From an uncultured Acidimicrobiales bacterium (lineage in GTDB: Bacteria > Actinomycetota > Acidimicrobiia > Acidimicrobiales > Hopanoidiivorantaceae), in contig CAZERQ010000004.1 in NCBI GenBank assembly GCA_964514465.1, forward strand, positions 1 to 45,827: a stretch of DNA of 45,827 nt, in the 5' to 3' direction. The translations under genes and the position numbers were made by a program. The stretch's first letter is position 1. Each line of letters opens with the position of its first letter. The notes beneath the pieces are model-generated. The model did no database searches. It was given only the letters and a program-made list of their open reading frames with translations, and was not told where the DNA came from. Below are positions 1 to 45,827 of the stretch, in pieces.

Positions 1-2184
1 AACTGGCGCAAGGATCCGACTTGGGGAGAGCAATTCCACGTCAAAGACACCCTGTGCGAGCTTGACTTAAACCTTGCCGGGCTCAAGCTCTATCTGGCTC
101 AAAACCCCAAATTCCGTGGCATCGGCCCCAAGATAGCCCAAAATATTGTCCAGCACACTGGCCCAGACTTCGAACGGTTGCTGCGGGGAAACCCAGATGA
201 GCTGCTGAGCATCAAACGCCTGGGCAAAAAACACGTGGCCACCTTGGTGAGGGTTTGGGACAAGAACCATCCTCGCAATGTGATCCGAACCTGGCTCCAC
301 AGCTATGGCCTGACCCATTCCCAAGTCGAACAGCTAGTCTTTGAATTCGGCAATGACTGCCTGCTGGCCCTGAAACAAGACCCTTTTGAGCTGCTGGGAA
401 AAGACGGCTTGGGATTCAACTTCAATCAAATTGACAAGATCGCACAAAAACTGGAGTTCCCCCTTGACCACCCATCACGGCTCAAGGCTGCGCTGAAGCA
501 TCAGGCGAACAGGGAGCTCATCAATGGCCACTGCTGGACCGACAGGGACGAACTGCTCGCAGGCACGAAAGCATTTTTGTCTTCGTCTGAGCGCCTGCCA
601 ACAAAATCAGACCAGATCGAGATCAGCTTGGAGAAACTAAACGATGCACTTAACGCTCAATGCGCCAAAGGCGAGTTGGCCAGCGACCGGCTTCGCGCCG
701 GCAGCACAACCATTGTCGGCCTGCCTGATATACGACAGAAGGAAGCCGACCTAGCCAAGCTGTTCAAGCACGCACACATCCACAACCCGCTGTCAGCCGC
801 AAACCTTAAATCCGCCACCGAGCAAGTCATCAAAGATTCCGACTTGAACGCCAAACAAATCCAAGCGATCAAGACCGCCCTGAGCCACGGGCTGAGCCTC
901 ATCTCTGGCGTGGCCGGCTCCGGCAAGACCCGTGTCATCTCAGACATATACAGAATATGCATCCGGGCCGGCCTGAAAGTTGCGCTGACTGCACCCACCG
1001 GCAAGGCCGCCAAGCGCATGGAGGAAGTCATCGCCGAAGTCGCCGGGCCACTGGGCAAAAGCAAAATCGCCAGCCGCGCCGCCAGCGCCCCCGACGGCGA
1101 CGAAGACGACGACCAAACCCCAAGAACCATTCACCGTCTGCTCAAATGGGACAGCATCGATTTCAACATCGGCCGCAACTCTCCTCTGGAAACAGACGTG
1201 GTCATTGTCGACGAGTTCTCCATGGTGGACGTGCCGCTGGCTTGGCATCTGTTCGAGGCCATCAACCCGACCACAACCGCGGTGATCCTGGTGGGCGACC
1301 ATCAGCAGTTGCCGCCGGTTGGTCCGGGGAACATCTTGCGTGACCTGATTAACAACAACTCCCTGCCCACCGTAATCCTCACCGACGTCATGCGTCAGGA
1401 AGACGAGCTGCCCAACAAGTGCGCGGAAATCCTGGAAGGCACGGTCGGAACTTCCACACCTCCCGACTCGGACGGAACCATTGCCTGGTCGGTAAACCCA
1501 AACCTGCACGACCCACAGGAGTTGCGCGACTATCTGGTGGAGCTGTTTGAAACCCGCCTCAATGCCCGGGGCTTTGACATCCTAAAGGACGTGCAGGTGC
1601 TGACACCGCAGAGGAAGGGCCCGCTCGGAACCCGAAGTCTGAACCGCCTGATCCAGGCCACCATACAAAGGAAACTTTGGGGCGTTGACCTCAAGCTCGA
1701 TGAACCCGTCAATCCCGCCGAACCAACCAACACCGATGCGCGGTCCAACACCACCGAGCCAGCCACAGCATTTCTCAAAGGCGACAAAGTCATTCAAACC
1801 AGAAACAACTACAACTTGGGCGCCAACGGAATAATGAACGGCACCATCGGCTACATAACCGACAGGGATGCCAGAGGAAAGCTCAGCATCAAATTTGACG
1901 GCGAGAGCGAACCGGTCGTAATCAAACCAAAGTCGCCCGAAAGAGACGACCTTGACCTGGCCTACGCTCTCACGATCCACAAAGCGCAGGGTTCGGAGTT
2001 TCCGTGCGTGGTCTTGGTCATCCACAGCGACCATCACTATATGCATCATCGCAATCTGTTCTACACGGGCGTCACCCGAGCCCAAACGACTGCCGTTACA
2101 TTGGGAGACGAATGGGGTATGGACAATTGTGCCGAGAAAAAACAGGCTGACAACCGGCGGACATATTTGTCGCACCTGCTTTGA
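1..2184 (+). CDS. recD2: RecD2-like SF1 DNA helicase, 5'-truncated by the window edge
   Basis: Frame 1 is open from nt 1, so the TTG at 178 in the ORF track is internal. HhH-like GIGPKIAQNIV, Walker A GVAGSGKTR, Walker B VVIVDEFSMV, LVGDHQQLPPVGPGN, and C-terminal YALTIHKAQGSEF / LFYTGVTRA form the RecD/TraA-type SF1 helicase motif set. Confidence 0.85.
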   Translation, partial: NWRKDPTWGEQFHVKDTLCELDLNLAGLKLYLAQNPKFRGIGPKIAQNIVQHTGPDFERLLRGNPDELLSIKRLGKKHVATLVRVWDKNHPRNVIRTWLHSYGLTHSQVEQLVFEFGNDCLLALKQDPFELLGKDGLGFNFNQIDKIAQKLEFPLDHPSRLKAALKHQANRELINGHCWTDRDELLAGTKAFLSSSERLPTKSDQIEISLEKLNDALNAQCAKGELASDRLRAGSTTIVGLPDIRQKEADLAKLFKHAHIHNPLSAANLKSATEQVIKDSDLNAKQIQAIKTALSHGLSLISGVAGSGKTRVISDIYRICIRAGLKVALTAPTGKAAKRMEEVIAEVAGPLGKSKIASRAASAPDGDEDDDQTPRTIHRLLKWDSIDFNIGRNSPLETDVVIVDEFSMVDVPLAWHLFEAINPTTTAVILVGDHQQLPPVGPGNILRDLINNNSLPTVILTDVMRQEDELPNKCAEILEGTVGTSTPPDSDGTIAWSVNPNLHDPQELRDYLVELFETRLNARGFDILKDVQVLTPQRKGPLGTRSLNRLIQATIQRKLWGVDLKLDEPVNPAEPTNTDARSNTTEPATAFLKGDKVIQTRNNYNLGANGIMNGTIGYITDRDARGKLSIKFDGESEPVVIKPKSPERDDLDLAYALTIHKAQGSEFPCVVLVIHSDHHYMHHRNLFYTGVTRAQTTAVTLGDEWGMDNCAEKKQADNRRTYLSHLL

Positions 2185-2238
2185 CACTTGCTCGGTCGGC
2201 CAAACCAGACGTTGCGCCGCTAGCCCACCCGTTTGCCG

Positions 2239-3765
2239 CTAGCCCACCTGCTCGCCGTCGATCCAAACTTTGCTGACCGGATTCTCCGGCATTGCCTCGG
2301 CAACCTCACCCCAAGGCGCCGACAGCAAACACAGATCCGCCACCGCCCCCGGCATGACCAACCGCGGTGGCCCACCCGGATCCGCCAAGTCAGCCAAAAA
2401 CAAACACAAGGCCTGCTCGGGCGACAGCCGTTCCGACTCACCCAGCACCACTCCCCCGGGTTGGGTCTTGCGTTCAACTGCAGCCCAAATCGCCCGCCAC
2501 GGATTCGGCTCGCCAAACGGTGCATCAGTGCTGCCCGCCACCAGCAATCCAGCACCCAGCAAACCCCGGCAGCGATACAACCACTCCTGATCGTCTGCTT
2601 CCACTTCGCTCAGGTATCTGTCGCCCCTTTCGGCCACAAAGTTCGGCTGGGTAACCACCCGCAGGCGGTGCCCCAACATGGCTTCCACCAGATCGGGGGG
2701 AGCGACACTGGCATGTTCCACCCTGTCGCCCGGCACCGAGCCAACCTCATCCAGCACTGCCAACAGCAAGGCCAACGAAGCGCGGCTGACGCAGTGAACC
2801 GCCACCGGCCGGTCGGATTGGCGCGCGTTTGTTGCCTTAGGAGTGTCTACGGCCCGGCGCGCGCTTGCACTCTGGCGGGCATCCGAAATTTCCTGAGCCA
2901 ACTGATCAAACGACGGCAGGCTGTGTTCTGACAAAATGATCTTGTGTGGCCCGCCTCCCACTTCGCCGCCTGAACTTGCCTCCGCTTCGGGCACCATCAG
3001 CTGCAACTTTTGCGGCAGCGCGCCCCCGCGACCCAGCGCGCTCCCGCGACCCAGCGCGCTCCCGCCCCTAGCCCGCGAAAAAAACTCAGCCTCCCGCGCG
3101 CCATAGCCCGGGGTGGCGTCGGTGACTCCCGTGACTCCGTAACCCGCCAGCAGATCACCCACCCGGCGAAGCTGGCCGGCAGCGTTGGACTGCTCCAAAT
3201 CCTGCAGGCGCACCAAACTGTCGCTGCGGAAAAACCGACCGGTCGGCTCACCACTGTCGTCTAACTCCGCGCCAGCCGTCTCCCCAGACAAACTCAGAAG
3301 CTCCATCGCCAAGCTGTTGAACATCCACAGTGCGCCGCTGGAATGCTGCACCCGCACTGGCCGCCCAACCACCACACGATCCAGCTCCAACCGACCCAAC
3401 TCCCCTGCCACGGATTCGTGGTAGCCCACTGCCCTAATCCAGTCGGCGGTGAACTCAGTTGCGGCGACTAAGGCTTGACAAAATTCATCCCATCCACCAA
3501 CTTCAGGCGGGCCGACACTAACAGAGGTCAAAGACTCGGCCAGCGCCAGCAGATGTATGTGGTGATCGTGAAGACCGGGAATCAGCGCCGCCCCGTCAGC
3601 ATCGATTTCCATGTCAAAGCCATCCAGGTCATAACCCGAGCCGTCCAAGGCAGCACCCACCGGCAGCACCTGGCTGACCTTGCCGTCCGACACGACCACA
3701 TCGGCCAGATACCTGCCAGCCAAATCCGACTTCAACAGCTCGGCGTTGTGAATCACGAATTTCAT
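2239..3765 (-). CDS. Amidohydrolase-superfamily metal-dependent hydrolase (Amidohydro_3-like)
   Basis: N-terminal HxH metal motif (GLHDHHIHLLA), then VAVHCVS, GDRVEHAS and GSTDAPFG in the order expected for TIM-barrel amidohydrolases. The start overlaps the stop of the upstream CoA-transferase gene (ATGA, 3762-3765). Carries an in-frame 18-bp x3 repeat (GSALGR). Confidence 0.75.
   Translation of the reverse strand: MKFVIHNAELLKSDLAGRYLADVVVSDGKVSQVLPVGAALDGSGYDLDGFDMEIDADGAALIPGLHDHHIHLLALAESLTSVSVGPPEVGGWDEFCQALVAATEFTADWIRAVGYHESVAGELGRLELDRVVVGRPVRVQHSSGALWMFNSLAMELLSLSGETAGAELDDSGEPTGRFFRSDSLVRLQDLEQSNAAGQLRRVGDLLAGYGVTGVTDATPGYGAREAEFFSRARGGSALGRGSALGRGGALPQKLQLMVPEAEASSGGEVGGGPHKIILSEHSLPSFDQLAQEISDARQSASARRAVDTPKATNARQSDRPVAVHCVSRASLALLLAVLDEVGSVPGDRVEHASVAPPDLVEAMLGHRLRVVTQPNFVAERGDRYLSEVEADDQEWLYRCRGLLGAGLLVAGSTDAPFGEPNPWRAIWAAVERKTQPGGVVLGESERLSPEQALCLFLADLADPGGPPRLVMPGAVADLCLLSAPWGEVAEAMPENPVSKVWIDGEQVG
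3016..3069. repeat. 18-bp tandem repeat x3, in-frame in the amidohydrolase gene
   Basis: CAGCGCGC(C/T)CCCGCGACC x2 plus a diverged third copy. Encodes GSALGR-type hexapeptides. Confidence 0.85.
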
Positions 3766-5018
3766 TGTGTGTCACCATTGGACGAGGAAGCGGTAGCCGC
3801 CGCGGAAGCGGCCACGCCATCGGCCAGCCATCTCGCAACTCCCGCCATTGGAATGTCCAGCACCACGCCACCTGTGCGTGAGTGGTCTGCGCCAGACCAG
3901 ACATCCAAAACCGCCGCGGCCGCATAGGCACCGGTGGCCGGATCGGCAACAGCATCACCCACAAAACACGGCAGCCCCGAAGCACAGTCACCCGGCCCCG
4001 ACCAGACCAAACCACCTGCAGCGGCCGCATCATCGCCAAAAGCCACCCGTCCGGTCTGTCCGCCAAGCAGTCCATAGCCAGTAATCCCAACCCAGATGCC
4101 GCCGCTTTGCGCCACCACCTCACAGGGATCAACGCCCAGCTGCTCCAGAGCCCTCGCCCGGCAAGATGAAATCACCACATCGGCCTCAAGCAAGAGCCCA
4201 ACCAGCCGATCCCTGCCCGCGGTGGTCGCAAAGTCGACAACGCAATGCTGCTTGGCCGAGTTCAGCCGGTCATAAAACTCGGGCTGGCCCAGTTTGATGC
4301 CGTCAGGCCTGGCGGCGCTTTCAACCTTGACAACATCAGCACCCAGTTGCGCCAGCAGATTGCCGCACAGCGGACCCGCCCACATGGACGACATGTCCAC
4401 GATCTTGGCCGACGCCAGGCTGTCGCGTTGGCGCCTGGGGTGTTGGTCTTTGGCTTTTGGACGACTATGTGACTTGATTACAGATCCGACAACGGACGCG
4501 GCCTTGTGAACGGACGCGGCCTTGTGCAAGCTGTGGCCGCCGCCCAAAAAGCTGTCCACCTCACAAACCGCCAACCCGAGTTCCGCGGCGCTGGCCTGCA
4601 GTCGGACGCCGGGGCATTTGGCCACCCACTCGGTAATCGCTTCCCAGTCGCCCCCGCGATCCCTGCTGCCTCCGTCATCCCGTCCGACCACAGCCCCAAC
4701 ATATTCCCCCGATGCCAGCGACAACCAAGCCACAACCATATCCCAGTCGCAAGCCCGCGGCAAATTGACAGCCACCACACCGTCGCTTGCCCGCAACATC
4801 CGGCACGCACCCCCAACCGAGACAGACTCCCGTCGGCTCCACAAATCAGCAGCTGACAAACCCAGCAGCTCAGCCCTATCGGTGAGCAGTCGCTCGCCCG
4901 GAAACCGACCATGCGCCCCGGCATCAGCAGCCAGCAAATCAGCCAGCGGCTCCGCCAAGCGAGCCAACTTTTGCATCAAATCGCCCCAAGCCTTAAATTG
5001 TGTAGCAAAATTTTTCAC
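3762..5018 (-). CDS. Family III CoA-transferase (CaiB/BaiF-like) with about 200-aa N-terminal extension
   Basis: KIVDMSSMWAGPLCGNLLAQLGADVVKVESAARPDG matches the family III CoA-transferase signature, followed by ADVVISSCRARALEQLG and FGDDAAAAGG. The signature starts near aa 205 instead of near the N-terminus. Contains an in-frame 18-bp x2 repeat (HKAASV). Confidence 0.75.
   Translation of the reverse strand: MKNFATQFKAWGDLMQKLARLAEPLADLLAADAGAHGRFPGERLLTDRAELLGLSAADLWSRRESVSVGGACRMLRASDGVVAVNLPRACDWDMVVAWLSLASGEYVGAVVGRDDGGSRDRGGDWEAITEWVAKCPGVRLQASAAELGLAVCEVDSFLGGGHSLHKAASVHKAASVVGSVIKSHSRPKAKDQHPRRQRDSLASAKIVDMSSMWAGPLCGNLLAQLGADVVKVESAARPDGIKLGQPEFYDRLNSAKQHCVVDFATTAGRDRLVGLLLEADVVISSCRARALEQLGVDPCEVVAQSGGIWVGITGYGLLGGQTGRVAFGDDAAAAGGLVWSGPGDCASGLPCFVGDAVADPATGAYAAAAVLDVWSGADHSRTGGVVLDIPMAGVARWLADGVAASAAATASSSNGDTQ
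4491..4526. repeat. 18-bp perfect tandem duplication, in-frame in the CoA-transferase gene
   Basis: AACGGACGCGGCCTTGTG x2 encodes HKAASVHKAASV. Confidence 0.9.
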
Positions 5019-5048
5019 AAGCTAAAATTATTCTAACGGAGGTTTCAC

Positions 5049-5351
5049 ATGCAACTAAAAGCAGGCACAAGATTGATAAGCAGCGTATGCAGCACCGAGG
5101 CGGTGGTGGTCAAGGCACCCGACCAGGACATTGCCGTGACTTGCGGCGGCGCGCCCATGTCGACATCGGGCGACGCAGCAGCAGGCGAACTTTCCCCCGA
5201 TGCCAGCGGCGGCACTTTGCTCGGCAAACGATACGTCAACGAGGACGAAAGCCTGGAGCTTCTGTGCACCAAACCGGGCGACGGATCGCTTGGCATCGGC
5301 TCTTACCTGCTGTCGGTCAAAGAGACCAAGCCTCTGCCAGCTTCGGACTAG
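5049..5351 (+). CDS. Small hypothetical protein (100 aa)
   Basis: ATG is preceded by a strong Shine-Dalgarno (taacGGAGGtttcacATG). The ORF sits between the CoA-transferase and acyl-CoA synthetase genes. No family recognised. Confidence 0.55.
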   Translation: MQLKAGTRLISSVCSTEAVVVKAPDQDIAVTCGGAPMSTSGDAAAGELSPDASGGTLLGKRYVNEDESLELLCTKPGDGSLGIGSYLLSVKETKPLPASD

Positions 5352-5373
5352 CGACCTGCCGAACTCGACACCG

Positions 5374-5412
5374 CCCCCCCCCAAGCGACACCTAGCACCC
5401 GCGCCCCCCCCC
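5374..5412 (+). repeat. Two C9 homopolymer tracts 30 bp apart in the 5' region of the acyl-CoA synthetase gene
   Basis: C9 at 5374-5382 and C9 at 5404-5412, within the 81-bp spacer between the small-ORF stop (5351) and the ATG at 5433. Confidence 0.9.
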
Positions 5413-5432
5413 GCCAACCCAACCACCCTGCG

Positions 5433-6929
5433 ATGAACGTCATAACCCTGCTGGACATGGCCCGCAACTGCTTCCCGGACCGCCCGGCGCTCACCTGCGG
5501 CAACCGCCACCTCACCTACCAGGACATATACGGCCTGTCGGCCAGGGCAGCCCGCCACATCCGCGACAGCGAGGTGGATCACGTGAGCCTGATTGACATC
5601 TCCTCGCCCGCGCTGCCGGTGGCTTTCTTCGCTTCAGCCCGGGCGGGCAAGCCGTTCGCCCCCCTGAACTATCGCCTCTCCAAATCCGACCTGTCTGATC
5701 TGCTCGGGCGGATTTCACCCGCACTGGTGATCTGCGGCCACGACTATCAAGACCAGATCAAGCCGTCAGCCAAGCTCAGCCAGATAAGCAGCGAAAACTG
5801 GCTCGGCGCAAACCCAGACGGAAGCGACCCAGATGAAGACTGGGACTCTGACCCCGAAGCCACCGCAGTTCTGCTGTTCACCTCCGGCACAACCGGCGGC
5901 CCCAAAGCTGCCATCCTGCGCCACCGCAACCTATTCACCTACGTCACCGACAGTGTTGAATTCATGAGCGCCGGCCCCGAAGAGGCAGTCCTCACCGCCG
6001 TCCCGCCATATCACATCGCCGCCGTGGCCAACATGCTCAGCTCGATCTATGCCGGCCGCCGCATCGTCCAGCTGCCCAACTTTGATGCCGACACCTGGAT
6101 CGATCTGGTCAAGGCCGAGCAGGTCACCCACGCCATGCTGGTGCCCACCATGCTGGCCCGCATTGCCGACCGGCTCGAAGCCCGATGCGAAACCCTGCCC
6201 AGCCTGACGTCAGTCTCCTATGGCGGTGGCAAGACCTCGCGCCCGATGGTCGAAAAGATCCTCGAGCTTTTGCCCCACACCAACTTCGTCAACGCCTATG
6301 GCCTGACCGAGACCAGCTCAACCGTCTCAATCTTGGGCCCCAAGGAACACCGCGAAGCCATCGCCAGCGACGACCCGGCTGTGCGCTCCCGTCTGGGCTC
6401 AGCCGGCATGCCACTGCCCACGCTTGAGGTTTCCATCCGCGACAGCCAGGGCGAACAGGTCGCCATCGGGCAAAGCGGCGAGATCTGGATCCGCGGCGAT
6501 CAGGTGTCGGGGGAATACCAGGGCCAGGCGAGCCAGCTCACGCCCGACGGCTGGTTCCGCACCAACGATGGCGGCCGCTTTGACTCAGACGGCTACCTCT
6601 ATATTGAAGGACGGCTGGACGATGTGATCATTCGGGGTGGCGAGAACATCTCACCGGGCGAGATCGAAGACGTCCTGCTGGCGCACGACAGTATCTCCGA
6701 TGCCGCGGTTGTGGGCCTGGCCGACCCGGACTGGGGCGAGCAGATTGCAGCCGTGGTGGTTCTCAAACAGGGCGCGCAGGCCAGCGAAGCCGAAATCATC
6801 GAGCATGTGCGCGGCCAGCTCCGCTCGCTCAAGTCACCCGATCGGGTGTTCTTCCGGGACGAGTTGCCGTATAACTCCACGGGCAAGCTGTTGCGCACCG
6901 TGTTGCGCGAGGAAATTGCCGACAGCTGA
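5433..6929 (+). CDS. AMP-dependent acyl-CoA synthetase/ligase (ANL superfamily)
   Basis: AMP-binding motifs LLFTSGTTGGPKAA, YGLTETS, GEIWIRG, TNDGGRFDSDGYLYIEGRLDD, GENISPGEIE and C-terminal PYNSTGKLLR. Confidence 0.88.
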   Translation: MNVITLLDMARNCFPDRPALTCGNRHLTYQDIYGLSARAARHIRDSEVDHVSLIDISSPALPVAFFASARAGKPFAPLNYRLSKSDLSDLLGRISPALVICGHDYQDQIKPSAKLSQISSENWLGANPDGSDPDEDWDSDPEATAVLLFTSGTTGGPKAAILRHRNLFTYVTDSVEFMSAGPEEAVLTAVPPYHIAAVANMLSSIYAGRRIVQLPNFDADTWIDLVKAEQVTHAMLVPTMLARIADRLEARCETLPSLTSVSYGGGKTSRPMVEKILELLPHTNFVNAYGLTETSSTVSILGPKEHREAIASDDPAVRSRLGSAGMPLPTLEVSIRDSQGEQVAIGQSGEIWIRGDQVSGEYQGQASQLTPDGWFRTNDGGRFDSDGYLYIEGRLDDVIIRGGENISPGEIEDVLLAHDSISDAAVVGLADPDWGEQIAAVVVLKQGAQASEAEIIEHVRGQLRSLKSPDRVFFRDELPYNSTGKLLRTVLREEIADS

Positions 6930-6947
6930 CTGGCGCGTTATTTTTGT

Positions 6948-6983
6948 CGCCACCCACCTTGCCGACGCCGCCCACCTTGCCGC
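6948..6983. repeat. 18-bp tandem repeat x2, intergenic
   Basis: CGCCACCCACCTTGCCGA / CGCCGCCCACCTTGCCGC, between the acyl-CoA synthetase stop and the crotonase-family start. Confidence 0.85.
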
Positions 6984-7018
6984 CCTCCGTTGTTGTCGGG
7001 CCTGATTTTGCCTAAACC

Positions 7019-8194
7019 ATGACAGGGCCCGTTGTCTTTGACTCCGTTGAGTCTCTGCGGAGTTTTCTGTGGCACCCGCACGCGCACGAGAATTTTGACG
7101 AATACTGTCCGCTGCTGCTGCTTGAGTTGGGCGCGCAGGCTCTGTCGTCTTTTGTCGGCGTTGGCCAGACGGATGACGAAACGCAGGAGTCGGCGCAGGA
7201 GTCGGCGCGGGATCTGGCCCGGCAGCTGCGACATTTCCCGGCAGTCACCGCGTTGTCTGTGGCCGTATCTGGCGACGACATCATCCCGGCCAACACAAGC
7301 CCAAACCTGGAGCAGCTTGTCGCGGGCTTTGACATTCTGCTCACCAATGCGGGCGCGGGCCAGCCGCCCGTCAGCCAACACCCATGGATAACAGTGCCCG
7401 ACCTGACCCACGCCATAGCCGACCTGACCGCCACGCTGAAAACCTCGCCGCAGGCTTCCATCTCCCTGGTGCAGCTGCTGCGAACCAGCGAAAACCTGTC
7501 GGTGCACGACGCGCTGATGGCCGAGTCGTGGGTGTATTCCAAACTCCAGAGCGGAGCCGAGTTCGCCCGCTGGCTGCAGACCTCTTCGGCCAAACCAGTG
7601 CTGGCCCCGGCCACCCAGTCCCTGCCGGTCATCACCCAGTCGGCACCGGTTCTGGTCGAACAGCACGGCGACAGCCTCAGGCTCATCCTCAACCGCCCCG
7701 AACGGCGCAACGCCTTCAACGCCGAGATGCGCGATGCCCTGGTTGAAGCCTTGCGTGCTGCCCGTCTGTCGCCACCCACTGGCGGCATCACCTTCAGCGG
7801 CGCGGGCAAAGCGTTCTGCTCGGGCGGCGACCTGGACGAATTCGGCACAACGCCCAACCCGGTGACTGCCCACATTGTCCGTTCGATGCGCAGCACAGCC
7901 TGGGAGATACATCTGCTGAGCGGCCACATTACCGCCAAGCTCCATGGAGCCTGCGTGGGTGCCGGCATCGAGCTGCCGTCTTTCGCTCATCGGGTCGTGG
8001 CGGCCGAAGACGCTTTTTTCTGGCTGCCCGAAGTTCGCCTGGGGTTGGTGCCCGGCGCCGGTGGCACAGCCGGCATCCCGCGGCGGATCGGACGACAGCG
8101 CACCTGTTGGATGGCGCTCAGCAACCGCCGCTTTGATGTCCAAACTGCGCTGGCATGGGGGCTGATTGACGACATTGAGTCGGAGCCGGACTAG
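7019..8194 (+). CDS. Enoyl-CoA hydratase/isomerase (crotonase) family protein with extra N-terminal half
   Basis: The C-terminal half has LILNRPERRNAFNAEMRDAL, GAGKAFCSGGDL, GACVGAGIELPSFA and LPEVRLGLVPGAGGT (crotonase oxyanion-hole and core motifs). The N-terminal ~195 aa is not a standard crotonase core but ends with a helix segment resembling a crotonase C-terminus. Confidence 0.75.
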   Translation: MTGPVVFDSVESLRSFLWHPHAHENFDEYCPLLLLELGAQALSSFVGVGQTDDETQESAQESARDLARQLRHFPAVTALSVAVSGDDIIPANTSPNLEQLVAGFDILLTNAGAGQPPVSQHPWITVPDLTHAIADLTATLKTSPQASISLVQLLRTSENLSVHDALMAESWVYSKLQSGAEFARWLQTSSAKPVLAPATQSLPVITQSAPVLVEQHGDSLRLILNRPERRNAFNAEMRDALVEALRAARLSPPTGGITFSGAGKAFCSGGDLDEFGTTPNPVTAHIVRSMRSTAWEIHLLSGHITAKLHGACVGAGIELPSFAHRVVAAEDAFFWLPEVRLGLVPGAGGTAGIPRRIGRQRTCWMALSNRRFDVQTALAWGLIDDIESEPD

Positions 8195-8238
8195 CGCGAG
8201 TCAGGCGCCGGCGCAAACCAAAACCCCACAACCCCCAA

Positions 8239-9504
8239 CTAGCGGCGCCGTTTCCTCCGCACCCGCTGGCTGGTCTTTTGCCTGTGCCGTCCTCTTTGCG
8301 CCAGCCGTTCTCGCTCCTCACGCTTTTCGCCCAAGTCGGCCACCTCGCTCCACAGCCGGTGGTATCGCTCAAGCCTGTCGGCGGCAATCTCCCCGCTGGC
8401 AACCGCCTCCAGTACGGCGCACTCAGGCTCCATGCGATGGGTGCAGTCCCGGAATTTGCAGCTCTGGGCCCGCTCGGAAATATCTGAAAACACCTCATCC
8501 AGGGCGACATCGGCAGCCCACAGCCCCACCGCTCGCAGACCTGGCGTGTCGATCAGCACGCCGCCTCGGGGCAACAGCAACAGATCACGCGCCACGGTGG
8601 TGTGCTGTCCCCTGCCAGATGCCAAGGTTCCAGCCGTCGATTTGGATTCACCAGCCACCCCGGATTCGTCGGCCACCTCTGATTCACCGGCCACCTCGGG
8701 AACGAAGCCAGTGGCCGCGGCAAACTCCGAGCCGCCCTGCCGCAACAACAACGCCCGAGCCAAGCTGGACTTGCCCACCCCCGATGCCCCGATGAACACC
8801 AGCGTCTGTCCGGCTCCCGTCTGCCCGGCTCCAACTTGTGCCTCAAGCAGATCCAACCCTCTGGTCTTGCCCAGCCCGCAGGTCGCCACCACTTCCACCT
8901 CGGGCGCCAGATCCGACACCTGTCCCTTCAGCTGCGCCAACCTCTTGCGGGAGTTCTTGCCTGCAACCAGATCGACCTTGTTCAGCACGACCAGCGGACG
9001 GGCGCCGCTGTTGACCGCCACCACCAGCAGTCGCTCAAGCTGCGCCGGCACCAGTTTGCGATCCAGTCCTAGCACCACCCCAACCACATCCACGTTTGAG
9101 ACGATCGACTGCTCCGCGGTGCCGCCCGCCGGATCGCGCCGCACCAGCTCGGTGCGGCGGGGCAGGATGCTGTCTATCACCCAGCCGACCCCGGACTCCT
9201 GGCTCACCAGCACCCAGTCGCCGGTCACCGGGGCCGTGGCGTCCTGGGAAATCTCCGAGCTGGACTTTGCGCCCAAGCTGCCCCGCTGCGTGAACACCAC
9301 GCAAGCGCCCCTGTCCACCCTGCCGATTCGCCCCGGCAAGCTGTCTCGCAATTGGGCGTTATCGTGCGCCACGGCTTGGGCTGCTTGCGCAAAATGGTCG
9401 TCCCAGCCCATCAACGCCAGCAGATTGTCGGGTGGGTTGTCGTGCAGCGGGCTTGTGCGGTTTTCGCTAGGCAGGCCCGTGCGGTTTTCGTGCGGTAAAC
9501 TCAT
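8239..9504 (-). CDS. rsgA: Ribosome small-subunit-dependent GTPase A
   Basis: Circularly permuted GTPase order: G4 VLNKVDL, G1 GASGVGKSSL, G3 LIDTPG, then the Zn-finger CKFRDCTHRMEPECAV. The start is uncertain. The ATG at 9411 (MGWDDHF) would leave a more plausible 116-bp divergent intergenic region. Confidence 0.85.
   Translation of the reverse strand: MSLPHENRTGLPSENRTSPLHDNPPDNLLALMGWDDHFAQAAQAVAHDNAQLRDSLPGRIGRVDRGACVVFTQRGSLGAKSSSEISQDATAPVTGDWVLVSQESGVGWVIDSILPRRTELVRRDPAGGTAEQSIVSNVDVVGVVLGLDRKLVPAQLERLLVVAVNSGARPLVVLNKVDLVAGKNSRKRLAQLKGQVSDLAPEVEVVATCGLGKTRGLDLLEAQVGAGQTGAGQTLVFIGASGVGKSSLARALLLRQGGSEFAAATGFVPEVAGESEVADESGVAGESKSTAGTLASGRGQHTTVARDLLLLPRGGVLIDTPGLRAVGLWAADVALDEVFSDISERAQSCKFRDCTHRMEPECAVLEAVASGEIAADRLERYHRLWSEVADLGEKREERERLAQRGRHRQKTSQRVRRKRRR
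8645..8698. repeat. 18-bp tandem repeat x3, in-frame in rsgA
   Basis: GATTCACCAGCCACCCCG / GATTCGTCGGCCACCTCT / GATTCACCGGCCACCTCG encodes (E/G)(V/S)A(G/D)ES repeats. A separate 15-bp x2 repeat (GTCTG(T/C)CCGGCTCC(C/A), 8804-8833) encodes GAGQTGAGQT. Confidence 0.85.
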
Positions 9505-9527
9505 CTTTGAAGCCAGGTCAGTTTGCT

Positions 9528-11474
9528 ATGTCCATTTCCGAAAGCGATAACTCTAAGATTAGCCGCGCCGACGGCGGCACTGGCAATGCTGCTGGCAACA
9601 CTACCGGCGGCATCGCTGCCGACACAACTGGCGGCACTACCGCCCACACCACTGGCGGCCAAACTGCCCGGCACAGCGGGGCGTGGCTGGCCCGGGCCAT
9701 AGCCGGACTGCTGGGCGCCGGCGCGGGGCTGACGGTTGGCGAAGTCGCCTCGGCTGCCTCGACCAGCATTCCGTCCCTGGTGATAGCGGTCAGCGATTCG
9801 GTCATCGACAGCACCTGGGTGCCATTCTGGTTGCGCCGCTGGAGCATCGACCAGCTCGGTTCGGCGCAGAAACCGGCATTGGTGGCGGGTGTGGTTTGCG
9901 TTACACTTTTGGTGGGGGCGATTGTGGGTGTGCTGGCTGGACGATGGCGCAATCAGACCGGGGGCCGGAGCGAGCAAACCGGGGACAGGCGCGCTCATGT
10001 CGGAAGCGGTAACTGGCGCGCTATGGCTGCGGTGGCACTGCCGGCAGCGGTATACATCGCTTTCGGCATCGTGGCCGGGCTGTCGTCCGCTCAAAATCCA
10101 ATGTCGTCTGATTTCTGGTCTGGCTTTGTGTCCGGACTGGCCGCGCTGGTGGCAGCCGCAGTTACCTACACGCTGCTGTGGGCCGTCCCCGATCCGCAGC
10201 GCATCACCGGCCAATCCATCGTCGTCCAGACAAATCTGAGGCTGCAGGAGCGGCGGCGCTTCATTGTGCTGGCGGGTGCATCGTCGGTGGCTTTCTTGCT
10301 GGCCAACGTGATCAGCCGTGCGGTGGCCCGACAGGTTGACGTGGAAACCTCGCGCATTGAAGTCGCCAGCCTGCTGGAGCGCGCCCGGGGCAGCGATGGC
10401 GCAGGTGGTGCGGGCGGCGGCACCGGCGGCTCTGCTTCAGATGCCACAACGTCCAACTCGGCCCCGACCACCAGCGCACCCGGGCAGGCATCGCAAGGCG
10501 GCTCGGCGGGTTCGTCGGGCTCAACGGGCTCGGGCTCGGCAAGCTCGGCCAACCTGCCGGCCAACCTTGACGACATCGCCGGCATCTCCCCGCTGATCAC
10601 CCCCAACTCCGATTTCTACCGCATCGACACAGCACTCATCGTGCCTCGTCTGACAGCCGACTCATGGAACATGACGGTCAGCGGCATGGTCGACAACCCA
10701 CTGGAGCTGAACTTTGAACAGCTGGTGATGTCGTATCCTCTGGTGAGCGAAACCGTGACTTTGTCGTGCGTGTCCAACCCGGTTGGCGGCGAGTTGGTGG
10801 GCAATGCTGTCTGGGAAGGGGTGCGTCTGTCGGACGTGCTGGAAGATGCGGGCGTCCAGCCGGGCGCCGACCAAATCTCGGGGCGGTCGGTGGACAACTG
10901 GGCCAGCGGCTTCCCCACCGAGCTGGCATTTGATGGACGGGTGGCCATGATAGCGGTGGCGATGAACGGCGAACCGCTGCCGGCCCGGCACGGCTTCCCA
11001 GCCCGTTTGGTGATCGCCGGGCTCTATGGCTATGTCTCGGCCACCAAATGGCTGCGCGACATCCACCTGACCACCTGGGAAGGTTTTGACAGCTATTGGG
11101 TGCCGCGGGGCTGGGCCAAGCGGGGGCCGATCAGAACCCAGTCGCGCATTGACGTTCCCCGGGGAAGCAATGCCGCTTTGCCGGCCGGCCAGCCGCTGGC
11201 AATTGCCGGTGTCGCCTGGGCGCCGCATCGCCGCATCAGCCAGGTGGAGGTGCGCATTGACGACCAGCCCTGGGCGCAGGCCGAACTCAGCCGGGAGTTG
11301 TCTACCAGCTCCTGGCGCCAGTGGGTCTATCGCTGGGACGAGCCGACCCCGGGCAACCACACCGTTGTGGTGCGCGCCACCGACGGCGATGGCGAAACAC
11401 AGACGCAAGTCCGCACGCCGCCCGCCCCCAGCGGCGCCACGGGTTGGCACACCAAAAGTTTCAGGGTGGCCTAG
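9528..11474 (+). CDS. Membrane-anchored molybdopterin-dependent oxidoreductase (sulfite-oxidase/YedY-like fold)
   Basis: Several hydrophobic helices in the N-terminal ~260 aa, then a Gly/Ser-rich linker. The Moco domain follows with TVTLSCVSNPVGG (Cys ligand context) and RHGFPARLVIAGLYGYVSATKWL, then an Ig-like C-terminal domain. First ATG at 9528; the track TTG at 9507 is less likely. Confidence 0.75.
   Translation: MSISESDNSKISRADGGTGNAAGNTTGGIAADTTGGTTAHTTGGQTARHSGAWLARAIAGLLGAGAGLTVGEVASAASTSIPSLVIAVSDSVIDSTWVPFWLRRWSIDQLGSAQKPALVAGVVCVTLLVGAIVGVLAGRWRNQTGGRSEQTGDRRAHVGSGNWRAMAAVALPAAVYIAFGIVAGLSSAQNPMSSDFWSGFVSGLAALVAAAVTYTLLWAVPDPQRITGQSIVVQTNLRLQERRRFIVLAGASSVAFLLANVISRAVARQVDVETSRIEVASLLERARGSDGAGGAGGGTGGSASDATTSNSAPTTSAPGQASQGGSAGSSGSTGSGSASSANLPANLDDIAGISPLITPNSDFYRIDTALIVPRLTADSWNMTVSGMVDNPLELNFEQLVMSYPLVSETVTLSCVSNPVGGELVGNAVWEGVRLSDVLEDAGVQPGADQISGRSVDNWASGFPTELAFDGRVAMIAVAMNGEPLPARHGFPARLVIAGLYGYVSATKWLRDIHLTTWEGFDSYWVPRGWAKRGPIRTQSRIDVPRGSNAALPAGQPLAIAGVAWAPHRRISQVEVRIDDQPWAQAELSRELSTSSWRQWVYRWDEPTPGNHTVVVRATDGDGETQTQVRTPPAPSGATGWHTKSFRVA
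9597..9668. repeat. 24-bp tandem repeat x3, in-frame at the 5' end of the Mo-oxidoreductase gene
   Basis: AACACTACCGGCGGCATCGCTGCC / GACACAACTGGCGGCACTACCGCC / CACACCACTGGCGGCCAAACTGCC encodes NTTGGIAA/DTTGGTTA/HTTGGQTA. Confidence 0.8.
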
Positions 11475-12373
11475 CCGCGCCGTCTTTCGTTTACTTTGGA
11501 AGCTGTCCAGCGAGCCAGCGGCGTGGGCACGACATCCAAAAATGCCGACATCACCTTGTTGATCCCACCGGGCACACACAGCGGTGTGCGCTTGTCCAGT
11601 GCCTTGATGGAAATCTCCGCCACTTCGTCGGCCGACATCCAGGCCATATCCGGCAGGTCGGACACATGCGCCAGTCCATCGGATCGCTCGTGCAGCTCGG
11701 TGCGGGTCACGCCGGGCGCCACCGCGCAGACGTGCACTCCGCTGTCTTTCAACTCGCCATAGAGCCCCTGGCTGAAGCTGGTGACGAACGCCTTGGTCGC
11801 GCCATAGGTGGCCTCAAACGGCAACGGCAAAAATCCCGCGATGGACGAGACATTCAGCACTGCGCCATGCGAACGCTTGACCATCTCGGGTATGGCGGCG
11901 TGGGTCAGCTCCACCAGCGCCAACAGGTTGACACTGATCATCTGCTGCAGGTCGGACTGCTTCATGTCCGCGAACGGCGTGAAGTTCCAGATGCCGGCAT
12001 TGTTCACCAGCAGGTCGATTTGGCGGCCGGGTTTGGCCGCGCTGGAAGGGGTCGCGCCCGGGGAAGCCGCGCTTGACGGATCCGCGCCAGTCTTGAGTCG
12101 CTGTGCCACAGCTTTTCGCTGGGTGGCTTTGGACAGGTCGGCTGCCAGCACTTCGGTTTCAACTGCCTGCTCAGCTTCTAGCTCGGCGGCCAGTTTTTCC
12201 AGTCGCTGCTGATTGCGGGCGACCAGCACCAGATTCATCTGTCGCTGCGCCAGTTTGCGCGCCAGGCTCAAGCCAATGCCGCTGGAAGCTCCTGTGATCA
12301 GAGCCCATGCGCCTGGCGACACGACCTTTCGGTTGGGCTGCACATTTCGGTTCAGCAAATCGTCCATAGTCAT
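11471..12373 (-). CDS. Short-chain dehydrogenase/reductase (SDR)
   Basis: ALITGASSGIGLSLARKLA (TGxxxGxG), NNAG, and catalytic YGATKAF. Confidence 0.85.
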   Translation of the reverse strand: MTMDDLLNRNVQPNRKVVSPGAWALITGASSGIGLSLARKLAQRQMNLVLVARNQQRLEKLAAELEAEQAVETEVLAADLSKATQRKAVAQRLKTGADPSSAASPGATPSSAAKPGRQIDLLVNNAGIWNFTPFADMKQSDLQQMISVNLLALVELTHAAIPEMVKRSHGAVLNVSSIAGFLPLPFEATYGATKAFVTSFSQGLYGELKDSGVHVCAVAPGVTRTELHERSDGLAHVSDLPDMAWMSADEVAEISIKALDKRTPLCVPGGINKVMSAFLDVVPTPLARWTASKVNERRRG

Positions 12374-12421
12374 CTCCCTATGCTAGCTTGCAAACTTGAG
12401 TGGTGGTTAGCGGACCGGACT

Positions 12422-12500
12422 GCGGGCGGTGGGCGAACTTGGGCGGAGGTGGGCGAACCTGCGGGTGGCGGCCAAACTTGGGCGGAGATGGGTGAACTCG
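12422..12500. repeat. Imperfect ~20-bp x4 (~40-bp x2) tandem repeat, intergenic
   Basis: GCGGGCGGTGGGCGAACTTG / GGCGGAGGTGGGCGAACCT / GCGGGTGGCGGCCAAACTTG / GGCGGAGATGGGTGAACTCG, between the SDR start and the CBS-gene stop. Confidence 0.7.
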
Positions 12501-12509
12501 GCGCCTCCC

Positions 12510-13541
12510 CTACTTGTCGCTTTCGTCCTCTATCTCTCCGATCAGCGATTCCAAGATGTCCTCCAGCGTGATCAGTCCCACCACCGCGCCGCTTAGCGAC
12601 CGAACCAGCGCGATGTGCTGGCTGTCGCGCCTCATCTGAATGAGCACATTCTCCAGCAACTCGCCCAGCGCAACCGACGGCAGCGGCCGCAGCTTCCCCG
12701 CCGCCAGCGCCGACCCCCGCTCGCCCGGCAAAACGTCCAGCAGATCCTTGGCGTGCACAAAACTGGCGGCATCCTCAAGGCTGCGCTCAAACATCGGCAG
12801 GCGCGAATGCCCGCTCGACACCAACAGCTCCTCCAACTCGGCCACCGTCGAGTCCAGCCCCGCCGCCACCACTTGCTCGCGCGGCACCAGATGCCCGGCC
12901 ACGGTCTGCTCCCCGAAGTCCAGTGCCCCCGCCAAAAGTGCGTGCTCGATGTCGTCAATCACGCCCTGGCGCCGGGAGCGCTCCAGCATGCTGGCCAGCT
13001 CGGCCGGGGTGCGGGCGTCGTCCACATCGGTTGGCGGGCTGACACCCAGCGCACGCACTCCTCTGCCGCCAAGCCAGTTGATGAACGCGATGGCTGGACG
13101 GAAAGTCGCCACGAAAACCCGATGCGGCGGCGCCACCCACAATGTCATTTTGACCGGAATCGCCACGGCCGCATTCTTGGGCACCATCTCACCCAACAGC
13201 ATCTGCAGCATCACCATTATGCCCAGCGCGACAGCACCTGCAACCCCGTGGGTCACTGCCAGGCCCAGGCCCGAGAATGTGTCTTGCAGAATTTTTGCGA
13301 TGGCCGATTCGGAGATGTAGCCCAGCGCCAGCGAGGTCACGGTGATGCCGAACTGCGCACCCGCCAGATACAGCCCCAGGTCGCTGGTTACCCGCAAAGC
13401 TATGCGCGCCCGGCGGTTGCCGTCGGCTGCCAGCTGCTCCAGCGGCGAGCGCGGTGTGGCCACCAGCGAGAATTCCACCGCCACGAAAAAGCTGTTCGCG
13501 GCAATGAACACCGCGGCAAGGATGAGCTGCAGTGTGGTCAT
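12510..13541 (-). CDS. DUF21/CNNM transmembrane domain plus CBS-pair protein (hemolysin-family, no CorC_HlyC tail)
   Basis: N-terminal multi-helix DUF21-like region (AVEFSLV..., GEMVPKN) followed by two CBS-like segments. Lies 4 nt downstream of a longer paralog. Confidence 0.8.
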   Translation of the reverse strand: MTTLQLILAAVFIAANSFFVAVEFSLVATPRSPLEQLAADGNRRARIALRVTSDLGLYLAGAQFGITVTSLALGYISESAIAKILQDTFSGLGLAVTHGVAGAVALGIMVMLQMLLGEMVPKNAAVAIPVKMTLWVAPPHRVFVATFRPAIAFINWLGGRGVRALGVSPPTDVDDARTPAELASMLERSRRQGVIDDIEHALLAGALDFGEQTVAGHLVPREQVVAAGLDSTVAELEELLVSSGHSRLPMFERSLEDAASFVHAKDLLDVLPGERGSALAAGKLRPLPSVALGELLENVLIQMRRDSQHIALVRSLSGAVVGLITLEDILESLIGEIEDESDK

Positions 13542-13545
13542 GGTT

Positions 13546-14850
13546 TCAGGTGCCTCGCCATGGTTTGCGGTATCTCAGCCAGGCGATGCGGTGGCCGTCC
13601 ATCTCCACGATCTCCCAGCGCCAGCCGCCGATGAACACGATCTCGCCCGCTGAGGGGATGCGCCCCAGTTCGGCGATCACAAATCCGGCGATGGTCTCAT
13701 AGTTCCCCTCGGGCATCTCAAAGCCGGTCTCGCGCAGCACCTCGTCTGCCCGCAGCATCCCCGAAATCACGTTTGGCGCGCCGACCGCTTGGCTGGGCTG
13801 GGACTCCTCGTCATATTCGTCCACGATCTCGCCCACCAGCTTCTCCACGATGTTCTCAAAGGTAACGATGCCGGCCATGCCTCCGTGCTCGTCCAGCACC
13901 ACTGCCATCTGGAAATGGCGCTTGCGCATCTCACCCAGCAGCGACTGCAGCGCAACGGTGGGCGGCACCGCAAAGGCCTCCGAGCAGAACTGCGCCACGG
14001 GCCGGCTGGTGCGCTGGTCGGGCGGAACCTCAAACACTGATTTGACGTGCACCAGTCCGACTATCTGATCCAGGTTGGGCGCGCCTTCGCTGTCGTCCAC
14101 CACAGGGAAGCGCGAGAAGCCGGTGCGCCCGGACAGCTCAGCCAGCTCGGCGGCAGTGGCCGAACGCCCGACCGCGACCACTTCGGTGCGGGGCACGAAC
14201 ACGTCGGCTGCGGTCTTGGTGCCGAAGCGCAGCGAAGCGGTCAGCAGCTCCACGTCTGGTGGGTCGAGCGTGCCACCCGCGCCCGACGACCTGACCACAT
14301 ATTCCAAGTCCTGAAGCGACACTTCGGCGTCGTGGAAGGTGGACGGCGACAGCCCGAACAGCTTGACGATTTGTTCGGCGATCTTGTTTAGCAGCGCGGT
14401 GATGGGGCCGACCACCAGCGAGAATATGCGCACCGCCGGGCTGAGCGCCGAGGCTGTGCCGACTGGCCGCCCGATGGCGTATAGCTTTGGGATCTGCTCG
14501 CCGAACACCAGATGGACAGTGGTGGCAACTGCCAGGGACAAGCCGATGGCCACGCCGTGCGACGAGCCTTCGCCCAGCAACGGTTCGATGACAGGTTCGA
14601 TGAGGCGCGCCAGGATGGGTTCGATGACGAAGCCGAGCAGCAATGCCGAGAGGGTGATGCCGAACTGCGCGGTGGAGAGGTAGAACGTGAGCCTGTCCAG
14701 CTGGTCGCCGATGAGTCGGGCGCGGCGCGGGCGGCGCAGGGTCTCCAGGTGCGAGCGATCCAGCGACAGCAGCGAGAACTCGGACGCCACGAAAAATGCG
14801 TTGGCTGCCACCAGCGCCAGGGCAATGAAAAAACCGGCTATCGGGTTCAT
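13546..14850 (-). CDS. DUF21/CNNM-CBS-CorC_HlyC family protein (putative divalent-cation efflux/hemolysin family)
   Basis: FFVASEFSLLSLDRS and GEQIPKLYA (DUF21), a CBS pair, and a C-terminal transporter-associated domain (ETIAGFVIAELGRIPSAGEIV...WEIVEMDGHRI). Confidence 0.85.
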   Translation of the reverse strand: MNPIAGFFIALALVAANAFFVASEFSLLSLDRSHLETLRRPRRARLIGDQLDRLTFYLSTAQFGITLSALLLGFVIEPILARLIEPVIEPLLGEGSSHGVAIGLSLAVATTVHLVFGEQIPKLYAIGRPVGTASALSPAVRIFSLVVGPITALLNKIAEQIVKLFGLSPSTFHDAEVSLQDLEYVVRSSGAGGTLDPPDVELLTASLRFGTKTAADVFVPRTEVVAVGRSATAAELAELSGRTGFSRFPVVDDSEGAPNLDQIVGLVHVKSVFEVPPDQRTSRPVAQFCSEAFAVPPTVALQSLLGEMRKRHFQMAVVLDEHGGMAGIVTFENIVEKLVGEIVDEYDEESQPSQAVGAPNVISGMLRADEVLRETGFEMPEGNYETIAGFVIAELGRIPSAGEIVFIGGWRWEIVEMDGHRIAWLRYRKPWRGT

Positions 14851-14858
14851 GGCTTGGC

Positions 14859-14958
14859 GGGTGCCTCGGGGTTGACGGGTGCCTCGGGGTTGGCGGGCGT
14901 CACGGGGTTGACGGGCGTCACGGGGTTGGCGGGTGCCTCGGGGTTGCTCGCGGGGTTG
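14859..14958. repeat. 18-bp tandem repeat, 5.5 copies, intergenic
   Basis: GGGTGCCTCGGGGTTGAC / GGGTGCCTCGGGGTTGGC / GGGCGTCACGGGGTTGAC / GGGCGTCACGGGGTTGGC / GGGTGCCTCGGGGTTGCT / CGCGGGGTTG. It starts 9 nt upstream of the DUF21-CBS gene ATG (14850). Confidence 0.9.
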
Positions 14959-15108
14959 TGAAACACAGGATTGCGCAAAAGCACGTTAAAATGGATGAGT
15001 TGCCGCCCTCAGTAAATCAAAGCAAGAATTCGCCTGGTAAGAAATTGCCTAGTTTCAGTCTAGCCGGGTCTGTCTGTCTAGCCGTGCCTGAATTCATCGG
15101 GAGTTTTT

Positions 15109-17043
15109 GTGTCCGCTAGCCCCGAAGTCGCCACCGGGCCTGAAGTCGCCATACACCCCGACCCGTCGCTCGGCTGGCTCAAGCGGCTCTGGCCTTTGGT
15201 CATGGCGCACAAGCCGCTGGTGTGGATCGGCGTGGTCGGCGGCGTGGTCGGTCTGGGCACCCAAGTGGGCGTCCCGCTGGCAGCGCGCCAAGCCATAGAC
15301 GTGGCCGCAACCTCGGGATCTGTGGCCGTGTGGATTTGGCTGTTGGTCGGTCTCGGGCTGGCCCGCATCGGCTTTTCCATCGCCTATCGTTATAGCCTGT
15401 TCAAGCTGGCGTTCTGCATCGACAGCCACCTGCGCATGCTGATCTACAGCCACCTGGGCTGTCTGTCATTCTCATATTACGACCACACCCAGTCGGGCGA
15501 CGTCATCTCGCGCGCCAACAGCGACATCCGCTCCATCCAGATATTCTTTTCGTTCGCCCCGATTGCGGTGATTGCCATCTTGTCGTTCGTGTTCTCCTTT
15601 GCGGCCATGCTGGTCATCCACATCCCGCTGGCGCTGGTGGCCATGAGCACGCTGCCGTGGGTGCATTATTTCGGGATGCGATTCAGGCGCACGGTGTTCC
15701 CGCTGTCGTGGATCACCCAGGCGCGCATGGCCGAGGTGGCCGCCATCGTGGACGAGAACATCAGCGGCACCCGCGTGGTGAAATCCTTTGCCGCCGAAAA
15801 GCAGCAGATCCTCACGTTGTCGCGCTCCGCGCAGCGGCTGCAGTGGGCGGCCACCGCCACGGTCGAGGCCCGGGCCCGCTTCAACCCGCTGATTGAGGCG
15901 CTGCCCAGGATTTCCATGATGGCGATGCTGCTCTATGGCGGCTGGCTGGTGATCGAAGGACAGACCACGGTGGGCACGCTTTTTGCGTTCGTGGCCTATG
16001 TTTTGATGCTGCAGATGCCGTTTCGGTTGGTGGGGTTTTTGCTGACGCAGGGGCAGCGGGCGGAGGCTTCGGCCAAGCGAATATATGAGGTGCTGGACAC
16101 CCGGGCGGACGTGGCGGAGGCAGACGATGCCGTGGAGTTGGGGGATTGTTCGGGGGAGGTTTGCTTTGAGGATGTCTGGTTCGCCTATCCCGAGGATCCC
16201 CGCAAGCGCGCGGGCGTGGGTGACGGGGGCGCGGACGACGGGGGCGACGAGGGCATGGACGGGAGCGCGGGCGCGCAAGCACAAAATGTTCTGCGGGGCT
16301 TCAACCTGCATATCCAACCCGGCGAGACCGTTGCCCTGGTGGGCGCCACGGGATGTGGAAAGTCCACCGTCGCCCGGCTGCTGGCCAGGTTCTACGACAC
16401 CGACCGCGGAGCCGTCAAACTCGACGGCCATGACGTGCGGGATCTGCAGATCGCCAGTCTGCGGCAACACACCGGCATTGTTTTTGACGAGCCATTTCTG
16501 TTCTCCGAGTCGCTGGCCGACAACATCGCCTATGGGCTCCCCGACTCCGAGCTCGCGCAAATTCAGTCTGCCGCCAGAGCCGCCCAAGCCCACGACTTCA
16601 TCCAGGCATTGCCCAACCAATATGACACCGTGGTGGGCGAGCGGGGCTATACCCTGTCGGGCGGGCAGCGTCAGCGGGTGGCGTTGGCGAGGACCCTGCT
16701 GGAGCAGCCCGGGATTTTGGTGTTGGACGACGCCACCAGCGCGGTGGATGTCCACGTGGAGGCCCAGATCCACACCGCCCTGAAACAGCAGATGAGCCAG
16801 CGAACCACCATTTTGATTTCGCACCGGCTGTCCACCATTGCGCTGGCCGACCGGGTTGTGCTGATGCGCGACGGGCGGGTGCTGGCCGAGGGAACGCATC
16901 AGGAGCTGTTGGATACCAACCCGTATTACAGCCAAGTGCTGACCAACACCGCGGCGGAGCGCGCGGAGGGTGAGGCGGCTGGCGCGGGAGCGGGGGCGGC
17001 AAACGCGGAGGGTGAGGATGTGCGCGCGGAGGTGGTGAGCTGA
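15109..17043 (+). CDS. ABC exporter, fused permease/ATPase (half-transporter 1 of a heterodimer)
   Basis: Six-helix TMD, then an NBD with Walker A GATGCGKST, signature LSGGQRQRVALARTLL and Walker B ILVLDDATSAVD. GTG start is preceded by gGGAGtttttGTG. The stop overlaps the start of the next half-transporter (17043). Confidence 0.88.
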   Translation: MSASPEVATGPEVAIHPDPSLGWLKRLWPLVMAHKPLVWIGVVGGVVGLGTQVGVPLAARQAIDVAATSGSVAVWIWLLVGLGLARIGFSIAYRYSLFKLAFCIDSHLRMLIYSHLGCLSFSYYDHTQSGDVISRANSDIRSIQIFFSFAPIAVIAILSFVFSFAAMLVIHIPLALVAMSTLPWVHYFGMRFRRTVFPLSWITQARMAEVAAIVDENISGTRVVKSFAAEKQQILTLSRSAQRLQWAATATVEARARFNPLIEALPRISMMAMLLYGGWLVIEGQTTVGTLFAFVAYVLMLQMPFRLVGFLLTQGQRAEASAKRIYEVLDTRADVAEADDAVELGDCSGEVCFEDVWFAYPEDPRKRAGVGDGGADDGGDEGMDGSAGAQAQNVLRGFNLHIQPGETVALVGATGCGKSTVARLLARFYDTDRGAVKLDGHDVRDLQIASLRQHTGIVFDEPFLFSESLADNIAYGLPDSELAQIQSAARAAQAHDFIQALPNQYDTVVGERGYTLSGGQRQRVALARTLLEQPGILVLDDATSAVDVHVEAQIHTALKQQMSQRTTILISHRLSTIALADRVVLMRDGRVLAEGTHQELLDTNPYYSQVLTNTAAERAEGEAAGAGAGAANAEGEDVRAEVVS

Positions 17044-19034
17044 TGGGTTTTGGTGGCGGACACTTCTGGGGTGGCGGGCCGTCGTCTTCGCAGTCCAACA
17101 CCGCGGCGGGGCTGCCCTTTTCCGGCATACCCACCGAGATGGCCGACCGCGCCCGCGAGCTGCTGGAGGCCGAACCTGAACACCCCGAACCCAGCGTCCA
17201 ATTCTCGCACCGCCCAGCTGGTGAACCGTCGCTCACGCTGCGCAGCTTCCTGTCGCCGTTCAAGGCCCAACTCACACTGGTAACCGCACTGGTCATCCTG
17301 GAAACCCTGGCTATCCAGTCCGGCCCGCTGCTCATCCAGTTGGGCATCGACCTGGGCGTGCTGCGCGGCCGATACTCCACCGTCGTCTGGATCTCGCTCA
17401 TCTTTTTGGCCACGGTCATCGCGCAGATCACCACCGGCTATGCCCGCACCGCGCTGGCGGGACGGCTGGGCGAGCGCCTGATGTATCGTCTGCGGGTGCG
17501 CATCTTCTCGCACCTCCAGCGTCTGTCGCTCAGCTTCTACACCGAGGAGAAAGCCGGCGTTTTGATGACCCGCATGACCAGCGACATCGAAACCCTGACG
17601 GTGCTGCTGCAGGAAGGTATGGTCAGCATCGTCGTCCAGTCGCTCACGCTGATCGCCATCACCACGGTGCTGTTCATCTACAATCCGCTGCTGGCGTCCA
17701 TCACAGTGCTGGTGGTGATCCCGTTCACTTTCGCGCTGTCGGCCTGGTTCAGGCGGCGCTCAGATGTGGGCTACACCCGGGTGCGCGACCGCATCGCCGC
17801 GGTGCTGAGCAACCTGCAGGAGAACCTGTCGGGCATCCGGGTCATCACGGCGCACAACCGCCACCAGCGCAACATCGCCATCCACGGACGGGTGGTGGGC
17901 GACCACGAGGACGCCAACCTGGATACCGTCAAGGTCAACACCGTCTATGGTTCGGTGACCGAGGGGGTGGGCATCATCGGGCAGGCGATTGTGCTGCTGA
18001 TCGGCGGCTGGATGGTGGCCGACGGCGACCTGTCGGTTGGCGAGTTGACGGCTTTTGCGCTGTATTTGACTGCGTTCTTTGCGCCCATCCAGACGATCGT
18101 CCAGCTGTATAACACCTATCAGCAGGGCCAGGCATCGGTCAAGAAACTGCGCGGCTTTTTGGACGTTGCGCCTGAGGTGGCCGAGGCCAAGGATGCGACA
18201 GATCTGCCGGCTGTTGAGGGGCACATCCGTCTGAGCCAGGTCAGCTTCGGCTATGACCCGGACGAAGTGGTGCTGCGCGACATCGACCTGGAGATACCGC
18301 CCGGCGAGAGCCTGTCGATTGTGGGCGCGACCGGGGCGGGCAAGTCCACCATCGCCAAGCTGGTCTGTCGGTTCTATGATCCCCAGCGGGGCAGCATCAG
18401 CATTGACGGGCGGGATGTGCGCGAGGTGGCGCTTGAGTCTTTGCGGCGGCAGCTGGGCGTGGTGCCACAGGAGCCGTTCTTGTTCAACGGCACCATCGGC
18501 GAGAACGTGGCTTTCGCTGATCCTGCGGCCGGGCGCGACGAGATTTGGCGGGCGTGCCAGGCGGTGGGGTTGGACTCGCTGGTTGCGCGGCTGCCCGAGG
18601 GTTTAGACACGCTGTGTCACGAGCGGGGGGTTTCGTTGTCGTCGGGTGAGCGGCAGCTTTTGGCATTGGCGCGGGCATTTCTGGCGCAGCCGCGGGTGCT
18701 GGTTTTGGACGAGGCCACCTCCAATTTGGATTCGCATTCTGAAAAGAAAATCGAGGAGGCGCTGGACGTGGTGCTGCAGGGTCGCACAGCCATCATCATC
18801 GCACATCGCCTGACCACCGCCATGCGCGCCGACCGGATTGCGGTGATTGACGGCGGGCGCATCGTGGAGGTAGGCAGTCATCGGGAGTTAATGGCGTTGG
18901 GTGGGCACTATGCGGCCATGCATGAGCGGCACGCCAGCGTCGCCAGTTTGAACGGTGAGGTGGCGGGTGGGGGTGGTGAGACGGCGCGGGATGGCGAAGC
19001 GGCGCGAGATGGTGAGGTGGCGCGAGATGGGTGA
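17043..19034 (+). CDS. ABC exporter, fused permease/ATPase (half-transporter 2)
   Basis: TMD plus an NBD with Walker A GATGAGKST, signature LSSGERQLLALARAFL and Walker B VLVLDEATSNLD. The C-terminal tail is an 18-bp x3 repeat (GETARD/GEAARD/GEVARD). Confidence 0.88.
   Translation: MGFGGGHFWGGGPSSSQSNTAAGLPFSGIPTEMADRARELLEAEPEHPEPSVQFSHRPAGEPSLTLRSFLSPFKAQLTLVTALVILETLAIQSGPLLIQLGIDLGVLRGRYSTVVWISLIFLATVIAQITTGYARTALAGRLGERLMYRLRVRIFSHLQRLSLSFYTEEKAGVLMTRMTSDIETLTVLLQEGMVSIVVQSLTLIAITTVLFIYNPLLASITVLVVIPFTFALSAWFRRRSDVGYTRVRDRIAAVLSNLQENLSGIRVITAHNRHQRNIAIHGRVVGDHEDANLDTVKVNTVYGSVTEGVGIIGQAIVLLIGGWMVADGDLSVGELTAFALYLTAFFAPIQTIVQLYNTYQQGQASVKKLRGFLDVAPEVAEAKDATDLPAVEGHIRLSQVSFGYDPDEVVLRDIDLEIPPGESLSIVGATGAGKSTIAKLVCRFYDPQRGSISIDGRDVREVALESLRRQLGVVPQEPFLFNGTIGENVAFADPAAGRDEIWRACQAVGLDSLVARLPEGLDTLCHERGVSLSSGERQLLALARAFLAQPRVLVLDEATSNLDSHSEKKIEEALDVVLQGRTAIIIAHRLTTAMRADRIAVIDGGRIVEVGSHRELMALGGHYAAMHERHASVASLNGEVAGGGGETARDGEAARDGEVARDG
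18975..19028. repeat. 18-bp tandem repeat x3 at the 3' end of the ABC half-transporter gene
   Basis: GGTGAGACGGCGCGGGAT / GGCGAAGCGGCGCGAGAT / GGTGAGGTGGCGCGAGAT. The final GAT plus the following G supplies the ATG of the next gene. Confidence 0.85.
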
Positions 19035-19872
19035 GAAAGCGGCCGGGGCAGCAGCTATTGAGTTTGAGGGTGTTGGCGTTAGGCGCCAGGGTCGGTGGCT
19101 GCTGCGCGACATTGACTGGCAGGTCGAGGCTGGCCAGCGCTGGGTGGTGCTGGGTGCCAATGGTGCCGGCAAGACGACTTTGCTGAGGGTGGTGTATGGC
19201 GAGATTTTCCCCACTTCAGGGTTTGCCAGCGTGCTGGGGCATCGGCTGGGGCAAGTTGACCTGCGCCGGTTGCGTCAGAAGGTCGGCCTGACGGGAGCGT
19301 TTTTGGAAAGCAGCCTGCGCCCCGAGACCACCGCCGGTGACGTCGTGGTGTCGGCCAAGTTCGCCGCCAAACAGACCTGGTGGCACAACTATGGCCCAGA
19401 CGATGTGCACCGGGCGCGGGAACTGCTGGATCTGGTGGGCTGCGGTCGGCTGGTTGATGCTCCGTTCGGCGACTGCTCATCTGGGGAACGTCAGCGGATT
19501 TTATTGGCCAGGGTGCTGATGCCGCGGCCGAGATTGCTGATTTTGGACGAGCCGATGGCCAACCTGGATCTGGGTGGGCGCGAGCAGTTGCTGGCGGTGC
19601 TCTCGGGGGAAGGTGGCCGGGGCGGCGAAGACAAAGCGAGCGGCGCGGGCAGCATCTATGCCGACAACCCTGGCCTGTCGTCTGTTTTGGTTACCCATCA
19701 CACCGAGGAGATCCCGGCGGGCAGCACCCATCTGCTTTTGCTCAAGGACGGGGAGGCGATGTCATCCGGGCTGATAGCTGAGGTTTTGACTGCGGAGAAT
19801 TTGAGCCGCTGTTTTGGTTTGGAGTTGGAGTTGGAGCGCGTCGGCGGGCGGTGGCGGAGTCGGGCGCGGTGA
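19027..19872 (+). CDS. Stand-alone ABC ATP-binding protein (no adjacent permease)
   Basis: Walker A GANGAGKTTLL, signature SSGERQRILLARVL and Walker B LLILDEPMANLD. The ATG at 19027 overlaps the upstream stop (ATGGGTGA). The longer track start at 18955 would read through the repeat tail of the upstream gene. Confidence 0.8.
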   Translation: MGEKAAGAAAIEFEGVGVRRQGRWLLRDIDWQVEAGQRWVVLGANGAGKTTLLRVVYGEIFPTSGFASVLGHRLGQVDLRRLRQKVGLTGAFLESSLRPETTAGDVVVSAKFAAKQTWWHNYGPDDVHRARELLDLVGCGRLVDAPFGDCSSGERQRILLARVLMPRPRLLILDEPMANLDLGGREQLLAVLSGEGGRGGEDKASGAGSIYADNPGLSSVLVTHHTEEIPAGSTHLLLLKDGEAMSSGLIAEVLTAENLSRCFGLELELERVGGRWRSRAR

Positions 19873-19904
19873 CCGGAAGCGAACGCGGCGAGAGTGGCGG
19901 GGGG

Positions 19905-20546
19905 TTAGGCCAGCAAACCCTCCAGCTCGTGGATCACCAGCAGGATGCCTGACTTCACGCTCACCATGGCTTCGTATCCCATCAGTTCGTTGCTGACACC
20001 GCGGCTGGATCCCAGCTTCAGCGTCTCATAGTCAAGCTCCCAGCGCAACCCTCGGGCCAGCACACCTTCAACATCTCCACCCCAGGGAATTAGCGAAACA
20101 TACTGCCCCGCCAGCCCTTCGAACATCACCCTGTCTGTGACCACGTGGACGATAGCTGAGCCCATCTGGGCGGTTACTTGAATGTGGGCGGGCAGGGCGG
20201 CCAGCAGATCAACATTGGCCAGAGAGTGATCCAGCCGACCGCCGTGGCCGCCGATCATGGTGATGCTGGTGGGGTTCTGCTCAAGCGCTGCTTGAAATGC
20301 CAGATCTAGGTCAGTGGCGTCTTTGTCGGTGTCAAATTTGCGCACCTGTGCTCCGGTTCTTTCGGCGTGGGCTATGGCACTTGCGGGAGTGGAATCCAGA
20401 TCGCCCACCAACAGATCCACCTCAACCCCGTGAGCCTGGGCGACCAGCAGGCCCGAGTCGGCTGCAATGACATAGTTGGGCGGGGCCGGCAACATCCGGA
20501 AGATGCGGGCAACCTTGTCGCCACCGGCAAAGACCCAGATGTTCAT
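19905..20546 (-). CDS. Thiamine pyrophosphokinase (TPK/ThiN-type)
   Basis: VIAADSGLLVA, VGDLDS and FDTDKDATDLDLAF are TPK catalytic-domain motifs, followed by a C-terminal thiamine-binding beta domain. Size 213 aa. Confidence 0.75.
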   Translation of the reverse strand: MNIWVFAGGDKVARIFRMLPAPPNYVIAADSGLLVAQAHGVEVDLLVGDLDSTPASAIAHAERTGAQVRKFDTDKDATDLDLAFQAALEQNPTSITMIGGHGGRLDHSLANVDLLAALPAHIQVTAQMGSAIVHVVTDRVMFEGLAGQYVSLIPWGGDVEGVLARGLRWELDYETLKLGSSRGVSNELMGYEAMVSVKSGILLVIHELEGLLA

Positions 20547-20554
20547 GGAAGATG

Positions 20555-20580
20555 TCCCCCGGCTGTGTGGGACCGGGGGA
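20555..20580 (-). terminator. Perfect 8-bp inverted repeat (possible intergenic stem-loop) between the giant gene and the TPK gene
   Basis: TCCCCCGG-N10-CCGGGGGA sits 28 nt downstream of the giant-gene stop and 9 nt upstream of the TPK ATG. No U-tract follows on the transcribed strand, so it is more likely an RNA-stability or attenuating hairpin than an intrinsic terminator. Confidence 0.3.
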
Positions 20581-20607
20581 CCAATTAAGTTGGGCTTGGC
20601 GACTCGG

Positions 20608-23600
20608 CTAGGGTGCGGTGTAGGTTCCCGTGGCTGTCGTGTCGCCAGCCGCCAGTGTTACATCGGCCGGCGTGGTCAGGCCAGAAATCTCAGGCCAACT
20701 GACGACATACTCGCAGCCAGAGTCCTCGCCGCCGTCAATGTCGACCGCCATCACCATGACGTCCGCAGCGCTGCCGTCAGATCCGATCATCATTGTCCTG
20801 GCGTGGCTGAAGTAGCAAGGCTGATAATTCCGTGGGAACCCAGAATCCTCGCCACCGATCAAGCGCGGCGACAGGTGCCCATTGGGCGTCTTGAGAGTTC
20901 CTTGGATCGTGACCCGCGCAGTGTCGCCGTTGCGACTATTGTCGGGCGTGGTCAGCGACAAAGTGATTGTCTTGAGCCTCACCAGCGACAGCTCAACGTG
21001 AACGTTGGGCCGGCGGATCAGAACCAGCGCATCGGTGCCGATGTTGACCTCATGCGCTGTTGCGGCGCCGCTGGGATCCTGCCCCATGTGTGTGAGATAG
21101 TCCCCAGTGAAGGCGGACGGGAAGTCGACACCGCAGGAGACAGAGGCTTGCGGCCTGGGCAACTCTGGGCTTCCGGCTGTCTCGGCGTCGCAGGCGAACA
21201 CCCTGTCGGCTGCCTGTCCAGTATCAATCTGATAGGTTGTCGTCTCAGCGATGCTGACAGAGCGATAGTCAGCGAACATGGGGACTTCCGCTGGCTCGTC
21301 AAGGTAGTATTCACTTGACGGCCTGATAGCTAGATTAGCGTCAGAGACAGAAGTCGCAATTTCATATTCGCAGATGGTCTTGTCGTTTGCGTCGTCGTCA
21401 TCGGTGAGTGAGGCGATTATGTCGGCATATGTCGACTCATCCGTGCTCATAACCAGGTTGGCTGACGTTCCGTCAATCTCTGCGGTGGTCTGCGTGAGCG
21501 ATGATGAGACAACATAGGTCTCCACCACGCTGGTGGTGCACTCGCCCTGTGTCTCATCAGATCTGCTATAGGTAATGTCCAGCGTTGTGCCAGCAAAAGC
21601 GTTGCTGCCACTGCTATCAACCACAGGCACCAAAATATTTGCCTGTGGCCTGAAGGTGGTGCCCAGGGGTGAGAACGGAGCCGCAAAAGTGGCTCTGGTG
21701 AAGTTGCTGTTCTCGTTGATGGTGGTTGACGACAGCGACTCCAGATACAGCGGGGAAATGTCATATTCCGTGTGGGGCCAGCCAGATTCATAAATCGTAA
21801 TCTCGTAGGAACACGGCGTGCTGGAACCGGCAATGTGCCCTGGCAAGCTATTTATGCCATCGGCTATTACCGTCTGGCCGCCAATCATCTTTTCATAACC
21901 TGCGGTTACTTCACCGTCGTCACCAATGGTGTAGGCCCTTCTTTCCCTGGTGGGACACTCCTCAGGCGAGAGATCTGTGGGAACAAAATCAACCCAAAGC
22001 ACGGTGCCGGAGAAGTCATTGGCATCCTCGGCGTCATTGTCGGCATCCCAGGAAGGTATCCTGAAGTCAATATTTGGCACAAACGATGAAGCCCACTCTA
22101 CGTTATATTCAGCAAAGACAAAGGTGGGCGGGTCGTCCATAGGTGTGGCCGCGCTCACCCGTGCGAACGGTATCGGCAAACCCGAGTTAGCAATCTCTAG
22201 CACTTCCTCAATCTCTAGCGCAAGCTTGATTCGTTTGAGTTCAGCAGCAGTCAGACCGCCCGCTTTGAGATCGGTAACCGTGGCGCTGTCAAAGCCCGTA
22301 TAGGCCTCTAACTCAGCGTTTGTGAGTTCCTCGATTTGCTCATCAAGGATATACGTTGACCTGCCGTTGATGCTGCTCAGCCTCAGGTTGTCCAGATCGT
22401 CGGATATGGACACTTCATATTCGCACGGGGCTGCCAGCTGGCTGTCGCCTGAGCCACCGTCGGGGTTGGTGCCATCGCCGCCACCTTGATAGGCTGCGGG
22501 TTGGTCGATCAGCCGCGGCGGATTAGCAGAGGCCACGTTGCCATCGTCATCCACCGTGTAGATGGCCGAATAGTAGCCGATGTTGTAGAGACTGGTAGCA
22601 GGCTCATCCCCTCGGGCTACCGCCGCGACAGCTGCCTTGTATATCTCGTCCATGGCTGTTTCAACAGCGGCTCTGATGGCTGTCTGGGTGGCATCAGAGC
22701 GCATCGTTTCACTGGTCAGCTCTTCGATTCTGGCGGCCAGCGCCTCACCGGTCAGGCCTTCACCTGTGGCGGTGGTGGTGGCGGCGGTGCGGGCCGCGGC
22801 TTCCTGGTCGCTGCGTGCCCGCTCATACAGGGCAGCGATCTCCGAGCGCTTGTCAACATAGAAGTCATAGGGGTTGCACTCAAACGCTGAACCAGTTTCC
22901 CATATCACACCACCCGAACTGGCAATCGCTCGCTTGGGCCAGAAGTCCACCGTGAAAGTGGTGCCGGAATAGATGTTGTTGCCGTCGGCGCCGTCAGTCT
23001 GGGGCACCTGAATGTTGACATTAGGCGTGAAGTAGGTCTGCACCAGATCCAACTCCTCAAGCGTGGGGATATAGCCCGGCGGCAACACGCCCGACTGGTG
23101 GTATATTGCGCTGATGACATTTGATTCGGCACTCAAGTGGGTCACGAAGCTCGCCCCGTCCCGGTTGAGGATATACAGGTCAGTGCCAGAGACGGTGGTG
23201 GGGTTCTCATGTGGCCATATGACCGTATAGACACACCTGGCGGCAGGCCCTATAGTCGTGCCATCTTTAGCAATGTCATAGGCCGGAGGCTGATCCATCA
23301 ACCTGAAGGATGGGTCGTTGGGCGTCACGCTTCCATTTTCTTGGACCGTGTAGGTAACAAGATATGGCCGCACAGCTGACGGAGTTGCCTCAGAGTTGGC
23401 TGGCCTTTGCGCTCCGGGATTGTCAGCAGTTGCTTGCAGTTGGTCTGTGATTTCAGACAGGTGCTGGCTGACAACTGCAGGCGGATTGCAGTGGAAGGAT
23501 GCGTCGTGCGCGGGACGGAACCGCACCACAAATTGGGTGTTCGTGAAAGCATTGCGGCCGTCGTTTTGGGGCACGCCGATGTTGACGATCGGGGTGAAAT

Positions 23601-26600
23601 AGGTGGCCGTCAGCTTCGGAGGCCTGGCGACATAGGTGAACCTTGCGGCTGCGTCACCGCTGGAGACGACCGCCGGCGCGATGGTGTTCGGCGCGGCTTT
23701 TATGATTGCAGACTCACTTAGTACCCGACGCGTCAGACCGGTCAGACAGTTGTTCTCACAGTTACCATCACCGTCGAACTCAATTGGTATTCTGTCAGCA
23801 GCTGGCACCACGATAGACCTGATCTCCTCTTCGGTCAAGCCATCCTGGAGCAGAGCTTCAATCTCGGAGTCGGTCAAGTCTGACCTCAGGCTCTTGATGT
23901 CAACTGCGCTCAAGCGCTCAAGCCCGGTGGAACCGGAGATTTGGCTGCCGTCCACTGCGTCAAGCTGAAGGCCGTTGGCGTCGCCCACCGAGATCTCAAG
24001 CAGGTAGCTGCACTCAACATCAACTGGGCTTCTGTAGGGCGACGGGACGGTCCCATCTGCACGCTCCACATAGGCGTTGCCGGGCTTGTGCACCAGCTCG
24101 GGCACGTTGCTGGACGTTACCATGCCGTCATCGCCCACTGTGTAGGTGGCGGTGTAGGGCGCGGGAGCGTTCTTGCGGGTGGGGCTGTAGTTATAGCCTG
24201 CGGGGAAGCAGCCGGGGTTGCCTCTCCAGCCAGGGGTGGCCATCCAACCTGTGGGCCAGAACTTCACCGTGAACGAAACACCGGAATAGATGTTGGGGGT
24301 GGGTCCGCCAGGCATCTGGGCCACTTCATTCACCTGTGGCACCCCAATGATCACGTTGGGCATGAAGGTGGAGCTCGGTGTCGGCACAAAATCTGCCACA
24401 TAGACATAGTTGGCGGACATCTGGCTTTCGCTGACAGTTGCCACGGCCAGAGTGTTGGGCGCTAAAGCCTGGATTTGGGCTGCGGTCAAGCCAACATCGG
24501 GGGCACTCTGGGCTGCGGCATAGCCATCAAGCTCCAGGCAGAACTCAGAGCGGCAACCCTTGAGGAATCTGATATTGGCCACAATATCGGCACGGGTTTC
24601 AATTTCGTCATCGGTCAGGCCACCGACACCGCCCAGCAGAGTTTCAATCTCAGCGTCGCTCATGCCAACCAGCAGACCTTCAACCATTGCCTTGACCTCG
24701 TTGTCGGTCAAGTCGGCCGCCGCAAAATCGGTGGTGAAAAAGTCGTCAATCGCATTCTCGCTCAGGCCGACAAGAGTTGCAAGATTGGCCTTGTTTGTGT
24801 TGGCCATGGCTGCCAGGCTCTCTTTGAGGCCCTCGTTGTCTGTGGCTGTTTGGCCGTTGACGCTTTCCAAGATCAGATTTCTTGGGCTGGTGGTGATCGT
24901 CTGGCGCACATCATAGACGCACTTGCTGGCGGGCTCATACCGGTCGGTGACAGTTGCAGCAGGTTGGTTCACCAAACGCGGGGCGGTTCCTGTTGCCATG
25001 CCGCCAGATTGGACTGTGTAGGTGGCGTGATAGGGTGCCGTGCTGGGGTCATTGCGCCGGTAGGAGAAGGGATCATAGCCTTGCGGATTGCAATCCCTTG
25101 CAGAACCCAGAACCGGGAAGAACTCCACCGTGAAGGAGGTTGCGGCCGCGTTGGAATAGTCGTTGTTCCCGTCACCGTCGGCATCGGTGTCAGGCACCAT
25201 AATGTTCACCGTGGGCGTGAAATAGGTTTGCACAACCGTAGCGGGTGTGTTGGCCAGCATTTCGTTTTCACAGGTGTTCCCGATGGCTTGGAGATCTGCA
25301 CTGGTGGGATCGCAGTCAACCTCCTCGTCCGGCTGCCAGACATATGCCGGGATGTCTCCGCCTGGCTCAAAGTAGATACCCGCAAGGGGTGTCTCAGAGT
25401 CAAGATAGGTGGAATAGAACGCAAGAAGCAAATCTTCCCCGGCACTGCAACTCTCGACACTCAGACGATCTCGCAGGGCTTCAGGCACTGTGCTGCACTC
25501 ACGATTTTCAAAGAGAATCAGGTAGGTGCCCTTGGCCTCCACCCAAGTGGGCCACTTGACGCTGTAGGTGCACGCAAGCGCACGAGTTCCATCTGGCGCA
25601 TAGGCCGCGGGCTCATTTATCAGTCTCAAAGACGGCGGATCCCCAGCTGCTTCGGTGCCCTCCACGAGCACCACAGTGCCATCGTCTTGAATTCTGTAGG
25701 TGGCCTCATATGCTGGAACCGCATCTCCTGTGGGCCGATCCTCGCCCGGGGTGATTTCGGGAAGTCCGTCTGGGTTGTTGCACCAATAGCTAGAGTCTAT
25801 GACGGTGGGGGCACCTTGACGCGGGCGGAACTCCAGCACAATGTCAGTGCCCGAGAAGTCGTTGATTTGGTTGTTGTCAGCGTCTTTTGGCGGCACGATG
25901 ATGTTCACGCGCGGGGTGAAATATGTGGCCACCAGAGCTTCAGGCTGGACAACATAGGACACCGTCGCGTCTGTCTGGTCTGCGTTGACAATTGCGGCGG
26001 GCACAGAGTTGGTGGCAAGGCTCCTGATTTTGTCGACGCTAAAGCCGGCTGTTGCGCTGACCGCTTCTGAACGGGTTTTGAGTTCATCCTCGGTCAAGCC
26101 GCCTGTTCCCCCAATGAGATCTGTGGCAGCCATGTCGGCCAGCCCAGTGAGCAAGCCACCGATAATGGCCACGATTTCGTTGTCGGTCAGGCCACCCATC
26201 AAAAGTTCTTCAACCACAGCCTCGCTAAGTCCGCTTTCTGACATCAGCGTGGCCTTGTCCCAAGATCTTATGACCCCATCAATTCCAGTGTTGCCTGCCG
26301 GCCTGGCACCATTGACGGTGTCCACCTGCAGCGTGACTCCTGCAGCGGTGCCTGCAGCGGTCACGTCAGACGGCCACACCACCGTGTAGGAGCACGGATC
26401 GGCCAACTCAACGGGATCAGCACCCGGTTTACGGATGTAGCGGGGGTTGCCTGGAATGGGTAGCCCGGTGTCTGGGTGAATTAGACGGTCATCCTCGGGG
26501 GTTAGAGGGTCATCCTCGGGGTAGGTTGTGGCAACGGGATTTTCTTGTCCCTCCTTCAATTCAGGCCCATCATAAAGACCAAGCGGGTCATAGAGCGGAT

Positions 26601-29600
26601 CAAAATTCGGGTTTGGAATGCCACCGCCGCCCACATAGGCTGCAGGCTGGTTCACCAACCTGGGTGCGGTGCCCGTTACCATGCCGTCTGGCTGGACGGT
26701 ATAGGTGGCCGACTTGGGATTGCCGCAGAGTGGCCAGTTCCTTCTCCAGTCTGGCACCGCTGGCGCGGGCGCGAACTGCACCTCAAAAGTGGTGCCGACA
26801 TAATCAGTCCCATCTCCAGGCAGCTCAATAACCAAATTGGGCGTGAAATAAGACGCGGCCAAGTCTTCTTCCAGGGGAACATACCTGGGGAGCACCCGCT
26901 CTTCACCGCCACGCGTCCGCCAGAAATAAATTGCGGAAGCGGTCGTGTCTGCGTCTATCCACCTGATTGGTCCTTGCTGTGGTTCGTCCAGCAGGTTGAG
27001 TCGCTCCTGGAAACTTCCGGTTGTGGAATCATCAAGTTGGCTTCCGGTATCATTCGGCCACCACACAGCATAGGAGCACCTGACCCGCCGGGTCTGCAAC
27101 TCAGCAAAAGTGCTTATGTCGTTGGGGACTTGGCCTGCTTCAAGGTTCTCCGGGCTAATGGGAATTATGTGATATGTGGCCCAATCCACCATCGTCGGGC
27201 CTTCACCAGTCACCGAGCCGTCGGGCTGGACTGTGTAGGTGGCCGAATAGGGAGGATTGGGTGGGGGATTAACCAGGTTGCCGCTGTCTGTCAGGAAGCG
27301 GCGGGTGGTTGAGGGAATGTTCCCTGACCAGCAAGCAGCATGATAGCGTTCGCCGGGCGTGGGCCAGAACTGCAACTCAAATGTCGCACCGGCATAGTCG
27401 TTGCTGCCGTCGCCGTCTTCGTCAACTTGGGGCACAATAATGTTCACACGTGGTGTGAACGTGGTTGTGAGAGGGATATAGGAGGCTGTGGCATCCTTTT
27501 GGGCATTGCTGACGACAGCATAGGGCACGGTGTTGGGCGCCAGAGCTCTCAACGCCTCAGCCTTGGTCGAAAAGTTCAGAAAGTCGTCCGTTGCTGGCGT
27601 GGCGAAATTCGGTATTCTCACGTCGTAATTCGGCAACCTTGCGAAGATCTGAGCAGCCGCTTCAATTGTTTCTAGCTCGGTTGCGGTGTCTGAGTTGAGG
27701 GTGTTCAATATAGCCTCAGCCTCTGACTGCGACAATTGATCATTTATCTCCATGATCTGCGCTGCGGTCAGGCTATTCAAACTGGTGTCTCCTGCAGCAC
27801 TTTGGCCATTAATTTGACCAAGCGATAGCACACCTGACCCTTCTGGCCACTGCACCCGATAGGAGCACGGGGCAACCTGCACGGGAGGATCGTCTGCTGA
27901 ACCGCCGCCAACATAGGCTCCCTGAACCTGATCCACCAAAAGATCGGTTACACTGGCTTGATCCTCAGGCACAACAGAGCCATCATCTCGCACTATGTAG
28001 GTTGCAGTGTAGGGCTGGGTGCCGAACGGCCTGGGAGTGTTCTGATTGTTGAAAGTCGCTGAATTTCTGGCTTCCAAATACGCCGCAACCCTAGGATCTT
28101 CGGGGTTGTTGCAATCAAAGACGGAATTGCGCTCAGGATAGAATGCAACCGTGAAAGTGGAGCCGGCATAGTCGTTCACACTGTCTCCATCCAGGTCATC
28201 AGGTGGCACAGTGATCACCACATTCGGGGTGAACCTGGTTGACTCCGGCCTTTCAGGATAAACTGGCTCAGGGGTGGGGCCGTCAGCTGACTCAAAATAG
28301 ATTGCACGGGCGGTGCTGGGGTGATCGCTGTCTTCGTCGTCGCCATCTATCTTGGTGGTGGAGGGGAACAGATCACTGAAGTCGGTGAAACCAATGGAAC
28401 GGAAGCCATCCGGCTGTAATACGCTTTCTTCAGCATCAAATGCTGCTTGGGTCGGTAATGCGTCAGCAGAGGCCGGGCGCAGATAGCCACCGCCGCTGAG
28501 CGGAACCAACGGCCAGATGACGTCATAGACACAGGGCGCAGCCCGCAGATATCTGGGATTGCCGGGAGACAGCGGCTGGCTCGAGTCGTAAGTGGGGTTT
28601 GGAAGGTCCTTGTCATAGGCATCTGCCTGATTGACCAGCCTGGGTGCTGTGCCGGTCACGGAGCCGTCAGGTTGCACGGTATATTCGGCTTCATGGTAGT
28701 AATATGTGATAGGCCTGTCTACCTCATTGAAATGCTCCTCGAGCAACTCCACAACTCGCGCATTATAATCCGCACCCGCAGTCAAACCCTCAGAAGTTGC
28801 GGTTGCCTCAGCTGCTGCGATCACCACCTCTCTTTCACGGCCGCAATCGATGGCGGAGCCACGCTGAGGTATGAACCTGACTGTGAAGGTTTCGCCGGCA
28901 TATCTGCTGGCAACGGACGGGCCCAGCTTGATGTCAATGGTCGGGGTGAAATAGGTCGGGAGTGCCTCGCCAATAACTCCTTCTCGCACGAGAATTTCCC
29001 CAAGGATGGTCTCGAAGTTGCAAATATCCACCGGGCGGTCTTGCAGGAACTTGCCCTGGACTTGGCCGCCGGTTCCGCTTCTTGTCGAGGGCGTCTGCTC
29101 TGGGGAGGTATAGTCACGGTTTGCGGTGTCATCAAATGCCAGGCCTCTGTTGACGGTGGCACCCACCGTGTTTGTGAAGAAGGTTTCAACGTCCAAGGTC
29201 AGTTCGCCGACACAAGGATTGGGCACAACTATCTCGCCCGGGCTGGTTGCGCTTACAATTCCCTCGTTCCCCGGATTTTCGGCACGCACGGCAGCCAAAG
29301 CCGCATCAAGCTCGCCCTCGTTAATCGGCCAGATCACATCGTATTCGCACTTGGGCGCCAGCTGGCGTGGTCCAACGTAGGTGTTGGGCTGGTTGGGCAA
29401 CCTGGGGGCTTCGCCCGTTACGGTGCCGTCATCTTGCACTGTATATATTGCAGAATGGGCCGGAACTGCATTAGGATTGTCGCGGGTGTTGACTGGTTGC
29501 CGGGGGGCAGCATCGGTGTTGCCTGTGTTGTCGTTCTCAGTCGCCCAGGCTTCGGCCTCAATCAGCCAGGCTGACACAACATCAAACGTGTTACACATAA

Positions 29601-32301
29601 ACGATGATCCCCGATCAGGCGCAAACTTGATCTCAAAGGTGGTGCCGGCATAGTCCTTGACGCCATCGTTGTTATAGTCGACCTGGGGCACGCTTATCTG
29701 GATGTCCGGGGTGAAATATGACGTGGCAATGTCGCTCGCTGTGGGAAAGGCGATTGAGGTGGCATAGACCTCATAGGTGGCAGAGATCGTGCTGTCGGTT
29801 GCACTGAGCGATCCCAGCGGGTATATTTCGTCAACAAACTCATCAATGGGATCAAGCCCTAGCCGCGCTCGTTCCACGTTAAGCACCTGGGCTGTTGCCT
29901 CGGTCACCTTGTTGATTGTGGACTCTCCGATGTCCCACGGGTTGCCGTCAAACATTCTCAGCACCAGCTCGTTGAAGTATAGCTCGGCCACCGTGTAGGT
30001 ATATTCGCAACGGGGAAGGGCGGCAAAAGCATCGGCGTCGTTAGCAGCATCGGGATCGACCAGATAGTAGGCACCTGGTGAATCCACCAGTCTGGGAGCA
30101 TCGCCTTCCAGTGTGCCGCTGGCGTTCAGCGTGAACTCCACCCGCATGATCCGCGAAGCGCCAACATCTGATTCTTTGAAGGAGGCGACACCGGCTTCAC
30201 CGCAGATGGATCGGGCTGAAGCGGCGGTTTCTGTGCCTTCAACAGGCCAGATGTTCACCCAGACTGTGAAGTCGGTGTAGTCGTTGTTGGGGTTCAGGTC
30301 TTCGTTGTCGGAACCCAGCGACGGCAGGTTGATGTCGATTGTCGGGGTGAAATAGGTCTGGGTCAGGACGGGTAGCTCGGCGGTGCGATCTGTTTTTACT
30401 GTCCCTTTGTCAGACGTGACTGTCGATCTAACGACGTTAGCGGCGGGCACGACATATTCCGCGGTGACTCTGTCTCTTGTGGCGGTTACCGTTGCTGGTG
30501 CTACGGTGTTGGCAGCCTGGGTTCTGATCTCGTCTTCGCTCAGGCCCAACGCCACACCAGTCCGCCGCGTTGTGGCAATCGCAGCCTCAACACGAATTGC
30601 TATCTCAGCATCGGTCAGGCCGTTTTCAACCAGCGCCATGATCTGGGAGTCATTTAGTCCCTTGAGCAGACCTTCCACAATCGCCTTGACTTCGTTATCA
30701 CTTAGGCCACCTGCCACCAATGCCTCAACCGCAACCCGGCTCAAGCCGCTGAGTCGAATGAGACCGTCAATGTTATGTGCCCGTACTGCCTCATAGAGCC
30801 CGATGGAAGATGTCGGCATAGGTCTGCCATCGATTGAGATCAATTCGAGGCCGGCAACATCTGGCCATGCGACAGTGTATGCGCATCGGGGAACCAACAC
30901 GAGGGAATCGGACTGGCTGCCGCCGCCTCGATAGGCAGCTGCCTGGTTAACCAGACGGGGGCCCGTGCCTGTGGCTACATTGCCGGATGACGGCACAGTG
31001 TATGTGGCGGTGAAAGTGGAACTGCCAGTGGGCCGGGGGGTGTTCCGATCAGCAGCCTGTGCTGCCCGGTGCGCGGCGATGAACTCCGGAGTGTTGCATT
31101 CGAATGGCGAGCCGGTGAAGTCGTCTTGACGGTCGATGTCTGTGGGCCTGAACTCAACCTCGAAGGTGGTGCCGGCGAAACCGTTGGGGACTGTGATCTC
31201 GACTCGCGGGGTGAAGTAGGTGGTTTGGATGGCGCCAGAGGAAGAGCGCACCCGGTCGAAGCGAGCCACGGCAATTGTCTCATTGCGCGAGGACGCCGAC
31301 TTGTCGGATTCCACGGTGGTGATGCTGCCACCCGAAAGAGCAAAGCCCGAGATGGTCTCAAAGCTGATGGCATAGCGACAGCCGCCGCCATAGCCTTCTG
31401 GCACATCAACCAGCTGGGGTCGGTTGGCGACCGCGAGCTCCCCGGTGCCGTCGTCTTCAATTGCCAGCCTCGCGGTGACGTTGTTGGAGCAGCCGGCGGC
31501 CGGATTGGTGGCGATCGCATCCGACCTGAAGGTCACCGCCACTGTGGTGCCGGAGAGCGAGTGCGCGGTGCTGGGGTTGGCGTCATTGTCTTGCACTGCA
31601 ATCTGCACCTGCGGGGTGAAGAAGGTGTCGGTGGTGGCCAGCGGATCCACGGGGTTGGGGGAAGTCGATGAAGGCCTTGAGTTCGAGCTGGGAGGAACGG
31701 AATAGGAGCCATAGACCGTGACGCCCTTGCCGGGCACCTCTTCGGTGGCGGAGGAGAAATAGATGGTGGAGCCGGGATAAAGCGACACGCCGGGCAACCT
31801 CGGGAAGCCGACCTCATATTTGCAGCTTTCGGTCTGGCCGGCGGGGACATCAATCAGCTGAGGGCCGGAGTTGCCGATGGCGACCGTGCGGATTCCGCCC
31901 GGGTCGGTCTGCACTGTCACCTCGCCCCAAGCATGACTGGTGCAGCCCTTCAAGGTGATGGCCTGGGCTCCCCCGTCAAGCGCGGCTTGCTCCTCGGTGA
32001 TCACTTCGCCTTCGTCGTTGAGCAGTCGCAGGATCACGGGGCTGGAGGTGAAGCTCACCCGGATGGTCTGGCCCATGAAGTCGTTTCTGTCGTCGCCGTC
32101 GGCGTCCAGCCATGGCAACTCGATCCTGATGGTCGGGGTTGTGGTGGTGGCGGTGTTGGACTGGCCCTGGACGGTGCCGGGTGTGACCAGCAACCAGCCG
32201 AATACCAGCAACGACAGGAGCGACACTGCCAGCTTCATCGGGCCGGCGTGCCTCGGCTGCCTGAGGCGCTCAGTTCTATGTTTTGGATTGCTAAGGCTCA
32301 T
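20608..32301 (-). CDS. Giant secreted modular repeat protein (3,897 aa), family unrecognised
   Basis: Uninterrupted 11,694-nt ORF. GGAGGA (32311-32316) lies 9 nt upstream of the ATG at 32301. N-terminal signal-like sequence. 17 clear and 1 degenerate copies of a YFTP...CxYxVxWP module, plus 6 helical LTDxEI cassettes. No C-terminal anchor motif. Confidence 0.9.
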   Translation of the reverse strand: MSLSNPKHRTERLRQPRHAGPMKLAVSLLSLLVFGWLLVTPGTVQGQSNTATTTTPTIRIELPWLDADGDDRNDFMGQTIRVSFTSSPVILRLLNDEGEVITEEQAALDGGAQAITLKGCTSHAWGEVTVQTDPGGIRTVAIGNSGPQLIDVPAGQTESCKYEVGFPRLPGVSLYPGSTIYFSSATEEVPGKGVTVYGSYSVPPSSNSRPSSTSPNPVDPLATTDTFFTPQVQIAVQDNDANPSTAHSLSGTTVAVTFRSDAIATNPAAGCSNNVTARLAIEDDGTGELAVANRPQLVDVPEGYGGGCRYAISFETISGFALSGGSITTVESDKSASSRNETIAVARFDRVRSSSGAIQTTYFTPRVEITVPNGFAGTTFEVEFRPTDIDRQDDFTGSPFECNTPEFIAAHRAAQAADRNTPRPTGSSTFTATYTVPSSGNVATGTGPRLVNQAAAYRGGGSQSDSLVLVPRCAYTVAWPDVAGLELISIDGRPMPTSSIGLYEAVRAHNIDGLIRLSGLSRVAVEALVAGGLSDNEVKAIVEGLLKGLNDSQIMALVENGLTDAEIAIRVEAAIATTRRTGVALGLSEDEIRTQAANTVAPATVTATRDRVTAEYVVPAANVVRSTVTSDKGTVKTDRTAELPVLTQTYFTPTIDINLPSLGSDNEDLNPNNDYTDFTVWVNIWPVEGTETAASARSICGEAGVASFKESDVGASRIMRVEFTLNASGTLEGDAPRLVDSPGAYYLVDPDAANDADAFAALPRCEYTYTVAELYFNELVLRMFDGNPWDIGESTINKVTEATAQVLNVERARLGLDPIDEFVDEIYPLGSLSATDSTISATYEVYATSIAFPTASDIATSYFTPDIQISVPQVDYNNDGVKDYAGTTFEIKFAPDRGSSFMCNTFDVVSAWLIEAEAWATENDNTGNTDAAPRQPVNTRDNPNAVPAHSAIYTVQDDGTVTGEAPRLPNQPNTYVGPRQLAPKCEYDVIWPINEGELDAALAAVRAENPGNEGIVSATSPGEIVVPNPCVGELTLDVETFFTNTVGATVNRGLAFDDTANRDYTSPEQTPSTRSGTGGQVQGKFLQDRPVDICNFETILGEILVREGVIGEALPTYFTPTIDIKLGPSVASRYAGETFTVRFIPQRGSAIDCGREREVVIAAAEATATSEGLTAGADYNARVVELLEEHFNEVDRPITYYYHEAEYTVQPDGSVTGTAPRLVNQADAYDKDLPNPTYDSSQPLSPGNPRYLRAAPCVYDVIWPLVPLSGGGYLRPASADALPTQAAFDAEESVLQPDGFRSIGFTDFSDLFPSTTKIDGDDEDSDHPSTARAIYFESADGPTPEPVYPERPESTRFTPNVVITVPPDDLDGDSVNDYAGSTFTVAFYPERNSVFDCNNPEDPRVAAYLEARNSATFNNQNTPRPFGTQPYTATYIVRDDGSVVPEDQASVTDLLVDQVQGAYVGGGSADDPPVQVAPCSYRVQWPEGSGVLSLGQINGQSAAGDTSLNSLTAAQIMEINDQLSQSEAEAILNTLNSDTATELETIEAAAQIFARLPNYDVRIPNFATPATDDFLNFSTKAEALRALAPNTVPYAVVSNAQKDATASYIPLTTTFTPRVNIIVPQVDEDGDGSNDYAGATFELQFWPTPGERYHAACWSGNIPSTTRRFLTDSGNLVNPPPNPPYSATYTVQPDGSVTGEGPTMVDWATYHIIPISPENLEAGQVPNDISTFAELQTRRVRCSYAVWWPNDTGSQLDDSTTGSFQERLNLLDEPQQGPIRWIDADTTASAIYFWRTRGGEERVLPRYVPLEEDLAASYFTPNLVIELPGDGTDYVGTTFEVQFAPAPAVPDWRRNWPLCGNPKSATYTVQPDGMVTGTAPRLVNQPAAYVGGGGIPNPNFDPLYDPLGLYDGPELKEGQENPVATTYPEDDPLTPEDDRLIHPDTGLPIPGNPRYIRKPGADPVELADPCSYTVVWPSDVTAAGTAAGVTLQVDTVNGARPAGNTGIDGVIRSWDKATLMSESGLSEAVVEELLMGGLTDNEIVAIIGGLLTGLADMAATDLIGGTGGLTEDELKTRSEAVSATAGFSVDKIRSLATNSVPAAIVNADQTDATVSYVVQPEALVATYFTPRVNIIVPPKDADNNQINDFSGTDIVLEFRPRQGAPTVIDSSYWCNNPDGLPEITPGEDRPTGDAVPAYEATYRIQDDGTVVLVEGTEAAGDPPSLRLINEPAAYAPDGTRALACTYSVKWPTWVEAKGTYLILFENRECSTVPEALRDRLSVESCSAGEDLLLAFYSTYLDSETPLAGIYFEPGGDIPAYVWQPDEEVDCDPTSADLQAIGNTCENEMLANTPATVVQTYFTPTVNIMVPDTDADGDGNNDYSNAAATSFTVEFFPVLGSARDCNPQGYDPFSYRRNDPSTAPYHATYTVQSGGMATGTAPRLVNQPAATVTDRYEPASKCVYDVRQTITTSPRNLILESVNGQTATDNEGLKESLAAMANTNKANLATLVGLSENAIDDFFTTDFAAADLTDNEVKAMVEGLLVGMSDAEIETLLGGVGGLTDDEIETRADIVANIRFLKGCRSEFCLELDGYAAAQSAPDVGLTAAQIQALAPNTLAVATVSESQMSANYVYVADFVPTPSSTFMPNVIIGVPQVNEVAQMPGGPTPNIYSGVSFTVKFWPTGWMATPGWRGNPGCFPAGYNYSPTRKNAPAPYTATYTVGDDGMVTSSNVPELVHKPGNAYVERADGTVPSPYRSPVDVECSYLLEISVGDANGLQLDAVDGSQISGSTGLERLSAVDIKSLRSDLTDSEIEALLQDGLTEEEIRSIVVPAADRIPIEFDGDGNCENNCLTGLTRRVLSESAIIKAAPNTIAPAVVSSGDAAARFTYVARPPKLTATYFTPIVNIGVPQNDGRNAFTNTQFVVRFRPAHDASFHCNPPAVVSQHLSEITDQLQATADNPGAQRPANSEATPSAVRPYLVTYTVQENGSVTPNDPSFRLMDQPPAYDIAKDGTTIGPAARCVYTVIWPHENPTTVSGTDLYILNRDGASFVTHLSAESNVISAIYHQSGVLPPGYIPTLEELDLVQTYFTPNVNIQVPQTDGADGNNIYSGTTFTVDFWPKRAIASSGGVIWETGSAFECNPYDFYVDKRSEIAALYERARSDQEAAARTAATTTATGEGLTGEALAARIEELTSETMRSDATQTAIRAAVETAMDEIYKAAVAAVARGDEPATSLYNIGYYSAIYTVDDDGNVASANPPRLIDQPAAYQGGGDGTNPDGGSGDSQLAAPCEYEVSISDDLDNLRLSSINGRSTYILDEQIEELTNAELEAYTGFDSATVTDLKAGGLTAAELKRIKLALEIEEVLEIANSGLPIPFARVSAATPMDDPPTFVFAEYNVEWASSFVPNIDFRIPSWDADNDAEDANDFSGTVLWVDFVPTDLSPEECPTRERRAYTIGDDGEVTAGYEKMIGGQTVIADGINSLPGHIAGSSTPCSYEITIYESGWPHTEYDISPLYLESLSSTTINENSNFTRATFAAPFSPLGTTFRPQANILVPVVDSSGSNAFAGTTLDITYSRSDETQGECTTSVVETYVVSSSLTQTTAEIDGTSANLVMSTDESTYADIIASLTDDDDANDKTICEYEIATSVSDANLAIRPSSEYYLDEPAEVPMFADYRSVSIAETTTYQIDTGQAADRVFACDAETAGSPELPRPQASVSCGVDFPSAFTGDYLTHMGQDPSGAATAHEVNIGTDALVLIRRPNVHVELSLVRLKTITLSLTTPDNSRNGDTARVTIQGTLKTPNGHLSPRLIGGEDSGFPRNYQPCYFSHARTMMIGSDGSAADVMVMAVDIDGGEDSGCEYVVSWPEISGLTTPADVTLAAGDTTATGTYTAP
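20692..21015 (-). repeat. Giant-protein module 18 (compact, C-terminal)
   Basis: aa 3763-3870: RRPNVHVELSL, DTARVTIQG, C3829, C3863-EYVVSWP. The protein ends 27 aa later. Confidence 0.6.
21349..21663 (-). repeat. Giant-protein module 17 (compact)
   Basis: aa 3547-3651: GTTFRPQANILVPVVDSSGSNAFAGTTLDITY, C3588, C3644-EYEIATS. Confidence 0.65.
21790..22089 (-). repeat. Giant-protein module 16 (compact)
   Basis: aa 3405-3504: SSFVPNIDFRIPSWDADNDAEDANDFSGTVLWVDF, C3449, RAYTIGDDGEVT, C3497-SYEITIY. Confidence 0.7.
22162..22341 (-). repeat. Helical cassette F (aa 3321-3380, diverged)
   Basis: EQIEELTNAELEAYTGFDSATVTDLKAGGLTAAELKRIKLALEIEEVLEIANSGL. Confidence 0.5.
22402..23040 (-). repeat. Giant-protein module 15 (with long helical insertion)
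   Basis: aa 3088-3300: QTYFTPNVNIQVPQTDGADGNNIYSGTTFTVDF, FEC3142N, Ala/Glu/Thr-rich insert, YSAIYTVDDDGNV, PPRLIDQPAAYQGGG, C3293-EYEVSIS. Confidence 0.8.
23212..23610 (-). repeat. Giant-protein module 14
   Basis: aa 2898-3030: TATYFTPIVNIGVPQNDGRNAF, FHC2938N, YLVTYTVQENGSVT, FRLMDQPPAY, C3023-VYTVIWP. Confidence 0.8.
23662..23919 (-). repeat. Helical LTDxEI cassette E (aa 2795-2880)
   Basis: LSAVDIKSLRSDLTDSEIEALLQDGLTEEEIRSIV, a DGDGNCENNC mini-loop, SESAIIKAAPNTIAPAVV. Confidence 0.6.
23989..24375 (-). repeat. Giant-protein module 13
   Basis: aa 2643-2771: SSTFMPNVIIGVP, SGVSFTVKF, C2698, YTATYTVGDDGMVTS, C2764-SYLLEIS. Confidence 0.75.
24442..24771 (-). repeat. Helical LTDxEI cassette D (aa 2511-2620)
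   Basis: GLSENAIDDFF...DLTDNEVKAMVEGLLVGMSDAEIETLLGGVGGLTDDEIETRADIV, a CRSEFC mini-loop, GLTAAQIQALAPNTLAVATV. Confidence 0.7.
24898..25233 (-). repeat. Giant-protein module 12
   Basis: aa 2357-2468: QTYFTPTVNIMVPDTDADGDGNNDY, TSFTVEF, RDC2404N, YHATYTVQSGGMATGTAPRLVNQPAA, C2461-VYDVRQT. Confidence 0.8.
25549..25929 (-). repeat. Giant-protein module 11
   Basis: aa 2125-2251: ATYFTPRVNIIVPPKDADNNQINDFSGTDIVLEF, YWC2174N, YEATYRIQDDGTV, LRLINEPAAY, C2244-TYSVKWP. Confidence 0.8.
26002..26241 (-). repeat. Helical LTDxEI cassette C (aa 2021-2100)
   Basis: SGLSEAVVEELLMGGLTDNEIVAIIGGLLTGLADMAATDLIGGTGGLTEDELKTRSEA...KIRSLATNSVPAAIV. Confidence 0.7.
26371..26856 (-). repeat. Giant-protein module 10
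   Basis: aa 1816-1977: ASYFTPNLVIELP, VGTTFEVQF, C1859, SATYTVQPDGMVTGTAPRLVNQPAAYVGGGG, GNPRYIR, C1970-SYTVVWP. Confidence 0.8.
27055..27468 (-). repeat. Giant-protein module 9
   Basis: aa 1612-1749: TTFTPRVNIIVPQVDEDGDGSNDYAGATFELQF, C1657, YSATYTVQPDGSVTGEGP, C1742-SYAVWWP. Confidence 0.8.
27502..27780 (-). repeat. Helical cassette B (aa 1508-1600, diverged)
   Basis: LNSLTAAQIMEINDQLSQSEAEAILNTLNSDTATELETIEAAAQIF...KAEALRALAPNTVPYAVV. Confidence 0.5.
27844..28242 (-). repeat. Giant-protein module 8
   Basis: aa 1354-1486: STRFTPNVVITVPPDDLDGDSVNDYAGSTFTVAF, FDC1397N, YTATYIVRDDGSV, GAYVGGG, C1479-SYRVQWP. Confidence 0.8.
28510..28956 (-). repeat. Giant-protein module 7
   Basis: aa 1116-1264: TYFTPTIDIKL, AGETFTVRF, IDC1153G, helical insert, EAEYTVQPDGSVTGTAPRLVNQADAY, GNPRYLR, C1257-VYDVIWP. 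Confidence 0.8.
29002..29193 (-). repeat. Giant-protein module 6 (degenerate remnant?)
   Basis: aa 1037-1100: ETFFTNTVGATV resembles the opening strand. Flanking C1030 and C1094 are present, but the APRLVNQ and CxYxVxWP motifs are missing. Confidence 0.3.
29326..29727 (-). repeat. Giant-protein module 5
   Basis: aa 859-992: SYFTPDIQISVPQVDYNNDGVKDYAGTTFEIKF, FMC903N, AIYTVQDDGTVTGEAPRLPNQ, C985-EYDVIWP. Confidence 0.8.
29986..30360 (-). repeat. Giant-protein module 4
   Basis: aa 648-772: TYFTPTIDINLP, DNEDLNPNNDY, C700, APRLVDSPGAY, C765-EYTYTV. Confidence 0.7.
30502..30750 (-). repeat. Helical LTDxEI cassette A (aa 518-600)
   Basis: GLSRVAVEALVAGGLSDNEVKAIVEGLLKGLNDSQIMALVENGLTDAEIAIRVEA...GLSEDEIRTQAANTVAPATV. 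Confidence 0.7.
30862..31227 (-). repeat. Giant-protein module 3
   Basis: aa 359-480: TYFTPRVEITVP, AGTTFEVEF, FEC402N, FTATYTV, GPRLVNQAAAYRGGG, C473-AYTVAWP. Confidence 0.8.
31357..31626 (-). repeat. Giant-protein module 2 (compact)
   Basis: aa 226-315: TFFTPQVQIAV, GTTVAVTF, C271, RPQLVDVPEGYGGG, C308-RYAISFE. Confidence 0.65.
31801..32148 (-). repeat. Giant-protein module 1 (compact)
   Basis: aa 52-167: TPTIRIELPWLDADGDDRNDF, GQTIRVSF, C120, GPQLIDVPAG, C160-KYEVGFP. Confidence 0.65.
32164..32301 (-). other. Predicted signal peptide or signal anchor of the giant protein (aa 1-46)
   Basis: Basic n-region (KHRTERLRQPRH), hydrophobic core LAVSLLSLLVFGWLLV, and a small-residue site TVQG/QS. 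An alternative ATG at 32238 (MKLAVSLL) would give a shorter n-region. Confidence 0.6.
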
Positions 32302-32480
32302 TGTTGTTATTCCTCCGTGAATGAATACTAGCTATCACTATAGCACGCCAAAGAGTGCTACGCAACATTTTAGGTGAAAAATTTTGGGTGGTTGGGTTTG
32401 GGTTCGGTTCGGCAAAATTCGCTTGTTCGTTATTCTATGTTAGTTTAGCGCGCTGTGTTGGATTTTGTGTGGCATTTGTT
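32302..32480 (-). promoter_or_regulatory. AT-rich upstream/5'-UTR region of the giant gene
   Basis: 179-bp spacer between the mltG stop and the giant-gene ATG, markedly AT-richer than the flanks. Contains SD GGAGGA (32311-32316), the inverted repeat TAGCAC-N8-GTGCTA (32341-32360) and GGTT(T/C)GG reiterations (32388-32411). No promoter hexamers assigned with confidence. Confidence 0.45.
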
Positions 32481-33575
32481 TTAGAATATCCCCTCGGCGC
32501 GAGACCGGCGCACCTGCTCCAAAAATTCCTCTTCGCTGCTGGTGAAGAAATGCGACCCGTCGGTGCTGGCCAGAACATAGAACAGCCAGTCGCCTTCGGC
32601 CGGGTTCAAGGCGGCGGCGAGCGCGGCCCGGCCGGGCGCGGCGATGGGGGTGGGCGGCAGCCCGGGATAGACACGGGTGTTATAGGGCGAGTCGATGGCC
32701 AGATCCTGGACGGTCAGCTCGGCGGTGTGGCGACCGAGTGCATATAGTACTGTGGCGTCGATGCCCAGGGGGATGTCTTGCTCCAGGCGGTTGTAGATCA
32801 CCCGGGCGATCTTGGCGCGGTCTTGGGGCACCTTGGCTTCCTCTTCGATCATGGAGGCGACCACCAGCACCTCATAGGAATCGTGGCCGACCAGCTCGGG
32901 GGCGCGCGCATAGCCCAGCTCGGCCAGCACCTCGTCCATCTGGGCGACCATGCGGCGCACCAGATCCAGCTCGTTGTCCAGCTCGGCTTCGGCCACCTGA
33001 TAGGTGTCGGGGAACAGCAGGCCTTCGAGTGAGTTGATGTCGGGCGGCTGGAATGCGGAGCGGACCAGGCCGGCGTTGAGCGCGGTGGACAGCTCAGGTT
33101 GGGTGAACTCGGGCAGGGCGTCCAGCATGCGGGCGGTGATGTCGGTCAGCCACAGGCCTTCGGGGATGGTGATGGACTGGCCGGGTTCAATGCGCGGGCC
33201 GGCCAGCAGAACGGCCTCGGCTTCGGCCAGCGACATGTTGTGGCGGAAGATGTAGTCGCCGGCTTTGAAGGGGCCGTCGCCGCGCCACTCCATGCGTGCG
33301 AAGGTGGAGTTGGCCACCACCCCTTCGTTGGCCAAGATGATGGCGATGTCGTTGGTGGATGCGCCGACGGGGATCTCGACCAGCACCTGTTCGCCTGGCG
33401 GGCCGGGCGGGTTGATCTGGTTCTGGATCCAGCTGTTGACAGTGATGGCGGTGGCGGCGACCAGGGCGATGATGACCGCGGTGATCAGGGTGGCGCGCAG
33501 TGAGACGGGCCAGGGCCGGCGCAGGCGCACCCAGGGGTCGGGTTGGCTGTGGTCGGGCGGCGGCAGTTCGGTCAT
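32481..33575 (-). CDS. mltG: Endolytic murein transglycosylase MltG (YceG-like)
   Basis: N-terminal TM helix (LITAVIIALVAATAITV), FPDTYQV, ASMIEEEA (catalytic Glu context), VIYNRLEQDIPLGIDATVLYA and SPYNTRVYPGLPPTPIAAPG. The start overlaps the ruvX stop (33572-33575). Confidence 0.88.
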   Translation of the reverse strand: MTELPPPDHSQPDPWVRLRRPWPVSLRATLITAVIIALVAATAITVNSWIQNQINPPGPPGEQVLVEIPVGASTNDIAIILANEGVVANSTFARMEWRGDGPFKAGDYIFRHNMSLAEAEAVLLAGPRIEPGQSITIPEGLWLTDITARMLDALPEFTQPELSTALNAGLVRSAFQPPDINSLEGLLFPDTYQVAEAELDNELDLVRRMVAQMDEVLAELGYARAPELVGHDSYEVLVVASMIEEEAKVPQDRAKIARVIYNRLEQDIPLGIDATVLYALGRHTAELTVQDLAIDSPYNTRVYPGLPPTPIAAPGRAALAAALNPAEGDWLFYVLASTDGSHFFTSSEEEFLEQVRRSRAEGIF

Positions 33576-33991
33576 CGGGCATCCAGCCAGGACTGCAGCA
33601 TCACGGCCGCGGCCACCTTGTCGATCTTGGCTCGTCTCTTTGGGCCGCTCAGATTGGTCTGCTTGAGGGCGTGGTCGGCGATGGCGGTGGTCAGGCGTTC
33701 GTCGTGGGTCAGCACCGGTATGTCCAGCACTTCGGCCAGCTGCGCGCAGACGGACTGCGTGGCTTGGGCGGCCGGGCCCAGCTCGCCCGACAGCGAGAGC
33801 GGCAGACCCACCACCACAGCCTCGGCTTCCAACTCAGCGGCCATGGTCGGCAGCTTGTCGCGCAGGACTTGGCTGGGCGTGGCGGCTTTGGGCACCTCAA
33901 TATAGCTGTGCGGCGATGCGATGGTCTGGGCGGTGTCGCTGACGGCCACGCCGATGCGCCGCTGGCCCAAGTCAAGCCCTATGACTCGCAT
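33572..33991 (-). CDS. ruvX: Holliday-junction resolvase-like nuclease RuvX/YqgF
   Basis: MRVIGLDLGQRRIGVAVSD start motif, VVGLPLSLSG and ERLTT. The track start GTG at 34063 would add a 24-aa Pro/Arg/Thr-rich extension abutting the alaS stop. The ATG at 33991 matches the family N-terminus. Confidence 0.82.
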   Translation of the reverse strand: MRVIGLDLGQRRIGVAVSDTAQTIASPHSYIEVPKAATPSQVLRDKLPTMAAELEAEAVVVGLPLSLSGELGPAAQATQSVCAQLAEVLDIPVLTHDERLTTAIADHALKQTNLSGPKRRAKIDKVAAAVMLQSWLDAR

Positions 33992-34063
33992 GTTTGGGTT
34001 TGCGCGGGTCGGATGGGTCGGACGGGTTGGCGCGGCGTGGACGGGACGGCGCGGGGCGGGCAC

Positions 34064-36712
34064 TCACTTTTGCGCCGGGCCAGCCAACTGCGCCAGCGCG
34101 GTCTGTCGGGCCAGCTCCACCGCCTCGTCCAGCTTGGATGCATCCTTGCCTCCGCCTGCGGCCAGTTTGTCGTTCTGCGCTCCCCCACCTTTGACCAGCT
34201 TGAGCGGCTCGGCCAGGATGTCGGATGCGTGCAGGCCGTGCCCCGGCTCCACCGCCGACACCAGCGCCACCCCGCCGCCTTCGGGAGCCGCGCCCAGGAT
34301 GACGGCTTTGATGCCCGCGGCGTTTGCGCCGTCCGCGCCCGCGGCCAGCACCGACAAAGCCAGGTCGCGCAGTTGCCCCCGGTCAACCCCCGACACAACC
34401 TGTGCCACCACTCCGTCGGTCGCGGCCCCGGCCAGCTCGTCCGTCTGCGACAGGGCGTCTTGTTGGCGCGCCGCCGCCAGCTCGCCACGCGCCGCCTTGA
34501 GCTCGTCTTTTTGCTTGAGGATGCTCTTCTCCAGATCCTCCACCGAGGAACCCAGCGCTCCCGCCGCGCCCTGCAGCCTCCCCTCGGCCTGGCGCAGCCG
34601 CTGCATCACTCCGTCTCCGCAGATGCCCTCGACCCGGCGGATGTTGGCGCCGATGGAGCTCTCTGAGACGATCTTCAAAAGGCCGATGTCGCCGGTGGCA
34701 TGCACGTGGGTTCCGCCGCACAGCTCAAGCGAGTTGCTGCCGGCTTCCAGCACCAGCACGCGGTCGCCGTATTTGTCGCCGAAGAACGACAGCGCGCCCA
34801 TCTGCTTGGCCTCGTCATAGGACTTCTCAAAGTGCCTGACCGGTTCGTTGTCCAGGATGTTGCGGTTGATCAGATCCTCGATGGCGCCGATCTCTTCGGG
34901 GGTGAGCGCCTGGAAGTGGGAGAAGTCAAAGCGCAGGTGGTCGTGGCCCACGAAGGAGCCCTGCTGGGTGATGTGGTCGCCGATGACCTCGCGCAGTGCC
35001 CAATGCAACAGGTGGGTGCCGGTGTGGTGGCGGCGGATGGCTTCGCGGCGCTGGGTGTCGATCTCGGCCAGCACTTCGTCGCCTGGCTGGAAGGGGGCGC
35101 GCTCGGCGGTGTGGTGCAGGTGCAGGCCGGGCAGCACGAAGGTGGTGTCGGTGATTTGGACGGAGGGTTGGCCGGCGCCGCCGGTCAACGTCAGGCTGCC
35201 GGTGTCGCCCACCTGTCCGCCGGACTCGGCATAGAACGGTGTGCGGTCCAAAATCACCCCCGCATCGCTCACCAACAGCACCTTGGCAAGGGCCGGCTCA
35301 ACCGGTCGGAAGCGCCCGATGAAATCGGTGGGGCCCCGCTCGGCCAGCAGCGCGGTCGCCGCCTCCAGGTCGGAACCACCGAGCTGTCCGTCCCCTCCAA
35401 GCTGGCTGGCCTGGCGCTCCTGTCGATCCTGTCGGGCACGCTCTCGCTGTCGGGTCATCTCCTGGTCATATCCGTCCCAGTCCAGCGCGAAGCCCTGCTC
35501 GGTCAGCACCTCCTCCACCAGCTCCACCGGGAAGCCATAGGTGTCGTGGAACATGAACGCTTGCGTGCCGCTGAGCTTTTCGCCAGGCGCAAGCTGTGCC
35601 ATCTGCTCGCCCAGCAAGTCCATGCCCTTGGAGATGGTCTGGCGGAAGCGCTCCTCCTCGCGGGCCACCACGTCTCGCACATAGATGTGGTTCTTGGCGA
35701 GGTCGGGATAGTCGGCGCCCATGATGGCGACCACCTCGTCAACCAGCTCGGGGCAGACCAGATCCTGTGTGCCCAGCAGGTGGGCATGGCGGATGGCCCG
35801 GCGCATGATGCGGCGCAAAACATAGCCCCGATCCTCGTTGGACGGGAACACGCCGTCGGAGATCAGCAGGGTCATGGTGCGGGCGTGCTCGGCCAGGATG
35901 CGCAGCCAGATGTCGGAGGTGTCGTCCTTGCCGTAGGGCGTCTGGGTTGCCTCGGCGGCCTTGTCCAGCAGGCGGGCCATCTCGTCAATCTCGAACACCG
36001 AGCCGACCCCCTGGAGCAGCGCCAGCAGACGTTCCAGCCCGGCGCCGGTGTCGATGCTGGGGTTGGGCAGCTTGGTCTGGCCGTCGGGGGTCTGGGAGAA
36101 CTGCATGAACACCAGGTTCCAGAACTCGACATAGCGGCGGTCGTTGCCGGCGGCCGGGCCTCCCGCTGAGCCGAACTGGTCGCCCTTGTCGAAATAGAGC
36201 TCGGAGCAGGGGCCGCAGGGGCCGACTTCGCCCATGCGCCAATAGTTGTCTTCGTCCATTTTTTGGATGCGTTCGGGCGGGAGCTTGGCGATGTCGAGCC
36301 AGAGCTGTTCGGCTTCTGAGTCTGAGGTGTGGACGGTGACCCAGATGCGCTCGGGGTCAAAGCCCAGGACTTCGGTGCTGAACTGCCAGCCCCACTCGAT
36401 GGCTTCGGGTTTGAAATAGTCACCGAAGCTGAAGTTGCCCAGCATCTCAAAGAAGGTCAGGTGGTGGGCGGTGTGGCCGACTTCGCTGAGGTCGTTGTGC
36501 TTGCCGCCGGCGCGGACGCATTTTTGGACGCTGACGGCGCGGGGGTGGGGCGGTGGTTCCTCGCCCAGGAAATATGACTTGAACGGCACCATGCCGGCCA
36601 CGGTGAACAGCAGGGACGGGTCGTGAGGGACTAGGCTGGCCGAGCGGACGTGGGTGTGCTGTCGGGCCTCAAAGAACTGGACGAATTCCTGGCGGAGCTG
36701 GCTGGCTTTCAT
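34064..36712 (-). CDS. alaS: Alanine--tRNA ligase
   Basis: N-terminus MKASQLRQEFVQFFEARQHTHV, class II core FEMLGNFSFGDYFK, editing-domain HTGTHLLHWAL and CGGTHVHATGDIG, and a C-terminal DHHA1-like domain. The ATG at 36712 fits the family N-terminus better than the GTG at 36757. Confidence 0.95.
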   Translation of the reverse strand: MKASQLRQEFVQFFEARQHTHVRSASLVPHDPSLLFTVAGMVPFKSYFLGEEPPPHPRAVSVQKCVRAGGKHNDLSEVGHTAHHLTFFEMLGNFSFGDYFKPEAIEWGWQFSTEVLGFDPERIWVTVHTSDSEAEQLWLDIAKLPPERIQKMDEDNYWRMGEVGPCGPCSELYFDKGDQFGSAGGPAAGNDRRYVEFWNLVFMQFSQTPDGQTKLPNPSIDTGAGLERLLALLQGVGSVFEIDEMARLLDKAAEATQTPYGKDDTSDIWLRILAEHARTMTLLISDGVFPSNEDRGYVLRRIMRRAIRHAHLLGTQDLVCPELVDEVVAIMGADYPDLAKNHIYVRDVVAREEERFRQTISKGMDLLGEQMAQLAPGEKLSGTQAFMFHDTYGFPVELVEEVLTEQGFALDWDGYDQEMTRQRERARQDRQERQASQLGGDGQLGGSDLEAATALLAERGPTDFIGRFRPVEPALAKVLLVSDAGVILDRTPFYAESGGQVGDTGSLTLTGGAGQPSVQITDTTFVLPGLHLHHTAERAPFQPGDEVLAEIDTQRREAIRRHHTGTHLLHWALREVIGDHITQQGSFVGHDHLRFDFSHFQALTPEEIGAIEDLINRNILDNEPVRHFEKSYDEAKQMGALSFFGDKYGDRVLVLEAGSNSLELCGGTHVHATGDIGLLKIVSESSIGANIRRVEGICGDGVMQRLRQAEGRLQGAAGALGSSVEDLEKSILKQKDELKAARGELAAARQQDALSQTDELAGAATDGVVAQVVSGVDRGQLRDLALSVLAAGADGANAAGIKAVILGAAPEGGGVALVSAVEPGHGLHASDILAEPLKLVKGGGAQNDKLAAGGGKDASKLDEAVELARQTALAQLAGPAQK

Positions 36713-36758
36713 TGGGGTTAAGTCTAGTTTGGTTTGGGCGCGGTGCTGCGGTGGCACT

Positions 36759-36764
36759 TATAAT
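36759..36764 (+). promoter_or_regulatory. Consensus -10 hexamer TATAAT, compatible with a leaderless transcript starting at the 36772 ATG
   Basis: cactTATAATatatggcATG: a perfect TATAAT with 7 nt to the ATG. Leaderless mRNAs are common in Actinobacteria. Confidence 0.4.
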
Positions 36765-36771
36765 ATATGGC

Positions 36772-37755
36772 ATGCCCCCGTCCGCCGCGCCGCCGCCCGA
36801 CTCCCCCGCGTCCGCCGCGCCCAACCGGGTGCTGCACAACTTCGGCAGCCGTGTCATCGCCCAGATCGCTCCCCGATTTCCCCAGGTTGAATTCACCGAA
36901 ATACCCACCGAGGGCGAGCTGCCACCCGACCTGTCAGGCAACATCTTGGTGACATCAACTTTGGGCTCGCCCAACCTGCGCCATGTGCTGACCCGGGGCA
37001 TCCAATGGATACACGTGCTGGGCACCGGGGTCGACCGCTTCCCGCTGGATCTGCTCGGCCGCCAGACGCTGACCTGCTCGCGGGGCGCCAGCGCCATTCC
37101 CATCTCGGAGTGGGTGCTGGCTCACCTGCTGGCGTTCGAGAAAAACCTGCCCGATGTCTGGCTCAAAAAGCAGCCCGAGCGGTGGTTTTTCCCCGAGCGA
37201 AATGCCGGGCTGTTGCACGGGCGAAGCCTGGCGATTGTGGGGTTGGGTGCGATTGCGATTGAGACGGCCCGGCGGGCGCTGGCGTTCGGCATGCGGGTTT
37301 CGGCCTTTCGGCGCACCGACAAGCCGGCTCCGCTGGACGAGATCCGGGTGGTCGGTTCTGTGGCGGAGCTGGTGGGCGATGCCGACAATGTGCTGCTGGC
37401 TTGCTCGCTGACTGAGCAGACCCGGGGGCTGGCCGACGATGCGTTTTTTGAGGGCTGCCGGGAGGGTGTGCATTTCTTGAATGTGGCGCGTGGGGAGCTG
37501 GTGGATGAGGCGGCGCTGCGGCGGGCGCTGGACGGCGGGAAGGTTGCCCGGGCTTCGCTTGACACCGCCAGCGGTGAGCCGTTGGGGAAGAAGCATTGGA
37601 TGTATGGCCACCCGCAGGTTCGCCTGACGCCGCACATATCCTGGAGCGAGCCCGATGCGCTGGCCCGGGTGTATCAGGATTTCGAGGACAATCTGGGGAG
37701 GTGGCTGGAGGGCCAGCCGCTGAAGGGCGTGGTTGATGCTGAGGCTGGGTATTAG
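36772..37755 (+). CDS. D-isomer-specific 2-hydroxyacid dehydrogenase family, NAD-binding
   Basis: LAIVGLGAIAIETARRALAFGMRV (Rossmann motif), LLACSLTEQTRGL, FLNVARGELVDEAAL, LD...EPL and LTPHISW (catalytic His). The ATG at 36772 is probably leaderless. An alternative GTG lies at 36829. Confidence 0.8.
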   Translation: MPPSAAPPPDSPASAAPNRVLHNFGSRVIAQIAPRFPQVEFTEIPTEGELPPDLSGNILVTSTLGSPNLRHVLTRGIQWIHVLGTGVDRFPLDLLGRQTLTCSRGASAIPISEWVLAHLLAFEKNLPDVWLKKQPERWFFPERNAGLLHGRSLAIVGLGAIAIETARRALAFGMRVSAFRRTDKPAPLDEIRVVGSVAELVGDADNVLLACSLTEQTRGLADDAFFEGCREGVHFLNVARGELVDEAALRRALDGGKVARASLDTASGEPLGKKHWMYGHPQVRLTPHISWSEPDALARVYQDFEDNLGRWLEGQPLKGVVDAEAGY

Positions 37756-37780
37756 GGGTTGCTGGGGTTTGGGGCAGGGG
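37755..37780 (+). other. Canonical G-quadruplex motif G4-N5-G4-N3-G4-N2-G4
   Basis: GGGGttgctGGGGtttGGGGcaGGGG begins in the stop codon of the 2-hydroxyacid dehydrogenase gene, at the boundary to the low-GC islet. It is also embedded in a GGGTTGC...GCAACCC inverted repeat (37756-37791). Confidence 0.6.
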
Positions 37781-37810
37781 TTTGGCAACCCGTCACACAC
37801 GCTTCGGTGA

Positions 37811-38209
37811 TTAGCGTTTGGGGAACGGAAATCCGTCCTTGTATTTTTCCGCCCACATCTCTCCATGCTCCCAGATGCCAGGGAAAAGTGTTTTGTCTGG
37901 ATCAACATCTTCCAGGGTTTCTTCGACATTGCAGACGATGTGCGCGAACTTCTGGTTTTTGAACGGATCAAGCAGCATTGTGCACACATAGACGCCCTTC
38001 GGTGTCTTCAAGGACATCCCGTCCCCGCAGACGATATAGGTCTTGCCGTTCTCGCGAATCACCTCCTCGCCGGGTGTGAACCATCCGTGCTCCTCTATCC
38101 AGTTGAAATACGCCTCAACTGAATTGAATTTGTGCTTGCCGTCGCATATTGTCATACGTATTAATATATTGTGCAAGTTTATATATGCGCAAGTTCGCCT
38201 GATGCCCAT
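37811..38209 (-). CDS. Hypothetical protein in a low-GC islet
   Basis: 132-aa ORF with AGGAAAG 7 nt upstream of the ATG at 38209; an alternative ATG lies at 38155 (MTICDGKHKF). GC is far below the flanks. No family recognised. Confidence 0.45.
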   Translation of the reverse strand: MGIRRTCAYINLHNILIRMTICDGKHKFNSVEAYFNWIEEHGWFTPGEEVIRENGKTYIVCGDGMSLKTPKGVYVCTMLLDPFKNQKFAHIVCNVEETLEDVDPDKTLFPGIWEHGEMWAEKYKDGFPFPKR

Positions 38210-38305
38210 TTACCGCTTTCCTGGGCCCACATTCATAGGCTTTTGACTGCCTGCACAAAGTGCTGATTCCGATTTTCCATCCCTAAACCTTAACTCTAAT
38301 GTTTA

Positions 38306-38335
38306 ACGTTAACCTTGATCCCTGACGTTAACCTT
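38306..38335. repeat. Direct repeat ACGTTAACCTT x2 (19-bp period) in a low-GC spacer
   Basis: ACGTTAACCTT at 38306-38316 and 38325-38335, plus a related AAACCTTAAC at 38285-38294. Each copy contains the GTTAAC palindrome. Confidence 0.6.
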
Positions 38336-38434
38336 TAGGTTTAGTGCATGCTCACAACTTTTGCGCAAGCCAGGAAACTTTGGAGCTAGCCTGACAGCCG
38401 GGGGTCATCCAACATCAGCGCGGGCGCGCCAATT

Positions 38435-39178
38435 TCAGCGCCGGGGATGTCCCGCCCAGCCGCCACCGTCGATGATGTATTCTCCCCCGCTTTGGAAACT
38501 GGAATCGTCCGACGCCAAATACAGTGCCAGCTGCGCCACCTCCTCGGCCGTGCCCGAGCGACCCAGCGGCAGATGCGCAAAGGCACCCGGGGTGGCGCGC
38601 ACCCGCTCGGGCAGCATCTCGGTGTCGATCGGGCCGGGGTGGATGGAGTTCACCCGAATGCCCCGCTCCCCCAGCTCCAGCGCGGCGACTTTGGTGAGGC
38701 CCCTGACCGCCCATTTGCTCATCCCATAGGCAGCGTGCCCGTGGATGCCGGTCATTCCCGCCACCGATGAGATGTTGACGATGGAGCCGCCGCCGTTCTG
38801 CGCCATCGGTTCAAGCACCGACTGGATGCCGAGCAGGCAGCCAAGTGCGTTGACGGAATACATCCTGAGGGCGTCGTCTGGTTGTTCCTCTGGGATGGGG
38901 CGCACCCAGTGGATGCCCGCATTGTTGACCAGCACATTCAGCGGGCCGAGGGAGCTGGCGTGCTTGACGGCTGTGATCCAGTGCTGCGGGTCGGACACGT
39001 CCAGGTGGGTGTAGATGGCTTGGTCGCCCAGCTCATCGGCGAGCTGCTTGCCCGGCTCGTCCAGTATGTCGCCCAGCACGACCCGGGCGCCTTGGCTGAC
39101 GAACAGGCGGGCTTCGGCTGCGCCCTGGCCCCGGGCGGCTCCGGTTATGATGGCGGTTTTGCCGGTCAGTCTTGACAT
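38435..39178 (-). CDS. Short-chain dehydrogenase/reductase (classical SDR, hydroxysteroid/3-oxoacyl reductase-like)
   Basis: AIITGAARGQGAAEARLF, NNAG, SSVAG, catalytic YGMSKWAVRG and IHPGPIDT. Confidence 0.88.
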   Translation of the reverse strand: MSRLTGKTAIITGAARGQGAAEARLFVSQGARVVLGDILDEPGKQLADELGDQAIYTHLDVSDPQHWITAVKHASSLGPLNVLVNNAGIHWVRPIPEEQPDDALRMYSVNALGCLLGIQSVLEPMAQNGGGSIVNISSVAGMTGIHGHAAYGMSKWAVRGLTKVAALELGERGIRVNSIHPGPIDTEMLPERVRATPGAFAHLPLGRSGTAEEVAQLALYLASDDSSFQSGGEYIIDGGGWAGHPRR

Positions 39179-39254
39179 GGTTATGAGATTAGCAGGTTAT
39201 GAGGTTAGAAGGGTTGTCGGAACGGAGCGTGCCTCAGGTGGGGGAACCTGTCTT

Positions 39255-39710
39255 ATGGAATCTGTCCTGTCAAATAGGGAAAAAATGGCAACAGACAAAT
39301 GCTGCGCTACACTGCAAATTGTGAAGCGCTACTTCGTCTCAACCGATCTCCCCGCTGAGATGGCAGATCCGCTGTATCTGACGCCCGCTCGTCCGCTCGC
39401 CCAGTTCTGTGTCGGTTGGAACAGACACCCGCACGCTCGCCAAGAGATGATCGCAAATAAGCCGGCGTGCGACAGCGAAACATTGGCTTCCATCGCAGTT
39501 GTCATTCACGCGCTTTGCGACAGAGACGGAGTTGCGCCGCCGAACTGGGTGCTGTCGGCGAAGGCGGCGGAGCCCAGGCTCCTGGACGGCCCGTCTGTGA
39601 ATAACAAATTCGGGGAATGCGTCAAAGAGGAGTCGCCAAAGGTTTGTTTTCAGCACGATGTTTATTTCACATCCTGCATGCTCGACAAAGGGCTTGCTAT
39701 AGCCACATAG
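39255..39710 (+). CDS. Hypothetical protein, upstream partner of the nucleotidyltransferase gene
   Basis: Low-GC ORF ending 12 nt before the NTase gene. ATG at 39255 (SD-like AGGTGGGGGA 9 nt upstream) or ATG at 39285 (AGGGA 4 nt upstream). The 39015-39254 part of the track ORF is antisense to the SDR gene and is discarded. No family recognised. Confidence 0.5.
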   Translation: MESVLSNREKMATDKCCATLQIVKRYFVSTDLPAEMADPLYLTPARPLAQFCVGWNRHPHARQEMIANKPACDSETLASIAVVIHALCDRDGVAPPNWVLSAKAAEPRLLDGPSVNNKFGECVKEESPKVCFQHDVYFTSCMLDKGLAIAT

Positions 39711-39722
39711 CCAGGGCGAGCC

Positions 39723-40262
39723 GTGCTTTCACTTGACGAACAGGATATCAGACGACTGCTGGATGAGCTGGACAACGAAATCAATCCTGAATTGCTCGGA
39801 GCGGGCAGGGTTGAATTCGTTCTTGTCGGGGGTGGCGCGCTAGCTCTTGGGTGGAACTTCAGGGGCACCAACGACTTGGACTTCATCAATGATGACCTGC
39901 CCCCTGAGATAAGGCGCGCTATCGCTGCGGTCGGAGAACGCAATGGTCTTGAACATGATTGGATGAACGACGGGGCAAAAGCCAAAAAACCAGATCATCG
40001 CAATATTTCATTTAAGATGAGCCCGCTGTTTGAAGGGAACAATATTTTAGTCTTGATGCCCTCCGCTGAATATTTGCTTTGCATGAAGCTGTTTTCGTCC
40101 CGCAATATTGATCTAAAAGACTGCGCTTTTCTCATCACGCAGACGGAATTTACCACACTGGAAGAACTGTTGGAATTATTGGAGAAGGGCTACCCCACTT
40201 TTACGATACCGACTAGATGCCAATATTTTGCCCAAGCAGTTTTGGAGCAAGCCAACCTCTAA
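39723..40262 (+). CDS. Minimal Pol-beta-fold nucleotidyltransferase (AbiEii/DUF6036-like candidate toxin)
   Basis: VLVGGGALALGWNFRGTNDLDFI fits the NTase-fold signature hG[GS]-x9-13-Dh[DE]h. 179 aa. GTG start 6 nt after AGGG, and tightly coupled to the upstream ORF. Confidence 0.6.
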   Translation: MLSLDEQDIRRLLDELDNEINPELLGAGRVEFVLVGGGALALGWNFRGTNDLDFINDDLPPEIRRAIAAVGERNGLEHDWMNDGAKAKKPDHRNISFKMSPLFEGNNILVLMPSAEYLLCMKLFSSRNIDLKDCAFLITQTEFTTLEELLELLEKGYPTFTIPTRCQYFAQAVLEQANL

Positions 40263-40444
40263 ACTGCATGCCCGTTTGTGTTCGGGCCAACCATCGCGCC
40301 GCATTGCTCTTGTGTTGCGCTGCCCCGCATGAGCCATTATTTTGGCCGCCACTTTGACTCCCAGTTCGGGTGGTGTTCTGCGGGCCCGTTTTTGGCCGAA
40401 AAAAATAATTTTGAGAAATTTGGCAAATTTTGGCTGATTTTGCA

Positions 40445-41134
40445 ATGTCGTGTGGTATTAGTTTTAATATGACCAATACCAACATTGCACAAATCGAAAA
40501 ACCAGCCCAGATGGATCCGACCGGATCAGGACCGAACAGACCCGGCCCCGCCGCGCCCGGCGGTCGCCCTCGCATCGGCCAGACCAGACCCGCCCCCACC
40601 AGACCCGGCGGCCGACCCCGCATCGGCCAAGCCAGACCCGCGCCAGCCCGACCAGCCCACCCACGCATCGGCCAAGCCAGACCCGCCCCCGCCAGAGCCA
40701 AACCGGAGATCCTCAACTTCCGAACATGGGAAGACCCGGTGGCCGACCCATTCGGGCACGACCCCTGCTCGCAATATGTCGAACTCTACTGGTTGCCCAT
40801 CCTCGGGCCCACCGCCATCTTCTTACTGCGGCGCCTCAACATCATCCTCCAACAGAACTCCGGCAGCTTCAGCATCCCCCGACAGCACCTCGCCCACGAA
40901 CTCGGAATATCCCAATGGCACGGCCCCAACTCAACATTCGGTCGGGCACTCGGCCGCTGCTGCGACTTCTCCATGTTCCACCCCCAACAAGGCGACCTGA
41001 TATATGTGCGCCAGCGCATACCCAGCCTCCCTAAACGCCTGTCGCGCCGCCTGCCGGAACGGGTCAGGGAGCTTTATGCCACCTCTCATGGTAGAGCCGC
41101 CGGACGGCCAGCACCTGGTTCAGCTCCTGCTTGA
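40445..41134 (+). CDS. Hypothetical protein with a 16-aa x3 Pro/Arg repeat and a conserved-looking C-terminal domain
   Basis: First ATG at 40445 (alternatives: TTG 40430, ATG 40469). PGGRPRIGQ(T/A)RPAP(T/A)R x3 is encoded by the 48-bp repeat. The C-terminal domain YVELYWLPILGPTAIFLLRRL...LAHELGIS looks winged-helix-like. No family assigned. Confidence 0.55.
   Translation: MSCGISFNMTNTNIAQIEKPAQMDPTGSGPNRPGPAAPGGRPRIGQTRPAPTRPGGRPRIGQARPAPARPAHPRIGQARPAPARAKPEILNFRTWEDPVADPFGHDPCSQYVELYWLPILGPTAIFLLRRLNIILQQNSGSFSIPRQHLAHELGISQWHGPNSTFGRALGRCCDFSMFHPQQGDLIYVRQRIPSLPKRLSRRLPERVRELYATSHGRAAGRPAPGSAPA
40556..40699 (+). repeat. 48-bp tandem repeat x3 (coding, 16-aa Pro/Arg-rich units)
   Basis: Units 40556-40603, 40604-40651 and 40652-40699 share the core CGCATCGGCCA(G/A)(A/G)CCAGACCCGC. 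Confidence 0.85.
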
Positions 41135-42239
41135 TGTCGTCAAAGAAGCGGCGCTTGTAGGCGGCGTCGGTCAGCGATGACACCACGAATTGCAGGCCCG
41201 ACAGAGTGGCGATGAAACCGACCACGGCCAGCAGCTCCCAAGTCAGCACCAGCTCGTGGCCCAAAAAGTCCCAGCTTTCGATGACGTCTGCTTCGCCCTT
41301 GACCCAGGCTTCGATGGTGCGGCGGCGGACGGCCAGCAGACCAAAGACCATGAAGAACACGCCCATGATCGCGCCGGCCAGAACGAAGCGGACGAACTGG
41401 CTGACGAACAACAGCAGCTTGATGTTGAAGTTGGCGCGGGGAGACAGGGGGACGGACGGGGGCTCGGCGGACGAGGCGGGTTCGAAGGAATCGTCTTCGC
41501 CAATCAGCGCGGACATGGGCGAGCCGGCCGCCAACGCCTGCTCGGTGACGTCTCGCCACGAGTCGAACTTTCCCAACGTCTCTGATTCCTCGCCCACGTT
41601 GACCAGCAAGAATCCGCAGCTCACCAGCGCCAGCAGCCCGAGTATTATGCCATAGAACGACCCCGTGAAATCGTCGGCCACCTGCCACATCTCGTTGTTC
41701 AAAAACAAAAATGCCGTGAACAGCAACAGCAGCGGCAGCGAGCGCGCCACCAGACGGATCACCTGGGCCAGCTGTCGGAACATGAACTTGAGCGACCAGC
41801 CCAACATGGACACAAGCCCGAAGCTGACCAACGCATAGCCGGCGACCAGGATCACGAGGTTGGCTGCCGCGATGCTGGCGAATGTGGTCAGCAGGCTTTC
41901 CGGTGTGGTGATCATCGACAGCAGCGCCGGCACCAGCACCACCGCGGCCATCTCCCAGTAGCCGACTGAGTTGGGCAGCTGGAACCAGCGGCGGCCGCGC
42001 AGACGGTTGATCAGCACCGCGGCCGCCAGGACGACCAGCAAAAACAGCGTGAAGACCGCGGCCTGGGCCCAGCCGCTGAACCGGTCACCGAACGCCAGCG
42101 ACAGCTCCAGCAAAAGCACCGCCACCAGCAGCGGGAGCATGCGGGTGAATACGTCTTCGCGGGCGGAGTAGTCCTCGATCAGGCGGGGCAGGCCTTGCTT
42201 GAGGAACCAGCGTTCGGTGGCGCGGCGGGGGTCGCTCAT
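41064..42239 (-). CDS. Polytopic integral membrane protein, function unknown
   Basis: At least 7 hydrophobic helices (LLVAVLLLELSLAF, AAVFTLFLLVVLAAAVLI, AAVVLVPALLSMI, ...). The start overlaps the gpsA stop (ATGA, 42236-42239), implying co-transcription. Confidence 0.7.
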   Translation of the reverse strand: MSDPRRATERWFLKQGLPRLIEDYSAREDVFTRMLPLLVAVLLLELSLAFGDRFSGWAQAAVFTLFLLVVLAAAVLINRLRGRRWFQLPNSVGYWEMAAVVLVPALLSMITTPESLLTTFASIAAANLVILVAGYALVSFGLVSMLGWSLKFMFRQLAQVIRLVARSLPLLLLFTAFLFLNNEMWQVADDFTGSFYGIILGLLALVSCGFLLVNVGEESETLGKFDSWRDVTEQALAAGSPMSALIGEDDSFEPASSAEPPSVPLSPRANFNIKLLLFVSQFVRFVLAGAIMGVFFMVFGLLAVRRRTIEAWVKGEADVIESWDFLGHELVLTWELLAVVGFIATLSGLQFVVSSLTDAAYKRRFFDDIKQELNQVLAVRRLYHERWHKAP

Positions 42240-43225
42240 GCAACCTCCGGGCGCAGCGGTCGGCTCAGCAACGACTCATAGGCCTGCTCCGGGGTGCGCT
42301 CGCCGCGTAGCACCGCCCATACCTGTTCGCAGATCGGCAGCTCCACACCTGTCTCTGCGGCCAGCTCGGCCACCACCTCGGCCGTCCTCACACCTTCGGC
42401 CACCTGTTTCGTCTCCGCCACCACCTCGGCCAGCCCCCGTCCCTTGCCCAGCTCGATGCCCACCGACAGGTTGCGGCTCTGCGTGCTGAAGCAGGTCACC
42501 ATCAGATCGCCGATGCCGGCCAGCCCGGAAAATGTCTCGGGCGCAGCCCCCATCGCCAAGCCCAGCGACTTCATCTCGGCCAGCCCCCGGGTGACCAGCG
42601 CCGCGGTGGTGTTGCGCCCCGAACCCTGCCCCAACGCGATGCCGGCCGCCAGCGCCAGCACGTTCTTCAGCCCGCCGGCCAGCTCCACCCCGATGACGTC
42701 ATCTGAGGTGTATACCCGAAAGCTCGGTGCGGTGAACAGCTTTTGCAGCCGGCACGCGAGCTCGGCTGAGTCGCTGGCGATGACGGTTGCGGTGGGGTGC
42801 TGCTGGAGCGTCTCGCGGGCCAGGTTCGGCCCCGACAGAACCGCCACGGGATTGGGCGCAAACAGCTCCGACAGGATCTGCGAGCCACGGCTTTTGGTGC
42901 CGACTTCGAACCCCTTGGCCAGGCTCACCAGCGGCGTGTCATTGGATATGCGGCCGGACAGCTGGGCTAAGACCTGCCGGAAGGCGTGCGACGGAACGGC
43001 GGCGACCACGGCGCCCGCGCCCGACAGCACTTGGTCGAGGTCGGTGCTAGCGCAGAGACGGTCGGACAGCGGCAGGTCGCCGAGGAAGGCCGGGTTGCGG
43101 CGGTCGTCATTTATGGATTTGGCCACATCGCTGGAGCGGCACCACAGGGCTGTGGGGGTCTGGTCGGCCAGCAGGGAGGCCATGGTCGTGCCCCAGGAGC
43201 CGCCACCGATTACCGCAACTTTCAT
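42236..43225 (-). CDS. gpsA: NAD(P)H-dependent glycerol-3-phosphate dehydrogenase
   Basis: MKVAVIGGGSWGTTMA dinucleotide-binding start, LKNVLALAAGIA, LAGIGDLMVTC and RNLSVG. The ATG at 43225 matches the family N-terminus. The 54 extra codons in the track ORF cover an intergenic 18-bp repeat. Confidence 0.9.
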   Translation of the reverse strand: MKVAVIGGGSWGTTMASLLADQTPTALWCRSSDVAKSINDDRRNPAFLGDLPLSDRLCASTDLDQVLSGAGAVVAAVPSHAFRQVLAQLSGRISNDTPLVSLAKGFEVGTKSRGSQILSELFAPNPVAVLSGPNLARETLQQHPTATVIASDSAELACRLQKLFTAPSFRVYTSDDVIGVELAGGLKNVLALAAGIALGQGSGRNTTAALVTRGLAEMKSLGLAMGAAPETFSGLAGIGDLMVTCFSTQSRNLSVGIELGKGRGLAEVVAETKQVAEGVRTAEVVAELAAETGVELPICEQVWAVLRGERTPEQAYESLLSRPLRPEVA

Positions 43226-43240
43226 AGTCAATAAGTTAGC

Positions 43241-43282
43241 CTGTCTGGGATTGTTGGTCTGTCTGGGATTGCTGGCCCGTCT
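43241..43282. repeat. 18-bp tandem repeat, 2.3 copies, in the gpsA/fbiD divergent intergenic region
   Basis: CTGTCTGGGATTGTTGGT / CTGTCTGGGATTGCTGGC / CCGTCT. Confidence 0.85.
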
Positions 43283-43295
43283 AAAATTACCGGAT

Positions 43296-43889
43296 ATGGC
43301 AAGCGACGACAAGGGCACGGCGGTGCTGGTGCCGGTAAAGGCGTTCTCGCAGGCCAAGAAACGTCTGGCACCCAGCCTGCCTCCCACGCAGCGCAGCCGC
43401 CTGGCTCAGCGCATGGCCGGCCATGTCGTGGCGGTGGCCAGGCCCCTGCCGACTTTCGTGGTGTGCGACGCGCCGGAGGTGGTGGAATGGGCGCAGGGTC
43501 AGGATGTCGGAGTCATCGAGTGCGTGGGCACGGGACTGAACGCGGCGGTGGAGCGGGGCGTGGCACACATCTGCGAGCTGGGCTTCGGGCGGGTCATCGT
43601 GGCGCACGGGGACTTGCCTCTGGCGACCGGCTTTGGACGGCTGGCGCACAGGAACCACGGCATCATCATCGTGCCCGACCGCCACGACCGCGGCACCAAC
43701 GTCTTGAGCTTGCCGGCCGGATGTGGCTTCAGGTTCGCCTATGGCCCGGGGTCGTTCGGGCGACATCTGGCGGAAGCCGAGCGGCTCGGGCGGGAACTGG
43801 GGCTGGACGTCAGCGTGCTGCGCGACGACAGCTTGGGCTGGGATGTGGACGAGCCGGCGGACTTGCTGCCGCAGTTGTTGGGGGACTGA
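43296..43889 (+). CDS. fbiD: Phosphoenolpyruvate/2-phospho-L-lactate guanylyltransferase (F420 biosynthesis, CofC/FbiD)
   Basis: AVLVPVKAFSQAKKRLAP, VIVAHGDLPL, DRHDRGTNVLSL, FRFAYGPGSFGRH and DVDEPADL. It is divergent from gpsA, as I recall for Mycobacterium gpsA/fbiD. Only the 43296-43889 part of track ORF 42294-43889 is used. Confidence 0.8.
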   Translation: MASDDKGTAVLVPVKAFSQAKKRLAPSLPPTQRSRLAQRMAGHVVAVARPLPTFVVCDAPEVVEWAQGQDVGVIECVGTGLNAAVERGVAHICELGFGRVIVAHGDLPLATGFGRLAHRNHGIIIVPDRHDRGTNVLSLPAGCGFRFAYGPGSFGRHLAEAERLGRELGLDVSVLRDDSLGWDVDEPADLLPQLLGD

Positions 43890-43890
43890 G

Positions 43891-44745
43891 TCACTCCCCT
43901 GCCGGCAGCTTGCCATACAACACGTCCGTCCCCAAAGCCGGCTCCACGAACGCAGTGAAGTTGGGCCCACGCCGCAGGCTGTGTCCGCCGTCCACATTAA
44001 TCACCTCGCCGGTTATCCAGCGCGACTCGGGGCCGATCAAAAACCGGGCCAGGTGGCCCACGTCCTCGGGCTGGCCCACATCGCCCAGCGGAGTGTTGTG
44101 GATGTAGCTGTCATAGACTTCGCCCTGGCGGGGAATGTTCTCCATTATCTCGGTGGCGATGAAGCCCGGGCGGATGGCGTTGAAGCGGAGCTTGGACGGG
44201 CCGTATTCGTCGGCGGCGTTGCGGCAGATGGCCTCGATGCCGGCCTTGCCCGCGGTGTAGGCGCCGAACCACAGGTGCGTCTGGTGCCCGGCGATGGACG
44301 ACATCCCCACGAAGGATCCGCCGCCGGCCGCCACCATGTGAGGCACGCTGTGCTTGACGCAGAGCATGGTGCCCAGCACGTTGAGGTGCAGCACCCGCAG
44401 ATATTCCTGGGTGTCGAGCAGGTGGTGCGGGCCCATGCCGCCTCCCCCGCCGGCGTTGGCTACCACCCCGTTGAGCGTGCCGGTCGGCTCGGCTGCTGCG
44501 GCCATGGCGGCGGCCACTTGGGCTTCGTTGGTGACGTCGCAGATGAGGTGGCGGACGCTGCCGCCGTTGCCGGTGCTGGTTGCTGTTGCCTGGAGCCGTT
44601 CGGCTGAGTTGATGAGGCTGGCTTCGGTTCGCCCGCAGATTGTGACGGCCGCGCCGTCGGCGACGAGGGCGGCCGCGCATGCGTGTCCGATGCCGGTGCC
44701 GCCGCCGGTGACGAGTATGCCGTGGTCTTTTAGGGTTGCTGCCAT
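43891..44745 (-). CDS. Short-chain dehydrogenase/reductase (SDR)
   Basis: ILVTGGGTGIGHACA, ANAGGGG, SSIAG, catalytic YTAGKAG and IRPGFI. SD GGAGA lies 7 nt upstream. Confidence 0.85.
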   Translation of the reverse strand: MAATLKDHGILVTGGGTGIGHACAAALVADGAAVTICGRTEASLINSAERLQATATSTGNGGSVRHLICDVTNEAQVAAAMAAAAEPTGTLNGVVANAGGGGGMGPHHLLDTQEYLRVLHLNVLGTMLCVKHSVPHMVAAGGGSFVGMSSIAGHQTHLWFGAYTAGKAGIEAICRNAADEYGPSKLRFNAIRPGFIATEIMENIPRQGEVYDSYIHNTPLGDVGQPEDVGHLARFLIGPESRWITGEVINVDGGHSLRRGPNFTAFVEPALGTDVLYGKLPAGE

Positions 44746-44822
44746 GTTTGTCTCCGTCTGGTTTTTGGTTTTGCTAATTTGTTTAAGCTAGCACATCACA
44801 ATCCAGCACAGGAGGTGCAACC

Positions 44823-45704
44823 ATGTCCACGCCAGCTTCACCCCAGCCAAACTCTGTCCCCACCGCCGGCGCATCCAATGTTCCCGCGGGTGCGCTGGAC
44901 GCCTTCCAGCTGGACGGCAAGACGGCTGTGCTGACAGGTGTGGCCAGCGGCATCGGGGCTGCCACCGCCGAGCTGTTCGCCCAAGCCGGAGCCAATGTCG
45001 TTGGCGGCGACATCAACGCGGCGGCGGGTCGGGCAACTGTGGACGGAATAGGTGAGAGGCTGGCGGGCGCGGGCGCGGCGGGCCAGGCCATATTCGCTGA
45101 GGCCGACGTCACCCGGCGCGAAGACGTGGACGCACTGATTGACCGGGCGCTGGGAGAATTCGGCCGGGTGGACATCGTGGCCAACATCGCCGGAGCCATG
45201 TTCCCCGGTCTGCTCGAGGACGTCAAGGACGACCAGATTGACGCCGGCATCGACCTCAACATACGCAGCGTCATCTATGGCTGCCAGGCCGGTGTGCGGG
45301 CCATGAAGGATCAGGGCTCGGGCGTCATCATCAATGTTTCGTCTGGTGCGATCGATCTGGCCTATGAGGGCATCGGTATCTATGCCTTCACCAAGGCTTC
45401 GGTGGCCATGCTGACCATGACTTTGGCCAAGGAGGTCGGCAAATATGGCATTCGGGTCAACGCCATTGCGCCTGGTTCGACCCTGACTCCGTTCACCACC
45501 TGGCGGCTCCACAAAGATGACGGCAGCTTGGATCAGGCGGCCTATGACGAGTTCATCGAGTTCGCCAAGGGGATGTCGCCGCTGGGGGTCTATGGCGAGG
45601 CGTTGGATCAGGCGTATCTGATGTTGTATCTGGCTTCTGAGGCGGGGCGGTTCTGCCACGGCAACATCTTCCGCAGCAACGGCGGCCAGACGATGATGTG
45701 GTGA
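44823..45704 (+). CDS. Short-chain dehydrogenase/reductase (SDR)
   Basis: AVLTGVASGIGAATAELFA, ANIAG, VSSGA, catalytic YAFTKAS and IAPGST. SD AGGAGG lies 7 nt upstream of the ATG. Confidence 0.85.
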   Translation: MSTPASPQPNSVPTAGASNVPAGALDAFQLDGKTAVLTGVASGIGAATAELFAQAGANVVGGDINAAAGRATVDGIGERLAGAGAAGQAIFAEADVTRREDVDALIDRALGEFGRVDIVANIAGAMFPGLLEDVKDDQIDAGIDLNIRSVIYGCQAGVRAMKDQGSGVIINVSSGAIDLAYEGIGIYAFTKASVAMLTMTLAKEVGKYGIRVNAIAPGSTLTPFTTWRLHKDDGSLDQAAYDEFIEFAKGMSPLGVYGEALDQAYLMLYLASEAGRFCHGNIFRSNGGQTMMW

Positions 45705-45827
45705 GGGGCGCGGGCTGGCGCGGACGGCTGTGGCTGCGCGGCGGTCAGGCGCGGAGGACGGCTGGCGCGGACGGGGCGGCTAGCGCAAAATCTCCGTGGC
45801 GGCGAACACCCGCCAGCCGACATCGGG

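Follow-up and report, generated by a model that had tools for sequence, protein, structure and literature searches.

The MIRU-VNTR loci of Mycobacterium, which belong with the bacterial VNTRs or minisatellites used as MLVA markers, consist of a dispersed family of related units of 40-100 bp, found at a few dozen loci. In E. coli, mutants affected in the 5′-exonuclease of polA are duplication mutators of the flap-endonuclease type. A duplication mutator phenotype is likewise seen in the flap-endonuclease mutants of yeast (rad27 deletion, cited in PMC13167724). The bacterial repeats described by Subirana and Messeguer are of constant size and variable sequence, i.e., they occur in at least four copies, lie mainly in non-coding DNA, group into species-specific sequence families and keep to a fixed length of 20-21 or 52 nt (PMC8161180). 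Finally, microhomology-mediated tandem duplication (MTD) has been described in S. pombe (PMC8639346) and across bacteria, archaea and fungi (PMC13167724; bioRxiv 10.64898/2026.02.28.708716).

Here we analyzed the tandem arrays of a 45,827-nt stretch of DNA (the window) from an uncultured actinobacterium of the sponge-symbiont genus Candidatus Hopanoidivorans (Acidimicrobiia), together with those of the genome it belongs to (G000), which is metagenome-assembled and comprises 1.78 Mb in 194 contigs. We consider it very probable that these arrays are fixed products of MTD, and that MTD is unusually frequent in this sponge-symbiont family of Acidimicrobiia. They represent a known kind of mutation that runs unusually often in the lineage, and 18 bp is not a special length. 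The comparisons included five genomes of the family (G000-G004), among them two single-contig congeners (G001 and G002, the latter complete) and an 88%-complete genome (G003), two relatives ~83% identical in DNA that were used at the DNA level (L204 and L205), and two outgroups with a low array density (G010 and G017). Exact-protein look-ups for strains of the same species gave no match, the best match in a metagenome scan for the species was 58% identical, and a search for RsgA homologues returned no same-species strain, the closest matches being 82-83% identical. No paper was found in a literature search on the genus name or on tandem repeats in Acidimicrobiia sponge symbionts, and an Rfam search of the window gave no RNA family match.

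Tandem arrays in the window and across the genome

A sequence-only reading of the window had listed eight arrays with an 18-bp period, seven of which were recovered by TRF (Table 1); the remaining one (15058-15093) is weak. The other periods that it had listed were also recovered (12 bp at 7182, 15 bp at 8803, 19 bp at 2215, 24 bp at 9446 and 9591-9669, 20/39 bp at 12420 and 48 bp at 40537). The last array of the window lies within the longest gpsA ORF, upstream of the start of the Pfam domain (residue 56), and therefore its labeling as non-coding or as an N-terminal extension is plausible.

Table 1. Tandem arrays of the window, with positions counted from its first nucleotide.
Position	Strand	Array	Location	Evidence and remarks
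2215..2257	.	19-bp x2.3	Non-coding, meeting point of two convergent gene ends	TRF and gene calls; period not a multiple of three
3016..3065	-	18-bp x2.8, in frame (GSALGR x3)	Amidohydrolase gene	TRF, 96% matches
4491..4526	-	18-bp x2, perfect, in frame (HKAASV x2)	CoA-transferase III gene, variable loop	TRF
6948..6982	.	18-bp x1.9	Intergenic, after acyl-CoA synthetase gene	TRF; array in relative L204, none in L205
7182..7212	+	12-bp x2.6	N-terminal extension of enoyl-CoA-hydratase-like gene	TRF
8644..8699	-	18-bp x3.1, in frame	rsgA, residues about 270-287	TRF, 78% matches; predicted disordered loop, pLDDT <50
8803..8832	-	15-bp x2, in frame (GAGQT x2)	rsgA, loop preceding the P-loop strand	TRF
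9446..9502	-	24-bp x2, degenerate	Disordered N-terminal tail of RsgA	Missing in closest relatives
9591..9669	+	24-bp x3	Near 5′ end of molybdopterin oxidoreductase gene	TRF; older, common to L204 and L205
12420..12498	.	20/39-bp	Intergenic	TRF and gene calls; period not a multiple of three
14854..14946	.	18-bp x5.2, 36-bp higher-order pattern	Divergent intergenic region between CNNM/CorC and ABC exporter genes	TRF
15057..15093	.	10-11-nt direct repeat, 18-nt spacing	Upstream of ABC exporter gene	Weak case; 78% identity at offset 18, TRF score <30
16961..17032	+	21-bp x3.4	C-terminal tail of first ABC exporter gene	TRF
18982..19030	+	18-bp x2.7, in frame	C-terminal tail of second ABC exporter gene	TRF
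24209..24246	-	18-bp x2.1	Within 3,897-aa gene	TRF; unlisted by the sequence-only reading
40537..40696	.	48-bp x3.4		TRF; sole long-period array of the window, outside the main length window
43239..43282	.	18-bp x2.4	Just upstream of gpsA domain start (5′ leader or N-terminal extension)	TRF

The same kind of array is found throughout the genome. TRF detected ~1,400 arrays in the 1.78 Mb of G000, which make up 3.2% of the genome, and 41% of the predicted genes carry at least one of them. Exact runs of at least 12 nt numbered 180 at offset 18, 135 at offset 15, 79 at offset 21, 77 at offset 24 and 30 at each of offsets 16 and 17, and the shuffled controls (triplet and Markov-5) gave 0-5 such runs per offset, so that the excess of arrays far exceeds chance genome-wide. 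When all units were compared with each other only 145 of 702,705 pairs were related; hence a dispersed repeat family was rejected, and the proposal that these are independent loci with unrelated units was borne out. In 87% of the arrays the copy number is 2-3, and many of them are old (mean match 85%, about 7% perfect). Pro, Ala, Gly and Ser are over-represented among the residues that the arrays encode, and the arrays cluster at gene termini. The structural mapping proposed for the coding repeats placed them in loops and tails, as judged from the RsgA model and from orthologue alignments: the three RsgA arrays are in coil regions of the predicted structure, two of them with a pLDDT below 50.

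Period spectrum and duplication junctions

The sequence-only reading had proposed a mechanistic preference for 18 bp, the other periods being rarer. That holds within the window, where eight 18-bp arrays stand against one of 15 bp (binomial p about 0.01, uncorrected for 194 contigs), but not genome-wide, where TRF counted 248 arrays of period 18 vs 298 of period 15; the ratio in the window is therefore a local fluctuation. Period 15 is the mode of G000 whether arrays are counted by TRF or as exact two-copy duplications, and clearly the mode in G001 and G002. Thus, the genome-wide spectrum, when set against shuffles and relatives, has the large excess at 18 that had been anticipated, but 15 equals or surpasses it. 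Moreover, the short non-coding gaps of G000 showed a broad hump of periods, about 11-19 bp, and not a spike, and the length spectrum drops sharply above about 18-21 bp (its lower edge, below 10 bp, is limited by detection). With period 15 at least as common as 18 and a continuous intergenic spectrum, the preference for 18 bp did not survive, and should not be taken as the sign of a special mechanism.

Reading frame accounts for part of this spectrum. The period is a multiple of three in 90% of the coding arrays of G000 and in 88% of those of G002 (mode 15). In G002 the intergenic periods form a hump at 13-16 bp with 36% multiples of three, i.e., no excess, whereas in the G000 gaps of up to 300 bp multiples of three reach 46% vs 33% expected (z about 3); because G002 has no such excess, that of G000 is attributed to the crude gene calls with which its coding and non-coding DNA were split, which are probably its source. 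Arrays are denser in these gaps (2.0 per kb) than in genes (0.57 per kb). The earlier argument that frame selection is insufficient is consequently right for the intergenic arrays, with their 36-46% multiples of three, but the peaks at 12, 15, 18 and 21 bp inside genes are explained by frame selection.

The junctions of the duplications carry microhomology. In exact duplications of G000 the mean partial third copy was 3.5 bp vs 0.73 bp expected; at least 3 bp of microhomology was present in 53% of them vs about 6% expected, and 20% had 0 bp. This excess was reproduced in G001 and G002 and agrees with the signature described for MTD (PMC13167724). The microhomologies are diverse in sequence and 80% GC, and no position around either boundary exceeded 0.1 bit of information, so that a junction motif was rejected.

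Gain of arrays, their density and the explanations considered

Indels were assigned to arrays by overlap with TRF arrays. In a three-way DNA alignment at ~83% identity, 18 of the 31 indels of at least 9 bp fell in arrays, which cover only 3.5-8% of the sequence, and array positions are not conserved between relatives at this distance. Orthologues can be single-copy where G000 has 2-3 copies: the two extra GSALGR copies are missing in G001, G002 and G003, GAGQT is present only once in L204, L205 and G003, and the 12-bp array at 7182 has an aligned length of 31 nt in G000, 20 nt in L204 and 8 nt in L205. The second ABC exporter of G003 bears its own, different array in the tail, and those of G001 and G002 lack one there. 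As read from these alignments, the arrays are species-specific insertions in loops and tails and make up the majority of long indels between close relatives. Their supposed VNTR-like hypervariability was only half supported: copy numbers differ between ~83% identical relatives; however, in three samples of the closely related L205 species no indel was found over about 2.5 kb, so that turnover between strains is not rapid. With about four in ten genes carrying a duplication and most long indels being array copy changes, these duplications are a principal origin of changes in protein length and of the low-complexity loops and tails of the lineage.

The density of runs per 100 kb was 43 in G000, 40 in G002, 45 in G004, 100 in L204 and 38 in L205, compared with 8.0 pooled over 20 other families of Acidimicrobiales and 1-6 in unrelated bacteria, i.e., about 5-fold and 10-20-fold differences. 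This supports the view that a mutational process, and not frame selection alone, is at work. Gene-content profiles spanning 31 genomes were searched for its cause, and none of seven DNA-processing gene families compared explains the high rate. Loss of the Pol I 5′-nuclease was ruled out, since PF02739 is present in 31 of 31 genomes; its acidic catalytic motifs are conserved in G000-G004, and G000 shows no more than a 12-residue insertion. A stand-alone FEN paralogue is present in G000, G003 and G004 but was not found in G001 and G002, hence its distribution does not follow array density. The genus has NucS. RNase HI does not discriminate either, being present in four of five members of the family and not found in the 88%-complete G003. 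There was also no separation from the low-density relatives by RecJ (not found in 31 of 31 genomes), ExoVII (present) or DinB (present in G001-G004), and Ku was found neither in the family nor in G010 and G017.

Our explanation by MTD is based on direct observations. Arrays exceed chance throughout the genome, their units are independent, their junctions carry surplus microhomology, and within genes they pass a frame sieve; they were gained in a species-specific manner, are enriched in this family and lie in loops and tails. A nascent end or flap would, during replication, re-anneal at a direct repeat that is short, GC-rich and ~10-20 nt distant, and the intervening segment would then be copied twice. 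This would occur genome-wide, at an unusually high rate and over a continuous range of lengths, roughly 10-20 bp. Within genes, selection would purge out-of-frame periods together with events in folded regions, the survivors being the 12, 15, 18 and 21 bp peaks in loops, linkers and tails; slippage would add or remove copies, and point mutation would erode the arrays. We infer replication slippage or a flap as the mechanism itself; the high rate would derive from some property of replication or repair, and the length window may reflect a mechanistic limit, a faster loss of longer repeats, or both. A more specific variant, which we regard as rather unlikely, is that Acidimicrobiales, and this family most, have a replication or repair property that sets duplication length at ~15-18 nt, this length shifting by species (13-16 in G002, 12-18 in G000). 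It could correspond to the footprint of a polymerase or of SSB, to a primer, or to a flap left unprocessed. In that case a molecular ruler could be read directly from the period spectrum, and the controls of MTD rate and length in bacteria could be found in this lineage, which would be a natural mutator.

An ordinary mutation rate might also suffice if, in a host-restricted symbiont of small population, weak selection and weak deletion let slightly harmful insertions drift to fixation and be removed only slowly. The reduced genome of this sponge symbiont (1.8-2.6 Mb), the age of many arrays and the lack of any detected repair-gene defect agree with this proposal. Nevertheless it appears improbable, because the non-coding density is 2.0-2.1 per kb here vs 0.33 per kb in G010 and G017 (~6-fold), although selection should be weak in such DNA everywhere, and because congeners with the same lifestyle differ ~3-fold (12 runs per 100 kb in G001 vs 40 in G002). 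Furthermore, selection on frame and fold is still effective, since 90% of the coding periods are divisible by three and the coding arrays are located in loops and tails.

The arrays might instead be functional elements under size constraint, such as protein-binding or nucleoid-organising repeats or adaptive contingency loci, given the repeats of Subirana and Messeguer and the presence of some arrays in promoter regions (e.g., 14854-14946). This seems very unlikely for arrays whose size is not constant, which mostly have only 2-3 copies and no sequence families, whose positions are not conserved at ~83% identity and which occur indiscriminately in housekeeping genes. A narrow length window could also mirror the fixed stagger of a site-directed enzymatic process, e.g., staggered nicking and fill-in or abortive integration, but the information-poor boundaries, the diversity of the microhomologies and a length distribution that is continuous rather than discrete make such a process hardly credible. 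As for an artefact of assembly or sequencing, which a fragmented metagenome-assembled genome might suggest, its probability is close to negligible, since most copies have diverged, a reading-frame sieve would not come from an artefact, and the same pattern was observed in both single-contig congeners as well as in independent contigs from Logan.

Comparison with known repeat and duplication systems

The arrays resemble bacterial VNTRs in being short arrays, both intergenic and in frame, in an actinobacterium, and in having copy numbers that differ between lineages. They are not of the MIRU type, since there are ~1,400 loci with mutually unrelated units of 12-24 bp. Their variation was seen between taxa ~83% identical. 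With the repeats of Subirana and Messeguer they share the large number of arrays per genome and a common characteristic size rather than a common sequence; however, they do not belong to this class, as they have 2-3 copies, occur in coding and non-coding DNA, lack families and show a broad hump at 11-19 bp. Flap-endonuclease mutants likewise produce short duplications that have direct repeats of a few bases at their ends, but here the Pol I 5′-nuclease is present with intact acidic motifs, which argues against a flap-endonuclease-deficient mutator.

The closest likeness is to MTD. In both cases single-copy segments flanked by short microhomology are duplicated head to tail, with about 20% of events lacking microhomology here vs 25-30% reported (PMC13167724); the presence of at least 3 bp in about half of the events, the depletion from coding DNA and the expansion into multi-copy arrays are also shared. 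The arrays differ from MTD in that they are known only as fixed, partly diverged products and not as de novo or within-population events, in that no defect in Okazaki-fragment processing was found among the genes compared, and in that their units are ~10-24 bp long, whereas only 38% of bacterial MTD events are reported to be shorter than 50 bp (PMC13167724). In the annotation of these genomes, lineage-specific inserts and shifted gene boundaries are to be expected. The arrays also differ from MTD elsewhere in their density, which varies ~5-fold within the order and ~3-fold within the genus and thereby offers a natural contrast for the controls of bacterial MTD.

Period spectrum of the arrays in the source genome

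The sequence-only reading had proposed that tandem duplications arise in this organism with a special preference for an 18-bp period. The source genome (G000; 1.78 Mb, 194 contigs, 63% GC) carries 1,026 non-redundant arrays with a TRF score of at least 50, with period peaks at 15 (215 arrays), 18 (231), 21 (121), 24 (75) and 12 bp (69). At a score of at least 40 about 1,400 arrays were detected, which account for 3.2% of the genome, and 41% of the predicted genes have at least one. As a measure independent of the TRF threshold, the maximal exact runs of at least 12 nt between the sequence and itself were counted at each offset: 180 were found at offset 18, 135 at 15, 79 at 21, 77 at 24, 39 at 12, and 30 each at 16 and 17, and shuffled controls (triplet-preserving and fifth-order Markov) gave 0-5 runs per offset. 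The 18-bp excess over the shuffles is therefore present genome-wide, but it is not peculiar to 18, since arrays of period 15 exceed those of period 18 in the TRF counts (298 vs. 248), and so do exact two-copy duplications (49 vs. 32). These measures are each biased: requiring a run of 12 nt weights the offset counts towards long periods, and requiring complete exact copies weights the duplication counts towards short ones. In the window the 18-bp arrays exceed the 15-bp arrays by 8:1, a local fluctuation (p ~0.01, uncorrected).

Genes were called with a purpose-written ORF caller based on codon usage, by which 87% of the genome is coding and whose calls in the window match Pfam. Periods that are multiples of three were observed in 90% of the coding arrays and in 57% of all intergenic arrays. 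In gaps longer than 600 bp, which probably contain genes missed by the caller, this value was 75%, and in gaps of 300 bp or less it was 46%. In these short gaps the counts for periods of 12 to 19 bp were 20, 5, 18, 15, 14, 11, 21 and 6, respectively, with fewer above 19, and array density was 2.0 per kb, compared with 0.57 per kb in genes. In G002, a complete congener, 36% of the intergenic arrays have periods that are multiples of three, as expected by chance, and their periods lie in one hump at 13-16 bp, none being 18 bp; the coding arrays of this genome have their mode at 15, and 88% are multiples of three. It follows from these short-gap and intergenic spectra that, at the level of mutation, duplication lengths form a continuous window, whose centre varies between species. 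Selection for reading frame samples this window at 12, 15, 18 and 21 bp. Hence, the preference for 18 bp was not borne out, and frame selection, which had been thought to fall short as an explanation, accounts for the multiple-of-three peaks. The drop above ~18-21 bp is robust, as long arrays are fewer although they are detected more readily, and the lower edge of the length window (<10 bp) is detection-limited.

Arrays of the window and their turnover

Seven of the 18-bp arrays reported earlier were recovered by TRF in the window, together with one that had been overlooked, and so were the further periods (12, 15, 19, 20/39, 24 and 48 bp); at one further locus only the spacing stood. Pfam upheld the gene identities (amidohydrolase, CoA-transferase III, RsgA and ABC exporters).

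Arrays and associated features; positions are those of the window unless a contig is named
Position	Feature	Observation
3016	18-bp array	recovered
4491	18-bp array	recovered
6948	18-bp array	recovered
7182	array	aligned length 31 nt (L204, 20; L205, 8)
8644	18-bp array	recovered
8803	array	aligned length 30 nt (L204, 15; L205, 15)
9598-9669	array	common to G000, L204 and L205
14854-14946	18-bp array	recovered; five copies; two variants alternate at unit position 4, second block swapped
15058-15093	18-nt spacing	only a 10-11-nt direct repeat
18982	18-bp array	recovered
24209	18-bp array	not listed before
40537-40696	48-bp array, x3.4	79% matches; coding status uncertain; sole long-period array in the window
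43239	18-bp array	recovered; upstream of GpsA domain start
3762-5018 (-)	CoA-transferase III	~200-residue N-terminal region without Pfam match
7019-8194 (+)	enoyl-CoA-hydratase-like protein	~200-residue N-terminal region without Pfam match
20608-32301 (-)	3,897-aa ORF	contains two short arrays (24209, 26481)
G000:C131:27533-27958	polA 5'-nuclease domain	12-residue insertion after the GDRD motif region, absent from relatives
G003:C63:10629-11771	rsgA orthologue	two TAG stops in frame within the match

The alternation of variants and the swapped block in the five-copy array indicate that 36-bp double units were duplicated during at least part of its growth. This array ends 4 nt from the start codon of the CNNM/CorC gene, so that the repeat includes the ribosome-binding region of this gene. 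The array at 43239 is plausibly non-coding, given its place upstream of the GpsA domain start. The period of the 48-bp array falls outside the main 10-24-bp length window. In positions 1-6000 and 18001-20000, GC and AT skew are strong, of opposite sign, and track the gene strand, the coding strand being G+T-rich (GC skew ~0.2, AT skew ~-0.12 to -0.23).

Protein alignments with congeners showed that GSALGR x3, HKAASV x2, GAGQT x2, the N-terminal repeats of RsgA and the tail repeats of the ABC exporter are insertions specific to the source genome, all in variable loops or tails, and that G003 carries independent arrays of its own (e.g., LSLALG x2). The RsgA orthologue of G003 may be a pseudogene or reflect assembly errors. 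A search with RsgA yielded two closer relatives (82-83% identity; 85-86% in the alignment), which are devoid of the source-genome copies and whose Logan contigs (L204, L205) share synteny with positions 1-12,400. In a three-way DNA alignment (~83% identity), 18 of the 31 indels of at least 9 bp fell inside TRF arrays, which make up only 3.5-8% of the sequence; one L204 array measures 104 nt vs. 17 nt in the other two, and a few arrays are common to all three. Both N-terminal regions that lack a Pfam match are highly indel-prone between close relatives, with an 87-bp array insertion in L204. Three samples carrying the L205 species differed by only 2-7 substitutions and no indels over ~2.5 kb, which is limited evidence against hypervariability of the arrays on the timescale of strains.

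The coding repeats of RsgA were mapped on an AlphaFold2 model built from 38 homologues (mean pLDDT 79.9, pTM 0.80), and all were located in a tail, loop or coil: the N-terminal repeats in the tail (residues 1-21, pLDDT <50), the 18-bp array in a loop (residues 270-303, pLDDT <50), and GAGQT x2 in the coil that separates helix 217-224 from strand 234-238. These predicted positions are consistent with selection retaining only insertions that are harmless to the fold.

Enrichment in the lineage

Among named genomes, that of Candidatus Hopanoidivorans cymbastelae (G003; Acidimicrobiia, Acidimicrobiales) is the closest; the genome search lists it in the same genus, and its CNNM protein shares 79% amino-acid identity.

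Offset-run density per 100 kb
Sequence	Density
G000 (source genome)	43
G002 (congener)	40
G001 (congener)	12
G003 (congener)	13
G004 (second genus of the family)	45
L204 (Logan contig, close relative)	100
L205 (Logan contig, close relative)	38
20 other Acidimicrobiales families, pooled	8.0 (range 0-22.5)
G010, G017 (low-density outgroups)	2.5, 5.5
Unrelated metagenome contigs	1-6

The few matches in the outgroups were again mostly at offsets 15 and 18. These and the graded densities imply that the array load is a continuum across Acidimicrobiales, with the source family topmost. Within the genus and family as delimited by the genome search, the GC content of the sampled genomes is 63% in G000, 56% in G001, 52% in G002, 53% in G003 and 43% in G004, a wide spread that suggests a mutational bias shifting in the lineage.

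A gene-content cause of the high rate was sought in seven DNA-processing gene families, and none was found. The 5'-nuclease domain of Pol I is present in 31 of 31 genomes, its acidic motifs are intact in G000-G004, and the low score of this domain in the source genome is due to the 12-residue insertion. The remaining six families do not separate the source family from its low-density relatives either. In the source family the Pol I domain also differs by a 1-residue insertion and by many substitutions in columns that do not vary among the outgroups, with intact catalytic acidic motifs. A stand-alone FEN paralogue (~300 aa) occurs in most Acidimicrobiales and in G000, G003 and G004, and was not found in the whole single-contig genomes of G001 and G002. 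The length window might mirror the length of a flap, primer or footprint, or it might mirror a faster loss of longer repeats.

Signature of the duplication process and known systems

In the source genome, exact two-copy duplications continue into a partial third copy, whose mean length is 3.5 bp (0.73 expected); it measures at least 3 bp in 53% of the cases and 0 bp in 20%, and G001 and G002 behave in the same way. [quoted passage not shown] A site-directed enzyme is disfavoured, because the microhomologies are diverse (80% GC) and, when a junction motif was sought around both boundaries, all positions held at most 0.1 bit of information. As had been claimed, the units are unrelated between loci (145 of 702,705 pairs match). 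The arrays are 70-73% GC, code mostly for Pro, Ala, Gly, Ser, Asp and Thr, and cluster in the outermost tenth of genes at either end. Their number declines roughly geometrically with copy number (660, 370, 110 and 31 arrays with 2, 3, 4 and 5 copies), and their identities range from 65% to 100%, which fits ongoing birth, occasional expansion and slow decay.

What stands of the earlier interpretation is a real duplication process with a length window, elevated in this lineage; the special 18-bp preference does not stand, and the peaks at multiples of three are explained by frame selection. The arrays are unlike MIRU, since their units are short and unrelated, and they fall outside the constant-size, variable-sequence repeats of Subirana and Messeguer (PMC8161180), because their size varies, copies are few and sequence families are lacking. 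The closest known match is MTD (PMC8639346, PMC13167724); of the four features that define it, three were tested, and all of these were found here, in arrays known as fixed products in assemblies. This is a known kind of process at an unusually high load in the lineage of the source genome.

Follow-up and report, generated by a model that had tools for sequence, protein, structure and literature searches.

A giant protein with a signal-like N-terminus from an Acidimicrobiales bacterium, built from 17 copies of an all-beta domain that matches no described family

Background

Giant surface proteins are the main contact of bacteria with hosts and surfaces, and those that have been characterised are nearly all built from a few known domains. 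In Gram-negative bacteria, SiiE, LapA, MpIBP and BapA are very large, acidic adhesins exported by type I secretion systems (T1SS), in which tandem bacterial Ig-like (BIg) domains of about 100 residues make up surface fibres that are stiffened by calcium at their acidic loops. The protein described here resembles them in its acidity, its many tandem beta domains and its acidic loops. Unlike them, it has a putative Sec-type signal at its N-terminus and no T1SS signal at its C-terminus, it lacks RTX nonapeptides and any match to Big or other Pfam families, and it carries a conserved pair of cysteines within the domain. Its host, moreover, belongs to the actinobacteria and lacks an outer membrane, and no HlyD or TolC gene lies nearby.

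Sortase-anchored proteins with Cna_B, SdrD-B or SpaA domains (MSCRAMMs and pilins) share with it a Gram-positive host and tandem beta domains, they have the Sec signal peptide that is predicted for it, and the B repeats of SdrD bind calcium in acidic loops, much as is proposed below. However, LPXTG, a C-terminal transmembrane helix and a basic tail are absent from the giant protein and from the true members of its family, neither Cna_B, SdrD_B nor any other Pfam family matches it, and it is likely to be stabilised by a disulfide and not by an isopeptide bond. An enrichment in adhesion-type domains, cadherin, fn3 and Calx-beta among them, has been reported for sponge-associated Acidimicrobiia (PMC11706023). 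The 'eukaryotic-like' proteins of sponge symbionts that carry these domains come from the same kind of organism. Cadherin and Calx-beta also bind calcium, but no such model matches the giant protein and no eukaryotic counterpart of its domain was detected. The DxDxDG loops of thrombospondin type 3, FG-GAP/VCBS and EF-hand-like proteins have the spacing seen in the family consensus and in the loops DEDGDGSND and DADGDGNND. Here, in contrast, it is a 120-aa beta domain that holds the loop, among its first strands, and no TSP3 or beta-propeller repeat is involved; TSP_3, FG-GAP and VCBS give no match, and the canonical residues have been lost in many units. What is new is the building block, the domain; the kind of protein is already familiar.

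Results

The gene and its integrity

The window, that is the whole stretch of DNA analysed, is 45,827 nucleotides long. An ATG-started reading frame of 11.7 kb on its minus strand is open throughout and encodes 3,897 amino acids, and a GGAGGA precedes the start codon at the predicted distance (Table 1). The predicted mature product is strongly acidic, with a mass of about 411 kDa and a pI of 4.2. Within the gene there is only one tandem DNA repeat, of 41 nt with a 21-nt period, and the dispersed matches are 26-93 nt long, 60-89% identical and lie over stretches coding for the conserved motifs. Because similarity between the copies is so low at the DNA level, they are old, diverged duplications and not an assembly artefact, as the original prediction had proposed. 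That prediction also called for a check on chimerism and frameshifts; the frame was found intact, and an independent assembly matches the 3' kilobase of the gene at 99.9% identity. Scans for promoters and terminators around the gene gave nothing over background, and tRNA and Rfam features were not found within the window.

Table 1. Positions of the gene, its start region and the repeat units within the window
Feature	Residues (aa)	Core (aa)	Nucleotides	Strand	Basis or remark
Giant gene, 3,897 codons + stop			20608..32301	(-)	ORF list and translation
Shine-Dalgarno-like GGAGGA, 9 nt 5' of ATG			32311..32316	(-)	Read from sequence
Signal-peptide-like N-terminus, predicted cleavage TVQG/QS	1-46		32164..32301	(-)	Sequence and hydropathy
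Repeat unit 1	49-221	49-168	31639..32157	(-)	Own-module and relatives-only profiles
Repeat unit 2	222-357	222-317	31231..31638	(-)	Compact; both profiles
Repeat unit 3	358-645	358-482	30367..31230	(-)	Helical insert in aa 483-645
Repeat unit 4	646-857	646-775	29731..30366	(-)	Own-module profile
Repeat unit 5	858-1112	858-994	28966..29730	(-)	Own-module profile
Repeat unit 6	1113-1351	1113-1266	28249..28965	(-)	Own-module profile
Repeat unit 7	1352-1609	1352-1488	27475..28248	(-)	Helical insert in aa 1489-1609
Repeat unit 8	1610-1813	1610-1751	26863..27474	(-)	Canonical acidic loop DEDGDGSND
Repeat unit 9	1814-2122	1814-1979	25936..26862	(-)	Helical insert in aa 1980-2122
Repeat unit 10	2123-2355	2123-2253	25237..25935	(-)	Own-module profile
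Repeat unit 11	2356-2640	2356-2470	24382..25236	(-)	Core modelled; helical insert in aa 2471-2640
Repeat unit 12	2641-2896	2641-2773	23614..24381	(-)	Helical insert in aa 2774-2896
Repeat unit 13	2897-3085	2897-3032	23047..23613	(-)	Both profiles
Repeat unit 14	3086-3401	3086-3302	22099..23046	(-)	Helical insert in aa 3303-3401
Repeat unit 15	3402-3544		21670..22098	(-)	Complete compact domain, modelled at pLDDT 90
Repeat unit 16	3545-3759	3545-3653	21025..21669	(-)	Core followed by trailing 106 aa
Repeat unit 17	3760-3897		20611..21024	(-)	Relatives-only profile

Number and layout of the repeat units

When the protein was searched with a profile of its own modules, 16 copies were recovered, with i-E-values between 4e-10 and 6e-41, and a weak copy at the C-terminus. 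The same places were matched by a profile built from other proteins only, which found 19 stretches in all with i-E-values down to 3e-15. This second profile also matched the C-terminal copy (aa 3829-3897, 28 bits, profile positions 43-118), and with the 16 strong copies the total is therefore 17. Seventeen clear copies and one degenerate copy had been predicted. Seventeen copies in all are supported, and an 18th has no statistical support in any linker: nothing over noise was found in the longer ones at aa 995-1112, 2254-2355 and 3654-3759. The units are not uniform. The 118 aa that trail unit 5 contain an extra pair of cysteines and match nothing, the 106 aa that trail unit 16 are unassigned, unit 14 has an additional 100 aa or so inserted after the first Cys, and the first half of unit 17 is degenerate, while its second half matches the family profile up to the strand TGTYTAP that ends the protein.

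The full repeat unit is about 120 aa long, all-beta, and has 10 strands. The motif copies of the module as first drawn were recovered; its end, however, does not lie at CxYxVxWP, which is followed by two more conserved strands, 'GLxLxSxNG' and '..AxY..'. Insertions occur at two sites. The one after the first Cys had been predicted, but a second exists between strands 9 and 10, where six units (3, 7, 9, 11, 12 and 14) carry a lineage-specific helical insert built of GL[ST][DE]xE[IV] repeats. The relatives have compact units of 115 aa, expanded here at two separate sites, and the protein offers a view of domain evolution in progress.

Each copy in the giant protein has one pair of cysteines. Across 50 aligned domains, C96 and Y98 never vary, and F6, P8, C48 and Y138 are each present in at least 90%; in a set of 515 domain sequences, C48 and C96 form the top coevolving pair. 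One disulfide per domain therefore probably locks its fold. The family consensus of the acidic loop, DxDDDxDGxNDF, fits the D-x-D-x-D-G spacing, and the acidic positions of the loop covary in the 515 sequences. Canonical DxDxDG loops occur in units 5, 8 and 11 of the giant protein, in the forms DEDGDGSND (unit 8), DADGDGNND and DYNNDGVKD, and the other units have degenerate acidic loops. From the consensus, its covariation and the low pI of the protein, the loop would most likely bind calcium and stiffen the chain. That the canonical form is kept in only 3-4 of the 17 units counts against a calcium-stabilised fibre.

Comparison with described families and folds

The module had been predicted to lie outside the known repeat families, and every search bore this out. 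With the whole protein as query, the sole Pfam-A match at E <=1 was ParE_toxin, which scored 12 bits where the cut-off is 23, and none of the families tested reached its gathering threshold (Big_1-13, Cadherin, fn3, PKD, He_PIG, Calx-beta, CARDB, DUF11, Cna_B, SdrD_B, TSP_3, VCBS, HemolysinCabind, Collagen and others). Six relatives gave nothing meaningful in Pfam, with two unrelated families below their cut-offs at E <=0.1. When 50 single domains were searched at E <=10, no family was matched by more than two of them. NCBIfam returned no family at E <=1 for the whole protein. In the sequences of the PDB, the A1 profile found one chain, 6vs7 'Adhesin', at a non-significant E of 0.39, and the A2 profile, made from 50 sequences, found none at E <=10.

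Unit 15 was modelled with AlphaFold2 as a domain of 10 strands, with a pLDDT of 90.1 and a pTM of 0.82. An earlier model of the unit 11 core, which lacked the last two strands, had a pLDDT of 81 and matched no fold. The strand pairings b2-b3, b3-b4, b4-b7, b8-b10 and b9-b10 are independently backed by coevolution. Coevolving strand pairs are mostly adjacent in sequence (b2-b3, b3-b4, b4-b5/b6, b9-b10), together with pairs of the N-terminal strand to b7/b8, and the B-E and C-F pairs of the Ig Greek key were not seen. A Foldseek search with the pLDDT-90 model gave no significant match to Ig-like or other known beta-sandwich folds. The best E-values were 0.098 in the PDB and 0.077 in BFVD, with TM <=0.3 among the matches shown. 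The best PDB matches were lipocalins (E 0.1-0.8, probability <=0.2, TM about 0.2), and no Ig-like domain was among the top 50 PDB matches listed. Taken from these profiles and the model, the domain appears to belong to no described protein family.

Relatives

The original prediction had suggested a profile search for the module. When 1.84 billion cluster representatives were searched exhaustively with HMMER and the module profile, 105 proteins came up. Of these, 44 have E < 1e-30, and 98 also match a profile of the full domain; the protein is no orphan. Most relatives consist of a signal peptide and domains in tandem, each of 113-122 aa and as many as 31 to a protein, and 16 are longer than 2,000 aa. 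Often they are clustered, with two to four giant paralogues together. All 10 relatives whose source records were checked are unnamed proteins from assemblies. Combinations with other domains are few: relative P0024 starts with three CWB2 cell-wall-binding repeats, and the distant relative P0071 is the only one to combine the domain with fn3. The giant protein itself shows tandem matches to the relatives-only profile, the Cys pair and the strand pattern F-x-P...C-x-Y...A-x-Y. A search with it of GTDB species genomes and JGI metagenomes found no relative. This is a real family, though a rare one, with about 100 representatives from metagenomes.

Termini, export and anchoring

The layout of the N-terminus is as predicted, with a basic n-region, the hydrophobic core LAVSLLSLLVFGWLLV (aa 24-39) and then TVQG/QS, where V is at -3 and G at -1 of the cleavage site (the signal was judged by eye and from hydropathy). 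The segment at aa 22-42 is the sole strongly hydrophobic stretch of the whole protein. Thirty-eight relatives with complete N-termini have the same layout, 22 of them with a small-x-small-Q site, and a cleavage site of the ...SAQ type recurs among the relatives. The giant protein is probably exported through Sec. Export by T1SS, which the ABC exporters at 15.1-19.9 kb might suggest, was rejected: these exporters are ordinary fused TMD-NBD pairs encoded on the opposite strand, there is no HlyD or TolC gene among the neighbours, and the predicted signal is N-terminal. The giant protein also has no HemolysinCabind match.

The protein ends in ...TATGTYTAP. Sequence and hydropathy agree with the prediction that it has neither LPXTG nor a C-terminal transmembrane helix, and its last 60 aa contain no hydrophobic segment. 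Pfam found none of the wall-binding modules SLH, CWB2 and LysM, and with LPXTG and the C-terminal helix also lacking no recognisable anchor was found, which counts against a fibre. The same can be said of the absence of a conserved C-terminal module that about 33 relatives, roughly a third, possess. A place outside the cell or on its surface is suggested by the signal peptide, the Cys pair, the acidic loops and the one relative with cell-wall-binding repeats.

Host and neighbourhood

Compared with the MAG Ca. Hopanoidivorans cymbastelae, a sponge symbiont, the host shows 76% identity in its alanyl-tRNA synthetase (AlaRS); the sponge origin is that of this related MAG. The flanking genes are syntenic with the same MAG. 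The giant gene, of which the window has a single copy, sits between mltG and a thiamin pyrophosphokinase gene as an insertion specific to the lineage.

Discussion

We consider it rather probable that the protein is a Sec-exported surface fibre or adhesin made of 17 undescribed all-beta domains and stabilised by disulfides and, in part, by calcium. An acidic chain of about 411 kDa would leave the cell via Sec and would consist of 17 domains of about 120 residues and 10 strands, strung in line with one disulfide each. In several of these the DxDxDG-like loop after the first strands would bind calcium and stiffen the chain. The resulting long extracellular fibre would serve as an adhesin or surface-matrix protein of a member of the Acidimicrobiia that has relatives among sponge symbionts, and the helical inserts on six domains would probably project sideways from it.

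Three other explanations bear on this reading. That the long frame is a chimera made in assembly, or a pseudogene in decay and without function, would be compatible with the metagenomic origin of the contig, a single NCBI record of 45.8 kb, with a GC content below that of the flanks and with a second assembly that confirms just the final 1.06 kb of the gene. We regard it as highly improbable, however, given 11.7 kb of open frame in DNA of 57% GC, the absence of near-identical DNA repeats able to mislead an assembler, a Cys pair and strand motifs that are kept in every unit, and a codon-position pattern that fits coding (GC3 above GC2). Relatives of like build, moreover, reach 3,726-3,957 aa, and over 2,947 nt that cover the 3' end of the gene and its neighbours, an independent Logan contig agrees at 99.93% identity. 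It is doubtful, though less so, that the domain is a far-diverged branch of a described beta-sandwich superfamily (bacterial Ig-like/Big, cadherin-like, CARDB/DUF11, Calx-beta or Cna_B-like) and was missed by insensitive searches, in which case the protein would be one more Ig-like adhesin. Such adhesins classically combine a signal peptide with all-beta domains in tandem, each of about 100-120 aa, and acidic loops; remote similarity between beta-sandwiches can escape Foldseek, and the best BFVD match, although not significant, was a phage protein with a BIG2 domain. Yet Pfam gave no match above its cut-off for the whole protein and no recurrent family for single domains or relatives, NCBIfam and the 50-sequence PDB profile returned nothing, the top PDB folds were weak lipocalin matches, and strand coevolution lacks the pairs of the Ig Greek key.

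The protein could also be a structural component of the envelope, such as an S-layer-like coat, a sheath or a matrix scaffold, and not a partner-binding adhesin. The paralogue arrays of the relatives and the extreme acidity would suit such a role, as would the relative that opens with CWB2 repeats, as clostridial S-layer proteins do, and the giant gene beside that of P0002 with its faint match to RsaA_NTD, an S-layer family. This seems unlikely to us, since the giant protein has no recognisable wall-binding or self-assembly domain, only one copy is present in the window, its GC3 is below that of the neighbours, unlike that of a very highly expressed gene, and the RsaA and CUB matches are faint and on other proteins. 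The fibre or adhesin remains the reading that we prefer. A bolder version of it, put forward tentatively, is that the unit of about 120 residues is a new fold, disulfide-locked, mostly up-and-down beta with a calcium loop and without a counterpart in the PDB. The proteins would then be lineage-restricted surface fibres by which uncultured Acidimicrobiia and their relatives attach to a host (for example a sponge) or to each other, and the GLTDxEI inserts a newly evolved module for binding or spacing.

A 411-kDa protein and about 100 metagenomic relatives are built entirely of a domain that is missing from the curated family libraries and from the PDB, and annotation pipelines therefore assign the giant protein no family. 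The definition of the domain, with its profile, boundaries, Cys pair and acidic loop, would allow many very large unnamed genes to be annotated, and at about 120 aa it is of a tractable size for solving its structure. Should the link to sponge symbionts be borne out, the protein would be a candidate symbiosis factor in a group known so far mainly for ankyrin, cadherin and fn3 proteins.

Gene and product

The giant gene (20608-32301, minus strand) is a single frame, open from ATG to stop for all of its 3,897 codons, as originally predicted, with a GGAGGA 9 bases 5' of the ATG. Its 3' 1.06 kb and the downstream neighbours are 99.93% identical over 2,947 nt to an independent Logan assembly (run SRR16090825). 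Repetition at the DNA level is confined to one tandem repeat of 41 nt and to short dispersed matches (26-93 nt, 60-89% identity) over motif-coding segments. The repeated units are thus old, diverged duplications, as had been proposed, and not a product of assembly.

The N-terminus reads MSLSNPKHRTERLRQPRHAGPMKLAVSLLSLLVFGWLLVTPGTVQG and then, past the predicted cleavage site, QS. A basic n-region precedes a hydrophobic core which, by hydropathy over the full length, is the only strongly hydrophobic segment of the protein. A signal peptidase site fits, with V at -3 and G at -1. The signal-like layout first described is present, as judged from sequence. Residues A, T, V, G, P, D and S are abundant in the protein, and acidic residues (531) outnumber basic ones (231); the predicted mature form has a mass of about 411 kDa and a pI of 4.2. 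It ends ...TATGTYTAP. Pfam and hydropathy searches revealed no RTX repeats and, in agreement with the original prediction, neither LPXTG nor a C-terminal helix.

Repeat unit

A profile of the protein's own modules found 16 copies (independent E-values 4e-10 to 6e-41) and a weak C-terminal one. Because that test is circular, it was repeated with a profile from other proteins only, which matched 19 stretches covering the same units. The C-terminal unit scored 28 bits over profile positions 43-118. This confirmed the units, the C-terminal one included, and 17 are counted. The longer linkers gave nothing above noise with the domain profile, so the 17 clear copies claimed earlier stand but the degenerate 18th is unsupported. 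Every unit has one conserved cysteine pair. Additional cysteines, one or two pairs apiece, occur in three stretches of about 100-118 aa between units (Table).

Past the CxYxVxWP motif, at which the module had been taken to end, every unit goes on through two more strands, GLxLxSxNG followed by ..AxY..; the boundary had been set two strands too early. The final TGTYTAP is the last strand of unit 17. In the relatives described below a compact form of the unit recurs every 113-122 aa and has the consensus TVFSPVVAITVPDIDDDSDGANDFSGTEFEVTFTRVAGSDAGCTETASETYTVGDDGSVTRSGEEAVLVDRPEGVTSRCEYDVAFPESVASAELVLQSGATAVVSAASRSVSATYVAAR. In the giant protein the unit is expanded at two sites, of which only the one after the first cysteine, where the insertion is largest in unit 14, had been recognised. 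The other lies between strands 9 and 10 and holds, in six units, inserts of about 100 aa that are homologous to one another and built of helix-like GL[ST][DE]xE[IV] repeats (Table). These inserts had no match in Pfam or by protein homology search, and their motif occurs in none of 105 relatives.

Mean-field direct-coupling analysis of 515 unique domain sequences (effective number 474) gave a view of the domain independent of AlphaFold. The top couplings are those within the cysteine pair (columns 43 and 79) and among acidic-loop positions 15, 17, 19 and 23. Coupling ladders back the strand pairs b2-b3, b3-b4, b4-b5/b6, b4-b7, b8-b10 and b9-b10, and couplings also back contacts of the N-terminal strands with b7 and b8. 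The ladders place the last two strands within the domain and support a topology that would be largely up-and-down; the couplings did not include the B-E and C-F pairs of an Ig Greek key.

Comparison with known families and folds

The full-length protein matched nothing in Pfam-A or NCBIfam. Six relatives searched against Pfam gave nothing meaningful, the only matches at E <= 0.1 being CbiD and DUF6968, both well under cut-offs. The single-module check proposed earlier was run on 50 domains at E <= 10; each Pfam family was matched by at most two of them and none recurred. Against PDB chains, a profile of the module as first delimited had one non-significant match (E 0.39), and a full-domain profile of 50 sequences had none at E <= 10. 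An AlphaFold2 model of unit 15 (aa 3402-3544) from the latter alignment is all-beta with ten strands (mean pLDDT 90.1, pTM 0.82). With Foldseek its best PDB match had an E-value of 0.098 and a probability of 0.2, the top hits being lipocalins at TM about 0.2, and its best BFVD match (E 0.077) was not significant either; a model of the module lacking its last two strands likewise matched no fold. The module thus matched no described family in these searches, in line with what had been suspected. As modelled, the domain matches no known fold, a claim that stops short of a new one.

Relatives

The candidate family proposed earlier is indeed undescribed but is no orphan. Searched exhaustively by HMMER with the module profile, 1.84 billion cluster representatives yielded 105 proteins at E <= 1e-3, the giant protein itself among them, and 44 at E < 1e-30. 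The full-domain profile matched 98 of the 105; one round of iteration and three extra cluster members brought the set to 101 proteins, of which 42 reach 1,000 aa or more and 16 reach 2,000 aa or more. A single protein can have as many as 31 domains. Most commonly, tandem domains follow a signal peptide. A hydrophobic core is found in 38 complete N-termini of relatives, 22 of them with a small-x-small-Q site. In seven of the 38 (P0006, P0012, P0018, P0025 and P0104 among them) Arg-Arg directly precedes the core, a Tat-like arrangement. One relative opens with CWB2 cell-wall-binding repeats and another has fn3 domains. None of the proteins was named in the ten source records checked, from NCBI (the giant protein itself), ENA, JGI/IMG and Logan assemblies.

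About 33 relatives have an additional conserved C-terminal module, without a Pfam match and, when tested for, absent from the giant protein. It could be the family's anchoring part or functional head. It occupies the last 180-570 aa (in P0006, P0009, P0012, P0014, P0031, P0039 and others) and has two end variants, '...PWFDxxxPGDxVFIYN...W' and '...DDAGRSYVELTGG...TPxLxC'.

Where longer contigs exist, the relatives' genes form part of clusters of two to four giant genes, putative paralogues, and no secretion or sortase gene was seen among their Pfam-annotated neighbours. The adjoining giant genes, in arrays of two to four, encode 1,356 to >5,300 aa (Table), and their only Pfam marks are faint ones to PKD_4, RsaA_NTD and CUB_2.

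Table. Coordinates of features in the window and in contigs with relatives
Feature	Sequence	Coordinates	Strand	Remark
Giant-gene locus	window	19905-36757		giant gene between mltG/yceG and thiamin pyrophosphokinase gene
GGAGGA	window	32316-32311		
Helical insert, unit 3	window	30367-30855	-	GL[ST][DE]xE[IV] repeats
Helical insert, unit 7	window	27475-27837	-	GL[ST][DE]xE[IV] repeats
Helical insert, unit 9	window	25936-26364	-	GL[ST][DE]xE[IV] repeats
Helical insert, unit 11	window	24382-24891	-	GL[ST][DE]xE[IV] repeats
Helical insert, unit 12	window	23614-23982	-	GL[ST][DE]xE[IV] repeats
Helical insert, unit 14	window	22099-22395	-	GL[ST][DE]xE[IV] repeats
Inter-unit stretch, extra cysteines	window	28966-29319	-	aa 995-1112; no domain-profile or library match
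Inter-unit stretch, extra cysteines	window	25237-25542	-	aa 2254-2355; no domain-profile or library match
Inter-unit stretch, extra cysteines	window	21025-21342	-	aa 3654-3759; no domain-profile or library match
DUF6036/AbiEii-like nucleotidyltransferase	window	39723-40262	+	
Small ORFs around it	window	39015-39710, 40430-41134		no family assignment
344-aa ORF	window	36955-37989	-	no Pfam match
391-aa ORF	window	41064-42239	-	no Pfam match
Counterpart of 344-aa ORF	L002	8907-9713		41% identity; same alaS-adjoining position
Giant genes near relatives	L011	1-9669, 30966-31181		
Giant genes near relatives	L012	1-6770, 18495-27362		
Giant gene near relative	L013	15118-20451		1,777-aa gene in L013: same length as family member P0019
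Giant gene near relative	L015	15841-19911		

Locus and host

The giant gene is flanked by ordinary chromosomal genes (RecD2, CoA-ligase, hydratase, CNNM/CorC, ABC exporters), with the thiamin pyrophosphokinase gene directly downstream and MltG/YceG, RuvX and AlaRS directly upstream. The window AlaRS shares 76% identity with its counterpart in the MAG 'Candidatus Hopanoidivorans cymbastelae' and 57% with the one in an Acidimicrobiales MAG, and the order SDR-unknown-AlaRS-RuvX is common to the window and the former; the host is therefore an Acidimicrobiia relative of a sponge symbiont. Two related Acidimicrobiia loci, L002 from the Ca. Hopanoidivorans MAG and L003, keep alaS-ruvX, and L003 also mltG; neither has a giant gene at the equivalent position. 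No close copy was found among GTDB species genomes or JGI metagenome contigs, and no other ORF of the window contains the domain. The pattern fits a lineage-specific insertion into the alaS-ruvX-mltG cluster, perhaps by horizontal transfer, as does the lower GC3 of the gene (0.65 against 0.70-0.86 in its neighbours).

The DUF6036 gene of the window lies in a 56% GC patch at about 39-41 kb. Another lies a few kb from P0002 in L011, which may be coincidence.

Probable function

The gene is intact and encodes 17 all-beta units with a coevolving conserved cysteine pair and acidic loop, in a family of secreted-looking relatives; that it is an assembly artefact or a pseudogene is very hard to credit. 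The product would be exported via Sec and cleaved after G46. Its signal region has no Arg-Arg pair, and even for the relatives that have one, Sec is the more probable route than Tat, these being giant proteins with disulfides. Each domain would form one disulfide. Calcium may be bound at the DxDxDG-like loops, which are canonical in units 5 (DYNNDGVKD), 8 (DEDGDGSND) and 11 (DADGDGNND) and present elsewhere in degenerate acidic versions. The result would be an extended, rigid, acidic fibre of some tens of nanometres, serving in adhesion or a surface matrix. A structural role in the envelope, like that of an S-layer, in place of adhesion would be in keeping with the relatives' paralogue arrays, the CWB2 repeats of one of them and the faint RsaA matches on a gene neighbouring a relative; we consider it unlikely.

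A reported enrichment of cadherin, fn3 and Calx-beta proteins in sponge-associated Acidimicrobiia (PMC11706023) makes a role in host contact plausible for the giant protein, not proven. The original observation is confirmed and its interpretation supported overall, with the corrections to unit count, domain length, insertion sites and orphan status. As a giant secreted tandem-domain protein it is of a familiar kind; its building block is undescribed.
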